Shown: piece by piece, positions 1 to 64,000 of the stretch | How the letters are laid out: every line of letters starts with the position of its first letter | How positions within the stretch are numbered: the stretch's first letter is position 1 | Assembly: GCA_037138335.1 (NCBI GenBank) | Contig: JBAXIO010000005.1 | Location: 93,088 to 157,087 of the forward strand | Length of the DNA stretch: 64,000 nucleotides | Source: Bacteroidota bacterium | GTDB lineage: Bacteria > Bacteroidota > Bacteroidia > Bacteroidales > FEN-979 | Direction: 5' to 3' | The notes under the pieces: generated by a model | What the model was told of the DNA's origin: nothing | The model's input: only the letters and a program-made list of their open reading frames with translations | Databases searched by the model: none | Program-made: the position numbers and the translations under genes

Positions 1-856
1 ATCGGAAAAGATCAAATCGGAGATTGCAAAGGAAGTCAAGCTTGAGTTTATCGACAAGGGGAAACCTGCGCCTCACCTGGCGGCGGTGCTTGTAGGCGAA
101 GATCCTGCAAGCCAGACTTATGTGGCAAATAAGGAGAAATCCTGCAAGGAAGTCGGGTTTACTTCATCCGTTTACAAGTATCCTGAGAATTTTACAGAAA
201 AAAACCTGCTTGATGTTGTTGATTTTCTTAATAATGACGGGGATGTTGACGGTTTTATCGTCCAGCTTCCACTCCCGAAGCATATCAATGAGCACAAGGT
301 GATTGAAAGGATCAGCCCATTGAAAGATGTCGACGGTTTCCATCCGGCCAATGTCGGGCGCATGATGCTGAACCTGCCGGCATTTCTTCCGGCAACACCT
401 TTTGGCATTATGACTTTGCTTGAGCGTTATCATATTGAAACCGAAGGGAAGCATGTTGTTGTCCTTGGCCGCAGCAATATCGTTGGTACACCCATCAGCC
501 TTATGCTTTCGAGGAAAGCAAAAAATGCAAATGCAACGGTTACCCTCTGCCACAGTTACACCCCTGACATTAAAAAATACAGCCTTGATGCCGACATCCT
601 GATAGTTGCCATGGGCAAATTGGGATTTGTCACTGCCGACATGGTTAAACAGGGCGCTGTGGTGATTGATGTGGGGATGCACCGTGTACCTGCCACTGAT
701 ACAAAATCAGGCTTCAGGCTAAAGGGAGATGTACGGTTCGACGAGGTCTCCAGGAAGTGTTCTGCCATAAGCCCGGTCCCGGGAGGAGTGGGGCTCATGA
801 CCATTGTTTCCCTTCTTCTTAATACCCTGAAGGCCGCAAAGAAAGAAATCAAATAA
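1..856 (+). CDS. folD: Bifunctional methylenetetrahydrofolate dehydrogenase/cyclohydrolase FolD (5' end lies upstream of the window)
   Basis: Frame 2 is open from base 2 (SEKIKSEIAKEVKLEFIDKGKPAPHLAAVLVGEDPASQTYV), so the track start at 86 is internal. Family motifs: GFIVQLPLP, VVVLGRSNIVGTP (NADP site), PVPGGVGLMT. Stop at 854-856. Confidence 0.9.
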   Translation, partial: SEKIKSEIAKEVKLEFIDKGKPAPHLAAVLVGEDPASQTYVANKEKSCKEVGFTSSVYKYPENFTEKNLLDVVDFLNNDGDVDGFIVQLPLPKHINEHKVIERISPLKDVDGFHPANVGRMMLNLPAFLPATPFGIMTLLERYHIETEGKHVVVLGRSNIVGTPISLMLSRKAKNANATVTLCHSYTPDIKKYSLDADILIVAMGKLGFVTADMVKQGAVVIDVGMHRVPATDTKSGFRLKGDVRFDEVSRKCSAISPVPGGVGLMTIVSLLLNTLKAAKKEIK

Positions 857-862
857 GTCTCT

Positions 863-1495
863 TTGGATAAGACTGCAGATATTTTATTGGCCGAAGGGAG
901 GCTGCTTCCCGTGATGGAAGAGTTTTACACACTCCAGGGCGAGGGTTTCAATACCGGGCAGGCTGCTTACTTTATCCGTATCGGCGGCTGCGACGTAGGT
1001 TGCAGCTGGTGCGACATCAAAGAAAGCTGGGATGCCCGGCTTTATCCCCCTGTTGATACGAACGGGGTCATTTCGAGAGCGGTTGAATTCCCGGGAAAAG
1101 CCGTAGTCATCACGGGAGGTGAACCCCTTAACTACAATCTGAATTATCTTTCACAGGGGCTAAGGCAGCATCATATTAAAATTTTTATAGAAACTTCAGG
1201 TTCCCGTCCGTTAAGCGGAGATCCTGACTGGCTATGCCTTTCACCAAAAAAAAGCAGCCCCCCTCTGGACAAGATTTGCATTAAAGCCGATGAACTCAAG
1301 GTGATTATCCTGGATGAAACAGATCTTGGCTGGGCTGAAGAAAACAAGGAGAGAGTCAGGCCTGGTTGCCTGTTATACCTTCAGCCCGAATGGAGCCGGA
1401 GGAATACAATATTGCCCCGCATCATCAGTTATATCAAGGAACACCCTCAATGGAGGGTGTCTTTGCAGAGCCATAAATATATGAGGATACCGTGA
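863..1495 (+). CDS. queE: 7-carboxy-7-deazaguanine synthase QueE (radical SAM)
   Basis: EEFYTLQGEG N-terminal motif, radical-SAM cysteine triad CDVGCSWCD, VITGGEP, C-terminal LQSHKYMRIP. The track start at 863 is TTG; an internal ATG about 17 codons downstream is an alternative start. Confidence 0.8.
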   Translation: MDKTADILLAEGRLLPVMEEFYTLQGEGFNTGQAAYFIRIGGCDVGCSWCDIKESWDARLYPPVDTNGVISRAVEFPGKAVVITGGEPLNYNLNYLSQGLRQHHIKIFIETSGSRPLSGDPDWLCLSPKKSSPPLDKICIKADELKVIILDETDLGWAEENKERVRPGCLLYLQPEWSRRNTILPRIISYIKEHPQWRVSLQSHKYMRIP

Positions 1496-3444
1496 AATTC
1501 CTGCATACTTCATACTGCATCCTTTTCATCATTCTGCTTGCCACCGGTACCCGGGCCCAGCAAGCAGGCAATCAGTTATCGACAAGCAATAAAAAGGCCG
1601 AAAAGGCATTTGATGCCGCGATGCAGGCATACCAGGCACGTGATTACAACCAGGCCATTATTGAAGTTACCCAGGCACTCAGGGCAGATTCTGATTTCTG
1701 TGAAGCCCTGATCCTGAAGGGTGACCTTTTCTCGGACCTCAAGAAGCCGGCTGAAGCAATTACCGAGTATAAAAAGGTTCTCAGAATAAATCCCCTTTTC
1801 TCGAACAACCTTTACTTTATTATAGGCGGGCTGGAACTTTACCTGGGGCGGTATAAGGATGCTGAAGCTGACTTTTCCCATTACCTCGAAGGAAAGAACG
1901 TCCCTGATACCAAGCGCAGAAAATCCCTGGCCCAGATTGAGAATGCCAGGTTCGGAGTTTATGCTTCACAACATCCTGTCCCGTTCAGTCCGGTAAACCT
2001 GGGCGACAGTATTAACAGCAGCTTTGATGAATATATCAATGCCGTGACCACCGATGAAGAATGTCTGTATTTTACCCGCAAGATCCCTCGAAGCGAAAAG
2101 AATGAAGAACTCAAAGGCTACGAGGAAGATTTTTATTTGGCCCTGAAAAGAGATTCCTCCATCTGGCACAGGGCCTTAAATATGGGGCCTCCCATTAACA
2201 CCGGTGGAAACGAGGGTGCCCTGAATATTTCCCCTGACGGGAGATACCTGTTTTTTGCGGGCTGTGACCGCCCCGACGGATACGGAAGCTGCGACATCTT
2301 CTGGTCAAAAAGAATGGGGGAGGGATGGAATGAACCCGAAAACCTCGGGCCTGTCGTCAATTCCACAACCTGGGATTCGCAACCTTGTTTCTCATCCGAT
2401 GGCAAAACACTTTATTTTGCAAGCAAACGCCCGGGAGGAAAGGGAAGTTCGGATATCTGGAAGGCTGAACTGAAAGCCGATGGCAGCTGGACCGAGCCTG
2501 TTAACCTCGGGGATTCGGTAAACACTCCTTATGAAGAGATGGCGCCTTTCATCCATGGCGACGGGCAAACCCTTTATTTCTCTTCGAGGGGGCATCCCGG
2601 GATGGGTGGTTCTGATCTGTTTTACTGCAGGCGTAAACCCGACAGTACATGGAGCAGGGCATTCAACCTTGGATTTCCGATCAACACGAACTTCGACGAG
2701 ATAGTACTGATTGTTAATTCCAGGGGTGATAAGGCGTACATTTCGTCAGATAAATTAGGCGGGTATGGGAGGCAGGACATTTATTCATTCCCGCTTTATC
2801 AGGAAGCCAGGCCGGTTCCTTCAACATATTTCAAAGGCATTGTGTTTGACAGTGAATCGGGAAAGAGGCTGCAGGCTAAATTTGAACTCATCAACCTCGG
2901 CGATGGAAAAACCGTGGCACGGTCGGTTTCCGACCCGGTAAACGGGGAATTCATGCTAGTGCTGCCCTCCGATAAGGATTATGCCCTGAATGTTTCAAAG
3001 GATGGTTACCTGTTTTATTCCGATAATTTTTCTCTTAAGGGCTTGCATGGTATCGACAAGCCGTTCATCAGGAACATTGGCCTTAAACCCGTCAAAGTTG
3101 GTGAAACTGTAATCCTCAGGAATATTTTCTTCGATACGGATAAATACTCGCTAAAACCGGAATCTGTTGCTGAACTTAATAAACTTCTTGACCTGCTGAA
3201 GGCAAACCCCTCGATAAAGCTAGAACTCAGCGGCCATACCGACATCATGGGCACACCGGCACATAACCTTGAACTCTCTCAAAACAGGGCAAAAGCAGTA
3301 TATGAATATCTTGTTACAAGTGGGATAGCTGCTTCCCGACTGAGTTTCAAAGGTTACGGACAAACACGTCCGGTTGATTCAAACGATACCGAGCAGGGCA
3401 GGGCCAACAATAGGCGCACCGAGTTCAGCGTCACCGGGAAATAA
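1492..3444 (+). CDS. OmpA-family outer-membrane protein with N-terminal TPR and TolB-like (PD40) beta-propeller repeats
   Basis: Signal peptide, TPR-like region, repeated SPDGRYLFF / SSDGKTLYFAS / HGDGQTLYFSS PD40 motifs. C-terminal OmpA_C motif: NIFFDTDKYSL...LSGHTDIMG...NLELSQNRAKAV...NNRRTEF. GTG start overlaps the queE stop by 4 nt. Confidence 0.8.
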   Translation: MKFLHTSYCILFIILLATGTRAQQAGNQLSTSNKKAEKAFDAAMQAYQARDYNQAIIEVTQALRADSDFCEALILKGDLFSDLKKPAEAITEYKKVLRINPLFSNNLYFIIGGLELYLGRYKDAEADFSHYLEGKNVPDTKRRKSLAQIENARFGVYASQHPVPFSPVNLGDSINSSFDEYINAVTTDEECLYFTRKIPRSEKNEELKGYEEDFYLALKRDSSIWHRALNMGPPINTGGNEGALNISPDGRYLFFAGCDRPDGYGSCDIFWSKRMGEGWNEPENLGPVVNSTTWDSQPCFSSDGKTLYFASKRPGGKGSSDIWKAELKADGSWTEPVNLGDSVNTPYEEMAPFIHGDGQTLYFSSRGHPGMGGSDLFYCRRKPDSTWSRAFNLGFPINTNFDEIVLIVNSRGDKAYISSDKLGGYGRQDIYSFPLYQEARPVPSTYFKGIVFDSESGKRLQAKFELINLGDGKTVARSVSDPVNGEFMLVLPSDKDYALNVSKDGYLFYSDNFSLKGLHGIDKPFIRNIGLKPVKVGETVILRNIFFDTDKYSLKPESVAELNKLLDLLKANPSIKLELSGHTDIMGTPAHNLELSQNRAKAVYEYLVTSGIAASRLSFKGYGQTRPVDSNDTEQGRANNRRTEFSVTGK

Positions 3445-3453
3445 TCCCCGCCT

Positions 3454-4581
3454 TCATATCTTGTCGCTGAGTTTTCCCCCTAATAAAAAAGCAAGCCGCG
3501 GAATGAGAGGGAATCTGCTGAAGGCATTCCTGATCAAGGTATTCTTCCTGAGTTCTTTTCCAAGTCTTTCCTTTATATCAAGGTCATAGGTTTTCATTGC
3601 CCTGCTGCTGAAATCCCCCGATCTGAAACATCTCAAGACCTGCATTGCCGATGCATTCCCGCTAACAACAGCGTTCCCGATGCCGGCCCCGCTCAGAGGG
3701 TCGGCCAGGGATGCCGCATCACCGGCCAGCACAAACCCTTCGCCTGAGATAACAGGTTTACACGAGCCGAGGGGAATCCCACGGCTTTCCAACGGGCCGT
3801 GCTGTTCGGCATGCATGAATTTTTTATGCAAGGGCCCGTTTTCCTGCATTATTCGCGTGAAAGCTTTCTTAAGATTGATGTCTGCGGATGATATTTCGTC
3901 GGATAACAAACCGTAACCGGCATTTACAAGCCCGCCGTAAATGGGAAAGATCCAGAAATACCCTGAGCCGTAATGCCTCCCGGCATAGAACTCAGTAAGG
4001 TCTTCACGAACACCTGAAACTCCTTTAAAGTAGGCCCTAACCGCTGAAACATGGTGTTTCCTGCTGATTTTATTGCCTCCCAGCAAGCTCGAGGATAATC
4101 CGTTTATGCCATCAGCACCAACGATCATTCTGCAATTAATTTCCAGGCTCCCGCTTTTCGTAATCACTATAAAGCCTTCAGCCGTCCTCTTTATATCAGC
4201 AACATCTGCTTCCTGGTATATGGTTATCGATGGCAAGCATGAGGCAAGTTCAAGTAAAAAGTTGTCAAAATACAGCCTCCTGCATGTGTAGGCCTCGTTC
4301 TCCCAATGCTTGAGAAAAAACCTGTTGTCATAATGGAAAACCGATCCCCTGGTCCGGAGTTTTTGTGTTACTTTCAGGAATTCCCGGTCGAAACCGGGGA
4401 CAATTTGCTTCAGGGTTTTAATGGCTTCCCCGGGTATCGCATCCCCGCAAACCTTGTCTTTCGGGAATTTCTGCTTTTCCATTAATGCTATCCGCAGTCC
4501 TGAACCCAAAAGGGAAAGGGCACAGGCGGTTCCTGCCGGCCCCCCACCCAGGATAACCAGGTCGTAATTTATTTCAGCCAA
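3454..4581 (-). CDS. FAD-dependent oxidoreductase, geranylgeranyl-reductase family
   Basis: N-terminal dinucleotide fold YDLVILGGGPAGTACA, GADGINGL, C-terminal GDAASLADPLSGAGIGNA motif typical of this family. Confidence 0.7.
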   Translation of the reverse strand: MAEINYDLVILGGGPAGTACALSLLGSGLRIALMEKQKFPKDKVCGDAIPGEAIKTLKQIVPGFDREFLKVTQKLRTRGSVFHYDNRFFLKHWENEAYTCRRLYFDNFLLELASCLPSITIYQEADVADIKRTAEGFIVITKSGSLEINCRMIVGADGINGLSSSLLGGNKISRKHHVSAVRAYFKGVSGVREDLTEFYAGRHYGSGYFWIFPIYGGLVNAGYGLLSDEISSADINLKKAFTRIMQENGPLHKKFMHAEQHGPLESRGIPLGSCKPVISGEGFVLAGDAASLADPLSGAGIGNAVVSGNASAMQVLRCFRSGDFSSRAMKTYDLDIKERLGKELRKNTLIRNAFSRFPLIPRLAFLLGGKLSDKI

Positions 4582-4672
4582 GATTCCTTCTCATTTTCGT
4601 GTAAAAATACTGCATTTCAGAAGGATATTAAGATAAGTTGCAATGATTCTTGGCGGTTTCCTTAATTATATG

Positions 4673-4680
4673 TAATTTTG
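4673..4680 (+). promoter_or_regulatory. Candidate Bacteroidota -7 promoter box (TAATTTTG, consensus TAnnTTTG) upstream of thrS
   Basis: Exact match to TAnnTTTG, 28 nt upstream of the thrS ATG at 4708, in a 126-nt intergenic spacer. Confidence 0.35.
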
Positions 4681-4707
4681 CACCCCTAATTTGACAGAGG
4701 TATAGTA

Positions 4708-6651
4708 ATGATCAAGATTACTTTGCCAGACGGTTCCATAAGAGAATACCCTAGCGGTGTCACCGGGCTGGAAGTTGCGAAAAGTATAAGCGAAGGACTG
4801 GCGCGCAATGTGCTGGCTGCAAAAGTTAATAATGAGGTGTGGGATGCAACACGGCCCATTACTTCCGATTCCACCCTGAAACTTCTTACCTGGAACGATG
4901 CTGAAGGAAAGTCTGCGATGTGGCATTCATCGGCCCATTTGATGGCTGAAGCTATTGAACAGCTGTATCCGGGAGTTAAATTCGGGATTGGCCCCGACAT
5001 TGAGAACGGATTTTACTATGATATTGACTTTCGCGACCGAACGATCTCATCCGAAGATTTTCCAAAAATAGAGGCAAAGATTCTCGAATTTGCAAAGGAA
5101 AAGCAGGTATTTTTAAGGAAAGAGGTTGCTAAATCGTCAGCTATTGAATATTTTACCACGAAAGGCGACGAGTACAAGACCGAGCTGATAACCGACCTGG
5201 CCGACGGGGAAATCACTTTTTATGAATCAGGTCGTTTCACCGATCTCTGCAGGGGCCCGCATATACCCGATACCGGTTTCATCAAGGCTGTAAAACTTCT
5301 GAATATTGCCGGTGCATACTGGAGGGGCGATGAAACACGCAAACAGCTTACCCGTATTTACGGTATTACCTTCCCCAAGCAAAAGGAACTCGAAGAATAC
5401 ATGGTATTGCTCGAGGAAGCCAAAAAACGCGACCACCGCAAGCTGGGGAAAGAGCTTGAGTTGTTCACATTCTCCCAGAAAGTGGGGCTAGGGCTCCCGC
5501 TATGGCTGCCGCGTGGCGCCCAACTTCGTGAACGCCTTGAAATGTTCCTGAAAAAGGTTCAGAAGAAAGCCGGATATGAACCTGTGATATGCCCGCATAT
5601 CGGTAATGTTGAGCTTTATAAGACATCCGGCCATTTTCAGAAATACGGCGAAAGTTCTTTCAGGCCGATAACGACCCCGGTTCCGGGCGAGGAGTTCTTT
5701 CTTAAACCAATGAACTGTCCTCACCATTGTGAGATATATAAACATAAGCCGCGTTCCTACCGCGACCTGCCTGTAAGGCTTGCCGAGTTCGGCACCGTAT
5801 ACCGCTATGAACAAAGCGGGGAACTTCACGGGCTTACGCGTGTACGGGGATTTACCCAGGACGATGCCCATATCTTTTGCACACCTGAACAGGTCAAGGA
5901 TGAGTTCAAGGGGGTGATGGACATCGTTATGCTGATTTTTAAAGCTCTCGATTTTAAGGATTTCATTGTTCAGATTTCACTTCGTGACACCAAAAACAAG
6001 GAAAAATATATCGGTTCAGACGAAAACTGGGAGAAAGCCGAGTCGGCGATCCTAGAAGTCGCAGCCGAACGTAATCTGAATACCGTGATAGTGCCAGGGG
6101 AAGCGGCATTCTACGGCCCGAAGATGGATTTTATGGTCAAGGATGCCCTCGGAAGGAAATGGCAGCTAGGCACAATCCAGGTCGACTACAACCTTCCGGA
6201 ACGGTTTGAACTGGAATACATAGGGGCCGATAACCAGAAACATCGCCCTGTGATGATACATCGTGCCCCCTTCGGGTCTATGGAACGCTTTGTTGCCGTG
6301 CTCCTGGAACATACTGCCGGGAACTTCCCGCTGTGGCTTACCCCCGATCAGGCTATCATACTTCCTATCAGTGAGAAATATACTGAGTATGCAAAAAAAG
6401 TTTTGCATTTGCTGGATAATTCCGAAATTCGTGCACGGATAGATGACCGTAACGAAAAGGCCGGCAAGAAGATACGTGATGCTGAACTCTCCAAGGTGCC
6501 GTTTATGCTGGTAGTAGGAGAGAGGGAAGAAGCTGAAGGCAGCGTTTCGGTGCGTAAACACACACAGGGAGACCTTGGTCCGCAGAAAGTTGAAGAATTT
6601 ATTCGGTTTATAAAAGAAGAAGTAAACAAGGAATTAGGAGATTTACAATAG
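4708..6651 (+). CDS. thrS: Threonine--tRNA ligase
   Basis: TGS-domain N-terminus [10 protein letters not shown], editing-domain HSSAHLMA, class II core [11 protein letters not shown] / FRPITTP...KPMNCPHH / [16 protein letters not shown] / [11 protein letters not shown], 647 aa. Confidence 0.95.
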
Positions 6652-6652
6652 T

Positions 6653-6704
6653 GTGACCGTTGAACAGTCACTAGTCACCAGTCACCGTTCACCGTTCACT
6701 TTTT
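6653..6704 (+). terminator. Terminator/attenuator-like element between thrS and infC: GTGACCGTTGAAC (6653-6665) can pair with GTTCACCGTTCAC (6687-6699), followed by T5
   Basis: Hand pairing gives 11 of 13 base pairs, followed by TTTTT at 6700-6704. The 3' arm is part of the heptamer array, so alternative pairing registers exist. Confidence 0.4.
6666..6700 (+). repeat. Five perfectly phased tandem heptamers: AGTCACT AGTCACC AGTCACC GTTCACC GTTCACT
   Basis: Read directly: 5 x 7 nt with invariant TCAC core. An inverted copy (GTGAC...GTTGAAC) lies just upstream at 6653-6665. Confidence 0.9.
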
Positions 6705-6719
6705 AAAAAAGGAGGAAAT

Positions 6720-7274
6720 ATAGCAACACCTTATCAACATCCGAGAAGGTTCACAAGGCCGCAAAAAAAGGAGGATCTCCACAACATCAACCAGAATATC
6801 AAGTCACCGGTTGTGCGTGTGGTTGGCGAGAACATAACGCCGGGTATCTATAACCTCAGGGAGGCTCAGAATATTGCCGAAAACATCGGCCTTGACCTGG
6901 TTGAAATATCCCCGACCGCAAATCCGCCGGTATGCAAGGTTGTGGACTATAAGAAATTCCTTTATGAGCTGAAGAAGAAGCAAAAGGAAATGAAAGCCAA
7001 AACGGCTAAAATTGTTATTAAGGAAATTCGTCTGGGGCCGAATACCGATGACCATGATTTCAATTTCAAACTGAACCATGCAATCAAATTCCTGAAAGAA
7101 GGTGCAAAAGTCAAAGTCGACGTTTTCTTCAAGGGCCGTTCAATCATATATAAGGAACAAGGTGAACTCATCCTACTGAAATTTGCCCAGTCGGTCGTTG
7201 ATTACGGGAAGATTGAACAAATGCCAAGGCTTGAAGGAAAAAGAATGATTATGATCATAGCGCCGAAGAAATAA
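6720..7274 (+). CDS. infC: Translation initiation factor IF-3, start assigned to a non-canonical ATA codon
   Basis: The track ORF (GTG 6813) would delete the conserved N-terminus; the frame is open back to TAG at 6672-6674. NINQNIKSPVVRVVGENI aligns with the E. coli IF3 segment RINGEIRAQEVRLTG. There is no ATG/GTG/TTG between 6675 and 6812. ATA at 6720 lies 4 nt after AGGAGG (6710-6715). Core motifs: DLVEISP...NPPVCKVVDYKKFLYE. Confidence 0.8.
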   Translation: MATPYQHPRRFTRPQKKEDLHNINQNIKSPVVRVVGENITPGIYNLREAQNIAENIGLDLVEISPTANPPVCKVVDYKKFLYELKKKQKEMKAKTAKIVIKEIRLGPNTDDHDFNFKLNHAIKFLKEGAKVKVDVFFKGRSIIYKEQGELILLKFAQSVVDYGKIEQMPRLEGKRMIMIIAPKK

Positions 7275-7276
7275 AC

Positions 7277-7348
7277 GAATACCGAATATTGAATAAGGAA
7301 TATTGAATGCTGAATTAAAGCGAATTGTAGAATAACCGAATTTTGAAA
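7277..7348 (+). repeat. GAAT-core repeat array in the infC-rpmI spacer (six copies at exact 7-nt spacing, then three more GAAT plus one GAAA)
   Basis: GAAT starts at 7277, 7284, 7291, 7298, 7305, 7312 (period 7), then 7322, 7330, 7338, and GAAA at 7345. The array begins 3 nt after the infC stop. Confidence 0.85.
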
Positions 7349-7394
7349 TAGCAATAAGAACTTTTAATAACCTCAAATAATAACAAACAGAATC

Positions 7395-7589
7395 ATGCCA
7401 AAAATGAAGTCGAAATCCGGCGCGAAAAAACGGTTCACATTAACCGGTACCGGAAAAATCAAGAGAAAGCATGCCTTCAAAAGCCACATCCTGACCAAAA
7501 AGTCAACGAAACGGAAACGTAATCTTACGTATTCAACACTCGTTGACAAGGCCGATGCCGCTAATGTTAAGGAAATGCTTCAAAATTAA
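7395..7589 (+). CDS. rpmI: 50S ribosomal protein L35
   Basis: [14 protein letters not shown]...[17 protein letters not shown], 64 aa, in the conserved infC-rpmI-rplT order. Confidence 0.92.
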
Positions 7590-7661
7590 ATTATGTCGAA
7601 CTTGCAACCAGCTTTAAGATCCCTGTAGAATAGGGGCGCTGATGCAAAAAAAAGTAAAAAA

Positions 7662-8009
7662 ATGCCAAGATCAGTAAATGCAGTTGCCTCCAGGGCCAGA
7701 AGGAAAAAGGTCCTTAAACAAGCCAAGGGGCAATTTGGAAGAAGAAAAAATGTTCTGACCGTAGCTAAAAACTCGGTTGAGAAAGGACTGGGCTATGCTT
7801 ATCGCGACCGCCGTACCAAGAAAAGGAACTTCCGCGGTCTGTGGATCACCCGTATCAATGCAGGTGTGCGCCAGTTCGGATTATCGTATTCGGTTTTTAT
7901 GGGAAAACTTGCTGAAAAAAATATCGCATTGAACCGCAAAACCCTTGCCGACCTCGCAATGAACCATCCTGATGCTTTTAAAGCTATTGTTGAAGAAGTC
8001 AACAATTAG
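7662..8009 (+). CDS. rplT: 50S ribosomal protein L20
   Basis: [30 protein letters not shown]...[23 protein letters not shown], 115 aa. Confidence 0.95.
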
Positions 8010-8023
8010 GAAAATAAATAACG

Positions 8024-8054
8024 AAAAAGGGCGCCTGCACAAGGCGCCTTTTTT
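8024..8054. terminator. Bidirectional rho-independent terminator between convergent rplT and the thioredoxin-fold gene
   Basis: AAAAAGGGCGCCT gcac AAGGCGCCTTTTTTTT: palindromic GGCGCC stem extended by A-run/T-run pairing. Confidence 0.8.
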
Positions 8055-9473
8055 TTACCTGTCCTTTTTCCTGTAATAATTCTCAAGAAATTTTTCTATC
8101 TGATCAACGGCGAGCCTTTTGGCTATGATCTCCTTCTGCTCGTTGAGTATATAGATAACCGGGGTGGAAATAATGTCGTACTGCGCATGGAGTTCCCCGG
8201 TAAGTGTGCGTGGACCGTTAACATTGATCCAGTTCATCTTCTTCTTTTTGATGAAGTTTTTCATTTTAACCATGGACGAATCGGTACAAACAGCGTAGAT
8301 CTCCAGTCCGAATTTCAACTGGTCTTTATCATAAAATTCCTTCAGTTTTGGTATTTCCTGGGCACAATTTCCGCACTCAGGATCCCAGAACAGTATCAGC
8401 AACGTCTTTGCATTTACATTATACATGGAGACCAGCTGCAGGCTGGTGTCCTGCATGATCATGTTGGGAGGCCGTTTCCCGATTAAAAGCGATTCCATCC
8501 TGGCAGCTTTTTTTATGATCTCCTTTTTTACAGTCTCGTCCACCCATGGGGTTTGGTTCGTTACGTAATATTTGTTTACTACATGGACGAAAACCTTGTC
8601 AAACCCCATGATATCTGAATTTTCATAGTGCCGGGTGAAAAACCAGACCATATATTTGAACATTTCAGGGTTGATCCTTGATTTTTCGATCAGGAAATCG
8701 GCTTCACTGATTATGGAATCAGGCAGCTGGGGAAGAACTTTATCGAAATACTTTACAAGTTTTGCGTGAAATACAGGCGTTCGTAAAGCCCTGTCATCGG
8801 TAAAGCTTACATCGTCCCAGAAATGATTCCTGTAATACCTGTATGCAAAAGCAGAGTCCTTGCGGCCGTTCGGAAGGATGGGGGCCTGGGGTATTTCAGG
8901 TTCCTTCATGATATTAATCATGAAAGCGACAAACGATTCCGGGTGCTGCCTAACAATGTTCAGTTTATACTCTATGATGACCTTGTTGAGCTTAACAATG
9001 CTGTCGGAGAGAAATTTAACCGAGTCGGCGTTCTTTGAATGTTTGTCCATCTCTTTTTGGAAAGCCTGTACCTTGTCATACTCCTGCTTGTTGAACTTAA
9101 GGTAATCATAGAATAATATGTTGTCTGGAGAACCTTTGATGCTCATTGATTTCAGAGTGTTGGCTTTATCAGTCTCTATGCTGAACTCCATATCCTTATC
9201 AATAATGAAATCAAAGTAATTTTTGTCGGAAATAATAAAAATATAAATGCCCTTTGGCAGGTCCGCAGCTGCAGCATATGTGCATTTCCCTGATTTGTCA
9301 AGCTTCAATGTGTCTTTAATATATGTCCCGCTGCCGTAATAGTTTGCAATGAGACATGTCGTATCTTTAAGACCTTTAATATGGAATTGCAATTTATACC
9401 CCTTTTGCGCTGATGCAGGGAAAACACAGCCGTAAAAAAGAGCCAGTAATAACAGTTTTATTAAGGTTTTCAT
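8055..9473 (-). CDS. Secreted thioredoxin-fold (TlpA/ResA-like) thiol-disulfide oxidoreductase with a large N-terminal domain
   Basis: Signal peptide MKTLIKLLLLALFYGCVFPASAQ. C-terminal redoxin domain with the CXXC motif FWDPECGNCAQEIPKL. Confidence 0.7.
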   Translation of the reverse strand: MKTLIKLLLLALFYGCVFPASAQKGYKLQFHIKGLKDTTCLIANYYGSGTYIKDTLKLDKSGKCTYAAAADLPKGIYIFIISDKNYFDFIIDKDMEFSIETDKANTLKSMSIKGSPDNILFYDYLKFNKQEYDKVQAFQKEMDKHSKNADSVKFLSDSIVKLNKVIIEYKLNIVRQHPESFVAFMINIMKEPEIPQAPILPNGRKDSAFAYRYYRNHFWDDVSFTDDRALRTPVFHAKLVKYFDKVLPQLPDSIISEADFLIEKSRINPEMFKYMVWFFTRHYENSDIMGFDKVFVHVVNKYYVTNQTPWVDETVKKEIIKKAARMESLLIGKRPPNMIMQDTSLQLVSMYNVNAKTLLILFWDPECGNCAQEIPKLKEFYDKDQLKFGLEIYAVCTDSSMVKMKNFIKKKKMNWINVNGPRTLTGELHAQYDIISTPVIYILNEQKEIIAKRLAVDQIEKFLENYYRKKDR

Positions 9474-9482
9474 CAGGTTTCT

Positions 9483-10190
9483 TCAATTATTTCGTGTCTT
9501 CTTTAGTTCTTTTTCATAAGGGCGGAAGAACAGTTTTACGTAATATAAGCCAAAAGCTTCATTCATAACTTCCCTAAACCCTTTGCTTGAGTGCCACCAG
9601 TTGTTTGGGCCATAGAAGATGTTCGGCAGTGAAATTATCCCGACCCTTATCGAATCCCCCATTGCCGCCTGGAACAAAATACGTGAACGGGCTCCGTGAA
9701 CGCTCATTGTCATCAGATTGACCGCTTTAATATCCGGCCTGTGGGTTTGAAGCCAATACCTGAGAGCAAGTCCGGAATTATATGTTCTGTCATTCATGAT
9801 CTCATCTGTTTCAACAACCACCAGTCTGGTGGAATCAAATCCCAGTTTCTTCAGTGATTCCGCTGCAACTCTCGCTGTGTTTTTGTATTCCGACAACAAT
9901 CCCCCCGATTCGATGGGTGTCCCCGTTGTCACAAGAAGTGAATAATGGCCTTGTTTGAATTCCTTTATGGCATCGGCCAACACATAATCACTTATAAACC
10001 CTTCAAGGGCCAATACTGTTGTTTTTTCACGCTGTACAGGGGATAGAATGGAATACAGGTTCCTGAAAAAGAGAAAAGAAGGAACCGTCAGTATGAGGAT
10101 GAGCAGAATCCAGCCCCAGGCCGTCAATCCCCACCTGATTTTCCTGTTTACCAATAAACAACCCTTGCGGTTTTCTTCCATTTCCATCAT
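9483..10190 (-). CDS. YdcF/ElyC-like (DUF218) membrane-anchored protein
   Basis: One N-terminal TM helix, then LVTTGTPIESGG...TYNSGLALRYWL...MTMSVHGARS, which resembles the DUF218 fold pattern. Call is from memory of the family only. Confidence 0.5.
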   Translation of the reverse strand: MMEMEENRKGCLLVNRKIRWGLTAWGWILLILILTVPSFLFFRNLYSILSPVQREKTTVLALEGFISDYVLADAIKEFKQGHYSLLVTTGTPIESGGLLSEYKNTARVAAESLKKLGFDSTRLVVVETDEIMNDRTYNSGLALRYWLQTHRPDIKAVNLMTMSVHGARSRILFQAAMGDSIRVGIISLPNIFYGPNNWWHSSKGFREVMNEAFGLYYVKLFFRPYEKELKKTRNN

Positions 10191-11755
10191 TCTCCGAGAT
10201 GTTCCTTCCTGAGAAGGTCATTCACTGTCTTCACCGGGTTAAACGTGATGACCGGAACCTCCAAGAAAACCGTCAGCCAGTCGGCCATTGCCCCGTTCCA
10301 CAAACCCGGTCTCTCTAATGCCTTAAGGTTTTTCCCCCCGCTTGATTTTAAAGAAATAAATCCTGTTTCTTCGTCTACATACTTTGCAAGATCGAATTTG
10401 TGGCCCTGGTAATCACGAAATGAGCATACAAGGTCGACCGGATTGAAATGGGTCGCAGAACGAAAAACGTAAAGCTGTCGGGGATCTTTTAAATTAACCT
10501 GGGAAGATTCGACGATTTGCAGTGATATCCCGCCATTTGTGTTCTTAACCCAGTATGGACCACCTCCGGGCTCGCCTTCATTTTTTACCATCCCGCAAAC
10601 CCTCATCGGCCTGTTTAATCTCTCGAAGAGCCATTTGACCTTCTCTTCCATTGTCAAACCTGAAAAACTGACCGGCATGTCAAGGGAGAGGTACTTCAAT
10701 CCAAACTCTATAATATCTGATATGTTTTGCGTTGTGCAGTTTCCTTCATGAACTTTAGTGAGAAATTCAAAAATGTGCTTTCTCATCCATAACAGGTATC
10801 CACCTATCAGTTTTTTATTAATGACCGTAGGCTCTTTTAAACGATCGGGAACAATGTTGTCAATATTTTTTACAAAAACAATATCCGCATCTATATCGCT
10901 GAGGTTCTGCAGAAGAGCGCCATGCCCGCCGGGCCTGAACAACAGACTGCCGTCAGCATTTCTGAATGGTTTATTTTCCTCATCAACAGCAAGGGTATCA
11001 GTAGATGGTTTCTGAACAGAATAACTGATATCAAAGTGAACGTTTAGTGCTGATTCATAGTAGGCCCTTACATTATCCACCAGGCCCTCAAACCTTGACC
11101 TGTGCTCCGGGGAGATTGTAAAGTGCAGACTGGCTTTATGGCTGCTATTGCTTGCATATAAAGCAGCTTCAACCATATGTTCTTCTGCGGAAGTCCTTGC
11201 CCCTTGCTGATAATCGTGAAATTTTATCAGACCTTTCGGCAGGTTGGAGTAATCAAGGCCCTGCCCGGTAAGGATATAGTCTATAATAGTAGAGAATTCA
11301 CGGTTTTTAACCAGGTCCTGAAGATTGAGGCCATCTCGGTCGAGCCTTAACGATAGTTCGGAATAAAATGCTATCTCCTGGAGATGAGTAATAAAATACC
11401 ATACTGAATTAAAACCTCTGTCATTGTTAAAAAGGGCCTCACCAGACGGACCGTTTTCATATTTCTCCCTGAATTCAAACAAATGCTTGAACATCCTGCT
11501 GGCTGCGCCGGATGCAGGAACAAATTTTACAACTTCAAGACCTTCAATGCCCTGCTCAAAAAAGCGCATGAATTTTTCTCTTTCATCATCAGCCGGGCAA
11601 ACAATGCCATCACCAGCAATCGCAGGCTTCTCAAGACTTATAAACGGGAAACCATGTTTGAAATGGCTGACCTGGCGTTCAAGGGTACCAACACCCATAT
11701 CCCTGTCGTTTATTTGTATAAGATCACTTTCTGAAAACATTGGGAATTTTTTCAC
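10187..11755 (-). CDS. Conserved Bacteroidota protein resembling DUF4301 (nucleotidyltransferase/UGPase-like)
   Basis: 522 aa. VPASGAASRMF resembles the UGPase-type nucleotide-binding loop; RPGGHGALL. Its stop overlaps the start of the downstream DUF218-like gene by 4 nt. Family name recalled, not verified. Confidence 0.45.
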   Translation of the reverse strand: MKKFPMFSESDLIQINDRDMGVGTLERQVSHFKHGFPFISLEKPAIAGDGIVCPADDEREKFMRFFEQGIEGLEVVKFVPASGAASRMFKHLFEFREKYENGPSGEALFNNDRGFNSVWYFITHLQEIAFYSELSLRLDRDGLNLQDLVKNREFSTIIDYILTGQGLDYSNLPKGLIKFHDYQQGARTSAEEHMVEAALYASNSSHKASLHFTISPEHRSRFEGLVDNVRAYYESALNVHFDISYSVQKPSTDTLAVDEENKPFRNADGSLLFRPGGHGALLQNLSDIDADIVFVKNIDNIVPDRLKEPTVINKKLIGGYLLWMRKHIFEFLTKVHEGNCTTQNISDIIEFGLKYLSLDMPVSFSGLTMEEKVKWLFERLNRPMRVCGMVKNEGEPGGGPYWVKNTNGGISLQIVESSQVNLKDPRQLYVFRSATHFNPVDLVCSFRDYQGHKFDLAKYVDEETGFISLKSSGGKNLKALERPGLWNGAMADWLTVFLEVPVITFNPVKTVNDLLRKEHLGE

Positions 11756-11916
11756 GAAGATACAAAACAGCTTTAATCTTGCTAAATCTTGTTGAATCCC
11801 TGGTCAATCTTTCGCCTTTAACGGATTTTTTATCACTTTTGTATACGATTGCTTAATTTTATATGTTGTCAAATTAAACCCCCAGGATTTAAATATTTTT
11901 TGAAATAATTTAAAAG

Positions 11917-13593
11917 ATGAAAAAACTGCTTGCTTTAATCATGCTATTCTATGGATACACAATATCCGCCCAGGTTGCCCCGCATAAGTATTTTATAGAG
12001 TTTAAAGATAAGAACCAGAACCCATATTCACTTGATCACCCTGAACAATTCTTAAGCGAAAGGGCAATACAAAGACGGCTGTCAATGGGGATAGGGTATG
12101 AGTTCAACGACATTCCGGTTACACCAGCTTACATACTTTCTGTACAAAATACAGGAGCTCAAATACTTAATCCAACAAAATGGCTCAACGGAACCACGAT
12201 ATACCTGGCTGATACAAACCTGATCCATACAATCAGAGCCTTGCCCTTTGTTAAGTCAGTGACAAAAGTCTCCATCCTGAAAACCGGCAAATCAGAATCA
12301 TTGGATAAATTTGATATTGAAAATCAAATAGTTCCGATTCCAATGTCCCTGCCGTCAATTAAACACACCTCAGCTTATGATTATGGGATATCCTTTGATC
12401 AGATTCATCTTGTAAACGGGGACGTCATGCATCAAAACGGTTTTCGCGGTCAGGGGAAAGTGATTGCCCAGCTTGACGCAGGTTTTTATCATGTTCCTGT
12501 TTTGCCTGCATTTGACAGCTTGAGGGCTAACAATCAAATACTTGGATATAAGGATTTTGTCAAGAACGGACTCCCTATTTTTGATGATCCCTCTGACCAG
12601 CATGGGATGTGGGTACTTTCTATCATGGGTGGAATTATGCCTGGTTACCTGATAGGCTCTGCTCCAAGGGCCGGTTTTTGGCTGTTAAAAACAGAAGAAA
12701 AATCACATGAATATGAAACTGAGGAGTATAACTGGGTATCAGGGGCTGAATTTGCCGACAGTGTAGGGGCTGATATAATCACTTCCTCATTGGGTTATAC
12801 TGTTTTTGATTCAACATTCAGGGATCATACCTGCGCTGACATGAACGGGCATACAACAGTTTGTACAAGGGGGGCAAATATTGCTTTCAGCAAAGGAATT
12901 GTGGTAATCGTAAGTGCCGGGAACTCAGGCAATGATCCGGGTTGGCGCTGTGTTAGTGCGCCGGCTGATGCCGATTTTGCAATTGCCTGTGCAGCTGTTG
13001 ATTCAAATGGGGTCAGAGTGGGTTTTAGTTCATTAGGGGTGGATACTGCCGGCCGGGTCAAGCCGAATGTTGCAGCCATGGGAGGTCTCACTGTAATACA
13101 GGATGCAGGCGGGGGAATCAGCAGGGGAAGCGGCACTTCGTTCTCTGCACCCATTATCGCAGGCATGACAGCTTGTCTGATGCAGGCTGAACCAGCCTTT
13201 GCCAATTCCTTTATTAAGAAAGCAATCGAACGCGCCGGTAATCATGCTTCCACTCCCGACAGTCTTACTGGCTACGGCATTCCTGATTTTGTTAAAGCAA
13301 TGACTATAATGTCGATAAACAACCTTAATGAAAGTAATAGTTTACATGCCTACCCCAATCCTGTTCTAAGCATGACCACCCTGAGCGTCACCTCCGGAAC
13401 AGGAGGGAGGGTATCAGTTAAGCTTATTAATTCACTTGGCCAGAATGCATGGGAAAAAGAAGTTAACATTGCGGCAGGGGAGAACAAGCTTAATATTAAT
13501 GACTTGTCGGGGCTGACACCAGGTGTTTATATCATACTGATTGACTCTGACTTTTACCATGCAAGAACTAAAATGATCAAACAGCCAGATTAA
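11917..13593 (+). CDS. Subtilisin-like S8 serine peptidase with a type A T9SS C-terminal sorting domain
   Basis: Catalytic triad contexts IAQLDAGF (Asp), DQHGMWVLS (His), GSGTSFSAPIIAG (Ser). Signal peptide present. C-terminus AYPNPVLSMTTLSV...GVYIILIDSDFYHARTKMIK is CTD-like. Confidence 0.85.
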   Translation: MKKLLALIMLFYGYTISAQVAPHKYFIEFKDKNQNPYSLDHPEQFLSERAIQRRLSMGIGYEFNDIPVTPAYILSVQNTGAQILNPTKWLNGTTIYLADTNLIHTIRALPFVKSVTKVSILKTGKSESLDKFDIENQIVPIPMSLPSIKHTSAYDYGISFDQIHLVNGDVMHQNGFRGQGKVIAQLDAGFYHVPVLPAFDSLRANNQILGYKDFVKNGLPIFDDPSDQHGMWVLSIMGGIMPGYLIGSAPRAGFWLLKTEEKSHEYETEEYNWVSGAEFADSVGADIITSSLGYTVFDSTFRDHTCADMNGHTTVCTRGANIAFSKGIVVIVSAGNSGNDPGWRCVSAPADADFAIACAAVDSNGVRVGFSSLGVDTAGRVKPNVAAMGGLTVIQDAGGGISRGSGTSFSAPIIAGMTACLMQAEPAFANSFIKKAIERAGNHASTPDSLTGYGIPDFVKAMTIMSINNLNESNSLHAYPNPVLSMTTLSVTSGTGGRVSVKLINSLGQNAWEKEVNIAAGENKLNINDLSGLTPGVYIILIDSDFYHARTKMIKQPD

Positions 13594-13614
13594 ACACATA
13601 AGATTATATCAGGC

Positions 13615-13653
13615 AGGCCCGGTTGAGATGAAACTCAGCCGGGCCTTTGTTTT
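13615..13653 (+). terminator. Rho-independent terminator after the S8 peptidase gene
   Basis: 12-bp stem GGCCCGGTTGAG / CTCAGCCGGGCC (one G-U pair), 6-nt loop ATGAAA, followed by TTTGTTTT. Confidence 0.85.
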
Positions 13654-13663
13654 AATCCATATG

Positions 13664-13941
13664 TTACAAATGTAATTACACTTGTAAACATTTGTATTTC
13701 CATGCAAGACCTATAAAATATAATGCCGGACTGTACAAATAACAATACTATATCAGCGATATTTCCTTGGCTAATGTGTATATAAGCAATGCAGGACTGT
13801 TAATAAGTGCATTATTTCATTATCCTCGGAAAAATATTGTAATGACAAGGTGGTTACACTTGTAATTATTCTATATTTACATTGTTGATCTCTGTAATGT
13901 ACATATGTAAACTACGCAAATTAGCAAGTTTACAAAAGTAA
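13664..13941 (+). promoter_or_regulatory. Array of TTACA-N2-TGTAA inverted-repeat sites (candidate operators) upstream of the XRE-family gene
   Basis: TTACAAATGTAA 13664-13675 abuts TTACACTTGTAA 13676-13687. An identical TTACACTTGTAA lies at 13854-13865. gTACATATGTAa at 13899-13910 (perfect 10-bp palindrome). TTACAAAAGTAA at 13930-13941 (one mismatch). Confidence 0.45.
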
Positions 13942-14031
13942 ATTAATGATAATGTTTAACTTTTTAATTCGTTATATATCAGTAAATCATTCGAATAAAT
14001 AAATTTAGGTAAACTTATAATTTAAGTCCAA

Positions 14032-14580
14032 ATGATTGAGCGGCTTCTTGAACTTATGCGGATAAAGAACCTGACAAGTTCGCAGTTGGCAGATGCTATT
14101 AAAGTACAGCGTTCGGGTATTTCACATTTCGTATCGGGCAGAAATAAACCCAGTATGGAATTCGTCCTGAAGATACTTGCCTACTTTCCGGAAGTAAATC
14201 CTGACTGGCTTCTTTTTGGCAAAGAACCTGTGTTCAGGAAACCTGTTGAGTTGTTCAATGAAGTATCTCTTCAGGAAACTAAGAATGAACATGGTTCTGG
14301 TACCAGGGATGAAATTTCAAAAAATCTGCAGCCATCTCTCTTGCAGGGATTGTTCCCCGGGCAGGAAAATCTGGATCGGCCGTCATTGGATAATATTAGT
14401 GAAACGTCTGACGATCAGATTATTAAAAGGGAAATATCGCGTAAGAAGGAAGTTAAGAGCCCAAAAAGAGACACTACCCTGGAAGAGCAATCTGGCGAGG
14501 GTGCGGTAAAAGAAGGAACTGCTGAACGGATTGTGATCTTTTATAAAAACAGGACATTCAGGGAATATTATCCTGAATGA
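14032..14580 (+). CDS. XRE-family helix-turn-helix transcriptional regulator with an acidic low-complexity C-terminal half
   Basis: N-terminal HTH_3 pattern LTSSQLADAIKVQRSGISHFVSGRNKPSMEFVLKIL...NPDWLLFGKEP. Confidence 0.75.
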   Translation: MIERLLELMRIKNLTSSQLADAIKVQRSGISHFVSGRNKPSMEFVLKILAYFPEVNPDWLLFGKEPVFRKPVELFNEVSLQETKNEHGSGTRDEISKNLQPSLLQGLFPGQENLDRPSLDNISETSDDQIIKREISRKKEVKSPKRDTTLEEQSGEGAVKEGTAERIVIFYKNRTFREYYPE

Positions 14581-14599
14581 TAAGCTTACATTCAGATAA

Positions 14600-15019
14600 T
14601 CAAACTCTTTCAAGATGGGAAAAGAAGAAACTGCCTTCCCTTTCGGCAGTCAGATCTGCATCGGAGCCATGAACAGCATTCTCGGTGATGCTTTTGCCGT
14701 AAAGGTTCCTTACGGTTCCGGGTTCAGCCTTTGATGGATCCGTTGCACCAATAAGCTTGCGGAATTCGGCCACTGCGTTCTCCTTTTCGAGGATTGCCGC
14801 AACTATGGGCCCGGAAGACATAAAGCGGGTCAAATCTTCATAAAAGCCTTTAGTGCTGTGTTCGGCATAAAACTGTCCGGCCTGCTGCCCGGTTAAATGG
14901 ATAAGTTTCAATGCAATCAGCCTGAATCCGGCTTTTTCAATCATGGCAAGTATGTTTCCTGTATGCCCTGCCGATATCGCAGAAGGTTTGATCATGGTGA
15001 ATGTGCGGGTTCCTGTCAT
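14600..15019 (-). CDS. ndk: Nucleoside-diphosphate kinase
   Basis: MTGTRTFTMIKPSA...GFRLIALK...NAVHGSD (active-site His context), 139 aa. I trimmed 24 codons of hydrophobic extension from the track start; the extension would overlap the divergent gene. Confidence 0.9.
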   Translation of the reverse strand: MTGTRTFTMIKPSAISAGHTGNILAMIEKAGFRLIALKLIHLTGQQAGQFYAEHSTKGFYEDLTRFMSSGPIVAAILEKENAVAEFRKLIGATDPSKAEPGTVRNLYGKSITENAVHGSDADLTAEREGSFFFSHLERV

Positions 15020-15074
15020 TTTGCTAAATATTGAATAAGACGGCGGCAAAAGTAAGACTATTTTTAAAATTATG

Positions 15075-15082
15075 TACTTTTG
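15075..15082 (+). promoter_or_regulatory. Candidate -7 promoter box TACTTTTG (TAnnTTTG) for the DHH phosphoesterase gene
   Basis: Exact consensus match 12 nt upstream of the ATG at 15094, in the 74-nt divergent spacer shared with ndk. Confidence 0.3.
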
Positions 15083-15093
15083 TGCCCTCATTG

Positions 15094-16131
15094 ATGGAAA
15101 ACTATTTAGAAAATACGGATTTTCATAAGATCCAGGAGGTCCTGGACCGCTCCGGCAAAATCATTATAACCACCCATACGAACCCCGACGGAGACGCAAT
15201 CGGGGCAAGTTTAGCAATGTATCGTTACCTGAAAAAACGGGGTTTCCTGGCCAGGGTTGTTATTCCGGACCTGTATCCTGAATTTCTTGCATGGCTTCCG
15301 GGTTCACAGGAGATTTTAATTTTTGATGAGGATCCCGAGGCATGCAAAGAATTTATAAGGGAGTCGGATCTTATTATTTGTGTTGATTTTAATAATCTAA
15401 ACAGGCTTAATGAGCTTGGAAGGTATATCAGGAGTACCGGCACCACAAAAATTCTCATAGATCATCATTTATACCCTTCCGAGGACTTCAGTTTGAAAAT
15501 TTCTTTCAGCAGGATATCTTCCACATCCGAACTGATATATGATTTTATCTGTGAATCAGGGTTTAAGCATTTTCTGGACAAAGAAATTGCCGAATGCCTG
15601 TATACGGGAATCGCCACCGACACAGGGTCTTTTAGTTATGCCTGCAATTACGTTAAAACTTATCTTATCACCGCCGAGCTGTTCAGCCTTGGGATTGATG
15701 GAGAACACATTCACCGCCTTATTTACGACACATACTCCGAAAGCCGTTTAAGGCTTCTTGGTTATGCAGTCAGTGGCGGGCTTACCGTACTTCATGAGTT
15801 TCATACCGCATACATTATTCTCACAAAAGAAGATCTCAATCGGTTCAATTACAAGGTAGGCGACACTGAAGGGGTTGTAAATTATGCCCTTTCAATCAAA
15901 GATATCAACCTTGCAGCACTATTTATGGAAAGAGATGATGAAGTCAAGGTTTCATTCCGTTCGAAAGGCAACTTTTCTGTTGATCGCCTCGCCCGTGAGC
16001 ATTTCGGAGGGGGAGGGCACAGCAATGCCTCAGGAGCCAATTGCTCACTGTCGATACGGGAGACTGTTGATCGTTTCCTTTCCTTGCTTCCTGAATTCAG
16101 GGAACAGCTGAAACATGTTTATAACGACTGA
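15094..16131 (+). CDS. DHH/DHHA1-family phosphoesterase (NrnA-like oligoribonuclease/pAp phosphatase)
   Basis: HTNPDGDAIGASLA (DHH motifs I-II), LIDHH (motif III), DTGSF (motif IV), DHHA1 GGGGHSNASGA. Start moved to ATG 15094 (MENYLEN). Confidence 0.8.
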   Translation: MENYLENTDFHKIQEVLDRSGKIIITTHTNPDGDAIGASLAMYRYLKKRGFLARVVIPDLYPEFLAWLPGSQEILIFDEDPEACKEFIRESDLIICVDFNNLNRLNELGRYIRSTGTTKILIDHHLYPSEDFSLKISFSRISSTSELIYDFICESGFKHFLDKEIAECLYTGIATDTGSFSYACNYVKTYLITAELFSLGIDGEHIHRLIYDTYSESRLRLLGYAVSGGLTVLHEFHTAYIILTKEDLNRFNYKVGDTEGVVNYALSIKDINLAALFMERDDEVKVSFRSKGNFSVDRLAREHFGGGGHSNASGANCSLSIRETVDRFLSLLPEFREQLKHVYND

Positions 16132-16133
16132 GG

Positions 16134-16712
16134 ATGTTCGCCAATACCCATTCGCTTGTTTCAGGGGCCTGCAAACTGTTATTTACAGTCATTTCGGCAT
16201 CAAGCCTTATATTCTGTCTTGCCTCCTGTGAACCTGAAACAAGGAGGGCCAGGGCAACTGACCACATCAGGATGATGGATGAGAAACTGCTTAATTACAA
16301 CCAGCAGGTTGTCAGGTCTGAAAATGATGAAATTGAGGATTACATTTCAAGGCATCAATGGAAGATGGTCAAAACACCGACAGGGCTCAGGTACATGGTC
16401 TACAGTAAAGGGAAAGGTGCGAAAATCAACAAGGGAGAGGAAGTACATCTTAAATACAAACTTACGCTACTTAACGGCAATGACGTATACGATTCAGAAT
16501 CATCCGGAATAAAGATTATTTTTCCCGGAACTTCCGAAGGGGAAACCGGTTTGCAGGAAGCCCTGATGCTTCTTTGTAGGGGCGATTTCGCCAGGCTTAT
16601 CGTCCCGTCCCATCTTGGGTATGGGTTGATGGGAGATCTGAAAAAAATCCCTGCAGGCGCAAGCCTTGTTTATGATATTCAAATCCTTGATACGGAACGG
16701 GGAAGCCGTTAA
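16134..16712 (+). CDS. FKBP-type peptidyl-prolyl cis-trans isomerase, lipoprotein
   Basis: Lipobox-like CLASC, FKBP_C pattern GEEVHLKYKLTLLNG...LIVPSHLGYG...IPAGASLVYDIQIL. Confidence 0.8.
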   Translation: MFANTHSLVSGACKLLFTVISASSLIFCLASCEPETRRARATDHIRMMDEKLLNYNQQVVRSENDEIEDYISRHQWKMVKTPTGLRYMVYSKGKGAKINKGEEVHLKYKLTLLNGNDVYDSESSGIKIIFPGTSEGETGLQEALMLLCRGDFARLIVPSHLGYGLMGDLKKIPAGASLVYDIQILDTERGSR

Positions 16713-16914
16713 TAACCTTTGACAAAGTGTTAATAAGTAAGCCTGGTTTTATATATCCGGCTGTTATGGACTTTACTATCTTGTTCAAATATTTAACACA
16801 TTGAGAAAATATAAAATATTTCAATTAAAATATTGACATTAAGATAATTACACATAATCAATTTATACACTGTTCAATTCAGAATACCAATTAATAACAA
16901 TTAAAATCAAAAAC

Positions 16915-18243
16915 ATGAAAAACAATTTCATTAAATCGTTGGGATTTTTATCACTGCTGGCATTGACGACTTTCGCTTGTTCATCCAAATATGCCGGATA
17001 TGATAAAACTGTCAATGGCTTGTATTATAAAATTATTAAAGGTTCAAAAGACACTATAAAACCCAGGATGGGTGACTGGGTGTCGTTGCAGATGAAGTGG
17101 CAGTATAAAGACTCTGTCATGTTTGACAGCCGAAAGAACCAGGGCGGTACACCAATCAGGTTCCAGTTACCCGCTTCCGATTTTAAAGGGGATATTTACG
17201 AAGGTTTAAAGCTTTTATCAGCCGGCGATAGCGCTGTGTTTCTGATCAATGCTGATTCTTTGTTTAAAAAAACATTCCGTCAGCCTTCCCGTCCGAAATT
17301 TGTTGATACGAATTCCGTAATTACCTTCTATCTTAAGCTCCTCACGGTCGACAATCCTCAAACCCTTATTAAGAAAGAACAGGCCGACCTTGCAAAATAC
17401 ATCAAGGATAAGAACATTACGACGCAGCCTACAACCTCGGGCATCTATTTCCTGGAATCAGTTGCAGGAAATGGAATTAAAATTGATTCGGGAACATGGG
17501 TCAGCGTCCATTTTAAAGTATCCCTGATCGACGGCAAACAGCTTTTTTCGTCATATGACAAGGGCGAGCCCATTACTTTTGAGTATGGCAAGCGTTTTGA
17601 CACTCCGGGAGTCGAGGAAGCCATCGGTATGATGAAAAAAGGCGGGAAAGCATCAGTCATCGTTCCTTCGAAGCTTGCTTTTGGCGAAGCCGGAAGGGGA
17701 GCCGTGGTTCCTCCATTCTCAACTATGCTTTATGATCTTGAAATTGTCAATGTTCAAACCAAGGCAGATCACGAAAAAACCATTGCCGTAGAAAAGAAGA
17801 AAGCCGACGAAAAACTGAAGAAAAGCAAGACTGATGAAATTTCTAATCTCAACAAATACCTGAAAGAGAAAAACATCACAGCCAAACCTACGGCAAGCGG
17901 TATCTATTACATTGAAAAAGTAAAAGGAACCGGTGCAAAGGCTGTAGCAGGGAAAACTGTCCAGGTCCATTACACAGGAACTCTTTTAAACGGAACTAAA
18001 TTTGACTCGAGCCGCGACAGGAACAAACCCTTTGATTTCACCCTGGGCCAGGGACAGGTCATTAAAGGATGGGACGAAGGCATAGCTATGATGAATGTCG
18101 GTGGCAAAGCGATCCTGATCATTCCTTCAAGCATGGGATATGGTGAACGTGATATGGGAACAATTCCTGCTTATTCCACACTGGTTTTTGATGTCGAACT
18201 TCTCGATGTGAAAAATCCTCAACCTGCAACTCCAAAGAAGTAA
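16915..18243 (+). CDS. Multi-domain FKBP-type peptidyl-prolyl isomerase (three FKBP-like modules), lipoprotein
   Basis: Lipobox TFACSS. Terminal canonical module: VQVHYTGTLLNGTKFDSSRDRNKPFDFTLGQGQVIKGWDEGIAMMNVGGKAILIIPSSMGYGE...IPAYSTLVFDVELLDV. Confidence 0.85.
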   Translation: MKNNFIKSLGFLSLLALTTFACSSKYAGYDKTVNGLYYKIIKGSKDTIKPRMGDWVSLQMKWQYKDSVMFDSRKNQGGTPIRFQLPASDFKGDIYEGLKLLSAGDSAVFLINADSLFKKTFRQPSRPKFVDTNSVITFYLKLLTVDNPQTLIKKEQADLAKYIKDKNITTQPTTSGIYFLESVAGNGIKIDSGTWVSVHFKVSLIDGKQLFSSYDKGEPITFEYGKRFDTPGVEEAIGMMKKGGKASVIVPSKLAFGEAGRGAVVPPFSTMLYDLEIVNVQTKADHEKTIAVEKKKADEKLKKSKTDEISNLNKYLKEKNITAKPTASGIYYIEKVKGTGAKAVAGKTVQVHYTGTLLNGTKFDSSRDRNKPFDFTLGQGQVIKGWDEGIAMMNVGGKAILIIPSSMGYGERDMGTIPAYSTLVFDVELLDVKNPQPATPKK

Positions 18244-18252
18244 ACTCTGCCA

Positions 18253-19314
18253 ATGAGGAAGATTTTGCTTGCCATTTTAGTATTGACCTGGTTCCTGCCC
18301 TCGCAAGGGCAGGAACTTGTGGTCAATTTCACTTATACCACTGTTTGCCTGGGAGGAACTACCCATTTTAAAAGCAGTTGTTCCATTGATACTACCATAC
18401 TGCCAAAAGATTCTATTATCTCAGTTGCCTGGGATCTATATGGCGACGGGAAGTTCAATGACGGCAATGACACAGTAAACACAGCTATTTATGGTTCCCC
18501 CGGAAATCATAACGTCGGGTTAAAAGCCATCACCAGAAATGGTATTGCAAAAGCAATTTATAAACTTGTTCCGGTGAACTTCCTCACCGCATTATTTTCT
18601 GCAACTTCAGGTTGCATCCAGGAACCGGCAAGGTTCACTAACCTGACCCTCATCTATGGAGATAGTACAGCCGTTCATTACCTGTGGAGGTTCGGAGATG
18701 GGAGCATGGTTTCAACCGCTAAAAATCCCACCCATTTCTATCCTGACTCCGGTTCTTACCATGTAACAATGGTGGCAAGTTTCAATGACTCATGCAAGGA
18801 TTCAGTGACCCATTCTTTAAAAGTGGCAGGAAACCCGGAAGTAATTATCGATTATTCCAGGGATACGGTCATGCGGAAGGGTGATACACTGATTGCCAGC
18901 GTCAGGGGTACATATGATAGTGTGAGGTGGTCCACAAAAGCAAAAACCTACTCCATTCTGATCACCAAAGCAGGTTATTACTCAGTTGAAGCATTCGAAC
19001 AATCATGTTCCGGCCAGGCGGGTTTTAATGTTACAGTCACAGAACCTGGCCCAGAACCTGTAATCGCCAACCTTTTTACACCAAACGGCGATGGCCTTAA
19101 TGACAAATGGAACATCCTGAACCTTAGTGATTTTAAACCTTGCGAGGCAAATGTGTTTAACCGTTATGGAATTAAAGTATTTTCAAGCAGTAATTACAAT
19201 AATGACTGGGATGGAACATTTAACGGGAAAAAGCTGGAAAATGACACTTACTATTATTTCGTCCGCTGTTCTAATCAAATTCTTTATAAAGGAAACGTGA
19301 ATATCTTAAAATGA
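18253..19314 (+). CDS. PKD-domain protein with a type B T9SS (gliding-motility-associated) C-terminal sorting domain
   Basis: Signal peptide, PKD-like WRFGDGS...NPTHFYPDSGSYHVTM. C-terminus NLFTPNGDGLNDKWNILNL...VFNRYGIKVF...WDGTFNGKKLENDTYYYFV matches the type B CTD signature. Confidence 0.8.
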   Translation: MRKILLAILVLTWFLPSQGQELVVNFTYTTVCLGGTTHFKSSCSIDTTILPKDSIISVAWDLYGDGKFNDGNDTVNTAIYGSPGNHNVGLKAITRNGIAKAIYKLVPVNFLTALFSATSGCIQEPARFTNLTLIYGDSTAVHYLWRFGDGSMVSTAKNPTHFYPDSGSYHVTMVASFNDSCKDSVTHSLKVAGNPEVIIDYSRDTVMRKGDTLIASVRGTYDSVRWSTKAKTYSILITKAGYYSVEAFEQSCSGQAGFNVTVTEPGPEPVIANLFTPNGDGLNDKWNILNLSDFKPCEANVFNRYGIKVFSSSNYNNDWDGTFNGKKLENDTYYYFVRCSNQILYKGNVNILK

Positions 19315-19333
19315 CCATATGAAGTCCTGAACT

Positions 19334-20269
19334 ATGCAAAGATTCCGGTTGCTGTTGTTTCTTATCTCACTGTTTGCTTTGCGGATCGCTAACGCCCAGC
19401 AATACCCGGTTTTGGATGAGTACCGCATCAATCCGGGGATACTGGCTCCTTCATTCACCGGCATTTCTTCATTGTTCCAGGTATATCTGACCCAGAGAAA
19501 TGAATGGACAGGTATCCCGGGAGCTCCTGTAACCGGAGCTGTCAATATTGAAGGTACACCATATAAAAACATGGGTCTTGGGACAAACATCATGCTTAAC
19601 AAGGCAGGAATAGTCAGGTATTTCTCAGTAAATTTAAATTATGCCTACCACCTCCAGCTGGCAGCCGATCATTATCTTCATTTTGGTATCAGCCCTGGTT
19701 TGTACCAGAATTCAATCGACCTTTCAAACCTTATTCTTGTTGATGCGAATGATCCCATGGTCAATGCTTCCGGGAAAGCCACGGAAACCTATGTTAATTG
19801 CGGCGCAAGCCTGATGTATTCATTTAAAACCCTCAATGTCTGTGTTGGATTTCCCTACCTTTTCAATAACAGGTCCCTTTATCAGGAAACCCAGTATTCC
19901 AATTACCTAACAATGGGGACAAACTTCCAGGCGTATGCGAATTACCTTCTAATGTTTGGTAAGGATTGGGGAATGCAGTTTGATGTGCTTTATCGCAACA
20001 TGCAGGGCGCTCCATGGCTAATAGATGCAGGCCTGATGATTAAATACAGGGAAAGTTTCTGGCTTGGCCTCCTTTACCGCAGGGGAAACACCATAGTGGC
20101 AAATGCCGGGTTCAGCATCGCAAATTCTTTCATTTTAGGATATAACTACGAATTTTCAGGCAGTGCAATGATGGGAAAAAGCGGAGGTACCCACGAAATT
20201 ACACTGGGTTATGTACTACAGGGAAAAAAGCAGAAAAAAGCTGCTCCATTAAAGATTAAAGACTATTGA
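19334..20269 (+). CDS. PorP/SprF-family type IX secretion system membrane protein
   Basis: Signal peptide, then AQQYPVLDEYRINPGILAPSFTG (family N-terminal signature); about 310 aa beta-barrel-like sequence; sits directly after a type B CTD cargo gene. Confidence 0.75.
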   Translation: MQRFRLLLFLISLFALRIANAQQYPVLDEYRINPGILAPSFTGISSLFQVYLTQRNEWTGIPGAPVTGAVNIEGTPYKNMGLGTNIMLNKAGIVRYFSVNLNYAYHLQLAADHYLHFGISPGLYQNSIDLSNLILVDANDPMVNASGKATETYVNCGASLMYSFKTLNVCVGFPYLFNNRSLYQETQYSNYLTMGTNFQAYANYLLMFGKDWGMQFDVLYRNMQGAPWLIDAGLMIKYRESFWLGLLYRRGNTIVANAGFSIANSFILGYNYEFSGSAMMGKSGGTHEITLGYVLQGKKQKKAAPLKIKDY

Positions 20270-20271
20270 AA

Positions 20272-23200
20272 ATGATTAGAAAAGGGATGCAATATATTCT
20301 TCTGTTAATTGTTGCTTCTGCGATGCTCCTGCCTTCAGCCGGAATCAGCCAGAATGCTACAAAAAGGGGAGGTATTGGCTTCAGAATAGACGAAAATCCG
20401 CCCATCAGCAAAGTCCATTCCTACGATTCCCTGTTGTCGAAATACGGGCAAAAGTATTCCTTCGCCATCACTTCATATGTGCTTCCGCTGGTACCTCAAT
20501 ATGTTGATACCTTAAAAGCATTATCACTCCGCGGCATCGAACTAATGGACAATACCCCGACCCACGCCACCCAGTTTTTAAATGTGTTAAATTATCAGGA
20601 TACAAATTTGTTCAGCAAGAAACCCGGGGTTGATCATATCAATGGCCAGAAAGTTTGCCTTAAATACTCTGCCTACGATACAACACATTCTCATGGAGAA
20701 GGCTTTATTAATGTTTTCGGGAACAAAGTTATCAGCTATGAACCAGGTGAATTTCATGACCTGCTTTCACCCTCAGCCTATTTCGCGATTTATCTTGGTC
20801 ATCCTGTCGACAGTTTATGTTTGTTTTATAATGTTCAATCTGTCAATACCTCTGATCCCGATACGCTTTATCTCAGGTCATTCTGGGATGAAACTAAAAA
20901 CTTTTCAGATCATTGGCATTTCCTTTACCACAAGATTCAGAATATTAATGTTGTTATGCATGATTCGGCTGTAAAGATCCTGGGTAAACGATCCCTTGAT
21001 ATATTTGATTCCCTGCATCTTCCCCGGCCATACACCTGGATCCATCCCGATGGGGCCTATCCCTGGATCAGCTCGTTGAAATTACAGGCAAGCCTTGGCG
21101 TTAAACTTGGGTTTCAGCAATCCACTTCCTTTATTAATCCATCCTTGTTTTGTTATAACGAATTTGACCCGGGTAAAAACAAACAGTTTGCAATAAACAG
21201 CGAAGCCTTGTCAATGGAAAGTACAAGCTTCAGATCCAATTCCCATATAATCGCGGAAGCTATTGCTAAACATTATGTTCTTTTTGATGTTGCAAGACTG
21301 ACTAATTCATACGGGGGGTGGAATGCATATCTTCACCGCATGGACAGCCTGATGGTCTGGTGTTCCTCAAACAACATACCGATCAGGACATACTCCCAGT
21401 GGAAAGCCTTGCTTTACGACAGTGTTGCGCAAAAGGTAGTAAACATCTTTCCGAAACTGGACGTTGATCTGGATCATAATGGATGGCCTGATGGATTTGA
21501 TGATGACACCCTTAACATACATGGCAGATTTGATCCGTCGGACGGAGCCCCGTCAAGCAGCGGGAAGAGCTTTAAAATAGAAGGAGGGGGGACGATCTGC
21601 AAGGTTACAGGTCTTGCCGGGCTTGAGAAAAGATCGAATAAGTTTACCATTTATACAAAATGCCTGAGGAACCACCCCAGCAATATACAGGTTGAAGTAA
21701 GCTTCCCCGGGTTCAGCCAAACTCAAACGCTTGAAATAAAATCAGACTCAACAGTATGGATGCCCTATTCAAAAACTGTTAACGTCCCGGATTCGGCCAA
21801 TATTGCAAATTTCACTATCACTCATGACACAGCTTTTCATGACACGGTTAAGGTCAGCGGTTTTGACTTCCGCTCCTCAGGTTTCTTAAATAAATCCAGG
21901 TATCCTCTCCAGGAGGAAACAGCCAACGTACAATTCCCTCCCATCAATATGAACGATCTTGTTATTGCGTCAGTTTATGACCCATTAACTATATCATGGA
22001 CATTCAAGGGAAATCATTCCATGAGGTTTTCAGTCGATACGGCAGGTTTAATGAAAAGCCTCAAACCAACTTCTTTCTGGATAGGAAGAGACAGTGTGTT
22101 TGCAATTGCTCATAGCCAGGATGGCGCTGTCGACAGCTGCTTTTTCAGATTCAGGTCAGATAGCATACCCGCTGCATGTGCAGGCGGAAGCATTAACATT
22201 TCAATACTCGATACCATTACAGGCTCTGATTATATTGTTTGGACTTCCAGTCCGTATGATTCGACCATGACTGACACCACCATCTTTAACCCAACAGTTT
22301 CTCCCAAAATTTCGACCTTATACCGGGTTAAAGTATATAACATCCTTGGAAACATTGTCCGCGACAGCATTTATATCATCAGGCACCCAATCCCGGTACC
22401 CGGGCTTTTTAAGGACTCAACAATTTGCAGGGGAGATTCCATTGTCCTTCATGCACTGGAAGGAACCAGCTTCCTATGGAGTACGGGAGATACAACGGCT
22501 TCAATAAAAGTAAGGCCTGATTCCCTTACAAGGTATACCGTCCATGTTACAACTCAATGGGATTGTTCTGCGGATGATACGACCCTGATCCATGTTGCCC
22601 CCGTTCCGAATGTGAAACTGTCAGGGCTTCTTCCGCAATATTGTGCAAATGATGACTCGTGTTATTTGTTGAAAGGCGAACCCGGTGCTCCTCCGGGAAT
22701 TTATGGAGGAAGTTCAGGTGTAAGAGGGAGCCAGTTCTGCCCTAAATATGCAAGGCCTGGTAAAGATACAGTCTGGTATAAGGAGACAAGCCACCAGGGT
22801 TGTTCCAATACAGCTACCTTGTATGTAAATGTAAATGCCCTTCCGGTTATACCGAAATTACACGACACCATCCTGTGCGCGAATAAAAGCATATACCTGG
22901 ATGGAGGAACCGGAGCTGATAATTACTTATGGTCAAACGGAGATACGACCCAGTTCACAGTGATAAATTATAAAGATTATGGCCTGGGGCAGTTCATAGT
23001 TGGGGTTTATGCTACAAAAGCGGGTTGTGTTTCAAAGGATACAACTTTGATCAGTTTTATTAAATGCCCCGACGGAATTCACGATTTGTCAGGCGATGGA
23101 CAATTTGCGGTATATCCAAATCCTTTCAATGAAAGTATAGGCATACTGATGAAAGACCAGGCTGGTGAAGGAGATAATGCCAGTTTGCTCGATCTCAGAG

Positions 23201-23334
23201 GAGAACTGGTTGCTTCATGCCCCATAAAGGACAAAACCACTTCACTTGCTGTTTCTGATATAAAAACAGGTGTTTACATATTGCTCGTGAAGCATAACAA
23301 CAGGCAGTATTATTTAAAAGTGGTGAAGCTCTGA
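20272..23334 (+). CDS. Large secreted protein with Ig-like repeats and a type A T9SS C-terminal sorting domain; N-terminal domain of unknown function
   Basis: Signal peptide. Repeated modules C.GDSI.L.A..G..FLWSTGDTT / YLWSNGDTT. C-terminus FAVYPNPFNESIGILM...GVYILLVKHNNRQYYLKVVKL. Track start TTG 20266 overlaps the porP-like stop; I used ATG 20272. Confidence 0.7.
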   Translation: MIRKGMQYILLLIVASAMLLPSAGISQNATKRGGIGFRIDENPPISKVHSYDSLLSKYGQKYSFAITSYVLPLVPQYVDTLKALSLRGIELMDNTPTHATQFLNVLNYQDTNLFSKKPGVDHINGQKVCLKYSAYDTTHSHGEGFINVFGNKVISYEPGEFHDLLSPSAYFAIYLGHPVDSLCLFYNVQSVNTSDPDTLYLRSFWDETKNFSDHWHFLYHKIQNINVVMHDSAVKILGKRSLDIFDSLHLPRPYTWIHPDGAYPWISSLKLQASLGVKLGFQQSTSFINPSLFCYNEFDPGKNKQFAINSEALSMESTSFRSNSHIIAEAIAKHYVLFDVARLTNSYGGWNAYLHRMDSLMVWCSSNNIPIRTYSQWKALLYDSVAQKVVNIFPKLDVDLDHNGWPDGFDDDTLNIHGRFDPSDGAPSSSGKSFKIEGGGTICKVTGLAGLEKRSNKFTIYTKCLRNHPSNIQVEVSFPGFSQTQTLEIKSDSTVWMPYSKTVNVPDSANIANFTITHDTAFHDTVKVSGFDFRSSGFLNKSRYPLQEETANVQFPPINMNDLVIASVYDPLTISWTFKGNHSMRFSVDTAGLMKSLKPTSFWIGRDSVFAIAHSQDGAVDSCFFRFRSDSIPAACAGGSINISILDTITGSDYIVWTSSPYDSTMTDTTIFNPTVSPKISTLYRVKVYNILGNIVRDSIYIIRHPIPVPGLFKDSTICRGDSIVLHALEGTSFLWSTGDTTASIKVRPDSLTRYTVHVTTQWDCSADDTTLIHVAPVPNVKLSGLLPQYCANDDSCYLLKGEPGAPPGIYGGSSGVRGSQFCPKYARPGKDTVWYKETSHQGCSNTATLYVNVNALPVIPKLHDTILCANKSIYLDGGTGADNYLWSNGDTTQFTVINYKDYGLGQFIVGVYATKAGCVSKDTTLISFIKCPDGIHDLSGDGQFAVYPNPFNESIGILMKDQAGEGDNASLLDLRGELVASCPIKDKTTSLAVSDIKTGVYILLVKHNNRQYYLKVVKL

Positions 23335-23335
23335 C

Positions 23336-24664
23336 CTATCCGATATCAAGCGTATCGATCACATCAGTGAGTTCCTTGGGCCTGTAGGGCTTAGCAAGGT
23401 ATTCATCCATTCCTGCCGAAATACATTTTTCCCGGTCGGTCATTATTACATGGGCCGTTACCGCTATTATTTTTATCGGAGGCCTGGCATTTACAGGGTC
23501 TTTCTCCCTTTGCTCTTTCTCGAAATTCCTGATTATATGCGTGGATTCCAGGCCGTCCATAATAGGCATGGCAATATCCATAATGATCAGATCATAATGC
23601 TTATCCCGGAATTTCTCAAAAGCGATTTTACCGTTTTCTGCTATCTCAACCTGGTGCCCCGACCGGGTAAGTGTTGTAGCGGCAAATTTCTGATTTAAAA
23701 TATTGTCCTCAACCAGCAATATCATTAACGGCCTGCTTTTCTTTACTTTATTTTGTTTCTGGCTGATGTTATTCCTGAAAGCTTCAATATCACCGGCTTC
23801 GTATAATAAGGTAAACCAGAATGTAGAACCAATGTCTTTTTTACTTGTCACGCCGATTTTACCCCTCATCAGGTCGATGAGGTTCTTTGAAATAGATAAG
23901 CCTAATCCGGTACCTTCAAATTGCTTTATCAACGGGCTGTCCAATTGGGCATATTCCTGGAACAAATCGGCTTGTTCATCCTCAGGGATACCCACCCCTG
24001 TGTCGGTAACTTCAAATTTCAACAGGACAAAACCCGGGGGAAGAGAATTCATAGAGTATACTTCTTCAGGAAGGTACTCGGTAAGTCTCAGGTCATCAAG
24101 CCTGTTAACATCAAGGATCTCAACAGATGCTACAACCGAACCTTCAAGGGTGAATTTTAATGCGTTGTTTGTAAGGTTGACAAGTATCTGATGCAGGCGT
24201 ACGGCATCCCCGATAATACATTCCGGCACCGCCGATTGGATCCTGTAAGAAAGTTCAATCCCCTTGCCCTTTGCCCTTAGCGACAACATCTTGATCACCT
24301 GATGGATTTCCTCGTGAAGCAGGAAAGGTTTGTTTTCAAGCTTAAGCTGCCCTGCTTTTATCTTGGAAAAATCAAGAATGTCATTGATGATAGCCAGCAG
24401 GTTATGGCTTGAGATGTTAATGACCTCAAGGAGTTCACGCTGCTCGGGACTCAGGTTTGTCTGGTCGAGAATATTGTAAATCCCAATGATGCTGTTCATA
24501 GGTGTCCTGATCTCATGGCTCATATTTGCCAGGAAGATGGTCTTGGTACGATCGGCATCGTAGGCTCTGATCTTTGCTTTTTCAAGGTCTTTGAGGGCCT
24601 GGTTATAATTAACTTCAAGTTCCTTTAAACGTAATTCGATTTCAGTTGCTTTTAATTCATCCAT
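23336..24664 (-). CDS. Soluble hybrid sensor histidine kinase/response regulator with no recognisable sensor domain
   Basis: About 45 aa of coiled coil, then H-box FLANMSHEIRTPMNSIIG, N-box LTNNALKFT, G1 DTGVGI, G2 GTGLGLSISK. Receiver: LLVEDN...DLIIMDIAMPIMDG...AVTAH...YLAKP. Confidence 0.85.
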   Translation of the reverse strand: MDELKATEIELRLKELEVNYNQALKDLEKAKIRAYDADRTKTIFLANMSHEIRTPMNSIIGIYNILDQTNLSPEQRELLEVINISSHNLLAIINDILDFSKIKAGQLKLENKPFLLHEEIHQVIKMLSLRAKGKGIELSYRIQSAVPECIIGDAVRLHQILVNLTNNALKFTLEGSVVASVEILDVNRLDDLRLTEYLPEEVYSMNSLPPGFVLLKFEVTDTGVGIPEDEQADLFQEYAQLDSPLIKQFEGTGLGLSISKNLIDLMRGKIGVTSKKDIGSTFWFTLLYEAGDIEAFRNNISQKQNKVKKSRPLMILLVEDNILNQKFAATTLTRSGHQVEIAENGKIAFEKFRDKHYDLIIMDIAMPIMDGLESTHIIRNFEKEQREKDPVNARPPIKIIAVTAHVIMTDREKCISAGMDEYLAKPYRPKELTDVIDTLDIG

Positions 24665-24668
24665 AAAA

Positions 24669-26084
24669 TCAAAACTTATTCAGTTGGTTCTTCATTATTG
24701 AATATAACTGCTGCTGGTTAATTGGTTTTGAAATATAATCATCAAAACCGGCTTCGAGCAGTTTTTCGCGGTCCCCGGCCATTGCATAAGCAGTTTGGGC
24801 GATAAAGGGAATGGAATTATATTGCTTCCAGTTCTTACGTATCTCATGCATCAGTTTTACACCATCCCAGGGAGGAGGAAGGTTAATATCAAACAGCATA
24901 ATATCAAAGAACCTGTTCTCGGCAGCCTTTTCTTTAATTATTTTCAGGGTTTCGTCTCCATTAACGGCTGCAATGACTGTGCCAAGCGACTTGGTCATCT
25001 CGGTCAGCACCAGCTTGTTCATCATGTCATCTTCAACAATAAAGATGTCGAGGTTGTGAAGACCCCTGGCCTTCTTTTTTTGTTCCTGTGATGAGGGTGC
25101 CGATTCCTGGGAGTACGCATCCCGGGTCCGTAAAAAAAGTGTTACTGTAGTTCCAACACCCTTCTCTGACTGGATTTCCAATATCCCCTGCATCATCTCA
25201 AGAAGACTTTTAGCAAGCGGCAAACCAAGGCCGGTACCCTTACCCTCTTTTGAGAACCCTGTTGTCTCGCTTTTAAACGGGGCAAGAAGCTCGGGTATGA
25301 ATGCAGGATCAATTCCCGTTCCGGTATCTTTAATGCGGATGGAAACCATGTCCCTTTCTTTATGAAAATCGGTTGAGATATTGATGAAGCCCTGTTCCGT
25401 GAATTTTATGGAGTTATCAAGTACGATACTGAGAGCTTTGGACAGTCCTGCTTCGTCGGCAAGTCCTTCGGGGATATCTCCCGGTTTAAAATTCAGCTTA
25501 AGCTTTTTCTTGTTAGACTGAAAAAGATGCACCTGGATGCTATTTGCGACGATCCCGTTTACCGAGCAGGGGATGGGTTTAAGAGTAAAATCGTTTGACT
25601 CGACCCTGCTGATATCAATAATGTTATTCAGCAAGTGAAGCAGCCTGTCACCGCTTTCCAGAACGGCGTGGGCATAATCAAACAATTCCTTGTTCTCAAT
25701 AACCGAAAGCTCGGCTTCAAGCAGGCTTGCAAAACCTATAATGTTGTTCAGAGGGGTCCTGATCTCTGAACTCACGTTAGAAAGAAAAGAGTTGAGAAGG
25801 AAATTTGCATCTTCAGCTTTTTTTAAAGCTTTCTTCAAAATCATATCCCTGTCCCTTTTCTCGTCATACTCTTCTTTAATAACGAGTGTTCTCTCGATAA
25901 CCTGGTTGTCGATCCCGGCTTCATATTCCCTTAACTTTGCAAGGGCATTCTGAAGCTCCCTGTCCTTACTTTTAAATTTATTTTCTAAATCTGCTGATTT
26001 ATTCCTGGCCTTGATGTTCTGGAAAACTGCAATTACAATCAGCAAGCCCGATAAAATGGCAAGAAAAATGCTTAATGAGTTCAT
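24669..26084 (-). CDS. Membrane-anchored hybrid kinase-like protein/response regulator whose H-box has Ser in place of the phospho-acceptor His
   Basis: One N-terminal TM helix, coiled coil, H-box FLSNVSSEIRTPLNNIIG (Ser106, codon at 25767-25769, where HEIRTP is expected). Intact N-box LDNSIKFT, G1 DTGTGI, G2 GTGLGLPLAK. Receiver: FIVEDD...IMLFDINLP...AQTA...YISKP. Confidence 0.8.
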   Translation of the reverse strand: MNSLSIFLAILSGLLIVIAVFQNIKARNKSADLENKFKSKDRELQNALAKLREYEAGIDNQVIERTLVIKEEYDEKRDRDMILKKALKKAEDANFLLNSFLSNVSSEIRTPLNNIIGFASLLEAELSVIENKELFDYAHAVLESGDRLLHLLNNIIDISRVESNDFTLKPIPCSVNGIVANSIQVHLFQSNKKKLKLNFKPGDIPEGLADEAGLSKALSIVLDNSIKFTEQGFINISTDFHKERDMVSIRIKDTGTGIDPAFIPELLAPFKSETTGFSKEGKGTGLGLPLAKSLLEMMQGILEIQSEKGVGTTVTLFLRTRDAYSQESAPSSQEQKKKARGLHNLDIFIVEDDMMNKLVLTEMTKSLGTVIAAVNGDETLKIIKEKAAENRFFDIMLFDINLPPPWDGVKLMHEIRKNWKQYNSIPFIAQTAYAMAGDREKLLEAGFDDYISKPINQQQLYSIMKNQLNKF

Positions 26085-26090
26085 CTTTAG

Positions 26091-26897
26091 TTATTTATAA
26101 GCAATATATAAATCTTCATCCGGATTTATGGCATACCTGTCAAGCTCTATAGGCCATTTGTCACGGTATGGGTTATGCCGCTTAACAACAAACCCTCCTT
26201 TTTCAAGCCTGCTTTGATAATCCTGCCCGTAAATCCTTACATGATCATATTGTCCGAAAATCTTCTCCCTCTGTTCAGGTGTTTTTACCGAAGGATCTTC
26301 AAATGATTTCTCGAGAATCTTCGAAATCGGAACCTGCAATATAGCCCAGCCCCCGGGTTTTAACACGCGGTGCAGTTCGCCTATGGCTTTCATGTCGTCT
26401 TCGATATGTTCAAGAACATGATTGCAAATAATGATATCGAAAACCTCATCTTCGAATTTAAGGCTCGTAATATCCAGGGTATTTGTAGTCCTTTCGTAAT
26501 AAAAACCTTCATGGTATTTCATTCCCGCCTCATAAGAGATATTTGGCAAACGGTTAAGCATTGCCCTGATGCAGCCTTCGGGGGCAACATGGAAAACCTT
26601 TAAGGGTGCCGAAAGAATGTTTGTTTTTTGGCTGAGGAAAAGATATACCAGGCGGTCGCGGTCAAGGGAATGGCAACGCGGGCAAACGTCATTCAGACGA
26701 TATCCGGCTCCAACAATCTGTTTTTCGTAGATTACCGGCAGGTCAATACCCCCGGGGCGGAATTTCCGGAAAGAATATCCGCAATAGGGGCAGTAATATA
26801 CATCACCGCGCAGAATGATCGCAGAAGCCTTCTGATAGGCTCCTCTGAGCTTTTTTGCAAGCCAGAAAGGTATTAGTTTCTTCAGGGCTGGTTTCAT
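26091..26897 (-). CDS. Class I SAM-dependent methyltransferase with an N-terminal Cys4 zinc-ribbon-like segment
   Basis: CPYCGYSF...CPRCHSLDRDR, then the methyltransferase fold FDIIICNHVLEHIEDD...LKPGGWAILQVP. Confidence 0.75.
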   Translation of the reverse strand: MKPALKKLIPFWLAKKLRGAYQKASAIILRGDVYYCPYCGYSFRKFRPGGIDLPVIYEKQIVGAGYRLNDVCPRCHSLDRDRLVYLFLSQKTNILSAPLKVFHVAPEGCIRAMLNRLPNISYEAGMKYHEGFYYERTTNTLDITSLKFEDEVFDIIICNHVLEHIEDDMKAIGELHRVLKPGGWAILQVPISKILEKSFEDPSVKTPEQREKIFGQYDHVRIYGQDYQSRLEKGGFVVKRHNPYRDKWPIELDRYAINPDEDLYIAYK

Positions 26898-26916
26898 CTT
26901 TTTGTCAGTTGCATAA

Positions 26917-28539
26917 TTAAAACGTACCGGCGTAAATTTTCCTGTTCACCGATCGTGCGCCAAAGCGAAAAATGCAAATATAACAGGCATCCTCAAGTCT
27001 TCCAATAAATTTCTCAATTTCGACAGGGCCCGGGCCTGATACCGAATTGCATAGGGTTGAAATATGTTCCCCCTTCAGGGAATATAAATCTGCCGAAAGA
27101 GACTCCCTCTCTTCGAGTCTTAAACTTATCTTCATCACCCCCGATACAAGGCAGCAACGGATGATCTCCAAACCAGGCGCCTCGGCGTTTTCATTTATAA
27201 AAAGAAGCGATGAATCATGGCATTCAAATGCGCCGATGTCATATTTCCACGGCCACGGCCTGAACCTGCCTATTATATCAGTGTTCAATGGCAATCCGGA
27301 AACTGCCGAACCTTTATTAACAGCAGGGGAGGAAGGCTGGAGGTCATAATTATCTGCGGAAGGATTAATGAACTTTACATCGCTGACTGCGGCAACCTGC
27401 AAATTGTCCTGTTGGACAAGCGTTGTTCCGGGAGCAAGTTTAATATATGAACCCGGCACATCAGCGATAATATTGTCCGATGCCACACTGTTTAACGCCG
27501 AGGTACTCCTGAAATCGATACCGTTCGTCCTGGGCGAAACAATGGTATTGAAAACGATCTGATAGCCCCTGCCTGCAGCCGGGGTTTGCGTTCCAATATA
27601 GATGCCGTGTTTCTGTCCTGAACCGCTGAAATTCTTCCCGGGATTCACAATAAGATTATTATAAATATAGTTTCCACCCTGTCCCAGTTCATCAATGCCA
27701 TCGCCCTTTCCGTCCTTTATAAAGTTTGAGAAACAATTGCATGACGATCCGCCTCCAAGCAAAAAGCCGCTCATTTGCCCGCTTGCTTCGCTTTGGCTGT
27801 CAAGGTGAATAAAGTTATTATTTACAAAGCAGGCTGAATCTGCGCAGGAAACCTGTATCCCGTCCCATCCGGTATTTTCAACCCGGTTATTATAAATTCT
27901 CAGTCCGCGAATAAGGTGTGGGTATACCAGGGTATCTTTTCCATTGCAATGTATTGTATAGCCGCTGAAGTATGAATGCCCTATATACATGCCTTCATCA
28001 GCAATATTATGAAGATAATTATCATGGATGCTGATGTTCCTCATGATAAAATTACCCCTTGTTGACTTGAAACTGCAATCGGGATCAGTCTTTGCGACAA
28101 TCCCGGTCCAGGAAGCCGCAGATATTTCCACCCCTGCAACTTCAATGCATGAGCTTAATCCCTGTATTGCCACCCCTGCATTGACAACGCTGATAACAAA
28201 TCCATAAGAGCCCGGATCAGCTGTTCCGATGCACCTGATCCAGGAGCAGGTATCGAATTTTATGCCGTAGTTTGAGTTTGTTAAAATCACAATCCCGCCA
28301 AGATTCTGAACAAGGATAGGTTTTGCAGAGGTGCCATGAAGGCTGCGCAGTAATATATATTGACGGGTTGATGCAGAAATATAGATCGTATCACCGGGTT
28401 TCACGGCTGATGCATTGCCCCGCCCGTCTATTACCGGTTTGTCGGGACCGAAGATGAACTGCGTGGCAAACGCCAGGTCAGGAGATAAAACCGTGAGGAT
28501 GACGGCAAGTAAAAAAAGAATATGTTGCTTCTGTTTCAT
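26917..28539 (-). CDS. Secreted right-handed parallel beta-helix repeat protein (possible polysaccharide lyase/hydrolase/epimerase), possibly with a T9SS CTD
   Basis: Signal peptide. Periodic N/G/I-rich repeats (IHDNYLHNI, IYNNRVENTGWDGIQV, VNNNFIH, IYNNLIVNPG). C-terminal about 90 aa (LSADLYSLKGEHISTL...) resembles a type A sorting domain. Confidence 0.55.
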   Translation of the reverse strand: MKQKQHILFLLAVILTVLSPDLAFATQFIFGPDKPVIDGRGNASAVKPGDTIYISASTRQYILLRSLHGTSAKPILVQNLGGIVILTNSNYGIKFDTCSWIRCIGTADPGSYGFVISVVNAGVAIQGLSSCIEVAGVEISAASWTGIVAKTDPDCSFKSTRGNFIMRNISIHDNYLHNIADEGMYIGHSYFSGYTIHCNGKDTLVYPHLIRGLRIYNNRVENTGWDGIQVSCADSACFVNNNFIHLDSQSEASGQMSGFLLGGGSSCNCFSNFIKDGKGDGIDELGQGGNYIYNNLIVNPGKNFSGSGQKHGIYIGTQTPAAGRGYQIVFNTIVSPRTNGIDFRSTSALNSVASDNIIADVPGSYIKLAPGTTLVQQDNLQVAAVSDVKFINPSADNYDLQPSSPAVNKGSAVSGLPLNTDIIGRFRPWPWKYDIGAFECHDSSLLFINENAEAPGLEIIRCCLVSGVMKISLRLEERESLSADLYSLKGEHISTLCNSVSGPGPVEIEKFIGRLEDACYICIFRFGARSVNRKIYAGTF

Positions 28540-28558
28540 AATCAGGATTAAATTTCAT

Positions 28559-29737
28559 TCAGCCCCGCTTGGCCCTTTCCCAATTAACCGATTGCTGTTT
28601 CTTTACATACCTTGCGAATCCGAGGTATACGGCAAGATTCATAATGAAAAAATAGTAAGGGATGTATAGCAATTTGATTTTTATCTTCCGCTCTTCAAGG
28701 AACCATCCGAGAATTGCAAGGAAGTAAAAAAGGAGCTGGCCCCAGAAAAGCCAGACATATATGCTGCTGAAATTGAAAAGGCCAGCGGTAAATGTGATGA
28801 TACCCGAGCACACCAGCATAATTAGAAGACCCAGTGGTGCAAGGGTCCATCTAAGAACCCGGTGGGATATATACTGGAAAGAGAGAAGGCCAAACCTGAA
28901 AGGGTTCAGCAATTCCTTCAGCCGTATTACCGATTGAATTCCACCGGCTGAGATCCGGATCTTCCGTTTAAGTTCCTCCCTGACACTTGCAGAAGGGTTT
29001 TCAATAGCATAGGCCTCCGGGTCATATTGTATTGTGTAACCCTGTTCTGCAATCCGCAGTGAAATGATAAAATCATCCAGTAATGTATCCGGCTCTACAG
29101 GCCTGAATAGTTCTGTCCTGAGGGCGAATAACTCGCCTGCAGCCCCAACGACCGAATACAGTTCGGCATCCCATTTTTTCAGGGTGGATTCATACTTCCA
29201 GTAGATTCCCTCCGTAGCTGCTGCAGATTCTTTGTTGAAAACCCTTTTCTCGCCTGAAACACAGCCAACACCCGGCCTTTTGAATAAATTGACTATCCTC
29301 CTTACCGACTCCCGACCGAGCATTGTATTCCCGTCGGAAAAGATCACGATAGGTGTTTTTACAAACTGCATGCCGCGGTTCATTGCGGCAATTTTCCCGG
29401 CTCTCTGGGGTTGGTGATAAACCTCGACGCCCTCATACTTTCTGAGTATGTCGGGAGTGCCGTCATCGGAACCATCGGTGATCCATACATGCCTGACCTT
29501 TTCCCTTGGGTATTCGAGGGAAAAGGAATTCCTGATTTTTTCATCCACAAAGTCTTTTTCATTGTAAGCGGCAACAAACAGCGTTACTTCCGGCTCATAG
29601 CTTTCATCCGTAACAGTTATTTTCTTTGCTGACAGACGTTTTATCCTGATCAGAAAAAACAGAAGGATCCCATATCCCAGATAGGCATAAAAGACGATGA
29701 AAAGAAAAGCCCATACAGTAATTTTCAGTACCATCAT
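28559..29737 (-). CDS. Membrane-integrated family 2 glycosyltransferase
   Basis: N-terminal TM helix, VTLFVAAYNEKD, ITDGSDDGT, IFSDGNT, LLDDFIISL, then about four C-terminal TM helices. Confidence 0.8.
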   Translation of the reverse strand: MMVLKITVWAFLFIVFYAYLGYGILLFFLIRIKRLSAKKITVTDESYEPEVTLFVAAYNEKDFVDEKIRNSFSLEYPREKVRHVWITDGSDDGTPDILRKYEGVEVYHQPQRAGKIAAMNRGMQFVKTPIVIFSDGNTMLGRESVRRIVNLFKRPGVGCVSGEKRVFNKESAAATEGIYWKYESTLKKWDAELYSVVGAAGELFALRTELFRPVEPDTLLDDFIISLRIAEQGYTIQYDPEAYAIENPSASVREELKRKIRISAGGIQSVIRLKELLNPFRFGLLSFQYISHRVLRWTLAPLGLLIMLVCSGIITFTAGLFNFSSIYVWLFWGQLLFYFLAILGWFLEERKIKIKLLYIPYYFFIMNLAVYLGFARYVKKQQSVNWERAKRG

Positions 29738-29759
29738 AAAACAGATATTGAGGTCCTAA

Positions 29760-30419
29760 TTAAATCTTTCGTTCCCATTGTTTTGTTTCAGGATTGTATG
29801 CTTTCAACACCTTTGCAGGATTACCGGCGACAATTGAAAAGGGAGGAACATCTTTGGTTACAATGCTGCCGGCTGCAATCACAGAATGTTTCCCTATGGT
29901 AACCCCGGCAACGATCACTGCATTGGCTCCGATCCAAACCTCATCCTCAACCTTGATCATCGAAGTTGTCTGCTTCTGATGGCTGATTGGTTTTGTCAGG
30001 TCTTCGTAGGAATGATTAAGCCCTGAAAGAACAATGTTCTGGGCAAGCATAATGTCGTTACCAATGGTTACAGGTCCGATCACAGTACAGCTCAGGCCAA
30101 TCCTTGATCGTTCACCAATATAAACAGGGCCTGCGCCGTTATTGACAGTCGCAAAATCCTCGATTGTGGAGTCTTTCCCAAGCACAAAATCATTCCATGG
30201 GAATACATCAATCCTGGTTCTCCTGCGTATGCACGAATGACGGCCCCGTTTATGCTTGAACGGATTCAGGAATAATTTCACCCATAACCTGGGCCTTGCC
30301 TGGTTCTTTGGCGTCAGCAGGTTAATAACGAAAAGTTTCAGTTTCGGATTGGATTTTATCCTGCCCATCAGGGAACCTCCGGCGGAAGCTCCCGGTGCTG
30401 TGCTGCTTTCCTTTTCCAT
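29760..30419 (-). CDS. Hexapeptide-repeat (LbH) sugar O-acetyltransferase
   Basis: Imperfect hexapeptide repeats IGERSRIGLSCTVIGPVTIGNDIMLAQNIVLSG and VWIGANAVIVAGVTIGKHSVIAAGSIVTKDVP. Confidence 0.75.
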   Translation of the reverse strand: MEKESSTAPGASAGGSLMGRIKSNPKLKLFVINLLTPKNQARPRLWVKLFLNPFKHKRGRHSCIRRRTRIDVFPWNDFVLGKDSTIEDFATVNNGAGPVYIGERSRIGLSCTVIGPVTIGNDIMLAQNIVLSGLNHSYEDLTKPISHQKQTTSMIKVEDEVWIGANAVIVAGVTIGKHSVIAAGSIVTKDVPPFSIVAGNPAKVLKAYNPETKQWERKI

Positions 30420-31610
30420 TTATCCTATTGCTTTATAAATTTCATTAACATTTGCTTCCCAGGTGTGGCCCCTTGCAAATTTCTCACGTGCAAGGATCTT
30501 TTCCCTGGAATTTTCTTCTAATGCGAGCCCGATTAAATGTACATAATCCTCTTTCGAGTTTGCCAGGTAGACATGCTCCTTAAACACGCTCATCGCTTCA
30601 GTCTGGGTAGCAACAGCAGGTTTCCCCATGGCAAGATATTCATCGATCTTACGCGGATAATTCCCAACAGTGACTTCGTTCAGTATTTGCGGATTGATTG
30701 CAACATCAAAACAGTTCAGGTAGGGGGGGAGTGAATCCGGCGGTTTGCTCCCAAGGAAGTATACATTGGGGAGTGTATGAAGATCGGAGTTTTTAAATGC
30801 ATCATCCTCCGGGCCTATCAGAACTACGCTCCATCCCGGTCTTTGCCTTGCAATAAAGGAAATGATCCCTATATCGAGCCTCAGCTTGTACAGTACACCA
30901 ATGTAACCTATTACCGGCCTTCTGATATCGGCGATCTCGGCCGGGGCCGGACCTGTGACCAGGTTTGAATCAAACGCGCTGACATCACAACCCTGGCCGA
31001 CATAAACCGAATTAGGGTTGAATTTTTTACAGTAGTTTGCAAGGTAGACCGAGTTCGCGACAGCAAGGTCGGCTTTTTTAATTAGGGCAGCCTCTATTCT
31101 CACTCCCTGCTTCTTCCACCAGTCAACGGCTATCATATTATCCCTTGAGTAATAAATGAATTTAGCCGGTTTCAGAAGGTCTTTGAGGTAAAAACTCCTG
31201 TACATGTCACTGTCACAGAAAATAATAATATTCGTGAACCCGAGAACATTCAAGGCTTTGCTGATCTCTTTGGCAAACCTCCGGTTGTTGACCTTATTCA
31301 GAAAATCAAACACCAGGTTGCTCCCAATCTGGCTGATGGACTCCAGTATGGTCCTGGGATATAAGGTCCATAAGTTATCCTTTATTTTAACCAGCGAATC
31401 CTCTTTCCCCTTTATTACCGACAGCCTTTTAATGATATTGGGATCCTTGCGGTGGCGCATGACCGACATACGGTCTGCGGGGTAATTCACATACAATACT
31501 CTGTGCTTCCGTGAAAATTCATAAGCAAGGTTCACCGGGTTGGAACCTGCAGCATAGTTAATCCCCTGCAGGCTCGTGATTACAATATCCATTGTTCCGC
31601 TGTCATCCAT
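30420..31610 (-). CDS. GT-B fold glycosyltransferase (family 1/4-like, TuaH-like); tandem paralog of 31623..32822
   Basis: C-terminal Rossmann pattern NVYFLGSKP...FDVAINPQILNEVTVGNYPRKIDEYLAMGKPAVAT. Long blocks are shared with the neighbouring gene. Confidence 0.65.
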   Translation of the reverse strand: MDDSGTMDIVITSLQGINYAAGSNPVNLAYEFSRKHRVLYVNYPADRMSVMRHRKDPNIIKRLSVIKGKEDSLVKIKDNLWTLYPRTILESISQIGSNLVFDFLNKVNNRRFAKEISKALNVLGFTNIIIFCDSDMYRSFYLKDLLKPAKFIYYSRDNMIAVDWWKKQGVRIEAALIKKADLAVANSVYLANYCKKFNPNSVYVGQGCDVSAFDSNLVTGPAPAEIADIRRPVIGYIGVLYKLRLDIGIISFIARQRPGWSVVLIGPEDDAFKNSDLHTLPNVYFLGSKPPDSLPPYLNCFDVAINPQILNEVTVGNYPRKIDEYLAMGKPAVATQTEAMSVFKEHVYLANSKEDYVHLIGLALEENSREKILAREKFARGHTWEANVNEIYKAIG

Positions 31611-31622
31611 TGGCGTTGGTTG

Positions 31623-32822
31623 TTATTTCTTAAGAAGCTTTATCTGCTCGTAGATCTTATTGACAAAATTTGCCCAGGAATGGCTCCTGGCAACCCTGAT
31701 CCGGTCCTTCCTCTTTTCAGGGCTGTCCTCTGCCAGGGCTTTCCCTATCTCTGTGATGTAATCCTCCTTGGTTGGTGCCAGGTATGAATCTTTGGAGAAA
31801 TAGAAATTCATAAACCATGTCTTGGTAGCAACAACAGGTACTCCCATAGCAAGATATTCATCCAGTTTCAGAGGATAATTGATATTGGTAATTTCATTTA
31901 TGATCTGTGGATTTATAGCAACATCAAACCCCTTGACATAGCCTGGTAATTCAGTCCCGGGTTTTCCCCCGAGAAAATAAACATTTTTAAGCTGGTGAAG
32001 TTTGCTGTCCCTGAAGGCCTGGTCTTCGGGCCCAACAAGCACCATGCTCCAGTCGGGGCGCTGTTCTGCAACATACTCAAGGAGCTCAATATCGAGCCGG
32101 ATACTTGTGAGATTCCCGGTATACCCTATCCGCGGATGGGGTATTGTGCTGAGTTCATCAGGAACCTTCAGCGTTCCATCATCATCCCGGTACAGATCAA
32201 TATCACAACCCTGTCCGATAAAATGTGAATTTGGATTGAATTTGGTTGCATAGTCGGAGAAGTAAGGCGAATTGGTTACTACGAGGTCAGATTTTTTAAT
32301 CAGCAGTGGTTCCAGCCTCACACCATGCCTGGCGTGATAGGCTACTTTCGTGACATGGTCCCTGAGAAAATACAGCTGAACTGCAGGTTTTAGAAGTTCT
32401 TTAAAATTAAAACCATTGATCATCGATGTATCATTAAGAACGATATAATCCTTAAAATTCAACCTGTCGATGGCGGTTTTAACCTGTCGGGCAAAACGTC
32501 TGTCGTTCATTTTATTCAATGAATCGAAAAGCCCGGGATTGGAAATCCAGTTTACAGACTCAAGGACTGTCTTCGGATAAAGCACCCAGAGGTTCTTATT
32601 GATCTGCACCAGGTCTTCATCCTTCCCGCTGAATACCTTGCGGTATTTTATGCTCTCCGGGGCATCGCGTCTGAAAAGCTGAAAACTCCTTTGCAGGGGA
32701 GTATCAAGAAAGATAACCCTGTTTGTCTTGCATAGTTCCATCGTAATATATTTGAGAACGGTGGCTACGAAAGTATCCCATGGCTGAATACTGTGCACGA
32801 TAAAATCTCTTCCTGTTGGCAT
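31623..32822 (-). CDS. GT-B fold glycosyltransferase (family 1/4-like, TuaH-like); tandem paralog of 30420..31610
   Basis: NVYFLGGKP...FDVAINPQIINEITNINYPLKLDEYLAMGVPVVAT and FNPNSHFIGQGCD, matching FNPNSVYVGQGCD in the paralog. Confidence 0.65.
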   Translation of the reverse strand: MPTGRDFIVHSIQPWDTFVATVLKYITMELCKTNRVIFLDTPLQRSFQLFRRDAPESIKYRKVFSGKDEDLVQINKNLWVLYPKTVLESVNWISNPGLFDSLNKMNDRRFARQVKTAIDRLNFKDYIVLNDTSMINGFNFKELLKPAVQLYFLRDHVTKVAYHARHGVRLEPLLIKKSDLVVTNSPYFSDYATKFNPNSHFIGQGCDIDLYRDDDGTLKVPDELSTIPHPRIGYTGNLTSIRLDIELLEYVAEQRPDWSMVLVGPEDQAFRDSKLHQLKNVYFLGGKPGTELPGYVKGFDVAINPQIINEITNINYPLKLDEYLAMGVPVVATKTWFMNFYFSKDSYLAPTKEDYITEIGKALAEDSPEKRKDRIRVARSHSWANFVNKIYEQIKLLKK

Positions 32823-32832
32823 ATAGATAGTA

Positions 32833-33972
32833 TTATTTGTTTGAAATTATTTCATTATAAACCTGTATGACACCAAGAGTCATATTTTTCCAGGTGAATT
32901 TTTTAGCCTGTTCCAGGCCTCCAGCAATCAGGCCTGATCGTAAAGCCTTATCAGACAGTAATCTGAACATGTTTTCGGTAATCTGTTCCGGTTTAAAGGG
33001 GTCAATGAACAAAGCAGCATTCCCAGCCACTTCCGGCATAGATGAAGTATTGGAAGTGATCACGGGCGTGCCGCATGCCATTGCTTCAAGCATTGGGATA
33101 CCAAAGCTTTCCCTTAGAGACGGGTATAAAAAGACAGTGCTGAGGCTGTATATCCCCGGAAGTTCAGTATTCGGGACATACCCGGTAAGGATTATATGTT
33201 CGTGCAATGAAGGGTCGCCCACATCCTCTATGAGTTTTGCCAGTGCTTCCCTGTCGTAATCAAGCATTACGAGCGGTATTTTTTCAACAGATGCCTTAAG
33301 GAACAGCGACAATGCCTTCAGTACCCCCCTGGTGTTCTTCTTCGGATCAGTATTCCCGAAGAAAAAGAAAAACCTGTCGGGAAGCTTGTATTTTTTCTTT
33401 ACAGCATTCAGGCTTGCCGGGTCGGTAACCGGCTTGAAATGTTCGCTTACACCATTGTATATTGCTTGAACTTTTTCAGGGCCGATTTTAAAGAAATCAG
33501 CAATCCTTTGTTTTTCAAATTCCGAAACCGTGATCAGTTTCTTACATTTCCTGACAACCCCGGGAACTACCATCCTGCGGTAAAGGTTCCCGAATTTCTG
33601 ATAATTTGTAAATCCCTGGCTCAGCAGGCTGAGCTTCTCCATGTAGATGATATCATGCAATGTGACTACAAGCGGAATTGCAGTTGAAAGGGGGGCCGTA
33701 TTGCTGGTGCAATGCAGGATGTCGCAGTTGGCTTTCTTTGCAGCCGATGGAAGGACAAACTGTTCCCAAACAGGGTATGGAGCATCCCTCAGTTTGACAA
33801 TTTTGAAGTTCCCTCCCGAATGCAGGCATTCATCTTCATCCTGTTTGACAAATACAAAGTATTCGTTTGTTGTATCAATGAGCTGGAGGTTCCTGATAAG
33901 TTCGAGGGCAACCATATCCATCCCATGTTTCTTTTTTCTGAATAACCGCTGTCCTTCAATACCGATTCGCAT
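32833..33972 (-). CDS. Family 4 (GT-B) glycosyltransferase
   Basis: EX7E motif region YPSLRESFGIPMLEAMACGTPVITSNTSSMPEVAG. Confidence 0.85.
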   Translation of the reverse strand: MRIGIEGQRLFRKKKHGMDMVALELIRNLQLIDTTNEYFVFVKQDEDECLHSGGNFKIVKLRDAPYPVWEQFVLPSAAKKANCDILHCTSNTAPLSTAIPLVVTLHDIIYMEKLSLLSQGFTNYQKFGNLYRRMVVPGVVRKCKKLITVSEFEKQRIADFFKIGPEKVQAIYNGVSEHFKPVTDPASLNAVKKKYKLPDRFFFFFGNTDPKKNTRGVLKALSLFLKASVEKIPLVMLDYDREALAKLIEDVGDPSLHEHIILTGYVPNTELPGIYSLSTVFLYPSLRESFGIPMLEAMACGTPVITSNTSSMPEVAGNAALFIDPFKPEQITENMFRLLSDKALRSGLIAGGLEQAKKFTWKNMTLGVIQVYNEIISNK

Positions 33973-33984
33973 GATATTATGTTT

Positions 33985-35169
33985 CTAAAGGGTCTGAATG
34001 TCGTGCTCTGTATGGATAAAATGCTTGTCTTTTTTATGTATTTTAAACAATAGTGAAAACATTAAAATGAAAGCCATTGGCAGGTACAGCAAAGCGAAGA
34101 TGGTTTCTTTTCTGTAGAAATCAATTGGAGTGGATATAAGGATCGACATAGCGCATGCTATAAAGGAACAGAACCATAGCAAGCTGAACACAGGGGTGTA
34201 TAAAAAGATATTTGCTATACTGACCAGGCCGAGTATCCCAAGCAATAAAACCCTCGGAAGTAAAGAGAACTGCAAAGTTTTGTCAAAGTAATTAATATTC
34301 CCGTGCCTGATAAATGACCACAAACTTGGAATGAAATCCCTCCCGAAATAGACCACTTGTGAGGTCATCCAGCGTTTCCTTTGCTTGTAAAAGACTTTGG
34401 ATGTCTGGACTTTCTCATCCAGAACAAATGCATCTTCAAGATACGCAATAAAAATGCCGTCGCTCAGTAATTTCAGCTCAAGCTCTTTGTCAAAACCGCC
34501 AATTGCCGTCAACTGTGGGATATATTTACGATAAATCTCAACATCGAAGGCCATTGCAGAACCGATCAGTGCCGATGAAAGTCCTATAGCGACATGGCCA
34601 CTCCTGAAGATATTGTTGTTTACCTCCTCACTGATCGCATCCAGGAGGGCAAACGGCGTATTCGTATTTTTAGCAGAACGATGGCATTGTACAACCATGT
34701 ATCCCGAATCAAGTGAAAGGTTCAGTTTCCTCAGGAAACTCATTTCCATGAGGTTATCTGCATCCAGAATTACAACTATCTCGGTGCTTTTGTGCAAATG
34801 TGCATTGGCAAGCTTCAGTGACTGAACTTTGGTACTTTCTTCAAACCTGGCTTGTACCAGTTTGATAGGATACTGGCTGAGACGTTGAAGGGATTCGTCA
34901 GTAAAATTATCTGCTATCAGCAGGATTTCAACCATCTCACCAGGATAGTCCTGCTGCAAGGCCGATTTGATTACTGCATCCATGATAAGATCTTCCTTGA
35001 ACGCAGTAATCACAATAGTAATACGCCTGAACCTGTTGAATGCATTTTGTTTCGTTTCGGGCTTGAATACAGCGCAAAGGGCAAAGAACAGCAAATAGAG
35101 GGCATTGCCTCCGAGATAAGCTAAAACTATGACCTGGAAAATATTAATAATAGTATGGTAGCTTTGCAT
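33985..35169 (-). CDS. Membrane-embedded family 2 glycosyltransferase with synthase-like architecture; tandem paralog of 35200..36387
   Basis: N-terminal TM helix, VITAFKED, ILDADNLME, QRKRW motif (YKQRKRWMTSQ), then several C-terminal TM helices. Confidence 0.75.
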   Translation of the reverse strand: MQSYHTIINIFQVIVLAYLGGNALYLLFFALCAVFKPETKQNAFNRFRRITIVITAFKEDLIMDAVIKSALQQDYPGEMVEILLIADNFTDESLQRLSQYPIKLVQARFEESTKVQSLKLANAHLHKSTEIVVILDADNLMEMSFLRKLNLSLDSGYMVVQCHRSAKNTNTPFALLDAISEEVNNNIFRSGHVAIGLSSALIGSAMAFDVEIYRKYIPQLTAIGGFDKELELKLLSDGIFIAYLEDAFVLDEKVQTSKVFYKQRKRWMTSQVVYFGRDFIPSLWSFIRHGNINYFDKTLQFSLLPRVLLLGILGLVSIANIFLYTPVFSLLWFCSFIACAMSILISTPIDFYRKETIFALLYLPMAFILMFSLLFKIHKKDKHFIHTEHDIQTL

Positions 35170-35199
35170 TGCCCTGTTTTCTGTATAATTACTTTGAGA

Positions 35200-36387
35200 T
35201 TATTTCTCCACGCCATGAACGGTATGGTCCCACTTCTTTTTCGCTTGATAGATCCTCGTAAGTGAGAGTAACATCATGAAAAATCCTTTTGGTAAAAGAA
35301 AAATGGCCTTAAAGGTGGTGAAATTGTAAAACCTTCTCGGGGTTGAAAACATAAGGGTCAGAATGCATATGACAGTAAGAGCCAGCCAGGCCCATGTATA
35401 CAGTATGGGATTCAGCAGCCACGACATCGCGGTTAACAGGATCAGGAATCCAAGAAGGAATATCCTTGGGGGCAGTAATTGCTGGATTACTTTATCAAGG
35501 AAGTCAATATTCCCCTTGGTAAACAGTTCTTTTATCCCCGGCAGGAAATAGAGCTTTGCAAATATAAACTGTGTTGCAAGCCAGCGGGCTCTCTGCACCA
35601 TAAATACATTTGACTTTTGTACTTTCTCATCATAAACAATGGCATCATTTACATAAGCGATCTTGATCTGATCTTTGATCATTCTCATCTCAAGTTCTTT
35701 TTCTTCTCCAAGAATGAAATCCATATTTGTTATATAATCCTTGAACAAGGCATAGTCAAAAGCCATTCCCGAACCAATCAGGGCAGAAGAAAGTCCTAAT
35801 ACCCAATGACCTTTTCTGAATATCTGGTTGTTGATCTCTTCACTCACTGTATCCAGCACTGCAAATGCCGTATTCTGGTTTTTAGCTGTCCTGTGCACCT
35901 GGATGGCCTTATACCCGAGGTTCATGGCATTGTTCATTTTCCCGAGACAATCCCGTTCCATTATGTTATCGGCATCCAGAATCAATGCAATATCATAATT
36001 CCCTTCCAGCCTTTTTACGGCTTCCTTAAGCGCTTTTGCCTTGGAACTGTTCTCAAAAACCACTTCCATCACCTGGATCGGGAGTTTGCGCAGTTCTGCA
36101 AGGGTCCCGGGGGAGAAGCTGTCGGCAATAATTATAATATCATAGCGTTCCCTGGGGTAATCCTGTTCAAGGGCCTGCCTGGCAACTTCAATGATAACCG
36201 AATCTTCTTTGTAGCCCGGGATAAGCACGGCAAAGCGATTGAGCTTTTTGTTTTCGGGAACAGTTTGTCTGATAGGGAAAAGACCGGCTATAGAGAAGAT
36301 TAAAAAATAAATAGTGGTAAGGAATAAATATGTAAAAAGAACCACTTGTAAACCGATAAAAACCCACTTTAATATTTCAAGTATCAT
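35200..36387 (-). CDS. Membrane-embedded family 2 glycosyltransferase with synthase-like architecture; tandem paralog of 33985..35169
   Basis: N-terminal TM helix, LIPGYKED, ILDADNIME, QRARW motif (VQRARWLATQ), then several C-terminal TM helices. Confidence 0.75.
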   Translation of the reverse strand: MILEILKWVFIGLQVVLFTYLFLTTIYFLIFSIAGLFPIRQTVPENKKLNRFAVLIPGYKEDSVIIEVARQALEQDYPRERYDIIIIADSFSPGTLAELRKLPIQVMEVVFENSSKAKALKEAVKRLEGNYDIALILDADNIMERDCLGKMNNAMNLGYKAIQVHRTAKNQNTAFAVLDTVSEEINNQIFRKGHWVLGLSSALIGSGMAFDYALFKDYITNMDFILGEEKELEMRMIKDQIKIAYVNDAIVYDEKVQKSNVFMVQRARWLATQFIFAKLYFLPGIKELFTKGNIDFLDKVIQQLLPPRIFLLGFLILLTAMSWLLNPILYTWAWLALTVICILTLMFSTPRRFYNFTTFKAIFLLPKGFFMMLLSLTRIYQAKKKWDHTVHGVEK

Positions 36388-36458
36388 ATTAAAAGTTTAA
36401 TGATTAGCCGAATACTAATGCAAATATAATTGAAACACGAAGCGAATCCAAAAGATTA

Positions 36459-37382
36459 TTATAAATATGGATTGTCGTGAATGTGTGGATTGACAATGTT
36501 TTTCAGATGCCATCCAATGGCCCGGAGGTAGGCATGAAAGTAGGTCAACTTTCCTTTGAGAAGGTACTTGAATGCGTTCTTTGGAATGGCGACTGCAAGC
36601 TGATACAGGATACCGACCTGAAAATCTTTTCCTGTTACGTTTCTCCTCATGAAAACAATCCTGTTCCTGTTCTGATAATATACTTTGGAAGCGCTGAGTT
36701 TCCCAACCGATACAGATTCCTTGTGATAAACAAGTGAGTTGTGGACGTACCAGATGGTGTACCCTGCATTTTTGATGCGGTAGCTCCAATCAGCTTCTTC
36801 ATAATAAAGAAAGAAAATATAGGACATTATTCCTATTTCCTTTATTACCTTCATTGAAACCATCATTGCAGCGCCATGGGCGTATGGAGTTATCCTGTCG
36901 GCATCATGCTGGCCTTTATCTTTCTCCCGGTAACCTATTGCAAAACTCCTCATGGTATGATGGTCGATAGGCGTATAGCCCGCAAACTGTATTATCGAGC
37001 GGTCGTAATAAAACCTTAGTTTGGAACTTACACAGCCTATTTTTGGGTCTGATTGCATCTTCCTGACAAGAGGCTCGAGAAAACCCTTTTCAACAATCGT
37101 ATCGTTATTCAGGAGCAGGACATATTCCCCCCTTGCCCTCATAATCCCAAGATTATTGCCACCCGCGAATCCCATATTGATATTGCTTTCATAGAGGGTA
37201 ACAGAGGGGAACCTCTCTTTTATTATCCGGGGAGTATCATTTTCGGAATGATTGTCAACAACGATGATCTCAAAATTAGGATATGTAATTTTGGTAAGGG
37301 ATTCAATCATTTCAAGGGTATCTTCCGAACCGTTGAAATTCACAGTGATAATTGAAACCAGTGGAAATTGAGGGGCTGTCAT
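36459..37382 (-). CDS. Soluble family 2 glycosyltransferase (rhamnosyl/WbbL-like class); tandem paralog of 37384..38313
   Basis: FPLVSIITVNFNGSEDT, IIVVDNHSEND, GFAGGNNLGI, LLLNNDT, FFLYYEEADW. Confidence 0.85.
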   Translation of the reverse strand: MTAPQFPLVSIITVNFNGSEDTLEMIESLTKITYPNFEIIVVDNHSENDTPRIIKERFPSVTLYESNINMGFAGGNNLGIMRARGEYVLLLNNDTIVEKGFLEPLVRKMQSDPKIGCVSSKLRFYYDRSIIQFAGYTPIDHHTMRSFAIGYREKDKGQHDADRITPYAHGAAMMVSMKVIKEIGIMSYIFFLYYEEADWSYRIKNAGYTIWYVHNSLVYHKESVSVGKLSASKVYYQNRNRIVFMRRNVTGKDFQVGILYQLAVAIPKNAFKYLLKGKLTYFHAYLRAIGWHLKNIVNPHIHDNPYL

Positions 37383-37383
37383 T

Positions 37384-38313
37384 TCAGTCCAGGTTTGGGC
37401 TTTTATGCAAATCCCGGTTGAAGGAATTGCTTATTTGCCATCCGATGGCATTTTTGTATGCTTTGAACAGCTTGAACTGACCTTTCATCAGAAAAACGAG
37501 TATGTTTTTCGGAACAGCTACAAGGAACTGGTAAATCAGTGCAAGGATAAACAGGGGGCCATGAACATTGCGTCTCAGGTACAGCAGGCGGTTTCGGTTC
37601 AGGTAGTATATTTTCAGGGGGCTCATTGTCCCTGTCGTAATGGAGTCCTTATGGAAGATCAATGAATTATGAACGTATCCGATCTTATAACCTGCGTCTT
37701 TGATCCTCTGCATCCAGTCCATTTCTTCATAATACAGGAAAAAGATATCAGCCATTAACCCGACTTTTTTCATTACCTCTAGCGGGATCATCATGGCTGC
37801 GCCATAAGCGTATTCAGTATAGGAATCCCGGTCATGCTGTCCTTTATCGGTCTCCTGGAAACCAATCCCCCTGTTTCTTACCGTTATCGGGTTAATCGCT
37901 GTAAATCCGGCATATTGTATTAATTCAGGATGGTAGAAGTACCTGATTTTGGGACTTACAACGCCCAGTGAAGGATCGAGCTGAAGCTTTGACACGAGAG
38001 GTTCAATGAACCCGGGATCAACTTCCGTGTCATTATTTATCAGCAGATGGAACTTCCCTTTTGCAACCCTGATCCCAAGGTTATTACCTCCTGCGAATCC
38101 CAGGTTCTCCTTGCTTTCAATTAAAATGATATCCGGATGTTTTTCTTTAAGAATTGCAGGTTTTTTGGTAGGGGATGCATTATCAACGACAATTATCTCG
38201 TAGGAGGGGTAAGAAATCTTTTTAATTGAGTCAAGAAAAGCAAGTGTAACCTCTGGCTGGTTATAATTTACCGTGATTATTGAAACCATTGGAAATTTAT
38301 CTGCCATAGACAT
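37384..38313 (-). CDS. Soluble family 2 glycosyltransferase; tandem paralog of 36459..37382
   Basis: FPMVSIITVNYNQPEVT, IIVVDNASP, GFAGGNNLGI, LLINNDT, FFLYYEEMDW. By eye it is roughly half identical to its neighbour along the full length. Confidence 0.85.
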   Translation of the reverse strand: MSMADKFPMVSIITVNYNQPEVTLAFLDSIKKISYPSYEIIVVDNASPTKKPAILKEKHPDIILIESKENLGFAGGNNLGIRVAKGKFHLLINNDTEVDPGFIEPLVSKLQLDPSLGVVSPKIRYFYHPELIQYAGFTAINPITVRNRGIGFQETDKGQHDRDSYTEYAYGAAMMIPLEVMKKVGLMADIFFLYYEEMDWMQRIKDAGYKIGYVHNSLIFHKDSITTGTMSPLKIYYLNRNRLLYLRRNVHGPLFILALIYQFLVAVPKNILVFLMKGQFKLFKAYKNAIGWQISNSFNRDLHKSPNLD

Positions 38314-38346
38314 TAAGCTTAAGTAACATTGTTAACCTTCCGAGTT

Positions 38347-38475
38347 TCAGTAGAGAGATTTTTTATCTTCCTCCTCACGTTCCTGTTGCCTTCTATGCTG
38401 CAACATTGCTACAATAAACCCAAGCGGGGTAAAAAGAATAAATCCTATCATCATATGAACGACTACGCCTGTCAT
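38347..38475 (-). CDS. Candidate 42-aa single-pass membrane peptide (not in the ORF track)
   Basis: Hand translation: MTGVVVHMMIGFILFTPLGFIVAMLQHRRQQEREEEDKKSLY. ATG lies 7 nt after the Wzy-like stop; hydrophobic helix followed by a charged tail; fills an otherwise unexplained 169-nt gap in a tightly packed operon. Confidence 0.35.
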   Translation of the reverse strand: MTGVVVHMMIGFILFTPLGFIVAMLQHRRQQEREEEDKKSLY

Positions 38476-38482
38476 CTGGATT

Positions 38483-39958
38483 TTAACTAAGGGGTTCTGT
38501 TATTACTTCATTTGGTTTTACGGGAATGAGTTTATCCATTGCAGGAGCCATAAACACATAGGCCATGCTGATATAAACGACCAGGCCGGTTGGGAACTGT
38601 CCCAGAACGGCATTGCCGTAGCTGGCAACCAGGATGCCGAAAACACCGCACAAAAGTGCGGCGATCTTCACCTCCAGATCTTTATTTTTTATCTGAAACA
38701 TGCTTATATATAATCCTTTGCCGGTAAAATAGCCCAGGATCAGAAGATGCAGGTAAAGGCCGATTATTCCCGCTTCCGCCCATATAAGAACAAACCAGCT
38801 GTCGGTAGCAACGCTTGAGAGGAAAGTCTCCCCTGTATATGTTATTGCCCTGCTTCCCGCGTGACCGATACCCCCTCCAAAAGGCCTGGTTTTAAGGTAA
38901 GCTTCAAAAATAGCCTGGTTCTTGAGCCTAACCTGAAATGATGCATCATCATCAGGAGTAAAAGCCGATCTCATCCGATATACCTGGTAACTGCTGTCGC
39001 CTATTGTCGTGTACCTGAAAAAGGAATAAATGAAGATGAGAAATATTGCACCAATTATAATTACTTTAACATTCTTCCTGATAATTATATATAAAGCGCC
39101 ACCTGCAAAAGGCACGAAAATTGCACCCCTGGTTCCGGAACTGGACATGCCATAATACCCGGCAATAAAAACAACGGCCCAGAACAGCCTGCTTCTTAAA
39201 CGTTTTTCATAAAAGAACATGATCATTGCAACAACCCCGATTTGCCCCTGGGCGGCACCAAACTGGCCGGCATCAGAGAAAAATGAGAAAGCCCGTAAAT
39301 TCCCCCACAGGATATGGGTCACGGCACCAACTTCATCAAGCCATTTTTGCTCCCACGGGTCAACCCCTATATTCAGCTGTATCCATGCTTTGGCTGATGC
39401 GATGATAGATATTATGGCCCATATTTTTAAAAAGCGGTCGAGGTGTTTCGGTGTATTATAAAGAAGTTGCACAAGGGGGATCACAAGTAACATGTATAAG
39501 CCTATACCACGCATGGAAGCAAACCAGGCTGTTTTATTCACTGCCTCAGGGTTGAACATTTCAAGTACAATATATCCGAACCATACCACGGCAAGGTAGG
39601 TCAGGTCATTTTGAACAGGTTTCAGGTCAAGCTTCTTGTCATAAAAATGGAAGAACATTGCGATATAAGTAGATATCAGCGTGATGTCCATCAGGTACCC
39701 CAATTTAACTGGGATATATCGGGAAATCCCGATGATAAAGAAATTAATGATAAAAGCGAAAGTAATACCGATCTCAGGTTTTAGAATAAGCCGGTAGAAT
39801 GAATAGAAAAGAATGGGGATCGCAATGACAATGGCAGCGGTCATCATGCCCCCCAGGGCCATTGCATAGCCCAAGACAATAGCAGCAATTAACATGATCC
39901 CAACCAGAAATGGATTTCTGAGTAGTTCAGCTCCGGTAGGTATTTGAAAAAGGTTCAT
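38483..39958 (-). CDS. O-antigen ligase/polymerase (Wzy-like) family membrane protein
   Basis: 491 aa, at least 10 predicted TM helices, central SSSGTRGAIFVPFAGG segment resembling the Wzy_C motif, positioned next to Wzx. Confidence 0.6.
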   Translation of the reverse strand: MNLFQIPTGAELLRNPFLVGIMLIAAIVLGYAMALGGMMTAAIVIAIPILFYSFYRLILKPEIGITFAFIINFFIIGISRYIPVKLGYLMDITLISTYIAMFFHFYDKKLDLKPVQNDLTYLAVVWFGYIVLEMFNPEAVNKTAWFASMRGIGLYMLLVIPLVQLLYNTPKHLDRFLKIWAIISIIASAKAWIQLNIGVDPWEQKWLDEVGAVTHILWGNLRAFSFFSDAGQFGAAQGQIGVVAMIMFFYEKRLRSRLFWAVVFIAGYYGMSSSGTRGAIFVPFAGGALYIIIRKNVKVIIIGAIFLIFIYSFFRYTTIGDSSYQVYRMRSAFTPDDDASFQVRLKNQAIFEAYLKTRPFGGGIGHAGSRAITYTGETFLSSVATDSWFVLIWAEAGIIGLYLHLLILGYFTGKGLYISMFQIKNKDLEVKIAALLCGVFGILVASYGNAVLGQFPTGLVVYISMAYVFMAPAMDKLIPVKPNEVITEPLS

Positions 39959-39963
39959 TGTTA

Positions 39964-41364
39964 CTATTGAAATAAGGGTTCTTTGTTTTTAAGGCGCTTG
40001 TTTAATTCTTTATAAAAAGCAAAGCCTTTCGAAAAAATAAGGGTGAATGAAATGTCTATTTCTTTCTTCAGAAAATGATATCCTATAAACAGTCCGATTA
40101 CAGAAAACACTATCGACGCTATTGCAACGAATAAAAGAATCGTTATCGGGGGCATGGAAGGAAAAAGGTAATGCAGTCCGAAAATTGCGAAGACATCCCC
40201 GAGTATGTTGGCGATAGTCATTACAGCCACTTTCTGGAAATTCTTATCCGGCCTGTTCAGGCTGTCAAGTGCAACTCCTGTAAAGCGGTCTAGGGGCATG
40301 AGCATCCCATAGAGGATAAACACCATAAGGACATAAGTAATATGCGGAGAAGTCGTAAGATATTTTGCCCCTCCGAGAATAAGAATGAAATATTTATTCA
40401 GAACAAGGCTGATTGCCGCAATGAGGATGAAAATATAGACTATCGGGCCGGTATAGGCATAATAAATCCTCTTAAAGCCTTCCTTGTTATTTTCCATGCT
40501 CATTTTTGAGAGTTTGGGGAAGGCTGTTGTTGCAAAGCTAAGCAGGGGGATCTCAATGAATTCAATGTATTTCAATGGTATGGCATATATTGCGACACTG
40601 GCAGGACCCATGAATGCGCTGAAAGATATAATAAAACTGTCGGCACCTTTGAGAAGGCTGCTCCCAATGCGTGTTGCCATGGAATACCTCCCGTATTTCA
40701 GGATATCAACGACTTTTTCTTTACTTATATGCCGGATGTACTGAAGGCCGGTCCATTTGCGGATAACACAAAACAAGGAAGTAGCCAGGTTCGTCGCAAT
40801 ATATATGAGCACTACCGTTTTTACATCAATTTTAATGAAGAGGTAGGCAAAGAAGATGATCACCAGAAATGAGCAAAGGTTGAAAAACCTTATCCACAGT
40901 ATCTTTCCAAAATCAATGTCGGCCTGGAAGATTGACCAGGCGTAATTCCATGGCAGGGTGACAAGCCCGAGCAGGGGGTACCAGGTAAAGAACAAAGAAT
41001 AGCCGCTTTCCTGCAAGGCATGAGGGATTAGCAGCGCAACGGTCCATAAAATCACCGTAATGCCGGCAAGAATAAGCAAACCTACCACCCAGGCAGAACC
41101 AAGATAATATTTTCTTTCCTCCGTATTACTTCCTGAAAGGTACCTGACAAGGGCTTCTTTTGTTACTCCGAACCTCAGCATGTCGATTAAGGAGGCAGGT
41201 GTAGTAAACAGGATCCAAATACCAAAATCATGGATGGATAACATCCTGAGAAGAATCATAAAAGAAAACAGGCCGGCCAGGGCGGTCGACAGGTTCCCGG
41301 CGAATGAAAGGAAATTCGCGTCTTTTACTATCTTAAACGATGTTTGTTTTAAGAATGCCCACAT
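39964..41364 (-). CDS. Polysaccharide flippase (Wzx/MOP superfamily)
   Basis: 466 aa, about 12-14 TM helices, no soluble domain, located between the PCP and Wzy-like genes. Assignment rests on topology and context. Confidence 0.65.
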   Translation of the reverse strand: MWAFLKQTSFKIVKDANFLSFAGNLSTALAGLFSFMILLRMLSIHDFGIWILFTTPASLIDMLRFGVTKEALVRYLSGSNTEERKYYLGSAWVVGLLILAGITVILWTVALLIPHALQESGYSLFFTWYPLLGLVTLPWNYAWSIFQADIDFGKILWIRFFNLCSFLVIIFFAYLFIKIDVKTVVLIYIATNLATSLFCVIRKWTGLQYIRHISKEKVVDILKYGRYSMATRIGSSLLKGADSFIISFSAFMGPASVAIYAIPLKYIEFIEIPLLSFATTAFPKLSKMSMENNKEGFKRIYYAYTGPIVYIFILIAAISLVLNKYFILILGGAKYLTTSPHITYVLMVFILYGMLMPLDRFTGVALDSLNRPDKNFQKVAVMTIANILGDVFAIFGLHYLFPSMPPITILLFVAIASIVFSVIGLFIGYHFLKKEIDISFTLIFSKGFAFYKELNKRLKNKEPLFQ

Positions 41365-41387
41365 GATGAATCAAATTATGGCCATCA

Positions 41388-44078
41388 TCAGGAAATGACA
41401 TTGTCTTCACGAAATCTGAATGTCAGAATCCTTTTAACCGTTTTGCGAAACTTTGATCGTGGTTTTGGGATTTCTCCGAAAACCGAATCCAGGAACATCA
41501 GCTCAACCCCGTTAAGGACGATCTGGGTAGGTTGTTTTGTAACGGAAAGGAATCCATTCAAGGCAGCCTTGTCGGCATCGGTCCATGACCGGTTAGCCCT
41601 TACAACGAGGAGGGCAAGGTCAAATTTTGAAATCAGATCGATCGGATAGGCATTATTAATGAGGGATGGTAATTCAATGAAAATGTAATCATAGGACTCC
41701 AGGTCGAGATGTTCATAACCTCTCAGGAGTTCCATGGTGTCTTTTGTCTCAAAGAAATTATCCTGAATAATATACTGGACTTCATCTTCAGCAGGAGGGA
41801 TCAGTTCCCCATTGCCAAATTCTTCTGCCGGCCCCAGGTTCTCCTTGATATAATTCAGAAAAAGTGCATTTTCTCCAAATGATTTGAATTTCCTGCTGAG
41901 CTCTCTGCCAATGGTTGTTTTGCCTTCATAATCCCTGGTACTGAAAAGAAGAATGATGATTGGTTTCTTTTCGCTGTTACTTAAAAATTTGTGAAGGCTG
42001 ATTTTAATATTCTGGGCCATAATTTCAACAAGCCTGGGTAAAATAAACCCGATATCCACATTGTAAATCTGTTTTACAATTTTAGGATAAAGCCCGGCAA
42101 GTTTGAGTTTGATAAGCCGCTCTGCCCTTTCACCTGTTTTAATAGTAGTGTCGAAGAATTCGAGGGCAAGCAAAACAATGATGACAAAGATCAATCCAAG
42201 TATAGCTGATGCGAGGACCAGCAGCATAGCTTTAGACCTTAAGGCATGAAGGGGATAATAAGGAGCGTCCACTACTTTAAGGTTTGTGGCCAGCTCATCA
42301 TCCTGCTGCCTGAGTTTTGCAAGGTTAAGGTCATGCAAGAGTTCGAGGAATTCACTTTCCGTAACACCGATAAGCCGTTCAAATCTCTTCTGCTGGGCTC
42401 CTAAGGGGGCGAATACCTCATAGACTTTCTGAAAATACCTCTTCCGTTCGGTCAGCACCCTGAGTGCGGCTTTGCTTTCTTCGTAATTAACGACATTTGT
42501 GAGCCAGGCGTTAAGCAGGTCTTTCAAGGGCAGGCCTTCAACTGAGTTGGTAACAAGGTAAAGCTGGTCGATATTGTCTTTCAATTCCAGTTTAATCGCT
42601 TCAACTTTGTTTTTAAGGGTTGTAAGTTGTTTGATGGTCGCCGAGTCATTGCCAAGATCGATCTCAATATTGGCAATTTGCATGGTTGTGTTGGTCAGGT
42701 CATTGCGAAGCCTCAGGATGGCGCTGGTGTTCAGCGAAAGTTTAGCATGGTTTTCCAGTTTCTTCTCAATTATCTTAATAGCTGCATCGGAGGAAGCAAG
42801 GGCGATTTGTTTATTCTGGAAGTCAACATCAAGTTCTTCTTTCGTGCTGGCGATTACTTTTGTCTGCTCGTAGAAGTTGATGATGTTGTTTTTTGAATTG
42901 AACATGAGCAGGTCCGATTCGGCTCTTTGCAGCTTTCTCATGGCTGCTTCAAGTTGTGCCCTGAAATAGGCAATTACCGCATCCGTTTGATTCTGTTTAA
43001 GCAATTTGAATGAGCGGATGAAGCCTTTGGTCAGGAATACAAGCGTTTGCTGGGCAATGCCGGCATCAGTGGATTTATAAGTAAGTTTCAGCAGGTCGCT
43101 GCTTTGGATCCTTACTGTTTCGACTGTAGATAAGGCACTGAGGCTGTAGAACGGGTCTTTTTGTGAATTCCAGAGTTCATATATAAAATTATAATCATTC
43201 TGGTGGCCATAGGCTACCAGTTGTCTTACCAATCTGTCAAATGCAGTTGTGTCTGTTAAATTACGGTGTGAAATGCTTATAGTTGTGGAAGTATCAAATT
43301 GAGAGTAAAAGTCGGAAGGCAGGGAAGTCGTATCAACCACTCCTTCAGAACTGCCCGTTCTGACGGGTGCAGGTTCGATTTTTTCAGTTTCGGTAGGATA
43401 TGAAGCAGGTTCCGGCATCTGTCCCGGGATATCAACTTTCAGTCTCTGTCCTGAAGAGATCTCAGTGTTCCTGAGCCGGTTATAACTCATCAGTTTCCTC
43501 ACGCTCAAACCGTAGTTGCGGGCGATAGAAAACATAGTTTCCCCTGGTTTGACCACATGGTAGGATTCCCTGGGCTGAGGGGGTTGGTAAGCTGTTTTTT
43601 CTGAATTATTTTGAGTTTCCGGTGAAGAATAGGAGGTATCGGCCTGGGAAGTCTTTTTTGAAGGGGCTTTGAAAAATTTAGGATTCGAGCGTTTTGCTTT
43701 TCTCACGATATCCATAACATCGGGGGGCACCTTCGAGATGAGTTCGTCATAGTGTTCCTTTGATATATATCTTTCATCGTAATGATCCAGTAAAAGGTGT
43801 TGGGCCAGGAGGGAGGCAGAGACTTCTTCCAGGGTCTGCCGGGAACGGATAAGGTTGATAAGATTGTCATAGATGGTGTTTTTGACCATCACGTCGGTAT
43901 AGGCTTGCTGCTGCACAGTATAGCCGGAAGTTACGCCGGTATAAATAGTAGTTTCCGAGATGTAACTCCACTGGTCCTTTCGGGTCAAGAAGAAGACGAC
44001 TGCTGCAATCAGAAGCGGGACAAGTATCAGTAGCAATACATGTCGTTGTAATATCTTGACAAAGTAGATAATTTTCAT
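41388..44078 (-). CDS. Polysaccharide co-polymerase (Wzz/GumC/Wzc-like) with an inserted LysM domain and a degenerate C-terminal P-loop module
   Basis: N-terminal TM helix, long coiled-coil periplasmic region, second TM MLLVLASAILGLIFVIIVLLAL, P-loop FSTRDYEGKTTIG, Walker-B-like YDYIFIELPS. LysM YHVVKPGETMFSIARNYGLSVRKLMSYNRLRNTEISSGQRLKV at aa 173-216. Confidence 0.75.
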   Translation of the reverse strand: MKIIYFVKILQRHVLLLILVPLLIAAVVFFLTRKDQWSYISETTIYTGVTSGYTVQQQAYTDVMVKNTIYDNLINLIRSRQTLEEVSASLLAQHLLLDHYDERYISKEHYDELISKVPPDVMDIVRKAKRSNPKFFKAPSKKTSQADTSYSSPETQNNSEKTAYQPPQPRESYHVVKPGETMFSIARNYGLSVRKLMSYNRLRNTEISSGQRLKVDIPGQMPEPASYPTETEKIEPAPVRTGSSEGVVDTTSLPSDFYSQFDTSTTISISHRNLTDTTAFDRLVRQLVAYGHQNDYNFIYELWNSQKDPFYSLSALSTVETVRIQSSDLLKLTYKSTDAGIAQQTLVFLTKGFIRSFKLLKQNQTDAVIAYFRAQLEAAMRKLQRAESDLLMFNSKNNIINFYEQTKVIASTKEELDVDFQNKQIALASSDAAIKIIEKKLENHAKLSLNTSAILRLRNDLTNTTMQIANIEIDLGNDSATIKQLTTLKNKVEAIKLELKDNIDQLYLVTNSVEGLPLKDLLNAWLTNVVNYEESKAALRVLTERKRYFQKVYEVFAPLGAQQKRFERLIGVTESEFLELLHDLNLAKLRQQDDELATNLKVVDAPYYPLHALRSKAMLLVLASAILGLIFVIIVLLALEFFDTTIKTGERAERLIKLKLAGLYPKIVKQIYNVDIGFILPRLVEIMAQNIKISLHKFLSNSEKKPIIILLFSTRDYEGKTTIGRELSRKFKSFGENALFLNYIKENLGPAEEFGNGELIPPAEDEVQYIIQDNFFETKDTMELLRGYEHLDLESYDYIFIELPSLINNAYPIDLISKFDLALLVVRANRSWTDADKAALNGFLSVTKQPTQIVLNGVELMFLDSVFGEIPKPRSKFRKTVKRILTFRFREDNVIS
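43431..43562 (-). other. LysM (peptidoglycan/chitin-binding) domain embedded in the PCP protein
   Basis: Close match to the LysM consensus Y.V..GDTL..IA..Y......L...N.L.....I..GQ.L.I; flanked by Pro/Ser/Thr/Gln-rich linkers. Confidence 0.8.
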
Positions 44079-44866
44079 TATTCTATTTTGTTAATAACGT
44101 TGAATTTAAAACCACAAAGTTCCTGCAATATCATGTATGAATTGAAGAATGCATTCCTTGAGGTCTCGTAATTGTATACGGCAACTCGGTACATTTCCAT
44201 TATATAGGCAAGATCATATAAGGTTGACTGGCCGTTGAGAAATTCTTTATCGCCCATTTCTTTGTTCATTGCCCCGGCAATAACGCTCTCATTTGCATTC
44301 TTAAGGATCTTCTGATTAACGATCAGCTGATTATATTGTGTAATGATTTTTTGTCGCAACTCCAGGATCACATTGTCCTTGTTTGCCATCGACTTTTCAA
44401 TTTCCTTGGTTGCCGTTTTCATCTGGTTCTTGCGGTCCCAGAAATCCTGCATAGGGAGGCGGAAGCTGACCTGTCCAAACCCCCTGTAACTGTTCTGGAA
44501 AGAATACATGATATTGTTATCGCCGAGGTTGCTGGTATTATTTGTGGTAGCATCCCACCAGTCGGTCTGCAGATATCCGTCAAGATAAAAATTTCTCATC
44601 CAGACCCGGCCGACTGATATAACCCTGTAACGCCATGCATCTATGTCAGCTTCATAGTATTTAATCTGCGGATTGTGTACAACGGCAGAGTCGATAAGGT
44701 CTTCAAGGGGGGGGATGCGCTGTGTGATATCATCTATAAGGGGGTTGAAATAGGTAGTGTCCCTCATCTGGCCAAAGCCCAGTGCGGGCAGCAGGAATAA
44801 CACCATCAGGAAAAAGTGCTGCAACACTTTCTTTAAATCAGGTCTTTCAGAATTCAGGATTCCCAT
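44078..44866 (-). CDS. Secreted protein resembling a single TolC/OEP-type repeat (half-size outer-membrane factor)
   Basis: Signal-like hydrophobic N-terminus, LEDLIDSAVVHNPQIKYYEADIDAWRY (OEP-family opening motif), helical heptad-rich C-terminal half, terminal aromatic GFKF. Translationally coupled on both sides (TAAATG and TAATG junctions). Confidence 0.35.
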   Translation of the reverse strand: MGILNSERPDLKKVLQHFFLMVLFLLPALGFGQMRDTTYFNPLIDDITQRIPPLEDLIDSAVVHNPQIKYYEADIDAWRYRVISVGRVWMRNFYLDGYLQTDWWDATTNNTSNLGDNNIMYSFQNSYRGFGQVSFRLPMQDFWDRKNQMKTATKEIEKSMANKDNVILELRQKIITQYNQLIVNQKILKNANESVIAGAMNKEMGDKEFLNGQSTLYDLAYIMEMYRVAVYNYETSRNAFFNSYMILQELCGFKFNVINKIE

Positions 44867-46099
44867 TTACATATTCTCCTTTTGAAATAAAGCGCCGAAT
44901 GTTCTGAATATGATAACCAGGTCACTCCAGAATGTGTTATGCTCGGCATAATAATTGTCAAGTGCGAACCTCTCTTCTTCCGACATTGGTCCGGTTCTCC
45001 CTCTTTTTTCTACCTGCCAGAGACCGGTCAAACCAGCTGCCGACCGGAACCTGCGGCTCCATTTCTTTTTTGTCAGGGCTTCGGCTTCATTTAAAGGTAA
45101 AGGCCGGTTCCCGACGATCGACATATCCCCTTTAAGGACATTGATAAGTTGCGGCAATTCATCGATACTCGTCATCCTGATAAATTTGCCGACCTTGGTT
45201 ATCCTCGGGTCGTCTTTAATTTTAAGGAAAGCCTTCCTGGCGCTCCTGCGTTTGTTTGCTATTCTTTCACAAACCTGTTCTCCATCATAATATACCAGGG
45301 GGGAACAATACTGCCCCTCGGGTAATTTGGCGCATTCGGTGCATTTGACCTCCACGGTTTCACTGATATACTGGTTGAGATGCTCAACTTCCTTTAATCG
45401 TTTGTCGGCATCAGGATACATCGAACGGAACTTATAGAAATCAAAAATTTTGTAATTGGCACCAACCCTTTTTGAAAAATAATATACTTTCCCTCTGGAT
45501 TCAATCCGTATCGCAAACATGGTAATGATCATCAGAGGGGAAAGGACAAGAAGTGAAGTCCCCGCCACAAGGAGATCGAACGTCCGTTTAATGAACGGGG
45601 TTTTATAAGCGTTAAAGCTGACGCTTGTATCGACCACGATGGTTTTATTCTCAAATTCCGATTTGAATTTCTTGAGAAGGTTGATCCTGTTATGTATATT
45701 CTCGGGAACAATGTCCTGATGATAAAAATCATCTATGCCCAGCATGTAGGCATTTTTCTTTGCACTGTAATCTTTAAAAAAAGAGATGACAATAAAGGGT
45801 GTTTTCTGGTAAAGCTTGTTAAGCTTTAAACGCCTGAAGAACGAGAATGCATTGATCCCCGGAAGGAGCAGTTCACAAACAATTGCGTCAATAGGCTGTT
45901 TTTCCTCGTATTTTATATCGAACCTTGTGTCCTTGTCCAGGTCGAAAATTTTAAATTGATTGTCGGTCAGCCAATAGATTGCCGATAAGGGATCCCCCAT
46001 GACGGTAACATTGAAGTACCTGGAATTACGGAATTGCTCAGCCATTGACTGATCTTTACCGATATACAGGATATTTAATGCCGTGTTTTCTTTCTCCAT
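44867..46099 (-). CDS. Undecaprenyl-phosphate sugar phosphotransferase (bacterial sugar transferase family) fused to an N-terminal degenerate receiver domain
   Basis: C-terminal PGT core KRTFDLLVAG...RIESRGKVYYFSKRVG...KFRSM...DPRITKVGKFIRMTSIDELPQLINVLKGDMSIVGNRPLP. N-terminal about 135 aa shows a CheY-fold pattern, with IVCELLLPG (Glu76 at the Asp position) and DDFYHQD (no Lys). Confidence 0.85.
   Translation of the reverse strand: MEKENTALNILYIGKDQSMAEQFRNSRYFNVTVMGDPLSAIYWLTDNQFKIFDLDKDTRFDIKYEEKQPIDAIVCELLLPGINAFSFFRRLKLNKLYQKTPFIVISFFKDYSAKKNAYMLGIDDFYHQDIVPENIHNRINLLKKFKSEFENKTIVVDTSVSFNAYKTPFIKRTFDLLVAGTSLLVLSPLMIITMFAIRIESRGKVYYFSKRVGANYKIFDFYKFRSMYPDADKRLKEVEHLNQYISETVEVKCTECAKLPEGQYCSPLVYYDGEQVCERIANKRRSARKAFLKIKDDPRITKVGKFIRMTSIDELPQLINVLKGDMSIVGNRPLPLNEAEALTKKKWSRRFRSAAGLTGLWQVEKRGRTGPMSEEERFALDNYYAEHNTFWSDLVIIFRTFGALFQKENM
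45695..46087 (-). other. Receiver-like (pseudo-receiver) domain of the priming transferase
   Basis: beta1 ILYIGKDQ (DD replaced by KD), beta3 DAIVCELLLPGINAF (D replaced by E), beta4 FIVISF, beta5 GIDDFYHQD (K absent). Confidence 0.6.
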
Positions 46100-46104
46100 C
46101 AGGA

Positions 46105-46506
46105 TTATTGGCTGCTTTTGATGCCCGAAAAGGCTACAGATGTTTCAATACGTCTTTTGATCCTTACAATCAGCTCCCTTGGATTAAATGGTTTCACAAC
46201 ATAATCATCGGCCCCCATTTCAAAACATTTGATTTTATCGGAACTTTCTTCCTTCCCGGATAACATGATCAATGGTATCTCATCAAAAAAACCACTTTCC
46301 CGTATGCGCTTGATAAATTCAAATCCATTCATCACGGGCATTTCCACGTCGCAGATGATTACATCCGGAAGGTTCCCCGACTGGATGTAATAAAGTGCAT
46401 CCATCCCGTTGCTGAGGGTTGTCACTTCAAACTCTTTATTGAAAGTATTTTCTATGATGAACCGGATACTCTTTTCATCGTCTATAGCGAGTATCTTTCT
46501 TTTCAT
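46105..46506 (-). CDS. Single-domain CheY-like response regulator
   Basis: All receiver signatures are intact: ILAIDDE, DVIICDVEMPVMNG, LIMLSG, GADDYVVKPF. 133 aa with no output domain. Confidence 0.9.
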   Translation of the reverse strand: MKRKILAIDDEKSIRFIIENTFNKEFEVTTLSNGMDALYYIQSGNLPDVIICDVEMPVMNGFEFIKRIRESGFFDEIPLIMLSGKEESSDKIKCFEMGADDYVVKPFNPRELIVRIKRRIETSVAFSGIKSSQ

Positions 46507-46526
46507 TTAGAATCAGTTTTGGTAAG

Positions 46527-46534
46527 CAAATATA
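46527..46534 (-). promoter_or_regulatory. Candidate -7 promoter box TATATTTG (TAnnTTTG) for the polysaccharide operon
   Basis: Exact consensus match on the minus strand, 20 nt upstream of the response-regulator ATG, with a TTTG element 13 nt further upstream. Confidence 0.35.
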
Positions 46535-46619
46535 TTCGAATTTACCCCAAACTGCCAAAAAGGTTATTAACAATAAAACGAAAGTTATTAAGAAGAGGAC
46601 TGGCGGAGGTTTAACGAAA

Positions 46620-48641
46620 TCAAACTTCCGGAAGTGCCTTTCTTAAAGATACAAGCTCATCACGCAATCTTGCAGCTTCAAGAAAATCAAGCTGTTTGAC
46701 AGCTTCTTCCATTGCCTTAGCTGTCTCCCTGATTAATTTTTGAATTTTGTCTTTGGGAAGATAGGCAATTAAGGGATCTGCAGCATTGTCAAGATTTTCT
46801 TTCTCAATGTATGGACGGCCTTTGCCGGAAATTCCTTCATCTATACTCCTGGCATCGAAAACATTTCTCATATCCTTGGTGATCTGCATGGGAGTAATGT
46901 TGTATTTCGCGTTGTAGGCTGATTGTTTTTCCCTTCTCCTGTTGGCTTCCGACATCATCCTTTTCATGGATTCGGTGATCTTGTCTGCATACAGGATCAC
47001 CCTGCTGTTGACATTCCTTGCCGCTCTCCCGGCTGTTTGGGTCAGGCTGCGTTCCGACCTGAGAAATCCTTCTTTGTCAGCATCCAGGATCGCTACAAGC
47101 GAGACTTCCGGAAGGTCCAGCCCTTCTCTCAGAAGGTTGACTCCGACAATGACATCAATCGTGCCGGTCCTGAGGTCATTGAGTATATCCACACGGTCCA
47201 TGGTGACTACGTCAGAATGGATATACCTTGATTTAATGTTAAGTTTTACAAAATACTTGTTTAACTCTTCGGCCATTCTTTTGGTAAGGGTTGTCACGAG
47301 CACTCTTTCGTTGATGATAACCCGCTGATTTATCTCATCCAGAAGGTCATCGATCTGGTTCATGCTCGGCCTTACTTCAACCAGTGGATCAAGAAGCCCG
47401 GTCGGGCGGATGAGCTGTTCCACCACGACGCCTTCCGACTTCTGAAGTTCGAAATCTGCAGGGGTAGCACTTACAAAGACCGTCTGGCCTACAATTGCTT
47501 CGAATTCATCAAACTTAAGGGGACGGTTGTCCATTGCAGACGGCAGCCTGAAACCGTATTCAACAAGAGTTTGTTTGCGGGAACGGTCGCCTCCGTACAT
47601 TGCCCTGATCTGCGGCACTGTAACGTGGCTTTCGTCAATGACCATCAGGAAATCATCGGGAAAATAATCGAGGAGGCAGAACGGCCTTGACCCCGGAGCC
47701 CTGCCGTCAAAGTACCTGGAGTAATTCTCTATACCTGAACAATAGCCAAGTTCCCTCATCATTTCCATGTCATATGTGACCCGGTCTTCAAGTCTTTTTG
47801 CTTCGAGGGCTTTTCCGTCATTCCTGAAATAATCGGTCTGACGGAATAGATCATCCTGTATCTCTGTCAGGGCTTCCTTCATCTTATCCTGGGAAGTGAC
47901 AAAGATGTTGGCCGGGTAAACCTGGATAAATTCCAGGGGTTCTATCATCCGCCCCGAAACAGGGTCAAAAGATTCAAGTTTTTCAATCTCGTCCCCCCAG
48001 AAAATGATACGGTAAGCAATATCCAGGTATGCAGGAAAAACATCTACAACATCACCTTTCACCCTGAATTTTCCCCTGGTGAATTCCGCTTCAGTTCTTG
48101 AATAAAGGCTGTTTACAAAGCTCATTAGAAGGGTGTTCCTGCTTATAACATCCCCCAGTTTAAGTTTCACAATATTACCGGCAAAATCATCAGGGTTCCC
48201 GATCCCGTAGATGCAGGAGACTGACGAAATTACGATAACGTCGCGCCTGCCGGAAAGGAGGGCCGAAGATGCGCTCAGCCGTAGTTTTTCAATTTCCTCG
48301 TTGATGGAAAGGTCTTTCTCGATATAAGTGTTTGTTACAGGCAAATAGGCTTCGGGCTGATAATAATCATAATAGGAAACAAAAAACTCGACTGCGTTTT
48401 CAGGGAAGAACTCACGAAATTCCCCGTACAGCTGGGCGGCAAGAGTTTTATTATGGCTTAGCACAAGTGTGGGCCGTTGAATGCGTTCTATCACGTTCGC
48501 GATAGTGAAGGTTTTCCCTGAGCCGGTCACTCCCGCCAGCACCTGGGCCTGGTCACCCCGTTTGAGCCCTTCAACAAGTTCCCTTATTGCTTCAGGCTGG
48601 TCGCCGGTAGGCACAAAATCGGTCGTTAAACGGAACTCCAT
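46620..48641 (-). CDS. uvrB: Excinuclease ABC subunit B
   Basis: FVPTGDQPEAI, Walker A GVTGSGKTFT, VIDESHVT, helicase motif VI TAGRAARN, C-terminal UVR motif LDFLEAARLRDEL. Start set to ATG 48641 (MEFRL) rather than the track TTG. Confidence 0.95.
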   Translation of the reverse strand: MEFRLTTDFVPTGDQPEAIRELVEGLKRGDQAQVLAGVTGSGKTFTIANVIERIQRPTLVLSHNKTLAAQLYGEFREFFPENAVEFFVSYYDYYQPEAYLPVTNTYIEKDLSINEEIEKLRLSASSALLSGRRDVIVISSVSCIYGIGNPDDFAGNIVKLKLGDVISRNTLLMSFVNSLYSRTEAEFTRGKFRVKGDVVDVFPAYLDIAYRIIFWGDEIEKLESFDPVSGRMIEPLEFIQVYPANIFVTSQDKMKEALTEIQDDLFRQTDYFRNDGKALEAKRLEDRVTYDMEMMRELGYCSGIENYSRYFDGRAPGSRPFCLLDYFPDDFLMVIDESHVTVPQIRAMYGGDRSRKQTLVEYGFRLPSAMDNRPLKFDEFEAIVGQTVFVSATPADFELQKSEGVVVEQLIRPTGLLDPLVEVRPSMNQIDDLLDEINQRVIINERVLVTTLTKRMAEELNKYFVKLNIKSRYIHSDVVTMDRVDILNDLRTGTIDVIVGVNLLREGLDLPEVSLVAILDADKEGFLRSERSLTQTAGRAARNVNSRVILYADKITESMKRMMSEANRRREKQSAYNAKYNITPMQITKDMRNVFDARSIDEGISGKGRPYIEKENLDNAADPLIAYLPKDKIQKLIRETAKAMEEAVKQLDFLEAARLRDELVSLRKALPEV

Positions 48642-48643
48642 AC

Positions 48644-49780
48644 TCAATGCTTAAATGTAAACGTCGAAATAACAGGGTAGTGGTCCGACATGCTCACTTC
48701 CTTCTTCTGATAAGAGGTGGCTGTAAAAAAATCATCATACAGCATGTAGTCGATGCGGAAAGCAGGGAAGCGCCCGCCTGCATAGGTACTGCCTATCCAT
48801 TCATTCCCTGAACTGACGAATGCGTCATTCCTGTTCAGGGATAAGGTATGGTAAGCAAAAGAAGAGGGAGTATCATTAAAATCTCCGCAGATCAGCACCG
48901 GGTAAGGGCTGTATTTCATATGTGCAGTAAGCATCTCGACCTGCATAGCCCTCAGGGCGAAGGCCTTCTTCAGTTTCCATAACATCTTCCTGGAACCTTT
49001 GGCGAAATTCTTTTCATCAGCCCCCGGGTCGGTCAGATTTGAATAAAAGGAATAATCATCATTCCCGAGACGGATTGATTCAAGGTGAAGGTTGTATACC
49101 CTGATCGTATCACCATGTATTGCGATATCGGTAAAAATCCCAAAAGTGCTCTTTTCCTGCAGCCTGAAAAATCCCTGGTCCACAATCGGGTACCTTGAAA
49201 ATGTGGCTATTGCATTAATTTTCGTCTTCTGCCAGAAATCCCTGTAGTTTTTAAAGAAGAAATACTCAAGGCGGATGGACCGGGAGAATTTGTGCAGGGT
49301 TTTCAGGTACTCTTCACCTATGGCGTAAAACTCCTGCACACATACAAGGTCAGGGTTCTCCCCGGCAAGAAAATCAGTTACCTGGCTCCTTGTTTCGGGC
49401 TGTACATTATCAGCCTGGTTACCATAAAGGCTGTGAACATTATATGTAGCCACCTTGAAAGCTGCGGGGCTGGCGGGTTTTATGGAACCAAACCGAAGCG
49501 GAATGATCGTTCTCAGGTTTCCAATCCCTACAAAAATTGTCAGCAGTGAAATAAAAATGAACCTGTTCCACAGGATAAGCCAGATGACAACAAACAGCAG
49601 GTTAATGATCAGGAGGACAGGGTAGGCTATGCCGAAGAAGGCAAAGGGCCAGAAGGTTAAGGGGCTTATATAGGCTGCAGCATAGGAACATAACAGTGAT
49701 GCTGCAGCAAAATAATTAAAAAGCAGGAATAAAGCTTTCGCCCACTGCCTTTTTTTGCCTGTTTTGTTTACTTTCCCCAT
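48644..49780 (-). CDS. Membrane-anchored endonuclease/exonuclease/phosphatase (EEP) family protein
   Basis: Three N-terminal TM helices, then EEP motifs VATYNVHS, DLVCVQE, LICGDFND, SDHYPV. Start trimmed to MGKVNK to avoid overlapping the upstream rhomboid gene. Confidence 0.7.
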   Translation of the reverse strand: MGKVNKTGKKRQWAKALFLLFNYFAAASLLCSYAAAYISPLTFWPFAFFGIAYPVLLIINLLFVVIWLILWNRFIFISLLTIFVGIGNLRTIIPLRFGSIKPASPAAFKVATYNVHSLYGNQADNVQPETRSQVTDFLAGENPDLVCVQEFYAIGEEYLKTLHKFSRSIRLEYFFFKNYRDFWQKTKINAIATFSRYPIVDQGFFRLQEKSTFGIFTDIAIHGDTIRVYNLHLESIRLGNDDYSFYSNLTDPGADEKNFAKGSRKMLWKLKKAFALRAMQVEMLTAHMKYSPYPVLICGDFNDTPSSFAYHTLSLNRNDAFVSSGNEWIGSTYAGGRFPAFRIDYMLYDDFFTATSYQKKEVSMSDHYPVISTFTFKH

Positions 49781-49784
49781 ATAT

Positions 49785-50699
49785 TCAACGTTTGCCCGAC
49801 GAACGGAACAGGAAATCTTTCTCATCCCGAGTCAGGCTGTCATAGCCACCCTTTGATATTTTATCGAGAATGCGGTCCATGCGTTTTTGTTTTTCAGCTT
49901 TTTGCAGGTTGTATTCTTCGTCGCTTACCGCACGGGTGCCGGTATAATTTATACTGGCTTTCATGGTCTTTTTCCTGAAAAACCCTGTCCACCACTTAAA
50001 CCCGCCCGGCGGGAGGTTGCCTGCAAGCCCTGATAACTGGATGTAAAGAAACCCAAAAAGGGCACCGCCGATGTGCGCAATATGGCCCCCGGCATTTCCT
50101 GCGGGGATCATAAAGAAGTCGAATATAAACAAAGCAATTGCAAGGTAAAGAATCCGTATCCTTCCAAAGAATAGCAGGTTGACTGAATAATTTGGCACCT
50201 TGAATGAAATAGCGGTGACAATAGCCATCACTGAGGCAGAAGCGCCAAGTGCATAAGAGATCGGCAGGGATGGTGCAAAAACGGGAAAAATATTAAATGC
50301 AAGAATATATACCAGGGCTCCCGAGATGCCTCCCAGGAAATATACTACAAGCAGTTTCCTGCTGCCAAGATATTCCTGGAATATCTTGCCGAACCAAAAG
50401 AACGGCAACATGTTGAAAAGGATATGTGACAGATCGATATGCAGGAACATATACGTCACGATAGTCCAGGGTTTATTGATCAGCAACGGAACCGAAGCCG
50501 GAACCCCGAAGATCCTGATAATGGAAGTTGTGGCTAAGGCCGCATCGGGCTGGTTATATAAAAAGAAAATAATCCTGAAAACCTGCACTAGCAACCATAC
50601 TGCAACATTGACTATGATCAGGTTGGCCAGTACAGACCCTTCCCTGAAAAACCTTTTCAGATTGTCACCTGGATTCGGATTTGCGGAATAGGGGTTCAT
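49785..50699 (-). CDS. Rhomboid-family intramembrane serine protease with a C-terminal soluble extension
   Basis: HIDLSHILFNM, GASASVMA (GxSx), HIAHIGGALFG (catalytic His context), plus a roughly 80-aa charged tail. Confidence 0.8.
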   Translation of the reverse strand: MNPYSANPNPGDNLKRFFREGSVLANLIIVNVAVWLLVQVFRIIFFLYNQPDAALATTSIIRIFGVPASVPLLINKPWTIVTYMFLHIDLSHILFNMLPFFWFGKIFQEYLGSRKLLVVYFLGGISGALVYILAFNIFPVFAPSLPISYALGASASVMAIVTAISFKVPNYSVNLLFFGRIRILYLAIALFIFDFFMIPAGNAGGHIAHIGGALFGFLYIQLSGLAGNLPPGGFKWWTGFFRKKTMKASINYTGTRAVSDEEYNLQKAEKQKRMDRILDKISKGGYDSLTRDEKDFLFRSSGKR

Positions 50700-50702
50700 C
50701 GA

Positions 50703-51533
50703 TTAAAATTTTGCTTTTCGTTTCCAGTACAAGATCATGAAAAATCCGAATATCATGCCCCCCAGATGTGCAAAATGCGCGATATTGTCGGAAGGATTAT
50801 TGGAAATCCCGAGGTAAACTTCCCATGCCCCATAGGCGATTACCAGCCATTTTGCCTTGATAGGGAATAAAAAGTAAATAAAGACCAGCATATTCGGGAA
50901 CATCATCCCGAATGCGAGCAGGATGCCAAAAACCGCCCCGGAAGCTCCAATGGTTGAAATGTCCATTTGCTGTTTGATAAGGTCATAGATATAAACAACA
51001 GATTGCCGCTGGTAATGTACATCGCTCAATGAATTCTGCCATTGGGCAAGAAGGGCGTTCATCTGGTCGAGAATTTCCTGGCTCCTCGGCGGGCATGATT
51101 TAACAAAGGCTACAAAAGCATCAGGGGAAGGTGCCGACGAATAGGCAAGGGCAGCAGCTTCATATCCTGAGAAATGCCAGTAATTGACAGCTGTCTGGAT
51201 AATTCCGGCCCCTATACCTGTAACCAGGTAATATGTAAGGAACCTCTTGGGCCCCCATACATTTTCAAGCAGGTAGCCGAACATCCACAAGGCAAACATA
51301 TTCCAGAGGATATGCTGGAAGGATGCATGAAAAAACATATAAGTCACAAACTGGTAAATTCTGAAGAGGTCCGACTTGAAATAATGAAGCCCGAAAAGAT
51401 TTGTCAGGTCGATCCTGAATGTGCTTTCAAGCGATAAGGTAGCAACATAGCAGATAAGGTTTATGATCAATAGATTTTTTACAACAGTGGGGAGAAGTTT
51501 GAATCCGGTAAGACTATATCGATCGTAACTCAT
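50703..51533 (-). CDS. Rhomboid-family intramembrane serine protease
   Basis: FHASFQHILWNM, GASGAVFGIL (GxSG), HFAHLGGMIFG. Confidence 0.85.
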   Translation of the reverse strand: MSYDRYSLTGFKLLPTVVKNLLIINLICYVATLSLESTFRIDLTNLFGLHYFKSDLFRIYQFVTYMFFHASFQHILWNMFALWMFGYLLENVWGPKRFLTYYLVTGIGAGIIQTAVNYWHFSGYEAAALAYSSAPSPDAFVAFVKSCPPRSQEILDQMNALLAQWQNSLSDVHYQRQSVVYIYDLIKQQMDISTIGASGAVFGILLAFGMMFPNMLVFIYFLFPIKAKWLVIAYGAWEVYLGISNNPSDNIAHFAHLGGMIFGFFMILYWKRKAKF

Positions 51534-51542
51534 AGAGGGCTG

Positions 51543-53402
51543 TTAAGTTTTAAACTTTTTAGAAAGTTCATCGAATGAAAGAACGAAAAAAGCAGGCTTT
51601 CCGTATGGAGACAAATCCGGGATTTTACAGGAAAACAGTTTTTGGCTGATCGATTCCATTTCTTCCTGTTTAAGGGATTTTCCACGTTTGATGGCAAGGG
51701 TCCTGGCCATAGTCTTCGCTATCACCTGTTTTTTTTCTGCATTTTTTCCCGGCAGTTCATTCTTGATCGCTTCGAGGACCTGTTCAACGGCCCCGTGAAA
51801 ATCAGTATGACCAAGGTCGTGGGGAACAGAATGAAGAACAAAATCGTTATTCCCGAATTCAGATATTTCAAACCCGAGGGTGTTAAAATCTTCCAGGAGG
51901 CCGGTAAGCAGAAGTGCATTGCCGGGAGAAAAGTTGAGGGTTTCAGGCATGATCCCCGACCTTGGTGAAGGACCGCCTTCACCTTCTTCAAGCATTTCCT
52001 CAAATAAAATTCTCTCGTGCGCAGCCTGCTGGTCAATAACAAGCAGACCGCCGGCGGTTTCAGTCACAATATATGAGTTGGCAACCTGAAACAGGGGATG
52101 GGAGGAATCAGCAGGTCCGAGGTCAAGCCGAAGGTCCCTGTTTTCATTGGGTTCATCAGGAAGACCCTCAAAAGGGCCGGAAAAAACAGATGTAGCCTGA
52201 TTGCCCGCTGCCCTGGAATTATCCTGCCAGACGTTGCCTGAAGTGGGCCTGCGGGTATCATCGAACCTCAGGCTCGGTTGAAATTCCTGTTTTTTTTCAA
52301 AAGGGTTATAATCAGGGTTAACAGTGATCTGGGGAGGATGAATAACCTGTCCGGGTTTCAGGGGAGGGATATCCATGCTCTGTTCCTGTTCAAAATCCAG
52401 GACTGTCATGAGATTGAACTTCCCCAGCGATTGCCTCACTGCGGCCTGAAGGATTGCATATATGCTTTTACTATCGGTAAAATTAATCTCCGTTTTCGTC
52501 GGGTGAATGTTGACGTCAATATTAGCCGGATCCAATTCAAGGTAAAGGAAATAGGACGCATAGGAATCTTTGGGGATTAATTCCCTGAATGCCGCTTCAA
52601 CAGCATGATGGAGATACGGGTTTCTTATGAACCTGCCGTTGGCAAAAAAAAACTGTTCCCCCCTGGTCTTTTTTGCGAATTCAGGTTTGCCCACAAAACC
52701 GCTGATGTTTACCATGTTGGTAAGCTGCTCAACCGGGATCAGCCTTTGATTGTAATTCTGGCCAAAGAGTGCAACTATACGCTGCCGCAGGTTGGCAGAA
52801 GGAAGCTGATACATTACTTTGTCCTGGTGGTACATCGTGAAAGCGATATCGGGGTGGACCAGGGCGACACGGGTAAACTCGTCAAGTATAAATTTAAGCT
52901 CCGATGTGTTTGATTTCAGGAAATTTCTTCGCGCAGGAACGTTATAAAACAGGTTCTTGACCGAGATGCTGGTTCCGTTGGGAGTGTTATACGGACCGTG
53001 GTTTCTGACCTCCGACCCTTCGATAATCAGCTGGGTCCCGATTTCATCTTCGGCTTTCTTAGTCCTCAGTTCAACATGGGAAACTGAAGCAATGGAAGCA
53101 AGGGCTTCTCCCCGAAAACCGAGTGTGCGGATTGAAAACAGGTCATGGGCTGTCTGTATCTTGGAAGTTGCATGCCTTTCAAAACACATCCTGGCATCTC
53201 TTTCCGACATGCCGCAGCCATTATCAATAACCTGGATCAGTGCCCTGCCGGCTTCCTTTATTACAAGCTTGACTTCTGTTGCGCCTGCGTCAATAGTATT
53301 TTCAAGCAGTTCCTTGACAGCTGAGGCCGGTCGCTGCACGACCTCACCGGCAGCTATCTGGTTCGCGACTGATTCGGGAAGCATCCTGATAATATCCGAC
53401 AT
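51543..53402 (-). CDS. mutL: DNA mismatch repair protein MutL
   Basis: IAAGEVVQRPASAVKELLENTIDAGA, DNGCGM, LGFRGEALASI. Start moved to MSDIIRMLPE (ATG 53402). Confidence 0.95.
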   Translation of the reverse strand: MSDIIRMLPESVANQIAAGEVVQRPASAVKELLENTIDAGATEVKLVIKEAGRALIQVIDNGCGMSERDARMCFERHATSKIQTAHDLFSIRTLGFRGEALASIASVSHVELRTKKAEDEIGTQLIIEGSEVRNHGPYNTPNGTSISVKNLFYNVPARRNFLKSNTSELKFILDEFTRVALVHPDIAFTMYHQDKVMYQLPSANLRQRIVALFGQNYNQRLIPVEQLTNMVNISGFVGKPEFAKKTRGEQFFFANGRFIRNPYLHHAVEAAFRELIPKDSYASYFLYLELDPANIDVNIHPTKTEINFTDSKSIYAILQAAVRQSLGKFNLMTVLDFEQEQSMDIPPLKPGQVIHPPQITVNPDYNPFEKKQEFQPSLRFDDTRRPTSGNVWQDNSRAAGNQATSVFSGPFEGLPDEPNENRDLRLDLGPADSSHPLFQVANSYIVTETAGGLLVIDQQAAHERILFEEMLEEGEGGPSPRSGIMPETLNFSPGNALLLTGLLEDFNTLGFEISEFGNNDFVLHSVPHDLGHTDFHGAVEQVLEAIKNELPGKNAEKKQVIAKTMARTLAIKRGKSLKQEEMESISQKLFSCKIPDLSPYGKPAFFVLSFDELSKKFKT

Positions 53403-53519
53403 ACGCTGATCCTGTATATTTCCTGTAATAGGTGGCACTTGCAAAAATACCATTTTTTCCCAGCCGGAATTCCGATTTCAGGGAGAAAGAGTACCTTTGG
53501 AATAGATAATTATTAACAT

Positions 53520-53900
53520 ATGAATGACAGTGATGCCAAATTAAAAAATCTCATTGTTGTAGGGGACAGGGTTTTGATAAAACCCAAAAAGATATTCAAC
53601 AAGACCAAAGCTGGTTTGTTTCTTCCGCCTGGTTACCAGGAGAAAGAAGAAATCCAAACGGGTTTTGTCGTGAAAATCGGCCCCGGGTATCCTATTCCGC
53701 TTTTATCAGATGATTTCAATGAAAGCTGGAAAAAGAATGAAGAAAAAATAAAATATATCCCGCTTCAGGCAAAAGAAGGGGATTTGGCAATATTCCTCCA
53801 AAAAGGGGCCATTGAAATAATTTTCAATGACGAAAAATATTTTATTGTGCCTCAGAATTCCATACTGCTCCTCGAAAGGGAGGAGCAGATGTTTGATTAG
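53520..53900 (+). CDS. GroES/Cpn10-like co-chaperonin family protein (stand-alone, extended)
   Basis: VGDRVLIKPKK...TKAGLFLP...QTGFVVKIGPG...EGDLAIF pattern of the Cpn10 fold. 126 aa, with no adjacent groEL. Confidence 0.55.
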   Translation: MNDSDAKLKNLIVVGDRVLIKPKKIFNKTKAGLFLPPGYQEKEEIQTGFVVKIGPGYPIPLLSDDFNESWKKNEEKIKYIPLQAKEGDLAIFLQKGAIEIIFNDEKYFIVPQNSILLLEREEQMFD

Positions 53901-54457
53901 AACCTTGACCTGTCCAGGACAGGAAACCTCATCTGTACAAGATAGAAGGCTCCATAAAATACGGCGCTGAAAAACGTTGTCCCCAGGATATCATTCACGA
54001 AGAATGAGAACCCGTTAGTTGTATCCCTGAAAAATACCAGGCCTGCAATATAACATTCCATCAGGCCCATAAAATTTTTAGGATACAACCCCATGGCAAG
54101 CCATGAAGAGAAGTTGGTGATCAGGAAAAAGATTATAGCGGATGCAATTGAAGCTGTAAAAACTGATCCAACCGTAACTTTTTTCCGGATAGCCATACCC
54201 AGAACAACCGTAATGGCAAAACTCAGATATACGGCAGGCATGTTTGCGTGAAGACCGATAATGAGGTCGCTGATGAACATCGCGGCGACCGGAATGGCGA
54301 AAGCAAACTGCTTTCTGTCAAAATAGGTACCTGCAAACAAAGCCATAGCCGCTATCGGCGTAAAGTTCGGCCAATGCGGGAGCAACCGTAACAGGGCTGC
54401 AGCAAGAATTACTGAAAAAACAACAATAAACCTAGGTGTAATAGATTTATATAGCAT
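53897..54457 (-). CDS. Multi-pass membrane protein (resembles the DUF6580 putative transporter family)
   Basis: Five to six TM helices. LRLLPHWPNFTPIAAMALFAG resembles the family N-terminal signature as I recall it. Confidence 0.45.
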   Translation of the reverse strand: MLYKSITPRFIVVFSVILAAALLRLLPHWPNFTPIAAMALFAGTYFDRKQFAFAIPVAAMFISDLIIGLHANMPAVYLSFAITVVLGMAIRKKVTVGSVFTASIASAIIFFLITNFSSWLAMGLYPKNFMGLMECYIAGLVFFRDTTNGFSFFVNDILGTTFFSAVFYGAFYLVQMRFPVLDRSRF

Positions 54458-54480
54458 TAATATATCGTGTTAATATCTTA

Positions 54481-54488
54481 CAAAAATA
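54481..54488 (-). promoter_or_regulatory. Candidate -7 box TATTTTTG for the membrane-protein gene
   Basis: Minus-strand exact TAnnTTTG match, 23 nt upstream of the ATG at 54457. Confidence 0.3.
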
Positions 54489-54533
54489 TAAAATCATTTG
54501 TATTAAAGTCAAGTTTTCGTGAAAATTGTTTCC

Positions 54534-54541
54534 TACTTTTG
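54534..54541 (+). promoter_or_regulatory. Candidate -7 box TACTTTTG for the amidohydrolase gene
   Basis: Exact TAnnTTTG match, 31 nt upstream of the ATG at 54573. Confidence 0.3.
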
Positions 54542-54572
54542 AATACTCTGATCAAATTCAGCTAATTGGCCC

Positions 54573-56222
54573 ATGAATAAAAAGTTGTTAACACTGAGTT
54601 TAACTCTGCTTTTTCTGCTTAATTCCTGTAACCTGATGAAAACCAAGACCGATTTGATCGTTTATCATGCGAAGATTTACACCGTTGATAAGGTTCTCAC
54701 CGTGGTTGAGGCAATGGCTGTAAATAACGGGAAGATCATTGCCACAGGTTCTACACGGGATATCCTGGAGAAATATAAATCTGAAAGAAAGCTTGACGCA
54801 GGGGGGAAGCCGGTATACCCCGGATTTATTGATGCCCATTGCCATTTTTACGGATATGCACTGAATTTCAGGTATATAGTCTTAAATGACTGCAAGTCCT
54901 TTGACGATATCATCATCCGCATTCAGCAATCGGGGAAATACAGTCCCAGGGACTGGATCGTTGGAAGAGGATGGGATCATAATCTGTGGAAGGAAAAGAA
55001 ATTCCCTGACCGCAGGAAACTGGATGAATTATATCCCGGGAACCCGGTAGTGCTAACCCGGATCGATGGCCATGTTGTCCTTGCAAATAATATGGCCTTA
55101 CAAAAGGCAGGGATAGACCCTGATAATACATTTCAGGCAGGTGAGGTTGAGACCCGTCTTGGGACACTTACAGGGATACTCAGTGAAAATGCAGCAGATC
55201 AAATGCGGAATGCCATCCCAAAACCCGGGCCCGGCATGCTCCTGGGCCTGCTTGCGAGAGCCGGGGAAAACTGTTTTGCCGCCGGGCTGACGACAGTTTG
55301 CGATGCAGGCCTTGACGCCGAAACTGCCGGGCTGCTGTGCGACTTATCCTCCGGGCCTGATTCTTCCCGGATGATCCGTGTTTATGCAATGCTTTCCCCC
55401 AGCGGTGAGAATATCAAACAGTTTATACTGAAAGGGCCTTATAAAAATTCACGCATTCGTATAAATTCGGTTAAAATGTATGCTGATGGCAGCCTGGGAA
55501 GCCGGACGGCCCTCCTTAAGCAAGCTTATTCCGACATGCCAGGCAATCACGGGATACAGGTCGTTTCTGCCGATTCCCTCAGGAAAATCTGCAAACTCTG
55601 CCTTGACTGCGGTTACCAGCTCAATACCCATGCCATTGGTGACTCGGCAAACAACATAGTACTCAGTATTTACGGAGAATACCTGAAAGGGACGAATAAC
55701 CGGAGGTGGAGGATAGAGCATTGCCAGGTTGTGGATCCTGCCGATCTGCATAAGTTCAGGGACTATTCCGTCATCCCGTCGATCCAGGCTACGCATGCCA
55801 CGTCCGACATGGGCTGGGCCAACGACAGGCTGGGCACTGAAAGGATCAGAGGGGCTTATGCATATAAAAGCCTTCTTAAGCAAAATGGGTGGCTTGCCAA
55901 TGGAACTGACTTTCCGATAGAGAACATCTCGCCTTTACTGACCTTTTATGCATCAGTATCACGAAAGGATATGGAAGGTAAACCTGCCGGTGGTTTTCAG
56001 CCTGAAAATGCCCTGAGCAGGGAAGAAGCCCTGAGATCCGTGACAATCTGGGCCGCAAGGGCTGATTTCTGGGAGGATGAAATAGGGAGTATCGAGGTGG
56101 GCAAGAACGCCGATTTCGTAATACTTGACAGGGATATTATGCTGGTTGATGAAAGCGAAATACCAAAAACAAACGTATTGGCAACCTTCGTTGCCGGACT
56201 TGAGATCTACACCCGGAAATAA
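54573..56222 (+). CDS. Amidohydrolase-family (YtcJ-like, Amidohydro_3) metal-dependent hydrolase, lipoprotein
   Basis: Lipobox LLNSC, metal-binding PGFIDAHCHF, downstream HAIGD and IQATHATSD, C-terminal GSIEVGKNADFVILD. Confidence 0.8.
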   Translation: MNKKLLTLSLTLLFLLNSCNLMKTKTDLIVYHAKIYTVDKVLTVVEAMAVNNGKIIATGSTRDILEKYKSERKLDAGGKPVYPGFIDAHCHFYGYALNFRYIVLNDCKSFDDIIIRIQQSGKYSPRDWIVGRGWDHNLWKEKKFPDRRKLDELYPGNPVVLTRIDGHVVLANNMALQKAGIDPDNTFQAGEVETRLGTLTGILSENAADQMRNAIPKPGPGMLLGLLARAGENCFAAGLTTVCDAGLDAETAGLLCDLSSGPDSSRMIRVYAMLSPSGENIKQFILKGPYKNSRIRINSVKMYADGSLGSRTALLKQAYSDMPGNHGIQVVSADSLRKICKLCLDCGYQLNTHAIGDSANNIVLSIYGEYLKGTNNRRWRIEHCQVVDPADLHKFRDYSVIPSIQATHATSDMGWANDRLGTERIRGAYAYKSLLKQNGWLANGTDFPIENISPLLTFYASVSRKDMEGKPAGGFQPENALSREEALRSVTIWAARADFWEDEIGSIEVGKNADFVILDRDIMLVDESEIPKTNVLATFVAGLEIYTRK

Positions 56223-56233
56223 CCCTTACGTGA

Positions 56234-56275
56234 AAAAATAAAGGCTGCAGGAAGTTCCTGCAGCCTTTATTTTTT
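56234..56275. terminator. Bidirectional rho-independent terminator
   Basis: AAAAAATAAA GGCTGCAGG aagtt CCTGCAGCC TTTATTTTTT: 9-bp GC-rich stem with an A-run and a T-run on either side, between convergent genes. Confidence 0.85.
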
Positions 56276-56290
56276 ACAAATCAGTATCCT

Positions 56291-56923
56291 TTATTTCAGT
56301 TCCTTGCAGAAAAATTTCCCAAGTGGCTTTCCAGCCGATTCATAAGCTTCTGATATTCTTAAACCCGTATCATAGGTTTCTTTGCTGACCGGCACACCTC
56401 CGACTGTCATTCGTGAAGTGCTGCCTTTTCCGGTAGATTCAATTGAAGCGATCACTTTATCGGGAGCTTTGGTCTCCACTATGTCGATCACAAGATCAAC
56501 CTGCGATGCCTTTGTCCCTACATAGGCTTCAACGCCCTGCTCCATAAACCTGGTATGAACTACCATAGTGTACGTTGCATCCGTTGCATTTGATTTCAAT
56601 TCAATGCCGCAATCCTCAGCCTTATTATTAAAAGCTTCGGCAAAGGCACCGGGAAAACGATCGGTTTGATCACTCTTCCATTTAACAGCCCATGCATCGC
56701 CTGTCCCTGGTTTCTTATCATTCCTGTCGGCCGTCCCTTTCTTTATGTAATCATCTTCTTTGTCAAATTTTCCAACCTTCATGTTCTGGTAATCAAACTG
56801 AAGATTAATGGTTTTCTGACCTTTCAGTACTGAGAGATTTCCTGATTTGAGTTTCTGTGAAAACAGATTGTTCCCTGCAAAAAGAAAGAAACTCATCATT
56901 AAAAGAATGCTAATTTTTTTCAT
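56291..56923 (-). CDS. Secreted hypothetical protein
   Basis: Signal peptide MKKISILLMMSFFLFAGNNLFSQ. No motif recognised. Confidence 0.5.
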   Translation of the reverse strand: MKKISILLMMSFFLFAGNNLFSQKLKSGNLSVLKGQKTINLQFDYQNMKVGKFDKEDDYIKKGTADRNDKKPGTGDAWAVKWKSDQTDRFPGAFAEAFNNKAEDCGIELKSNATDATYTMVVHTRFMEQGVEAYVGTKASQVDLVIDIVETKAPDKVIASIESTGKGSTSRMTVGGVPVSKETYDTGLRISEAYESAGKPLGKFFCKELK

Positions 56924-56963
56924 ACGTAAAAGGTTTAAATTTTAAATTTTGAAATTAACATGG

Positions 56964-56971
56964 CAAAACTA
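56964..56971 (-). promoter_or_regulatory. Candidate -7 box TAGTTTTG for the secreted hypothetical gene
   Basis: Minus-strand exact TAnnTTTG match, 40 nt upstream of the ATG at 56923. Confidence 0.3.
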
Positions 56972-57022
56972 TAACAAAAGGAAGTTTTTTCCAAATTTAA
57001 TCGGTCTTAATTCACTATGGAA

Positions 57023-58339
57023 TCAGGAATGGGATGCCTTGTTCCTGTTATCGATGAACTTCATCGCTTTCCTTCCGCCTTCAGGGAACTGGACTTTCAG
57101 AATTTCTTCAGGTTTATGGAACTTTACCTGGGGTGCCACCCTGAGCCTGGCCCTGAAATGATCTTTGATATCCTTTTCCAGTTCAGGGCTGAACTGGTTT
57201 GTACCTGCATTGATGATTATTTCATCTGTCCCGATTTCATTGGTATACACCTCAACATAATAATTCCTGATATACGGGATATTATCGAGGATATCATATA
57301 ATGCGGGAGGGTAAAGCGTCGTGCCTTTAAATTTAATCATCTGTTTCCGGCGGCCTATCACCGGTCCAAGCCTCATGGTAGTCCTGCCGCAGGAACAAGG
57401 TCCGGTGTAATGGTAGCACACATCGCCTGTTTTAAACCTCAGCAGGGGGGTACCCTGAACTCCCAGGGTGGTAACAGTAACTTCACCCGGCTGATCTTCT
57501 TCTACGGGATTTCCGTTGTCATCGAGGAATTCAACGATGATCAGCTCGGGATGGTGGTGCCCTCCTGTCCCTGCACTGCATTCGGTAAACGTAGTAGCCA
57601 TCTCGGTCGAAGCATAAGTGGAATATAGCTTCAACGGCCATTTCTCTATTATTTTCCTGCCAAGTGCATTCAGGCTGAGATCGGGATTTCTCAAAGGTTC
57701 ACCAATACATACTGCTTTCGTAATACTTGATGAACGGTAGTCTATCCCGTTTTGTTCTGCATACTCAATGATTTTCAGAATAAAGGAGGGTACAACGATG
57801 ATTGCATTGGGGCGGATCCTGTTAATGGTATCCCACTGAAGTTCAGGGATGCCGTTGCCAACCCTTACAATGGATGCCCCCAGTTTCCTTATCCCGAGAA
57901 AATAAGCCATGCCTGCCATAAACCGCCGGTCCAGGGTGGTCATAAGCTGGTAGGTGTCATCCACGGAACCGTCGGCACAGGTAAAGGAAAGTGCTTCGTT
58001 ATATGCAAGACGGTCAAGGTCACTATCGGTCATGGCTACCGTGACCGGATCCCCCATTGTGCCTGAAGTCGTAATATAATCAACAATTTTGCTCCTGGGG
58101 ACGCAAATAAAATCCTCGTTGAATTGCTGAAGATGGGTTTTGTCGGTAAGCGGTATCCTCACAAGGTCTTCCAGGTGTCTGATACTTCCCGGGTCTATGG
58201 CATGCTCGTTGAACAGTCTTTTATAAAAGGCGGAATTAGCCCCTGCATAGTGCAGCATTTCACGCAGGGCAACTTCCTGGAACTTTTTTATCTCATGTGA
58301 AGACTGGCTCTCAATAGCAGGGAAAAAAGATTTTTCCAT
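57023..58339 (-). CDS. Phenylacetate-CoA ligase / coenzyme F390 synthetase-like adenylate-forming enzyme
   Basis: YITTSGTMGDPVTV (AMP-binding P-loop variant typical of PaaK), YSTYASTE, FKTGD, C-terminal lid; 438 aa. Confidence 0.7.
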   Translation of the reverse strand: MEKSFFPAIESQSSHEIKKFQEVALREMLHYAGANSAFYKRLFNEHAIDPGSIRHLEDLVRIPLTDKTHLQQFNEDFICVPRSKIVDYITTSGTMGDPVTVAMTDSDLDRLAYNEALSFTCADGSVDDTYQLMTTLDRRFMAGMAYFLGIRKLGASIVRVGNGIPELQWDTINRIRPNAIIVVPSFILKIIEYAEQNGIDYRSSSITKAVCIGEPLRNPDLSLNALGRKIIEKWPLKLYSTYASTEMATTFTECSAGTGGHHHPELIIVEFLDDNGNPVEEDQPGEVTVTTLGVQGTPLLRFKTGDVCYHYTGPCSCGRTTMRLGPVIGRRKQMIKFKGTTLYPPALYDILDNIPYIRNYYVEVYTNEIGTDEIIINAGTNQFSPELEKDIKDHFRARLRVAPQVKFHKPEEILKVQFPEGGRKAMKFIDNRNKASHS

Positions 58340-58356
58340 CTGTTTAAGGGTGATCC

Positions 58357-59058
58357 CTAGAATTTAAACCCGATCAGTACCCTGAAGGTTGTATTATCAA
58401 CTTTAAAAGTCGGGTTATCATCATGGTTATAAGTGAATTTGACTTTGCCCCAGTTATATTGGAATGCAAAGAGCATAAATTTATACCTGAGCCCTAAACT
58501 GGCTTCATTGAGCGTATAGCTTGAGCCCCACATGCTGTTATACCATGCAGCCGTGGCATTGAGCTTATATGAAAGATCTATCATGAGGTAGTCAACGGGA
58601 TTTATTGTCAATACAGGACCGAACTTCTGGCCTCCGAAGTAATACCAGTATTCCAGTTTTTTAGAGGAACTTGAATTGGCAGGCAGGGTTTGGTCTGTAG
58701 GGTTAAACGATGCAGTGAGAAAAGTTGCATCGATACCGGCCCTGATATGATGATTTGCAAAGGAAGGGCCAATGTATATGAGGAATCCGAATTCGAATAC
58801 AAATCCTGCCTTGGCTTTATTGAACTTTATTGTATCGGTCTTGCCTTGATATTTGTAATAATTCGCATGGGGATTAGCAAATTCACCCATAGGGAAAGAA
58901 CCTCCCAGCTTCAGGTAAAAACCACTTTTAATATGATTCTCACCAACTTTTTTCTGGGTAGTCTGGGGCTGCATTTGTGTCTGGGCTGGCTGATCCTGGG
59001 CAAATACAAATGCACTTATAAAAAGTACGAACATTAAAGAAAGGAAACATTTTTTCAT
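58357..59058 (-). CDS. Putative outer-membrane beta-barrel protein
   Basis: Signal peptide MKKCFLSLMFVLFISAFVFAQ, alternating amphipathic strands, C-terminal FRVLIGFKF ending in Phe. Start trimmed to the second ATG. Confidence 0.5.
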   Translation of the reverse strand: MKKCFLSLMFVLFISAFVFAQDQPAQTQMQPQTTQKKVGENHIKSGFYLKLGGSFPMGEFANPHANYYKYQGKTDTIKFNKAKAGFVFEFGFLIYIGPSFANHHIRAGIDATFLTASFNPTDQTLPANSSSSKKLEYWYYFGGQKFGPVLTINPVDYLMIDLSYKLNATAAWYNSMWGSSYTLNEASLGLRYKFMLFAFQYNWGKVKFTYNHDDNPTFKVDNTTFRVLIGFKF

Positions 59059-59112
59059 AATGGCTGCTTTATCAGGGGTTAATTGATCCAATAATACAAA
59101 GATACAAATGTA

Positions 59113-60195
59113 TCAGGAATAGGAGTGTTTCTTCATGTACTCTTTTAATTCAGATTTAATAGTTGCTTTATCACCTTCAGGCAATGAAAAACTGTTTTTC
59201 CTGAAATTACGGTTCATGGAAGTAAATTCCTTAATCATTTTTTCCTGGCGTTCTGTAAATACCAGCCCCAGCTGCGCATAAACCTGTTTCACTGTCATCA
59301 CGGGATCATTTTCAAGGTCTTCAAACCTGGTTACAGCATATGATCCTGCAGACAAACCACCCGCTTCTGTATTGATCTTTTCTTCAATAAGTTTTATCCC
59401 CCGGCAGACCTCCTGACAGTTAAATTTATGGGATTCACTGCCAAGTGCATTTTCCTTTTGCAGTATATTCCACATGTTCATGGTTGAAGGGACAACGTCA
59501 AACGGGTGCCGGTGTATCTGGATGAACCTGGCTTTCGGAAAGGCCTCAAGGAGCAGGCCAAGCCTGAAGGAATGGAAAGGGTTCTTTGAAAGTATGATAC
59601 CTCTTTTAAAATACGTGATTTTCCTGTAGAATGATTTCAACTCCTCTTTGATATGTTCATTTGTTCCGGGGGATGGCATATTCTTTGCCCAATCCTCCAC
59701 AAAATATTTCCCGTTCCGGGGGAAGACCAGCTGTTCAAGGGGAGAAGTTCCGGTAAGCCTGAAAATTGCATATTCGTCCTCCTGGGGTTCATCCATCCCC
59801 ACTTTTACATTGTCCATGGGCCTGGTTTCCCTGACAAGAGCCTTCATAATGGGTTTGTAATATGCATGGGATGTAAGCAGGCTGTCAGGTTCTGCAACCT
59901 GGAAAAGGGTAGGAGCGGTGAATTGCTCATCCAGGCTCATCAGTTTATACAATAAGGTTGTTCCGGTGCGCCAATGGCCGATGATGAATACGGGATCAAG
60001 GGGAGGGGGTGTTTCTTTCAGACGTTTTCCGAACCTTACTTTTTCAATCGAAGCAAAGAGGCTTGACCATAATGAACTCTGCAATAAAAAAAGAATTCTC
60101 AGCAAAGTCTTTGCATCCCGGCTGATTTTATTCCTGGCCAGGATACTGAACAGCTGTCCGGATGTCATCCCGGCAGTTAGGTAGGAATGTTTCAA
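59113..60195 (-). CDS. Sulfotransferase-family protein
   Basis: 5'-PSB-like loop FIIGHWRTGTTLLYKLMS and 3'-PB-like FIQIHRHPFDVVPS. Confidence 0.7.
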   Translation of the reverse strand: MKHSYLTAGMTSGQLFSILARNKISRDAKTLLRILFLLQSSLWSSLFASIEKVRFGKRLKETPPPLDPVFIIGHWRTGTTLLYKLMSLDEQFTAPTLFQVAEPDSLLTSHAYYKPIMKALVRETRPMDNVKVGMDEPQEDEYAIFRLTGTSPLEQLVFPRNGKYFVEDWAKNMPSPGTNEHIKEELKSFYRKITYFKRGIILSKNPFHSFRLGLLLEAFPKARFIQIHRHPFDVVPSTMNMWNILQKENALGSESHKFNCQEVCRGIKLIEEKINTEAGGLSAGSYAVTRFEDLENDPVMTVKQVYAQLGLVFTERQEKMIKEFTSMNRNFRKNSFSLPEGDKATIKSELKEYMKKHSYS

Positions 60196-60207
60196 GAATC
60201 AGTTGTA

Positions 60208-60492
60208 TTAGGACTGTGGCCCCTGTTGGGAAACGAGAAATTCGGCTATGCTGTTTATTGACCGTATCACAGAACGTGCAAGGTTCTGATCGGCAATCCT
60301 CAGGTGGTATTTTCGCTGTATTGCCATTATGATCTCCAATGCGTCAACTGAATCCAGTGTAAGCGCATTTTCTCCTCCGAACAATGGTTTGTCATTATCA
60401 ATCTCTTCAGGAGCTATCCCGGTAATCCCAAGAGTTTCCATGATAAGAATTTTAATCTCGGTCCTCAGTTCTTCAGTCACAACCTGGTTCAT
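60208..60492 (-). CDS. Acyl carrier protein
   Basis: 94 aa. Phosphopantetheine attachment context GENALTLDSVDALEIIMAI. Start trimmed to MNQVVTEEL, which removes the overlap with the upstream gene. Confidence 0.8.
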   Translation of the reverse strand: MNQVVTEELRTEIKILIMETLGITGIAPEEIDNDKPLFGGENALTLDSVDALEIIMAIQRKYHLRIADQNLARSVIRSINSIAEFLVSQQGPQS

Positions 60493-60502
60493 GTAAGTTG
60501 AT

Positions 60503-61513
60503 TTAGTTGATGGTTTTTGACAATCGTTTAAAAAAGTCCTCTTCCTTTTCAGCCCGCTGATAAAGAAAATCACTCATTTGTTTGAATTTTTCAGCCCCAA
60601 GGTCGCGGTTCTTCCCGATCTTTGCAGCAAAGAGAGAGAATTCCCTCCAGCCGTCGCCTATCTCCATAAGCTCCTTTGCAAGATCCTTCAGTTCGGGTTT
60701 ATTAATAATGTCTGAGGCTTGTTGGAGGAATGTCGCATACATAAACCTGAAGCCTGCCCCTCCGGTTCCCTGGTCTTCAAGCAGTATGTTGATCTTCATC
60801 ACCTCATGCGAAAGATGCTCTGTGTCACGGGCCATAGCCGGCCATTCGGTGATTTTTTTAGCAAACAGCCTTATCCCTTTGATGCCCAGGAAAGGGATAG
60901 GGATGCTTAACATATTAAAACATGCTTTTTTGATTCCCCTGCGGATGGCTTTTTCGTAATCAAATGATTGAGGGACGTATTCAGGATAGAAGAGAAAGCC
61001 TTTGGGAGACATGCTCCCCTGTGCAAACCTTCCTTTGTTCATCGATTCAACGGGAAGGTCAACAGGATCAGGGAAATAGGAATCGCTGACCTTGTATACA
61101 TCTCCTTCCTTGCCGATTGCGACGAGGAAGTGTACGTTAATATGGACACGTTCCCAGGAGGGTACATAATCCAGATAAAACATATCGACCTGAGTGGCTG
61201 CCGGGATCCCTTTTGAGATGAGCATATCAAGCGCTTCCTGGCCCGCTCCGGGGTTTTTAAAATCCCTGGTATAAAATTTAACCCCTGTCCTCCTGGAGAG
61301 ATTTTTTCTCATCTGCCCCGGCTTGTTCCTGACTATGAAGGTGGGGAAGGCAAAGGATTTCATTTTATGGAAATAGCCGAAAAAAATTCCGCTCGAGATA
61401 CCGAATACCATGGGCTCGGTGATCTTCATCCCTGAATGGTTCAGTAAGGAAGTTATAGAGCCCGATTCACAATGGGCCGCCATCTTATGCTGATAATTTT
61501 CTACTTTCATCAC
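60503..61513 (-). CDS. BtrH N-terminal-domain-like protein (papain/C39-like fold; ACP-dependent acyltransferase family)
   Basis: HCESGSITSLLNHSGMKITEPMVFGISSGIFFGY resembles the BtrH_N signature as I recall it; lies immediately upstream of an ACP gene. Confidence 0.5.
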   Translation of the reverse strand: MMKVENYQHKMAAHCESGSITSLLNHSGMKITEPMVFGISSGIFFGYFHKMKSFAFPTFIVRNKPGQMRKNLSRRTGVKFYTRDFKNPGAGQEALDMLISKGIPAATQVDMFYLDYVPSWERVHINVHFLVAIGKEGDVYKVSDSYFPDPVDLPVESMNKGRFAQGSMSPKGFLFYPEYVPQSFDYEKAIRRGIKKACFNMLSIPIPFLGIKGIRLFAKKITEWPAMARDTEHLSHEVMKINILLEDQGTGGAGFRFMYATFLQQASDIINKPELKDLAKELMEIGDGWREFSLFAAKIGKNRDLGAEKFKQMSDFLYQRAEKEEDFFKRLSKTIN

Positions 61514-61514
61514 G

Positions 61515-61910
61515 TTAATTTCGTTTCCCCGACTGCCTTTTCAGGATCTCATCCGCAGTAATATTAAAAACAACGGAATACTTTTTGATAGCCGATTCAC
61601 TGATCTTTGAAAAATTGCCAGGTTTCAGATGCCTGCGAACAATCCACTTCATCATTCCTGCACGTGCAGCAAGTTCAGAGAGAGTCAGGTCTTCAAGGAT
61701 CATATAATATTCAATCGCATTGATCTCTCCTCTCCCGATTTTTTCCCCCAGTGCTTTCTCCAGGTTAGCCCGTTTCAGGAAATAATCATCAAGGTAATTA
61801 GCCGAAATGTATGAACCTGTTTGAATGGCCTCATACTTCCCGTCCTCTTTCTCGACATACAATATGACCTGTTGTTCAGGACAATCGGATATTCCGTCCT
61901 TTTCTTTCAT
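61515..61910 (-). CDS. Small protein with a C-terminal helix-turn-helix-like segment
   Basis: LTLSELAARAGMMKWIVRRHL resembles an HTH; 131 aa. Weak call. Confidence 0.4.
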   Translation of the reverse strand: MKEKDGISDCPEQQVILYVEKEDGKYEAIQTGSYISANYLDDYFLKRANLEKALGEKIGRGEINAIEYYMILEDLTLSELAARAGMMKWIVRRHLKPGNFSKISESAIKKYSVVFNITADEILKRQSGKRN

Positions 61911-61930
61911 CCGCTCCCACTGTTTGAAAA

Positions 61931-63121
61931 TTAAGTTTTTCTCATTGCAAAAATATAAATGCTGCTAATCATTGCAAAAATGAAGAAGGCAAAGAGCAGC
62001 AGGCTCCTGGGCAAAATAGTCAAAATTCCGCCTCCGCGGATAAATACATCAAGGTAATTGTCGATTCCCCATCGCATGGGGGAAACCAGGCTGATGCCCT
62101 GTATCACTTTCGGCATCACATGCACCGGGAGAAAAGTGCCGCTGATCACACCAAGGAGGACAACCATGACCGAGCCGAACAGGGAGGCCTGGGCCATTGT
62201 GCCGGATGCCGAGCCCACCAGGATCCCGAATCCTATCGCTGCAAGTGAAGAAGCCGCCGTGGCAAACAAAATAGCCGCGATATTATTCCCGATCTCCAGG
62301 CGGGGCAGCCCAAGGAGGCCGGGGAAGACCCACAATCCGACCAGCATCATCAGGAAGAACTGGATCAGGCATACCATGAAATAGACCAGGACCTTTGATC
62401 CGAGTATGGTCCCGAAACCTACAGGCAGTGTGCGCAGCCTCTGGAAGGCTCCTTCGTTTTTTTCGTTTATTATGCTTGCTGCCAGGGGGATCACGATAAA
62501 GAACATGGCAAAGAGTATAAAGCCCGGTACAATATTTTGAATTGCTGTCGGCCTTAACTCCTGCATCCCTGAGCCCGCGAAGGATTCCTTTACCGGCGGA
62601 AGCTTTATCGTGCTTTCCTCAATGGATTTATCTATAAGGGGCTTCATGTCACCCGACGAAAAGGCAAGCATTTTTTCGACGATATCCCTGGTTTGCGTGC
62701 CTTTAATCAGGTATTTCAATGGAGTCACAATGTTTGCACGGTATGGCCCTGAAATGGCAGGATCGGTTATGATCTCAATGGCCGAGTCGCCTGTTCCTAT
62801 AAAGATGCCGATGGAGTATTTCCCCGAACTGATCAGCGCCGTGGCTTTTTCCCTGTTTACCTCAGAGCCCCCGACGAGAGTATCAGGCTCAAAGAATCCG
62901 CTGGATTTAAGATTTTCGACGAGGGAGAGGGTGAACCCAGAATGGCTGTTATCGATGAACAGCAACCTGGTTTTCCCCAGCTCGTTCCTGAGGGTATATT
63001 CCTGGGCAAGGATAACTACAGTCATAAGCAAAACGGGCATCAGGAAAAGTATCAGAAGCCCGGGAACATCCCGAACGATGATAAGTAATTCCTTTTTTGC
63101 CGAAAACCACAGCTTGCTCAT
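61931..63121 (-). CDS. ABC-2 type transporter permease
   Basis: N-terminal TM helix, about 150-aa extracytoplasmic loop, then five C-terminal TM helices (ABC2_membrane_3-like topology). No ATPase gene lies inside the window. Confidence 0.65.
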   Translation of the reverse strand: MSKLWFSAKKELLIIVRDVPGLLILFLMPVLLMTVVILAQEYTLRNELGKTRLLFIDNSHSGFTLSLVENLKSSGFFEPDTLVGGSEVNREKATALISSGKYSIGIFIGTGDSAIEIITDPAISGPYRANIVTPLKYLIKGTQTRDIVEKMLAFSSGDMKPLIDKSIEESTIKLPPVKESFAGSGMQELRPTAIQNIVPGFILFAMFFIVIPLAASIINEKNEGAFQRLRTLPVGFGTILGSKVLVYFMVCLIQFFLMMLVGLWVFPGLLGLPRLEIGNNIAAILFATAASSLAAIGFGILVGSASGTMAQASLFGSVMVVLLGVISGTFLPVHVMPKVIQGISLVSPMRWGIDNYLDVFIRGGGILTILPRSLLLFAFFIFAMISSIYIFAMRKT

Positions 63122-63135
63122 CCTGCAAAGTTAAA

Positions 63136-64000
63136 TTATTCTCCGACTGTTTCCAGGATTGAAAGCGGGGCAATGGTTGGTATGATCTGCTTCAGCCTTA
63201 GCCCCGATTTCTTAAGCAGGCTGTGAAATTCCTGCCTCGTCCGTTCCCTCCCCCCGGGCATTGTAGCAAGCATCTGGATATCGACCATTTTGGAATAGGA
63301 GGAAATTTCAGGGCCGGGCACGACCATTTCAAGGATCAGCAATTTCGAGCGTTTTGGCATGGCTTTGCGAAGATTTGCCAGGATCAGGCGGCATTGTTCA
63401 TCATCCCAGTTGTGAAGTATGTTCTTCATAATATAAAGATCGGCCGGGATGCTGAACGGCTCGAGGAAACTGCCGGGGATGAAAGTCATTCGCCTGCTCA
63501 GGCCGCATGAGCCTATAAAGGCTGTTGCTTTCCCTGAATTTTCAGGCAAATCAAGCAAAAAACCTTCAGCATCAGTGTTTTTCTCAAGTATACGGGCAAG
63601 TAGTAAACCTTCGCCTCCACCTATATCGGCTATCGTTTTAAAGGATGAAAAATCGTAGCGTGAAATTACAGGATCAAAAGCCAGGGCCGACAGGTCCGAC
63701 ATGGATCTTTCGAACCGCCGAAGTTCATCATGGTCCTCCTGAAGATAGGGATAGATATCCATGCCATAAGTGTAAGTGAAAGCGTTTTCACCTGTCTTTA
63801 CCGTGTGCAGCAGGTTTCCCTGGGCCGACCAGTTAATCTTCCCGAGGTGGTGAAGGATCATGTTTCTCAGGCTGCCTTCGCCATCAAGCAGGGCCTTTGC
63901 GCGGGAATTCAGCATAAAGCGCCGGCCATTCTTTTCTATGAATATCCCTTCAGAGGCAAGGGCTCTCAGTATCCTGTACAATGCTTCGGGCCGGCAACCG
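63136..64000 (-). CDS. Family 2 (COMT-like) SAM-dependent O-methyltransferase; 5' end lies beyond the window
   Basis: Frame stays open to base 64000 (GCRPEALYRILRALASEGIF: dimerisation/winged-helix domain). SAM motif I IADIGGGEGLL, family signature YIMKNILHNWDDEQC. Confidence 0.8.
   Translation of the reverse strand, partial: GCRPEALYRILRALASEGIFIEKNGRRFMLNSRAKALLDGEGSLRNMILHHLGKINWSAQGNLLHTVKTGENAFTYTYGMDIYPYLQEDHDELRRFERSMSDLSALAFDPVISRYDFSSFKTIADIGGGEGLLLARILEKNTDAEGFLLDLPENSGKATAFIGSCGLSRRMTFIPGSFLEPFSIPADLYIMKNILHNWDDEQCRLILANLRKAMPKRSKLLILEMVVPGPEISSYSKMVDIQMLATMPGGRERTRQEFHSLLKKSGLRLKQIIPTIAPLSILETVGE

Follow-up and report, generated by a model that had tools for sequence, protein, structure and literature searches.

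To our knowledge, it is largely unknown how bacteria throttle the first, lipid-carrier-consuming step of polysaccharide synthesis, and the first case of control of this priming step by a single-domain regulator was published in 2025 for myxobacterial large monoPGTs only. In Myxococcus xanthus the priming phosphoglycosyl transferase (PGT) EpsZ is activated at the post-translational level when the phosphorylated single-domain regulator EpsW interacts with it directly (Schwabe et al. 2025, mBio, PMC12802240). In Salmonella enterica the PF13727 DUF of WbaP, an alpha/beta domain that has no catalytic role and immediately precedes the PGT core on its N-terminal side, is a regulation and dimerisation domain that senses uridine nucleotides and dimerises via a beta-hairpin (Dodge et al. 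2024, eLife, PMC10942596). Receiver-type domains N-terminal to a small monoPGT catalytic core have already been catalogued (O'Toole, Imperiali & Allen 2021 PNAS, cited in PMC12802240 and PMC10942596). As cited there, this is a catalogue of architectures that does not extend to loss of the phosphorylation site, an obligate adjacent regulator or cluster-encoded kinases.

Here we describe a putative Wzx/Wzy-type exopolysaccharide (EPS) cluster of an uncultured Bacteroidales bacterium with a two-component module of its own, situated in a window of 64,000 nucleotides (Table 1). As in the EpsW/EpsZ system, a phosphorylatable, output-less single-domain regulator (RR) is encoded with the EPS pathway, and the monotopic initiating PGT has an accessory alpha/beta domain N-terminal to its catalytic domain (PMC12802240). 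Thus the statement of an earlier note on this DNA that no characterised example of such logic was known no longer holds. The differences are that EpsZ is a large monoPGT with a 4-TM bundle and a DUF, whereas the enzyme described here combines a small monoPGT core with a pseudo-receiver, and that the kinase upstream of EpsW is the CheA-type DifE, whereas HisKA-type hybrid kinases are encoded in our cluster. The accessory domain occupies the same position as the WbaP DUF, yet it is receiver-derived. The locus suggests that Bacteroidota share the EpsW/EpsZ control logic but build it from a small monoPGT core, a receiver-derived accessory domain and kinases encoded in the cluster. If true, a role would be assigned to receiver-only regulators and pseudo-receivers, which form a widespread class.

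Table 1. Features of the EPS cluster and its flanking promoter-like element, in order of transcription (positions in the window).
Feature	Position	Strand	Basis or remark
P1, Bacteroidetes-type promoter-like element TTTG-N21-TATATTTG	46527..46559	-	28 nt upstream of RR start
Stand-alone RR, 133 aa, receiver only	46105..46506	-	Pfam Response_reg
PGT pseudo-receiver, residues 8-148, ~25-aa insert between alpha2 and beta3	45656..46078	-	AF2, Foldseek, alignment
PGT catalytic domain, Bac_transf, PglC-like small monoPGT	44885..45589	-	Pfam, Foldseek, AF2
OEP/TolC-like protein, 262 aa, hydrophobic segment at N-terminus	44078..44866	-	Pfam and hydrophobic-segment check
Co-polymerase-like protein (PCP), 896 aa, LysM domain, two TM segments	41388..44078	-	weak Wzz and GNVR matches
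Multi-pass membrane protein, probable Wzx-type flippase	39964..41364	-	weak family matches
Wzy-type polymerase	38483..39958	-	Wzy_C, Pfam
Conserved 42-aa single-TM micro-protein	38347..38475	-	20th ORF of the earlier note
Two GT2 glycosyltransferases	37384-38313 and 36459-37382	-	Pfam
P2, second promoter-like element TTTG-N20-TATATTTG	36421..36452	-	inside 71-nt gap
Two GT2_3, three GT4, hexapeptide acyltransferase, GT2/GT21-like transferase	28559..36387	-	Pfam
Right-handed beta-helix protein	26917..28539	-	Pfam
SAM-dependent methyltransferase	26091..26897	-	Pfam
HK-A, membrane-anchored hybrid kinase	24669..26084	-	HisKA, HATPase_c and Response_reg, all above Pfam cut-off
HK-B, soluble hybrid kinase	23336..24664	-	HisKA, HATPase_c and Response_reg, all above Pfam cut-off

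The ORF coordinates bear out the earlier description of 20 same-strand ORFs with gaps of at most 71 nt and abutting or overlapping junctions. The run occupies 46506 to 23336 of the minus strand and consists of 19 ORFs of at least 124 aa and one of 42 aa. With the latter included the widest intergenic gap is 71 nt (36388-36458), while leaving it out opens a gap of 169 nt. Because its peptide is conserved in at least 24 related loci, the 42-aa ORF is probably a real gene. The genes for PGT and OEP-like protein abut (0 nt), as do GT4c and Hexapep, and those for OEP-like and co-polymerase-like protein overlap by 1 nt. All domain assignments made beforehand hold in Pfam searches. Among the Wzx/Wzy parts, PGT and Wzy_C scored above the Pfam/NCBIfam cut-offs, while the flippase and Wzz/GNVR matches were weak and below them. 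No cluster protein matched Poly_export/Wza in Pfam or NCBIfam, the OEP-like protein being present instead, and the C-terminal P-loop-like domain of the co-polymerase-like protein gave no significant BY-kinase match. Orthologues of the right-handed beta-helix protein bear a T9SS C-terminal sorting domain. A DNA-binding domain was found in none of the 20 cluster proteins (Pfam, NCBIfam).

The first gene encodes a canonical single-domain CheY-like regulator, in agreement with the first reading of the sequence. Response_reg is its sole Pfam domain (residues 5-116 of 133, 100.6 bits at a cut-off of 30.2), the canonical phosphorylation set is complete with D9, D10, D53, S83 and K105, and it is closest to OmpR/PhoB-type receivers. 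In the uvrB-syntenic MAG loci, i.e. the lineage syntenic with the window, RR is the best-conserved product of the gene block with identities of 76-99%, compared to 54-96% for the PGT. The PGT gene (44867-46099, minus strand) lies 5 nt past the RR gene. This pairing, for which the earlier note had proposed a neighbourhood survey, proved conserved: of 60 related loci, 52 have the RR gene immediately upstream of the PGT gene, 51 with a spacing of -40 to +36 nt and one, L058, with 430 nt. The adjacency extends over Bacteroidales MAGs, cultured Parabacteroides, Tannerellaceae and Cytophagales, with the rest of the cluster being reshuffled, and its occurrence in cultured gut Parabacteroides makes it genetically testable. 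Because the RR gene stands beside the PGT gene across Bacteroidota and a DNA-binding output is lacking, control is probably exerted on the enzyme.

The PGT is built on the small monoPGT core. Bac_transf (PF02397) covers residues 171-405 with 194 bits, the D313-E314 dyad is invariant among 70 homologues, and Foldseek yielded TM values of 0.69-0.70 with PglC (8e37/8g1n); the catalytic domain has a four-Cys insert. The only hydrophobic segment, 173-201, corresponds to a re-entrant helix in the AF2 model (169-201), which has no 4-TM bundle, and Pfam gave no match in the PGT for the DUF PF13727 and the 4-TM bundle of large monoPGTs. A large monoPGT of the WbaP/EpsZ type was considered and rejected, as the NCBIfam models for WbaP, WcaJ and EpsZ all scored far below their cut-offs, e.g. 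148.9 bits against 800 for EpsZ.

The N-terminal domain has the predicted fold of a receiver, as had been proposed. Residues 8-148 adopt a (beta-alpha)5 topology in the AF2 model with a pLDDT of ~90, and Foldseek aligned the domain with the receivers of PmrA, PhoP and DrrD at a TM of ~0.8 and an rmsd of 2.1-2.8 A. Pairwise comparison with RR gave E=5e-12, and Pfam reported a partial Response_reg match at 62-139 with 29.8 bits, just below the cut-off of 30.2. The relative placement of the two PGT domains in the model is of low confidence (pTM 0.48). The key positions are G14 K15 D16, E76, S106 and Q128. Thus the acidic pair is replaced by G14/K15, the acceptor Asp by E76 and the Lys by Q128, which confirms a degenerate receiver. 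Of the 70 homologues, 59 have E at position 76, 6 have D and 3 have N, while the beta5/alpha5 residues G121, D123, D124 and R138 are retained in the pseudo-receiver. Chlamydia ChxR, an atypical receiver with Glu at the acceptor site, dimerises without phosphorylation, and in Streptomyces BldM and WhiI form a heterodimer of a typical and an atypical regulator. In these cases, too, a receiver fold with a non-Asp acceptor residue is a phosphorylation-independent interaction module, yet they are DNA-binding regulators, whereas the atypical receiver studied here is located on a membrane enzyme. The pseudo-receiver with its Glu is a candidate docking or dimerisation surface.

Conservation of this domain is poor. 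In Parabacteroides it can barely be detected, in Cytophagales not at all, and the Cytophagaceae locus L038 lacks it altogether, its RR gene abutting the gene for a 269-aa PGT without N-domain. Thus the pseudo-receiver cannot be the universal docking site, and the proposal of REC-REC docking onto it is weakened by L038 and by the decay in Parabacteroides and Cytophagales. A domain too variable for a fixed docking site also agrees with phosphorylated RR acting on another component, i.e. the co-polymerase-like protein, Wzy, the OEP-like protein or an outside factor such as a transcription regulator or a sigma/anti-sigma partner, with the RR-PGT adjacency reflecting co-expression only. Single-domain regulators have partners of many kinds, and in Bacteroidales the RR-PGT-OEP-PCP block is conserved as a whole, so that any member could be the partner. 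On the other hand, three Cytophagales loci (L038, L056 and L057) keep RR and PGT together while the OEP and PCP genes are not adjacent, the PGT is the only cluster enzyme fused to a receiver-derived domain, and a PGT has a precedent as target (PMC12802240). We regard another target as unlikely.

The cluster ends with two hybrid kinases, one of which lacks the acceptor His as the earlier note had claimed. The H-box of HK-A reads NVSSEIRTP with Ser106 in place of the His, while its ATP-binding boxes and its receiver (D399) are intact; among 117 homologues this position is H in 61, S in 49, Q in 4 and A in 3. HK-B has His50 in the H-box and an intact receiver (D363). In Pfam none of the four receivers of the cluster is joined to an HTH or another output domain, again in line with the first reading. 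Hybrid kinases usually need an Hpt protein to reach a separate regulator. Hpt had no Pfam match among the cluster proteins or in related neighbourhoods, and a crude test found no HxxKG-type motif in any ORF of the window. "Phosphorelay", as the module had been called, is thus a loose term. Two hybrid kinases, one devoid of the acceptor His, and no Hpt found would also suit a system in which RR mainly serves the hybrid kinases as a phosphate sink or buffer, the kinases' own receivers deliver the output and the pseudo-receiver only contributes structure or dimerisation to the PGT. Glu at the acceptor position fits such a phosphorylation-independent domain. In Myxococcus the hybrid HK-REC proteins EspA and EspC act side by side, with EspA as the kinase for the receivers of both and with an output other than transcription (PMC4320627). 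They act in another pathway, MrpC turnover, whereas HK-A and HK-B belong to an EPS cluster. Yet a sink requires neither the 76-99% conservation of RR nor its fixed position beside the PGT gene across orders, and Parabacteroides, whose cluster has one REC-HK of another architecture, retains RR nonetheless. We consider the sink quite improbable.

We lean, by a modest degree, to the view that the output of the two-component module is the priming enzyme rather than transcription, along a path from HK-B via RR to the pseudo-receiver PGT. By analogy with EpsW/EpsZ, from which all steps of phosphotransfer and binding are inferred, HK-B would autophosphorylate on His50, probably partnered by its membrane-anchored paralogue HK-A, whose H-box would take no phosphate but which keeps the ATP-binding domain and the receiver. 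The phosphate would pass to Asp53 of RR, directly or via an Hpt protein encoded elsewhere, and phosphorylated RR would bind the PGT and alter its activity, gating the committed initial step, in which undecaprenyl phosphate is consumed. Small monoPGTs reportedly function as monomers (PMC12802240), and a mechanism by dimerisation or dimer stabilisation as in EpsZ may therefore not carry over. A more specific version is possible, if doubtful: phosphorylated RR and the Glu-bearing pseudo-receiver would form a REC-REC heterodimer via the alpha4-beta5-alpha5 face typical of OmpR/PhoB-type receivers and switch the PGT on or off, with HK-A and HK-B as a heteromeric sensor that has no extracytoplasmic domain and reports the state of the assembly machinery or the lipid-carrier supply. 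If so, REC-REC heterodimerisation would be an output mechanism for direct enzyme control that reaches gut Parabacteroides. Overall, post-translational control of priming, as proposed in the earlier note, is plausible; its domains, receiver fold and RR-PGT pairing stand, while its statement that no example was known is out of date, "phosphorelay" is loosely worded and the single operon needs a caveat.

The last point concerns the promoter-like elements. The sequence of the proposed promoter, TATATTTG at 46534-46527 on the minus strand, fits the Bacteroidetes -7 consensus TAnnTTTG. A TTTG lies 21 nt upstream of it. All ~30 syntenic MAG loci retain the -7 box, at ~27 nt upstream of the RR start. 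The window holds only 6 copies of the bipartite motif, the expected number being 2.9. P2 lies inside the gene run, with a -7 box conserved in 16 of 16 related MAG-lineage loci. Because this internal element is conserved, two transcription units are suggested. The location of P2 between RR and kinases could mean that the terminal kinases form a separate unit, are not partners of RR and serve another pathway, e.g. the neighbouring T9SS cargo module; three related lineages provide four neighbourhoods (L061-L064, L066) in which convergent T9SS genes adjoin the kinases. We hold this to be very improbable. A motif check found no conserved separate promoter motif ahead of the kinase genes, and only 4-6 nt separate the kinases from the preceding same-strand EPS genes. 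Furthermore, one or more kinase genes close the cluster in all six neighbourhoods, from five lineages, that were followed to the cluster end, be it as the HK pair, as a single REC-HK in Parabacteroides or as a PAS-HK-REC in a Bacteroides-type cluster, and the kinase is equally last in the clusters of Parabacteroides and L065, where T9SS neighbours are absent.

The first gene of the cluster encodes a stand-alone, receiver-only response regulator (RR) of 133 amino acids, the second a priming phosphoglycosyl transferase (PGT). RR possesses all canonical residues (D9, D10, D53, S83 and K105) and was most similar to receivers of the OmpR/PhoB family. The earlier note on this DNA had read the N-terminal domain of the PGT as a degenerate receiver. 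Its score against the Pfam model Response_reg was 29.8 bits, slightly below the cut-off. Yet residues 8-148 were modelled as a (beta-alpha)5 receiver with a pLDDT of about 90 (AF2, 70 homologues), and Foldseek matched the domain to the receivers of PmrA, PhoP, DrrD and BfmR with a TM of about 0.8, so that the receiver reading was borne out; the C-terminal domain matched PglC (TM 0.7). The degeneration was equally clear: the acidic pair is replaced by G14/K15, the acceptor Asp by E76 and the Lys by Q128. Thus the phosphorylation chemistry is gone from the N-domain. Position 76 is occupied by E in 59, by D in 6 and by N in 3 of the 70 homologues. G121, D123 and D124 of beta5 and R138, L142 and K146 of alpha5 show little or no variation. 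An exhaustive search with the N-domain as query returned only three clusters at E<1e-30 and, below that, generic receivers; judged by sequence similarity, the pseudo-receiver family is narrow. A recent duplication of RR as the origin of the N-domain was not supported because the two share just 22% identity. The catalytic domain carries an insert of about 55 amino acids relative to the Pfam model. Its cysteines C253, C256, C265 and C277 are invariant in the 70 homologues, a pattern which suggests zinc binding. The insert is shorter or missing in two Cytophagales PGTs (L056 and L057).

The RR/pseudo-receiver-PGT system is spread across Bacteroidota. A neighbourhood survey with one genome per species yielded 60 loci from freshwater and sediment MAGs of Bacteroidales and Prolixibacteraceae, many cultured species of Parabacteroides (among them P. 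goldsteinii and P. gordonii), Tannerellaceae and Cytophagales. Conservation of the pairing, on which the earlier note had made its reading depend, was found: the RR gene is located directly upstream of the PGT gene in 52 of the 60 loci. The gap measures -40 to +36 nt in 51 cases and 430 nt in L058. Most of the other eight are accounted for by a contig end or an overlap in ORF calling. The MAG group shares synteny over the entire block, from uvrB and RR through PGT, an OEP/TolC-like protein, the co-polymerase-like protein, Wzx and Wzy up to the GT2 genes; the nearest relative is a Bacteroidales MAG with 96-99% amino-acid identity. In the uvrB-syntenic MAG loci RR is more strongly conserved than any other protein of the block (76-99% versus 54-96% for the PGT). 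Two loci with PGTs 65-90% identical and with full synteny came from MAGs labelled Alphaproteobacteria and Syntrophorhabdaceae (L015, L029), which are probably mis-binned Bacteroidales contigs.

The Response_reg score of the N-domain falls with distance from 39.5 bits in L030, where the Asp is kept, over 29.8 in the window to 15.7 in Parabacteroides; no receiver signal was detectable in PGT N-domains of Cytophagales. In a Cytophagaceae MAG (L038, 9606-10804) the RR gene lies 6 nt upstream of the gene for a 269-aa PGT without any N-domain; GT2 and acyltransferase genes come next. The locus is a minimal form of the RR-PGT pair and argues that the pseudo-receiver is not required everywhere.

The cluster consists of 19 long ORFs and one of 42 amino acids on the same strand. 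Since the peptide of the latter, a single-TM micro-protein with the consensus M.GV.VH..IG..LF.P.GF, is kept in at least 24 related loci, the 20 genes and gaps of at most 71 nt proposed earlier are reasonable; with it counted, gaps are 0-71 nt. According to Pfam and NCBIfam the order is RR, PGT (receiver-like domain plus Bac_transf), OEP/TolC-like protein, an 896-aa co-polymerase-like protein with LysM, a flippase-like membrane protein, Wzy, the micro-protein, two GT2, two GT2_3, three GT4, a hexapeptide acyltransferase, a GT2/GT21-like transferase, a beta-helix protein, a methyltransferase and two HisKA-HATPase_c-receiver hybrid kinases (HK-A and HK-B). uvrB lies 113 nt upstream of RR. Neither database revealed an HTH or other output domain on any cluster protein, in agreement with the earlier observation for the receiver-type domains, and an Rfam scan of the whole window found no RNA families. 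A Wza/OPX exporter gene is missing from the cluster; instead, the 262-aa OEP/TolC-like protein comes after the PGT. The co-polymerase-like protein combines the LysM domain with a C-terminal P-loop-like domain. A CapB/CapM-like route, in which a BY-kinase phosphorylates the PGT, was set aside because this C-terminal domain had no significant match in the PDB (best E=0.27, MinD). The protein also had no significant BY-kinase match and the Tyr-rich tail is absent.

Coordinates of features in the window
Feature	Position	Strand	Remark
uvrB	46620-48647	-	upstream of RR
P1	46527-46559	-	promoter-like element
Cluster	46506 to 23336	-	20 ORFs
RR	46105-46506	-	first gene
PGT	44867-46099	-	
Four-Cys insert of PGT	45269-45343	-	residues 253-277
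Region with OEP/TolC-like protein	41388-44866	-	after PGT
Micro-protein	38347-38475	-	between Wzy and first GT2 gene
P2	36421-36452	-	promoter-like element
HK-A	24669-26084	-	
HK-A codon 106	25767-25769	-	Ser
HK-B	23336-24664	-	last gene
T9SS module	16915-23334	+	convergent

Six copies of the bipartite Bacteroidetes promoter motif were counted in the window versus 2.9 expected; a sigma-70 promoter scan is not applicable to Bacteroidota. Two of the six copies, P1 and P2, are on the cluster strand within cluster gaps. P1 precedes RR and its -7 box is present in all of about 30 syntenic loci. P2 is located in the only long intergenic gap (71 nt), ahead of the first GT2_3 gene. All 16 of the 16 MAG loci reaching P2 retain the -7 box of this element, which is missing in Parabacteroides. 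A third box, TAnnTTTG inside the beta-helix gene 85 nt upstream of the methyltransferase, was considered as the kinases' own promoter and judged a chance occurrence because it is missing from six related loci. Terminator-like sites were not seen between cluster genes; all were inside ORFs at chance frequency. The same-strand run, the short gaps and the candidate promoter of the earlier note were found as described. However, because P2 is conserved and the methyltransferase-side box is not, the cluster may form two transcription units with the kinases expressed from P2 plus read-through.

The module lacks a transcriptional output, the RR-PGT adjacency persists while other genes move, and the PGT is the only enzyme bearing a receiver-derived domain. 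For these reasons we favor, at somewhat better than even chances, the view that RR~P would act on the PGT rather than elsewhere; the pseudo-receiver is a candidate docking site for RR~P. Schwabe et al. 2025 (PMC12802240) showed post-translational activation of the large monoPGT EpsZ by EpsW~P. They also pointed to the existence of receiver-fused small monoPGTs, whose mode of action may be another one since small monoPGTs are monomeric. The accessory DUF of WbaP is regulatory (Dodge et al. 2024, PMC10942596). Judged by the domain and family models, the window PGT is neither an EpsZ nor a large monoPGT; by analogy, the window system may nevertheless work similarly to EpsW/EpsZ. Literature searches yielded nothing relevant on a characterised Bacteroidota example of this control. 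New here is the combination of a pseudo-receiver-fused small monoPGT, an obligate adjacent canonical regulator and cluster-encoded kinases, one of them His-less.

The two terminal hybrid kinases, one without the acceptor His, were found as previously described. HK-A has a single N-terminal TM segment, Ser106 at the position of the acceptor His and intact N, G1 and G2 boxes, while HK-B is soluble with His50 present. Both receivers are intact (D399 and D363, respectively). Of 117 HK-A homologues, 61 have H at the H-box position, 49 have S, 4 have Q and 3 have A. Because the non-His residues occupy separate identity bands, loss of the acceptor His seems to have happened repeatedly. Ser, Ala and Gln occur in separate orthologue groups (homologues P0121-P0240) with ATP-binding boxes and receiver intact, which suggests repeated conversion to pseudo-kinases. 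Phosphate could reach RR directly from HK-B, from an HK-A/HK-B heteromer or from an unlinked Hpt; neither the window nor any of the related neighbourhoods yielded an Hpt domain or motif.

The far end of the cluster was traced in other genomes via HK-A homologues. Four lineages (48-58% identity) all terminate in beta-helix protein, methyltransferase, HK-A and HK-B; one locus among them shares its contig with a PGT locus. A Parabacteroides cluster terminates in a single 370-aa REC-HisKA-HATPase kinase with canonical Asp and His, and a Bacteroides-type cluster in a PAS-HK-REC protein. The kinase end is adjoined by a convergent T9SS module in the window and in three related lineages (L061, L063, L066). 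It comprises an FKBP, a PKD/CHU_C protein, PorP/SprF and a 1022-aa cargo with Por_Secre_tail, whose stop is 1 nt from that of HK-B. The T9SS sorting domain is also present on orthologues of the cluster's beta-helix protein.

Follow-up and report, generated by a model that had tools for sequence, protein, structure and literature searches.

Gene Organization of the Locus

The window, the whole 64,000-nucleotide stretch of Bacteroidota contig JBAXIO010000005.1 that was analyzed, carries on its minus strand a gene for a single-domain response regulator followed by a gene that fuses a pseudo-receiver to a monotopic priming sugar transferase (PGT). The two genes are separated by 5 nt with the regulator upstream, which confirms the spacing given in an earlier note on this DNA for an intact CheY-like gene beside the PGT. 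Genes for an outer-membrane protein, a polysaccharide co-polymerase, a putative flippase and a polymerase follow, and two hybrid histidine kinase genes stand near and at the end of the operon (Table 1). The putative flippase, which gave no significant or informative Pfam match, and the Wzy-like polymerase hold the same positions in related loci. Homologs of the hybrid kinases adjoin the regulator in four related loci (L024, L026, L042 and L050), and the cluster encodes no Hpt domain. As a whole, the locus is best explained, with moderate assurance, as the regulatory head of an exopolysaccharide operon of Wzx/Wzy type in an uncultured freshwater member of the Bacteroidota.

Metatranscriptome contigs cross both the regulator-PGT junction and the PGT-OEP junction, indicating that the regulator and the PGT are co-transcribed. 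The RNA contigs start downstream of a promoter-like box, and none covers positions 46504-46900. This box fits the Bacteroidetes TAnnTTTG type and presumably functions as a promoter; further TTTG motifs can be read in the sequence 5′ of it. An Rfam scan of positions 40000-50000 detected no riboswitch or leader RNA, and PADLOC returned no defence-system match. Antisense ORFs inside the PGT gene (for example 44955-45290 on the plus strand) were taken as chance occurrences.

Table 1. Positions in the window of the genes and features discussed in the text
Feature	Position	Strand	Basis
Promoter-like -7 box, TAtaTTTG	46529..46536	-	Sequence inspection; ~22 nt 5′ of the regulator ATG
Single-domain response regulator, 133 aa	46105..46506	-	Response_reg, 100.6 bits
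Pseudo-receiver and monotopic PGT fusion, 410 aa	44867..46099	-	Pfam and NCBIfam matches, AF2 model, Foldseek
Pseudo-receiver domain, aa 1-150, (beta-alpha)5 fold	45650..46099	-	AF2, Foldseek, BLASTP, profile match
Glu76 codon, phospho-acceptor position (IVCELL)	45872..45874	-	Alignment
Predicted re-entrant membrane helix, aa 169-201; K171-R172 at the start, S187-P188 break motif	45497..45595	-	Sequence, AF2
Enlarged mobile loop, M227 to R299, 72 residues from Met to Arg	45203..45421	-	Alignment to PglC
Cys4 module, C253-x2-C256-x8-C265-x11-C277: CxxC knuckle, beta-hairpin, helix	45269..45343	-	Homologs, models
Asp313-Glu314 catalytic dyad (SIDELPQL)	45158..45163	-	Conservation
Half-size TolC/OEP-like outer-membrane protein	44078..44866	-	Conserved next gene after the PGT
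Wzz/GNVR-type polysaccharide co-polymerase with LysM domain	41388..44078	-	Pfam and NCBIfam matches, related loci
Putative Wzx-type flippase, 466 aa	39964-41364	-	Position and size
Wzy/O-antigen-ligase-like polymerase	38483-39958	-	Wzy_C match
Hybrid histidine kinase: one TM helix, coiled coil, HisKA, HATPase, REC	24669..26084	-	Near the operon end
Hybrid histidine kinase: coiled coil, HisKA, HATPase, REC	23336..24664	-	Last gene of the operon

Transferase Core and Cys4 Module

The catalytic half of the fusion had been read as a priming sugar transferase, and both profile and structural comparisons agree. Bac_transf (PF02397) matches aa 171-405 with E=2e-57 and 194.1 bits against a cut-off of 27, and the model displays a PglC-like fold (Foldseek to 8e37_A, E=1.2e-11, TM by target 0.81). 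K171, R172 and P188 of the predicted re-entrant helix are invariant in 112 homologs, and S187 is present and conserved. The Ser-Pro motif presumably has the helix-breaking role that it has in PglC; DSSP applied to the AF2 model assigns aa 169-201 to one continuous helix. D313 and E314 are invariant in the same 112 homologs and in 147/147 representatives that reach that position, from a set of 150. A P-R-P motif is not found after the dyad; the residues here are N331-R332-P333, and NRP is present in all but one of 149 representatives aligned at that position. NRP is a subfamily marker and does not signal loss of the family fold.

The closest structural reference is Campylobacter PglC (PDB 8E37/8G1N; PMC12550135), with which the catalytic fold, the predicted re-entrant helix, the Asp-Glu dyad and a Met...Arg loop closing on the UDP-sugar are shared. 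The PGT differs from PglC in having an N-terminal regulatory domain, NRP for PRP, and a far longer loop with a Cys4 module in it. Counted from Met to Arg, the mobile loop defined in PMC12550135 has 16 residues in PglC, 33 in WbaP and 72 here, and the position of the Cys4 loop coincides with that of the PglC mobile loop.

The module itself (CTECAKLPEGQYCSPLVYYDGEQVC, aa 253-277) contains the four cysteines that the earlier note had picked out as an insert in the transferase core. They are conserved in homologs, being invariant in all 112 at identities down to 53%, and the spacing is CxxC, then 3-10 residues, Cys, 10-13 residues and Cys. Many regulator-paired relatives lack the cysteines or the entire insert, indicating that the module is dispensable for pairing. 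Its pLDDT is 52-80, and the isolated insert (aa 222-303), modeled by AF2 with a 59-sequence alignment, reaches 70.9. A Foldseek search of the isolated insert against the PDB gave nothing significant (best E=5.6, with a LIM domain at E=9.7), and the insert has no Pfam match even at E<=10; the module thus shows no recognizable profile or fold match that would identify it as a zinc ribbon or treble clef. As a conserved unit it fits predicted metal binding, and a putative structural Zn clamp is its most likely role.

The N-terminal Pseudo-receiver

The receiver-like beta-alpha pattern noticed earlier at the N-terminus of the PGT is reproduced by the AF2 model, in which this region forms a (beta-alpha)5 fold at 85-93 pLDDT, and by Foldseek matches to the receivers 3t6k, PhoP and DrrD (TM about 0.8, rmsd about 2.5 A). 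The domain arrangement in the full-protein model is uncertain (pLDDT 77.7, pTM 0.48). Scored on the full protein, Response_reg covers aa 62-139 with 29.8 bits, marginally below its cut-off of 30.2, and aa 1-170 scored alone give a receiver match at 32.7 bits.

Catalytic positions were mapped by BLASTP against the upstream regulator (E=1e-12) and by hmmalign. D9/D10 of the regulator correspond to G14/K15 of the N-domain, D53 to E76, S83 to S106 and K105 to Q128, leaving S106 as the sole retained catalytic residue. Because the acidic pair, the phospho-accepting Asp and the Lys are all replaced, the domain is a pseudo-receiver. The earlier assignments of Glu76 to the phospho-site and of a missing Lys stand, with E76 opposite the regulator's D53 and no genuine Asp at that site. 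The acidic pair, on the other hand, is GK and not KD; the KD call was one residue off, and D16 aligns with E11 of the regulator.

Among the 112 close homologs the phospho-site holds Glu in 98, Asp in 8 and Asn in 3, and across the wider family the residue drifts further (Glu 55, Asp 45, also Asn, Ala, Ser, Gln and His). The first acidic position is Gly in 104/139 representatives. An insertion of ~20 residues (aa 46-68), which includes a DxDxDT motif, separates alpha2 from beta3 in the N-domain.

Pairing with a Canonical Regulator

The stand-alone regulator keeps the full catalytic set (D9-D10, D53, S83 and K105-P106), as had been claimed from its sequence. The same residues are retained in all 74 stand-alone regulators scored from 80 genome loci. 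Seven of the ten regulators upstream of further metagenome members keep DD or ED, D, S/T and K, and the remaining three ORFs are truncated or have diverged.

A canonical regulator lies directly upstream of the PGT in 74/75 informative genome loci and in 10/10 further metagenome loci, so that in 84/85 related loci with degenerate N-domains a stand-alone regulator directly precedes the PGT. None was found upstream of three relatives whose fused receiver is still canonical, or at 51 generic PGT loci. The metagenome scan, seeded with canonical receiver-PGTs, recovered mostly generic PGTs, which serve as the negative control, and added the 10 degenerate members; it yielded no further canonical fusions. 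The gap between regulator and PGT is often -4 to +40 nt. The paired PGTs diverge to about 40% identity, and their loci span Bacteroidales, Flavobacteriales, Cytophagales and Sphingobacteriales. This distribution, with pairing at 84 of the 85 loci and at none beside canonical fusions, lends indirect support to the idea that the pseudo-receiver may be a docking module. Gene adjacency can also reflect shared transcriptional logic alone.

Proposed Mechanism and Its Alternatives

Our preferred explanation, which we consider probable by a modest measure, is that the phosphorylated regulator would control the PGT post-translationally; docking or signal transduction would fall to the pseudo-receiver, and the Cys4 module would be a structural metal clamp. 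Kinases of the cluster would phosphorylate the stand-alone regulator, and the phosphorylated form would then bind the PGT. The likeliest contact is the pseudo-receiver, in a receiver/pseudo-receiver heterodimer, and the regulator may also touch the catalytic domain. Binding would set the activity of the first committed, undecaprenyl-phosphate-consuming step, a form of control exerted after translation, like that of EpsW~P over EpsZ in Myxococcus. Tethered in the cytoplasm just ahead of the predicted re-entrant helix, the pseudo-receiver would itself stay unphosphorylated and would serve for docking or transduction. A Zn clamp formed by the four cysteines may rigidify the enlarged loop that closes over the UDP-sugar, and this loop would offer the regulatory domain a natural point of action. 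The fusion PGT thus has the look of a post-translational switch that turns capsule or slime production on and off.

A more detailed version is offered only tentatively, as a joint claim that we consider rather unlikely. It proposes a three-part membrane switch in which a heterodimer of the phosphorylated regulator and the Glu-type pseudo-receiver would reposition the metal-clamped mobile loop, enlarged three- to four-fold, and so open or close the UDP-sugar site. Its origin would lie in the division of phospho-accepting and docking between two paralogous receivers, starting from a true receiver-PGT fusion or from a regulator and PGT encoded separately, and the arrangement would be widespread in Bacteroidota exopolysaccharide loci.

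Glu is a classical phosphomimetic and, among aspartate-less receivers, replaces the Asp more often than any other residue (PMC4395418, PMC12632262), 100/139 representatives keep an acidic residue at the site, and alpha5 presents a conserved R138/L142/K146 face. These features would also suit a pseudo-receiver that is constitutive and signal-independent, either "locked on" by Glu76 or serving as a mere dimerization or membrane-proximal scaffold. The regulator would then act elsewhere, on the co-polymerase, on transcription via a partner or as a phosphate sink for the hybrid kinases, and would adjoin the PGT merely through shared operon membership. Single-domain regulators often serve as sinks for hybrid kinases. 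We nevertheless judge a constitutive pseudo-receiver unlikely, since a mimic needs the Lys and the acidic pair, and both are missing. Tabulation of the homologs, one of the checks proposed earlier, shows Glu to be the commonest residue at the phospho-site and the conserved Lys to be mostly lost from Glu-site members, with retention in just 14/57 representatives. The earlier suggestion of a domain locked by a phosphomimetic Glu is weakened by the absence of the Lys that such a mimic would engage, and a classical phosphomimetic role for Glu76 was accordingly given low weight, whereas the docking module proposed beside it gains from the pairing with the regulator. Moreover, mere co-regulation would not lead one to expect the strict regulator-then-PGT order, stop and start codons that frequently overlap or nearly abut, or the lack of a regulator beside canonical fused receivers.

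The weakest link of our explanation is the role of the pseudo-receiver. Two loci, L049 and L080, have a canonical regulator immediately before a small PGT with no fused domain, which indicates that the pseudo-receiver is not required for pairing. Such pairs would be expected if the regulator binds the catalytic domain of the PGT directly, in the manner of EpsW on EpsZ, and the pseudo-receiver is a degenerate paralog that competes with or buffers this binding in cis, an autoinhibitory mimic displaced by the phosphorylated regulator. Mimicry is also consistent with the flexible interdomain linker (pLDDT 40 in the AF2 model). Both mimicry and the preferred explanation fit the similarity of the N-domain, greatest to the adjacent regulator, which its profile scores at 53 bits as compared with 25 and 12 bits for the kinase receivers. 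Strong conservation of the alpha2 region (N36, L38, A40, W43, L44 and T45), however, suggests that the domain has a specific surface of its own, and we rate an autoinhibitory mimic as somewhat less likely again than a constitutive domain. The mimic account differs from the preferred explanation just in the surface contacted.

Finally, four invariant cytoplasmic cysteines within a substrate-gating loop, together with the conserved C75 beside E76, might point to the Cys4 module as a redox or iron-sulfur sensor that tunes the PGT to oxygen or oxidative stress and not a structural Zn site, but this is improbable given that the spacing does not match the usual 4Fe-4S motifs, that aerobic and anaerobic lineages alike include forms with the cysteines and forms without them, showing no obvious ecological split, and that the cysteines of long-loop representatives are present or absent together (four in 51, none in 44) with the hairpin retained in the Cys-free forms. 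A four-or-none pattern with the hairpin kept is typical of dispensable structural Zn sites, such as that of the adenylate kinase lid.

Relation to Known Systems

The nearest functional precedent for the preferred explanation is the EpsW/EpsZ pair of Myxococcus xanthus, in which a phosphorylatable single-domain regulator controls an initiating monotopic PGT post-translationally by direct contact, with dimer stabilization as the proposed mechanism (PMC12802240). In both systems the single-domain regulator is encoded with the exopolysaccharide pathway of its PGT, here adjacent in 84/85 loci and co-transcribed. EpsZ is a large PGT with a 4-TM bundle and a DUF lacking the beta-hairpin and has no fused receiver (PMC12802240). 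The Bacteroidota enzyme, known from its sequence, has neither TM bundle nor DUF; it combines a small-type core with a Cys4 loop, and its N-terminal region has a receiver fold.

Receiver fusions to small monotopic PGTs have been reported (O'Toole, Imperiali & Allen 2021, as cited in PMC12802240), and these, as cited there, share the Response_reg and Bac_transf architecture found here. In the searchable literature, which represents the 2021 report by citation, we found no report of mostly degenerate fused receivers, of pairing with an intact regulator or of a Cys4 loop, and nothing specific on Bac_transf with Response_reg or on a Bacteroidetes regulator-PGT pair. A different fusion is All4160 of Anabaena, a STAS and Bac_transf protein regulated by phosphorylation (bioRxiv 10.64898/2026.04.08.717354). 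It resembles the present PGT in placing an N-terminal phospho-signaling domain on a small PGT and in its link to polysaccharide layer formation, but it relies on a STAS domain, Ser phosphorylation and partner-switching logic and not on a receiver or pseudo-receiver.

In common with other aspartate-less receivers, the N-domain has Glu at the Asp site and has lost the second acidic residue and the Lys; it has also lost the first acidic residue, which is usually retained in those domains (PMC4395418, PMC12632262). Its output is a membrane enzyme and not a DNA-binding domain. One mode of action proposed for such domains is heterodimer formation between a receiver and a pseudo-receiver, as in WhiI/BldM (PMC12632262), and the present case supplies what the pseudo-receiver field lacks, a bacterial pseudo-receiver with an obvious candidate partner.

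Receiver-PGT fusions and Glu-type pseudo-receivers are thus already known, and what is new is the conserved pairing with an upstream canonical regulator. The undescribed Cys4 elaboration of the PGT mobile loop is flagged here as well. PGT control of the proposed kind would bear on how undecaprenyl phosphate is rationed among competing glycan pathways. Direct action of a response regulator on an initiating PGT was first shown in 2025, in one myxobacterium only, and the loci described here suggest that a related but structurally different solution is common across the Bacteroidota, among them Parabacteroides of the gut and Pedobacter and Mucilaginibacter of soil. Together, separate regulators with small PGTs, canonical receiver-PGT fusions and regulators paired with pseudo-receiver-PGTs form a natural series for dissecting receiver control.

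Architecture of the Fused Receiver

All relevant genes lie on the minus strand (Table). The stand-alone regulator preceding the monotopic phosphoglycosyl transferase (PGT) is a complete receiver, as the earlier note had reported. The Bac_transf profile matches PGT residues 171–405 (E = 2e-57), and Foldseek aligns this core with Campylobacter PglC (TM 0.81). Response_reg matches the N-terminal part weakly (cut-off 30.2 bits; 29.8 bits within the full-length sequence, 32.7 bits when residues 1–170 are scored alone). The receiver fold proposed for it is borne out by Foldseek, which aligns it with numerous receivers of solved structure (TM about 0.8, rmsd about 2.5 Å). AlphaFold2 modelling from 112 homologs (mean pLDDT 77.7) predicts a confident (beta-alpha)5 domain at residues 8–148, followed by a disordered linker, a long helix (169–201), and the transferase core. 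Within the core, the P-R-P motif typical of monotopic PGTs is replaced by N-R-P in the 149 aligned family representatives with a single exception, making N331 a subfamily marker.

Features of the regulator–PGT locus and residue equivalences between its two receiver domains
Feature	Position	Strand	Details
Single-domain response regulator	46105–46506	−	133 aa; complete; Response_reg 100.6 bits
PGT	44867–46099	−	410 aa; starts 5 nt past regulator stop codon
TolC/OEP-like protein, half-size	44078–44866	−	262 aa
Co-polymerase, Wzz/GNVR-type	41388–44078	−	896 aa; LysM domain at aa 174–215
Two tandem hybrid histidine kinases	23336–26084	−	operon end
Operon	46506 down to 23336	−	
Protein with T9SS C-terminal sorting domain	20266–23334	+	1022 aa
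Two rhomboid-family genes	49785–51533	−	
DxDxDT motif (FDLDKDT)	45926–45943	−	PGT aa 53–58
C75	45875–45877	−	PGT
N331	45107–45109	−	PGT
Contigs across regulator–PGT junction	46045–46474; 46021–46328		two metatranscriptomes
Contig across PGT–OEP junction	44763–44983		metatranscriptomic
Acidic pair			regulator D9/D10; PGT G14/K15
Phospho-site			regulator D53; PGT E76
Ser			regulator S83; PGT S106
Lys			regulator K105; PGT Q128

Residue equivalences from BLASTP of the regulator against PGT residues 1–170 (E = 1e-12) agree with those from alignment to a regulator profile. Glu at the phospho-site and loss of the conserved Lys had been read correctly; the acidic pair, given as KD, is one residue off and is GK. 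With G14/K15, E76, and Q128 at the catalytic positions, the N-domain is an aspartate-less pseudo-receiver, a class in which Glu is the commonest substitute (PMC4395418; PMC12632262). PGT D16 stands opposite regulator E11, and about 20 additional residues separate alpha2 from beta3. This insertion holds a DxDxDT motif, conserved in the close family only, that resembles DxDxDG calcium-binding loops. C75, just before Glu76, is shared by 97 of the 112 close homologs and also occurs often in distant representatives. Scored with a profile of the fused N-domain, the adjacent regulator reaches 53 bits and the receivers of the window's two kinases 25 and 12 bits, consistent with paralogy.

Degeneracy is widespread. 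In the 112 full-length homologs with identities of 53% or more, G14 never varies; the residue at position 76 is Glu in 98, Asp in 8, and Asn in 3, and that at position 128 is Lys in just 51. Across 139 full-length representatives at 50% identity, the phospho-site is Glu in 55 and Asp in 45, the remainder being Asn, Ala, Ser, Gln, His, and others; the first acidic residue has become Gly in 104, and only four (P0169, P0192, P0232, and P0235) keep the fully canonical set. Lys is retained in just 14 of 57 Glu-site representatives, which argues against the phosphomimetic role suggested earlier for Glu76, at least in its classical form, which acts via Thr and Lys.

Pairing with an Intact Regulator

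A survey of 80 Bacteroidota genome loci (Bacteroidales, Flavobacteriales, Cytophagales, Sphingobacteriales, Parabacteroides, Pedobacter, Mucilaginibacter, and others) found a stand-alone regulator immediately 5' of the PGT in 74 of the 75 with upstream sequence. Every such regulator retains DD-D-S/T-K-P, and gaps are mostly −4 to +40 nt. The conserved order is regulator, PGT, half-size TolC-like protein, LysM-bearing co-polymerase, Wzx, and Wzy. Metagenomes yielded 10 more degenerate-receiver PGTs, all with a regulator ORF directly 5' (full canonical set in 7, truncated or divergent in 3); as a negative control, none of 51 generic metagenomic PGT loci for which 500 nt or more of upstream sequence was available had one.

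The inverse holds for canonical receiver-PGT fusions: the three with a known upstream region (loci L081, L083, and L085) all lack the stand-alone regulator. Two adjoin both a PAS-containing hybrid kinase, in one case with an Hpt, and a divergent regulator of the NtrC type; the third has Wzy in the regulator's place. In two Cytophagales MAG loci, L049 (8025–9206) and L080 (7583–8789), a canonical regulator directly precedes a separate small PGT with a Cys4 loop and no fused domain, which may represent an intermediate of fission or of fusion. Three states thus exist: regulator and PGT separate, canonical receiver-PGT, and regulator plus pseudo-receiver-PGT. In each there is always exactly one phosphorylatable receiver, beside or on the enzyme.

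Receiver-PGT fusions were reported previously (O'Toole 2021, as cited in PMC12802240), and Glu-type pseudo-receivers are common. The literature searched gave no description of near-universal degeneracy of the PGT-fused receiver, of how strictly an intact regulator accompanies it and the inverse pattern in canonical fusions, or of a Cys4 elaboration of the PGT mobile loop.

The Cys4 Mobile Loop

The four-Cys insert noticed between KFRSM and DPRIT is real: C253, C256, C265, and C277 are invariant in 112 homologs. This region is about 39 residues longer than in WbaP, and the Met-to-Arg distance is 72, compared to 33 in WbaP and 16 in PglC. The PglC mobile loop (residues 61–81, Met63 to Arg79) shuts over the UDP-sugar and varies between substrate classes (PMC12550135). 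Mapped through the conserved Met and Arg and an assumed PDB-chain tag offset, the Cys4-bearing segment is this loop. The model predicts a short helix at CxxC, a beta-hairpin (268–277) flanked by C265 and C277, and then a helix, a fold that matched nothing in Pfam or the PDB.

Among 106 long-loop representatives, 51 have four loop Cys and 44 have none, with few intermediates; 33 short-loop representatives have none. Cys-free long loops retain a hairpin-like [LIV][LIV]xxDDxxxxE, with acidic low-complexity sequence replacing the CxxC part. All-or-none Cys in a cytoplasmic domain is the pattern expected of a dispensable structural metal site, here a putative one.

Proposed Mechanism and Genomic Setting

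The architecture and residue states, the conserved and specific gene pairing, co-transcription, the presence of kinases in the cluster, and the loop location are shown; the mechanism is inferred. The kinases may phosphorylate the stand-alone regulator, which would then bind the PGT and determine how fast the first committed step runs. The pseudo-receiver would provide a docking or transducing surface, and the element moved could be the mobile loop, enlarged and clamped by its Cys residues. Experiment offers one precedent for control of a PGT by a regulator: in Myxococcus, EpsW~P activates EpsZ (PMC12802240). An Anabaena STAS-Bac_transf fusion is under phosphorylation control (bioRxiv 10.64898/2026.04.08.717354), and receiver/pseudo-receiver heterodimers are a further precedent (PMC12632262). 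The pseudo-receiver's specific role is the least secure step, because regulator-PGT pairing also exists without it.

The operon encodes GT2, GT4, and GT1 transferases, an acetyltransferase, a beta-helix protein, a methyltransferase, and the two terminal hybrid kinases. One kinase has a single TM helix and a coiled coil and the other a coiled coil only; no sensor domain is recognisable in either, and no Hpt gene lies in the cluster or near them. Homologs of the last kinase adjoin the regulator in four compared loci (L024, L026, L042, and L050).

About 22 nt 5' of the regulator ATG is a promoter-like −7 box of the Bacteroidetes type, TAtaTTTG. The sequence is found in freshwater and lake metagenomes. 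Metatranscriptome contigs cross both the regulator–PGT and PGT–OEP junctions and none covers 46504–46900, which fits a single transcript beginning at the regulator, although coverage is shallow and contigs measure expression poorly.

The co-polymerase has a P-loop-like EGKTT near its C-terminus and no C-terminal tyrosine cluster. In related loci the gene after the PGT is always that of the OEP-like protein; the lack of a visible Wza/Poly_export gene in the cluster suggests an unusual outer-membrane export component. The gene for the protein with the T9SS C-terminal sorting domain is convergent with the operon end. One of the two adjacent rhomboid-family genes has a DUF6576 tail, and the pair is upstream of UvrB and endonuclease-exonuclease-phosphatase genes.

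Follow-up and report, generated by a model that had tools for sequence, protein, structure and literature searches.

A sulfotransferase-bearing second acyl-transfer module in a predicted gene cluster for flexirubin-type aryl-polyene lipids from an uncultured Bacteroidales bacterium

Gene content of the locus

The window analysed here is a stretch of 64,000 nucleotides from an uncultured Bacteroidales bacterium of lake water, and its final part, positions 57023–64000, had been noted in a preliminary description for eight tightly packed minus-strand genes. All eight open reading frames were found, and the intergenic gaps between them, of 1–54 nt, are compatible with one operon. These genes, together with one lying downstream, are the following:

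56291..56923, minus strand: 210-aa secreted protein downstream of FlxY (position in relatives)
57023..58339, minus strand: FlxY, aryl-acid (4-coumarate)-CoA ligase, 438 aa, final biosynthetic gene in the cluster (NCBIfam and Pfam)
58357..59058, minus strand: OMP244, 233-aa secreted protein, putative small outer-membrane beta-barrel (signal peptide, C-terminal Phe, position)
59113..60195, minus strand: sulfotransferase (ST), predicted PAPS-dependent, mycobacterial Stf type, 360 aa, accessory gene (Pfam, AF2 fold, motifs)
60208..60492, minus strand: ACP2, dedicated acyl carrier protein, 94 aa, with the phosphopantetheine-attachment Ser in LDSVD (Pfam PP-binding)
60503..61513, minus strand: DarH2, BtrH-related Cys/His acyltransferase, 336 aa (BtrH_N, 1e-37; DUF4872, 2e-45)
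61515..61910, minus strand: DarG2, DarG-family protein, 131 aa, possible HTH (NCBIfam DarG_fam)
61931..63121, minus strand: ABC-2 type permease, 396 aa, the cluster's second permease (ABC2_membrane_3, ABC2_membrane, ABC2_membrane_2)
63136..64000, minus strand: COMT-like O-methyltransferase (OMT), C-terminal 288 of 363 aa within the window (Methyltransf_2, 5e-44)

The Pfam searches upheld the first assignments of the adenylating enzyme, sulfotransferase, ACP, BtrH_N/DUF4872 protein, ABC-2 permease and COMT-like OMT, while three calls needed adjustment or caution. The gene at 57023–58339 had been taken for a PaaK/F390-like enzyme; its adenylating nature stands, with Pfam AMP-binding and AMP-binding_C_2 domains, but the PaaK identity was rejected, since the PaaK models scored 151–171 against cutoffs of 646–700, whereas NCBIfam NF053551 (FlxY_rubin) gave 707 bits against a cutoff of 520 and is the more precise assignment. 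The characterised FlxY homologue of Chitinophaga pinensis forms 4-coumaroyl-CoA, which primes polyene synthesis (PMC3992019). The small HTH-like protein passed the DarG_fam cutoff barely and at subfamily level only (71.1 against 70) and missed that of the flexirubin_DarG equivalog (66.6 against 170), and its HTH is weakly supported by a sub-threshold HTH_26 match (E 0.05). The proposed beta-barrel OMP244, whose likely start is the ATG at 59058, matched no Pfam or NCBIfam family; its single-sequence AlphaFold2 model reached a pLDDT of 35, and its family profile found a sole, weak PDB match, Neisseria Opa60 (E 0.085). The signal peptide, the invariant C-terminal F233 and the position, kept between ST and FlxY in most relatives, are compatible with a putative outer-membrane protein without proving it; the Flavobacterium johnsoniae flexirubin cluster includes OMP-barrel genes.

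The full-length OMT, recovered on an identical contig (L001), also contains a Dimerisation domain and is thus COMT-like; canonical FlxJ was rejected as its identity (30 bits against a cutoff of 560). No ATPase adjoins the ABC-2 permease, which shares 34% identity with the permease beside the sole ATPase seen, at the opposite (5′) extreme of the cluster, and which is missing in the relatives L039, L050, L053, L102 and L104. The 210-aa protein downstream of FlxY has no match in Pfam or NCBIfam; in most relatives its gene comes next after FlxY, or after OMP244 if FlxY is absent, and the amidohydrolase, DUF6580 and MutL genes beyond it are syntenic too, so that it may be either a ninth cluster member or only a conserved flank.

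The sulfotransferase

The ST matches Sulfotransfer_3 (E 2e-29) and also Sulfotransfer_1, and its start is probably the TTG at 60195, since the first nine residues then fit the family consensus MKxSYLTAG. Its AF2 model (pLDDT 91.9) has mycobacterial Stf9 (2Z6V, TM 0.71) and Stf1 (2ZQ5, TM 0.65) as best PDB folds, and the residues of the PAPS motifs, 5′-PSB (GHWRTG) and 3′-PB (RHPxDVVPS), are invariant among 62 homologues. Many homologues carry the automatic JGI label of Stf3 type, a menaquinone-lipid sulfotransferase. Although fold and both motifs are held in common with Stf1, Stf9 and the Stf3 of sulfomenaquinone, the sequence similarity to mycobacterial Stf is weak but significant (3e-6), with about 15% identity, and the phylum and genomic context are different; an N-terminal helical extension of about 50 residues and an invariant PQEDEY motif are specific to the present family.

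A second DarG–DarH–ACP set

DarH2 exceeds the NCBIfam DarH_acyl cutoff (334 bits against 300) and shares the motifs HCExG and HxNxH with the canonical DarH1 of a relative, L131 (464 bits), to which it is only about 36% identical; the canonical DarG1 of L131 reaches 155 bits. In that relative, FlxA TAL (837 against a cutoff of 700), FlxB (407 against 340), DarH1 and DarG1 lie back-to-back with a window-type DarG2–DarH2–ACP–ST set, and FlxA and FlxB were seen only there. Since L131 carries the canonical and the window-type sets together, the DarG and DarH of the window are, judging from sequence, a paralogous second pair with its own ACP. ACP2 is 36% identical to the upstream polyene-module ACP and in relatives always lies between DarH2 and ST.

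In butirosin biosynthesis, BtrH is an ACP:aminoglycoside acyltransferase, transferring from ACP to amine. DarH2 resembles it in its BtrH_N domain with conserved Cys/His and in its adjacent dedicated carrier protein, but belongs to the DarH family, has an extra DUF4872 and is not accompanied by aminoglycoside genes; its acceptor is probably a lipid hydroxyl rather than an amine.

Extension and comparison with known clusters

The window was extended by about 35 kb through identical metagenome contigs, two of which (L142 and L007) tile with it at 100% identity, indicating a single organism and a cluster of at least 42 kb. The gene order begins with ABC ATPase–permease–TE–KS/CLF pairs–ACP–polysaccharide deacetylase–LolA2–LolB2, continues with ApeI-like DH–TE–two ECH–StlD/DarB-like KAS III–rSAM/3HCDH fusion–KS–ACP–FabD, two B12-rSAM genes on the opposite strand and FlxT–FlxU–FlxV–FlxW, and ends with rSAM423–h128–TonB-receptor-like OMP–OMT–ABC-2 permease–DarG2–DarH2–ACP2–ST–OMP244–FlxY. 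LolA2 and LolB2 exceed the cutoffs of their flexirubin equivalogs (LolA2_flexi, 210 bits against 125; LolB2_flexi, 91 against 60), and FlxT (GT2 and DUF2062), FlxU (a 1289-aa MMPL, PlsC and methyltransferase fusion), FlxV (CrtD-like) and FlxW (C45) match C. pinensis flxT–W in architecture and order. These genes, together with the KS/CLF pairs, ACPs, ApeI-like DH and thioesterases upstream of the block, support a flexirubin-type reading, which the preliminary description had held only as a fallback in placing the locus at the edge of a flexirubin/aryl-polyene-type cluster. Therefore, positions 57023–64000 are likely to form the 3′ end of an aryl-polyene lipid cluster of flexirubin type, working in the manner proposed below.

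Flexirubin clusters are known from F. johnsoniae UW101 (Fjoh_1074-1110) and C. pinensis (flxA–flxY and a dar cluster) (PMC3992019). Their common ground with the present cluster comprises FlxY, the GT2 FlxT, the exporter/acyltransferase/methyltransferase fusion FlxU, the CrtD-like FlxV and C45 FlxW in conserved order, as well as LolA2/LolB2, polysaccharide deacetylase, KS/CLF pairs, ACPs, thioesterases, an ABC-2 permease with ATPase, BtrH-like DarH, DarG and OMP-barrel genes. Accordingly, the possibility that the eight genes are standard members of such clusters was borne out for the FlxY, DarH, DarG, ABC-2 permease, ACP and OMP types, but not for ST and the COMT-like OMT. Neither of these, nor any B12-radical-SAM gene, is in the published tables of the two species, whereas the present cluster has all three, with four B12-rSAM genes in addition to the rSAM/3HCDH fusion. 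In canonical clusters FlxW and FlxY are neighbours, but here the inserted block from rSAM423 to OMP244 separates them and brings with it the second DarG2–DarH2–ACP set; this second acyl-transfer module with a lipid-type sulfotransferase is the unusual part relative to known flexirubin clusters. Hence the early remark that a sulfotransferase combined with a BtrH-like protein maps to no described pathway stands, and no paper connecting a sulfotransferase with a flexirubin cluster was found. While the flexirubin-type cluster itself is known, the sulfotransferase-bearing module goes beyond what has been published for F. johnsoniae and C. pinensis.

On the other hand, about 49 kb yielded neither DarA nor DarB, which define the dialkylresorcinol half of a true flexirubin, but only a weak StlD/DarB-like KAS III (109 bits against a cutoff of 450), and in L131 a B12-rSAM gene occupies the DarB/DarA position of F. 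johnsoniae, so that the product may not be a strict flexirubin. The hosts differ as well, being uncultured Bacteroidales and Marinilabiliales of anoxic lake water and sediment, in contrast to the aerobic Flavobacteriia and Chitinophagia of known flexirubin clusters. The dialkylresorcinol (DAR) cluster darA–K of Azoarcus sp. BH72, for arcuflavin (PMC3949708), likewise has a co-located BtrH-like protein, small conserved hypothetical protein, ACP and ABC transporter and a link to an aryl-polyene pigment, but centres on DarA/DarB and lacks a sulfotransferase, and the window pair is a divergent paralogue.

Conservation and co-variation in relatives

As regards synteny among Bacteroidota, the eight-gene order is repeated in dozens of metagenome and MAG loci that are independent of one another, some with protein identity as low as about 40–50%, and is thus far from a chance arrangement. 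In 61 of 71 related loci the DarG2–DarH2–ACP–ST module was found, with ST directly after the ACP; every one of these loci belongs to an uncultured anaerobic member of the Bacteroidales or Marinilabiliales. ST-based sampling showed the module in two further contexts. Through every rearrangement, ST stays with DarH2–ACP2 and not with FlxT. The DarH tree implies at least six ST losses; the lineages concerned keep everything else, and no gene remnants were found in the ST-lacking loci searched. Where both slots are visible, ST co-varies with the 796-aa TonB-receptor-like OMP (both in 29 loci, neither in seven, no discordant locus). This co-variation is not universal, ST being kept without that OMP within 5–7 kb upstream of the OMT in one subclade (L099, L101, L107, L108, L111-L114) and in L104.

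Proposed pathway and alternative readings

In the proposed pathway, FlxY would provide 4-coumaroyl-CoA, derived from tyrosine through the FlxA TAL, to prime the upstream type-II FAS-like polyene synthases. DarH2 would then transfer an acyl chain from ACP2 to a hydroxyl, or else an amine, on the lipid being assembled, duplicating the canonical DarH1 step, while the COMT-like OMT would methylate a phenolic OH and the Stf-type ST, with PAPS, would sulfate a remaining phenolic or chain hydroxyl, so that the pigment lipid becomes anionic. Transport of the product to the outer membrane would fall to the ABC-2 permease pair, LolA2/LolB2 and the OMPs, with ST and the 796-aa OMP as one optional unit by which the sulfated form is made and then handled there. 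The predicted product is, given the putative substrates of DarH2, ACP2, OMT and ST, a sulfated and O-methylated aryl-polyene lipid.

The preliminary description had favoured a compact, stand-alone pathway independent of polyenes, in which the ligase loads the adjacent ACP, the BtrH-like enzyme transfers to an amine, and methylation or sulfation and export follow. Such a pathway would have the BtrH precedent of ACP-to-amine transfer, and the module is in fact physically separable, given that in one subclade an (LpxL-like acyltransferase)–OMT–ABC2–DarG2–DarH2–ACP–ST–OMP block lies away from FlxT–W beside unrelated genes, with FlxY retained in some copies (L107, L111, L113). Nevertheless, it is now unlikely: the ligase is a FlxY equivalog, a CoA ligase for 4-coumarate, and FlxY and the module occur separately, FlxY directly adjoining FlxW with no other block genes between them in the distant relatives L076-L084 and the module lacking FlxY in L099, L101, L108, L114 and L135. 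Additionally, the block is embedded in a flexirubin-type cluster in the window organism and most relatives, and its permease lacks a dedicated ATPase.

It is quite improbable that ST instead sulfates a hydroxy intermediate, either free or bound to ACP2, so that the sulfate acts as a leaving group, with elimination or decarboxylation giving a double bond as in CurM/olefin synthases, retinol dehydratase or LGS1. The predicted product is a polyene, ST lies directly beside an ACP in a polyketide/fatty-acid-like pathway, as the CurM and olefin-synthase ST domains do, and its significant fold matches include CurM ST (4GBM), olefin-synthase ST (4GOX), retinol dehydratase (1X8K) and LGS1. However, these matches are weak (TM about 0.36–0.42, and about 0.4 for CurM/olefin synthase, against 0.65–0.71 for Stf9/Stf1), ST is a stand-alone protein with no adjoining CurM-type thioesterase, and the KR and DH genes (FlxB, ApeI-like DH) already account for the polyene double bonds. 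Moreover, the dispensability of ST in at least six lineages is more in keeping with an optional decoration than with a step of the core pathway, and the fact that ST varies together with an outer-membrane protein suggests that a sulfated end product is exposed at the surface, as in the preferred pathway.

Finally, although the cluster has genes for a GT2 (FlxT) and for a protein resembling polysaccharide deacetylases and the Sulfotransfer_3 family includes carbohydrate sulfotransferases, action of ST on a non-lipid part or another molecule, such as a FlxT-added sugar or an unrelated envelope glycan, with mere co-regulation behind its position, is very improbable, considering that the nearest structures are mycobacterial Stf enzymes, that many homologues bear the Stf3 label and that ST tracks DarH2–ACP2.

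Gene content of the locus

The eight packed minus-strand genes placed by the preliminary description at 57023-64000 were recovered as open reading frames separated by gaps of 1-54 nt, and Pfam supports six of the eight.

Pfam-supported genes of the locus (window coordinates, strand, domains)
57023-58339, minus, AMP-binding and AMP-binding_C_2 (FlxY ligase)
59113-60195, minus, Sulfotransfer_3/1 (sulfotransferase, ST)
60208-60492, minus, PP-binding (acyl carrier protein, ACP2)
60503-61513, minus, BtrH_N and DUF4872 (DarH2)
61931-63121, minus, ABC-2 permease families
63136-64000, minus, Methyltransf_2 (COMT-like O-methyltransferase, OMT)

The HTH-like nature of the 131-aa protein is plausible, with a sub-threshold match to HTH_26 (E 0.05), as is the beta-barrel nature of the small putative outer-membrane protein (OMP) encoded after ST. 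The latter has no family assignment: per-member scans of 12 homologues gave no Pfam match, its family profile retrieved Opa60 as the sole match in the PDB (E 0.085), and its single-sequence AF2 model was unusable (pLDDT 35). Gene starts appear to have been set too late in the public calls for both ST and this OMP. ST was called at 351 aa, and a TTG nine codons upstream restores the conserved MKxSYLTAG N-terminus, for which reason its start was placed at the TTG at 60195; the small OMP (58357-59091) was called at 225 aa, with its signal peptide cut off. An exact look-up succeeded for ST, and the same look-up with the 336-aa GTG form of the window DarH returned no match. A promoter and terminator scan of 55.8-64 kb gave counts no higher than those of shuffled sequences, the sigma-70 consensus being unsuited to Bacteroidota, and Rfam and tRNA scans of the window yielded no matches.

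The adenylating enzyme had been taken for a PaaK/F390-synthetase-like ligase, an identity that did not hold. It scored 151-171 bits against the PaaK models (cutoffs 646-700) and 98 bits against F390_ftsA (cutoff 459), far under the equivalog cutoffs, which rules out both, and 707 bits against the NCBIfam FlxY equivalog NF053551 (cutoff 520). In Chitinophaga pinensis, FlxY was biochemically established as a 4-coumarate-CoA ligase, which starts the aryl-polyene half of flexirubin (PMC3992019). For annotation, the lesson is that a PaaK-like ligase found with BtrH and an ACP at a contig edge is best taken for the FlxY/DarH end of a flexirubin-type cluster. The full-length OMT reached 30 bits against the FlxJ equivalog (cutoff 560), ruling out the canonical FlxJ methyltransferase, and its Methyltransf_2/Dimerisation domains are COMT-like. 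The window permease, 34% identical to the permease adjoining the sole ATPase seen in the cluster, is a paralogue of it.

A probable flexirubin-type cluster beyond the window

Flexirubins are textbook markers in the chemotaxonomy of aerobic Bacteroidota; to our knowledge, the late steps of their synthesis, namely ester formation, the roles of DarH and DarG, and export, lack assignment. The ST protein is encoded on 16 public contigs. Two contigs of the same organism tile upstream, L007 overlapping the window at 100% across 406 nt and L142 overlapping L007 at 100% across 1561 nt, and joined with the window they reconstruct a single cluster over a length of at least 42 kb.

Gene order of the rebuilt cluster, in the direction of transcription
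1, ABC ATPase, ABC-2 permease, 4HBT thioesterase
2, KS, 221-aa protein, ACP
3, two KS/KS-like pairs, then polysaccharide deacetylase
4, LolA2_flexi, LolB2_flexi
5, ApeI-like dehydratase, thioesterase, two enoyl-CoA hydratases
6, KAS III, weakly StlD/DarB-like
7, 858-aa B12-rSAM/3-hydroxyacyl-CoA-dehydrogenase fusion, Haem_bd protein
8, FabF-like KS, ACP, FabD
9, two B12-rSAM genes, opposite strand
10, GT2+DUF2062 (FlxT)
11, 1289-aa MMPL+PlsC+methyltransferase fusion (FlxU)
12, CrtD-like reductase (FlxV), C45 acyltransferase (FlxW)
13, 423-aa B12-rSAM, 128-aa protein, 796-aa CarboxypepD_reg/Plug outer-membrane protein
14, window genes: OMT, permease, DarG, DarH, ACP, ST, small OMP, FlxY

The domain architectures and order of FlxT-U-V-W on L007 and the related contig L001 are those of the C. 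pinensis table, and since NCBIfam gave no Flx-specific match for these four proteins, their assignment rests on architecture and synteny. LolA2_flexi scored 210 bits on L142 (cutoff 125), and LolB2_flexi 91 bits (cutoff 60) as scored on an 84%-identical homologue in L140. Type II KS/CLF pairs, ACP, DH and thioesterase were found on L142/L140 with Pfam and NCBIfam; the FlxB KR was seen only in the relative L131, which also encodes the tyrosine ammonia-lyase FlxA (837 bits, cutoff 700), the supplier of 4-coumarate. In the distant relatives L076-L084, which include human-gut metagenome contigs, FlxW is directly followed by FlxY, and the stretch from the 423-aa rSAM gene through the small OMP is thus an insert in the canonical layout. 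Four of these, L081-L084 (Bacteroidota contigs of 460-700 kb, one labelled human gut metagenome), keep the FlxT-U-V-W-FlxY adjacency at 47-62% identity and carry neither the insert nor a sulfotransferase.

Very probably, the locus belongs to a flexirubin-type cluster that has DarH2-ACP2-ST as an accessory module. The compact stand-alone tailoring cluster first proposed was not upheld, the window genes being the end of a cluster of at least 42 kb, and the fallback reading as a flexirubin/aryl-polyene edge was the one supported, by FlxY and by FlxT-W, LolA2/LolB2 and KS/CLF upstream. The notion that the extended region would match a known flexirubin cluster with these genes as standard members stood for FlxY and for the DarH, DarG, ABC-2 permease, ACP and OMP types, and failed for the sulfotransferase and the COMT-like OMT. 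DarH, DarG and an ABC-2 permease are listed members of the C. pinensis and Flavobacterium johnsoniae dar/flexirubin clusters, as in the window, whereas the published gene tables of both species are without sulfotransferase, COMT-like OMT and radical-SAM genes. A cluster of known kind accounts for the main finding; the undescribed elements of the locus are the ST/OMP accessory pair, the duplication of the DarH module and the anaerobic, rSAM-rich form.

DarA/DarB and B12-radical-SAM enzymes

The proteins scanned, from about 49 kb, gave no DarA match, and the sole DarB-like protein scored 84-109 bits against cutoffs of 450-550; DarA/DarB could lie in DNA further upstream. The pair is one of the hallmarks that define true flexirubin, and since neither was found in the DNA seen, the locus was filed as flexirubin-type and not as a flexirubin cluster proper. 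In L131, a TIGR04072-type 'lipid biosynthesis' B12-rSAM gene (2610-4384; 420 bits, cutoff 360) lies between the canonical DarG1 and an LpxL-like acyltransferase, in the slot held by DarB/DarA in F. johnsoniae. The window organism's cluster contains four B12-rSAM genes besides the rSAM/3HCDH fusion. This position, together with the rSAM-rich content, suggests that B12-rSAM enzymes have taken over part of the pathway in an oxygen-independent form.

The 423-aa B12-rSAM beside FlxW (L001:1844-3115, just past the window end) is by a wide margin the most conserved protein of the cluster, being 84-96% identical in relatives (L008-L139) with FlxW at only 51-80%. It is always paired with the 128-aa protein, which is of no known family, and in the basal arrangements (L124-L126, L130-L133, L144) this pair directly follows ST.

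A second DarG-DarH pair with its own ACP

The window DarH scored 334 bits against the NCBIfam DarH equivalog (cutoff 300), and the window DarG 66.6 bits against the flexirubin_DarG equivalog, under the cutoff of 170, and 71.1 bits against DarG_fam, barely over the cutoff of 70. In L131, two DarG/DarH pairs lie back to back. The canonical pair (DarH 464 bits, DarG 155 bits) is neighboured by an ABC ATPase, the TIGR04072 B12-rSAM, the LpxL-like acyltransferase, a KS, FlxB (407 bits, cutoff 340) and FlxA; the window-type pair is followed by an ACP, ST, the 423-aa rSAM and the 128-aa protein. Judged by their scores, lower than those of the L131 canonical pair, the window DarG and DarH belong to this second type (DarG2/DarH2). 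The HCExG cysteine and the HxNxH histidine are kept in both DarH types, as expected of BtrH-like Cys/His acyltransferases, and the original BtrH_N call was confirmed by Pfam (1e-37), with the ACP 10 nt downstream. The pathway context is unlike that of butirosin, no aminoglycoside genes having been found in about 49 kb. The coexistence of DarH1 and DarH2 offers a natural experiment on the enzymatic role of DarH. An LpxL-type (Lip_A_acyltrans) acyltransferase, of the family of FlxE/Fjoh_1104 in canonical clusters, lies ahead of the module in the subclade that carries it apart from FlxW (L108:6366-7286).

The sulfotransferase and its distribution

The ST call was supported by Pfam Sulfotransfer_3 (2e-29) and by an AlphaFold model (pLDDT 91.9) whose closest folds are Stf9 (2Z6V, TM 0.71) and Stf1 (2ZQ5, TM 0.65), which were also the only entries detectable by sequence search in the PDB. 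The CurM and olefin-synthase ST domains, TPST and cytosolic SULTs aligned at TM about 0.3-0.4. A CurM-type ST as closest relative was ruled out, with TM 0.39-0.42 for CurM/OLS and no alpha/beta-hydrolase TE adjacent. The 5'-PSB and 3'-PB PAPS motifs, GHWRxG (G64-G69) and R220/P222/S228 of RHPxDVVPS, are invariant in 62 homologues, as is a PQEDEY motif. By modelled fold and motifs, ST is predicted to be a PAPS-dependent sulfotransferase of the mycobacterial Stf type. In an all-against-all comparison, 460 cluster representatives grouped with ST at E<=1e-30, of which only about 40 were full-length with at least 34% identity; outside this set, the family grades into a large Sulfotransfer_3 assemblage that includes C-terminal fusions.

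For the comparative analysis, 133 loci were collected with FlxW as anchor in metagenomes and DarH2 in GTDB species representatives. All genome matches, from lakes, sediments and similar sites, were MAGs; one bore the label Spirochaetota and the others Bacteroidales, Bacteroidota, Prolixibacteraceae or Rikenellaceae. One locus, L109, carries the label Draconibacterium orientale, and the sequencing runs containing the window's sequence were lake and freshwater metagenomes. Of the 71 loci with a visible slot after DarG2-DarH2-ACP, 61 have ST there, and two further ST homologues retrieved separately (one on a contig labelled 'Chlorobi') occurred in the same triad. The DarH2 tree implies at least six switches between presence and absence of ST, presence being the reconstructed ancestral condition. 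No ST remnant was found in the ST-less loci even at E 10, which rules out chance absence through assembly or filtering.

Among loci in which the slot between the 128-aa gene and OMT was also visible, some being duplicates of one organism, the 796-aa TonB-receptor-like OMP and ST were both present in 29 and both absent in seven, with no discordant case. On the tree, the seven loci lacking both are spread over four distinct positions. In one subclade (L099, L101, L107, L108, L111-L114) and in L104, the module lies away from FlxW and ST is kept, and the 796-aa OMP was not found 5-7 kb upstream of OMT. Some relatives (L098:5414-7174, L103:5365-7149, L030:13561-15369) encode an extra protein of about 590-600 aa, whose N-terminus reads MNK..PHSFHIPVLGIGYSIDTPVKVAHLGISSV, upstream of OMT and after either the 128-aa gene or the OMP.

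Proposed pathway and significance

From what is known of the families, FlxY would prime polyene synthesis with 4-coumaroyl-CoA, DarH2 would move the ACP2-bound acyl group to a lipid hydroxyl or amine, the COMT-like OMT would methylate a phenol, ST would sulfate a leftover hydroxyl, and the permease pair, LolA2/LolB2 and the OMPs would place the product in the outer membrane. The pigment lipid bearing a stable sulfate ester is conceivable as the end product, with the balance tilting slightly against it; should these bacteria indeed produce a sulfated aryl-polyene lipid, this would represent a new type of bacterial sulfolipid/pigment. More speculative, and rather unlikely in its entirety, is a joint reading. 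In it, the outer-membrane pigment lipid of anaerobic Bacteroidales/Marinilabiliales would belong to an undescribed class, a flexirubin-like aryl-polyene carrying both O-sulfate and O-methyl groups; DarG2-DarH2-ACP2 would attach a further acyl group, B12-radical-SAM enzymes would take the place of the DarA/DarB resorcinol route, and the sulfated form would depend on a TonB-receptor-like outer-membrane partner of its own. Were this joint reading true, the ST/OMP pair would be a switchable surface-charge module.

A rebuilt flexirubin-type pathway is thereby seen across a whole clade of Bacteroidales and Marinilabiliales, uncultured and mostly from anoxic water, with several B12-radical-SAM enzymes and a further BtrH-type transfer module that has an ACP of its own. 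Most lineages also possess a lipid-type sulfotransferase, linked through repeated joint loss to an outer-membrane protein. Literature searches found no paper joining a sulfotransferase with flexirubin, or with aryl polyene in Bacteroidetes; those on BtrH and dialkylresorcinol retrieved only an Azoarcus paper and a Chryseobacterium preprint, and those on Prolixibacteraceae and flexirubin-type pigments only a general taxonomy paper. AntiSMASH-based surveys merely listed 'flexirubin' matches in Bacteroidales and Chlorobi bins (PMC5383146).

Genomic surroundings

The flank at 49785-56222 encodes an amidohydrolase, DUF6580, a Cpn10-like protein, MutL and two rhomboids, in an order kept in L108 and L145, where the cluster proteins are only about 45% identical. 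From this conserved flank, the cluster looks vertically inherited at a conserved chromosomal position. Elsewhere in the window, a run of GT2 and GT4 glycosyltransferase genes with a beta-helix protein (26917-38313) has the look of an exopolysaccharide/glycan locus, with a hybrid histidine kinase/response regulator (24669-26084) and a 1022-aa T9SS cargo protein bearing Por_Secre_tail (20266-23334) upstream. An 896-aa LysM protein is encoded at 41388-44078, and the 2-kb bin at 6001-8000 shows an AT skew of +0.21, several-fold above the rest of the window.
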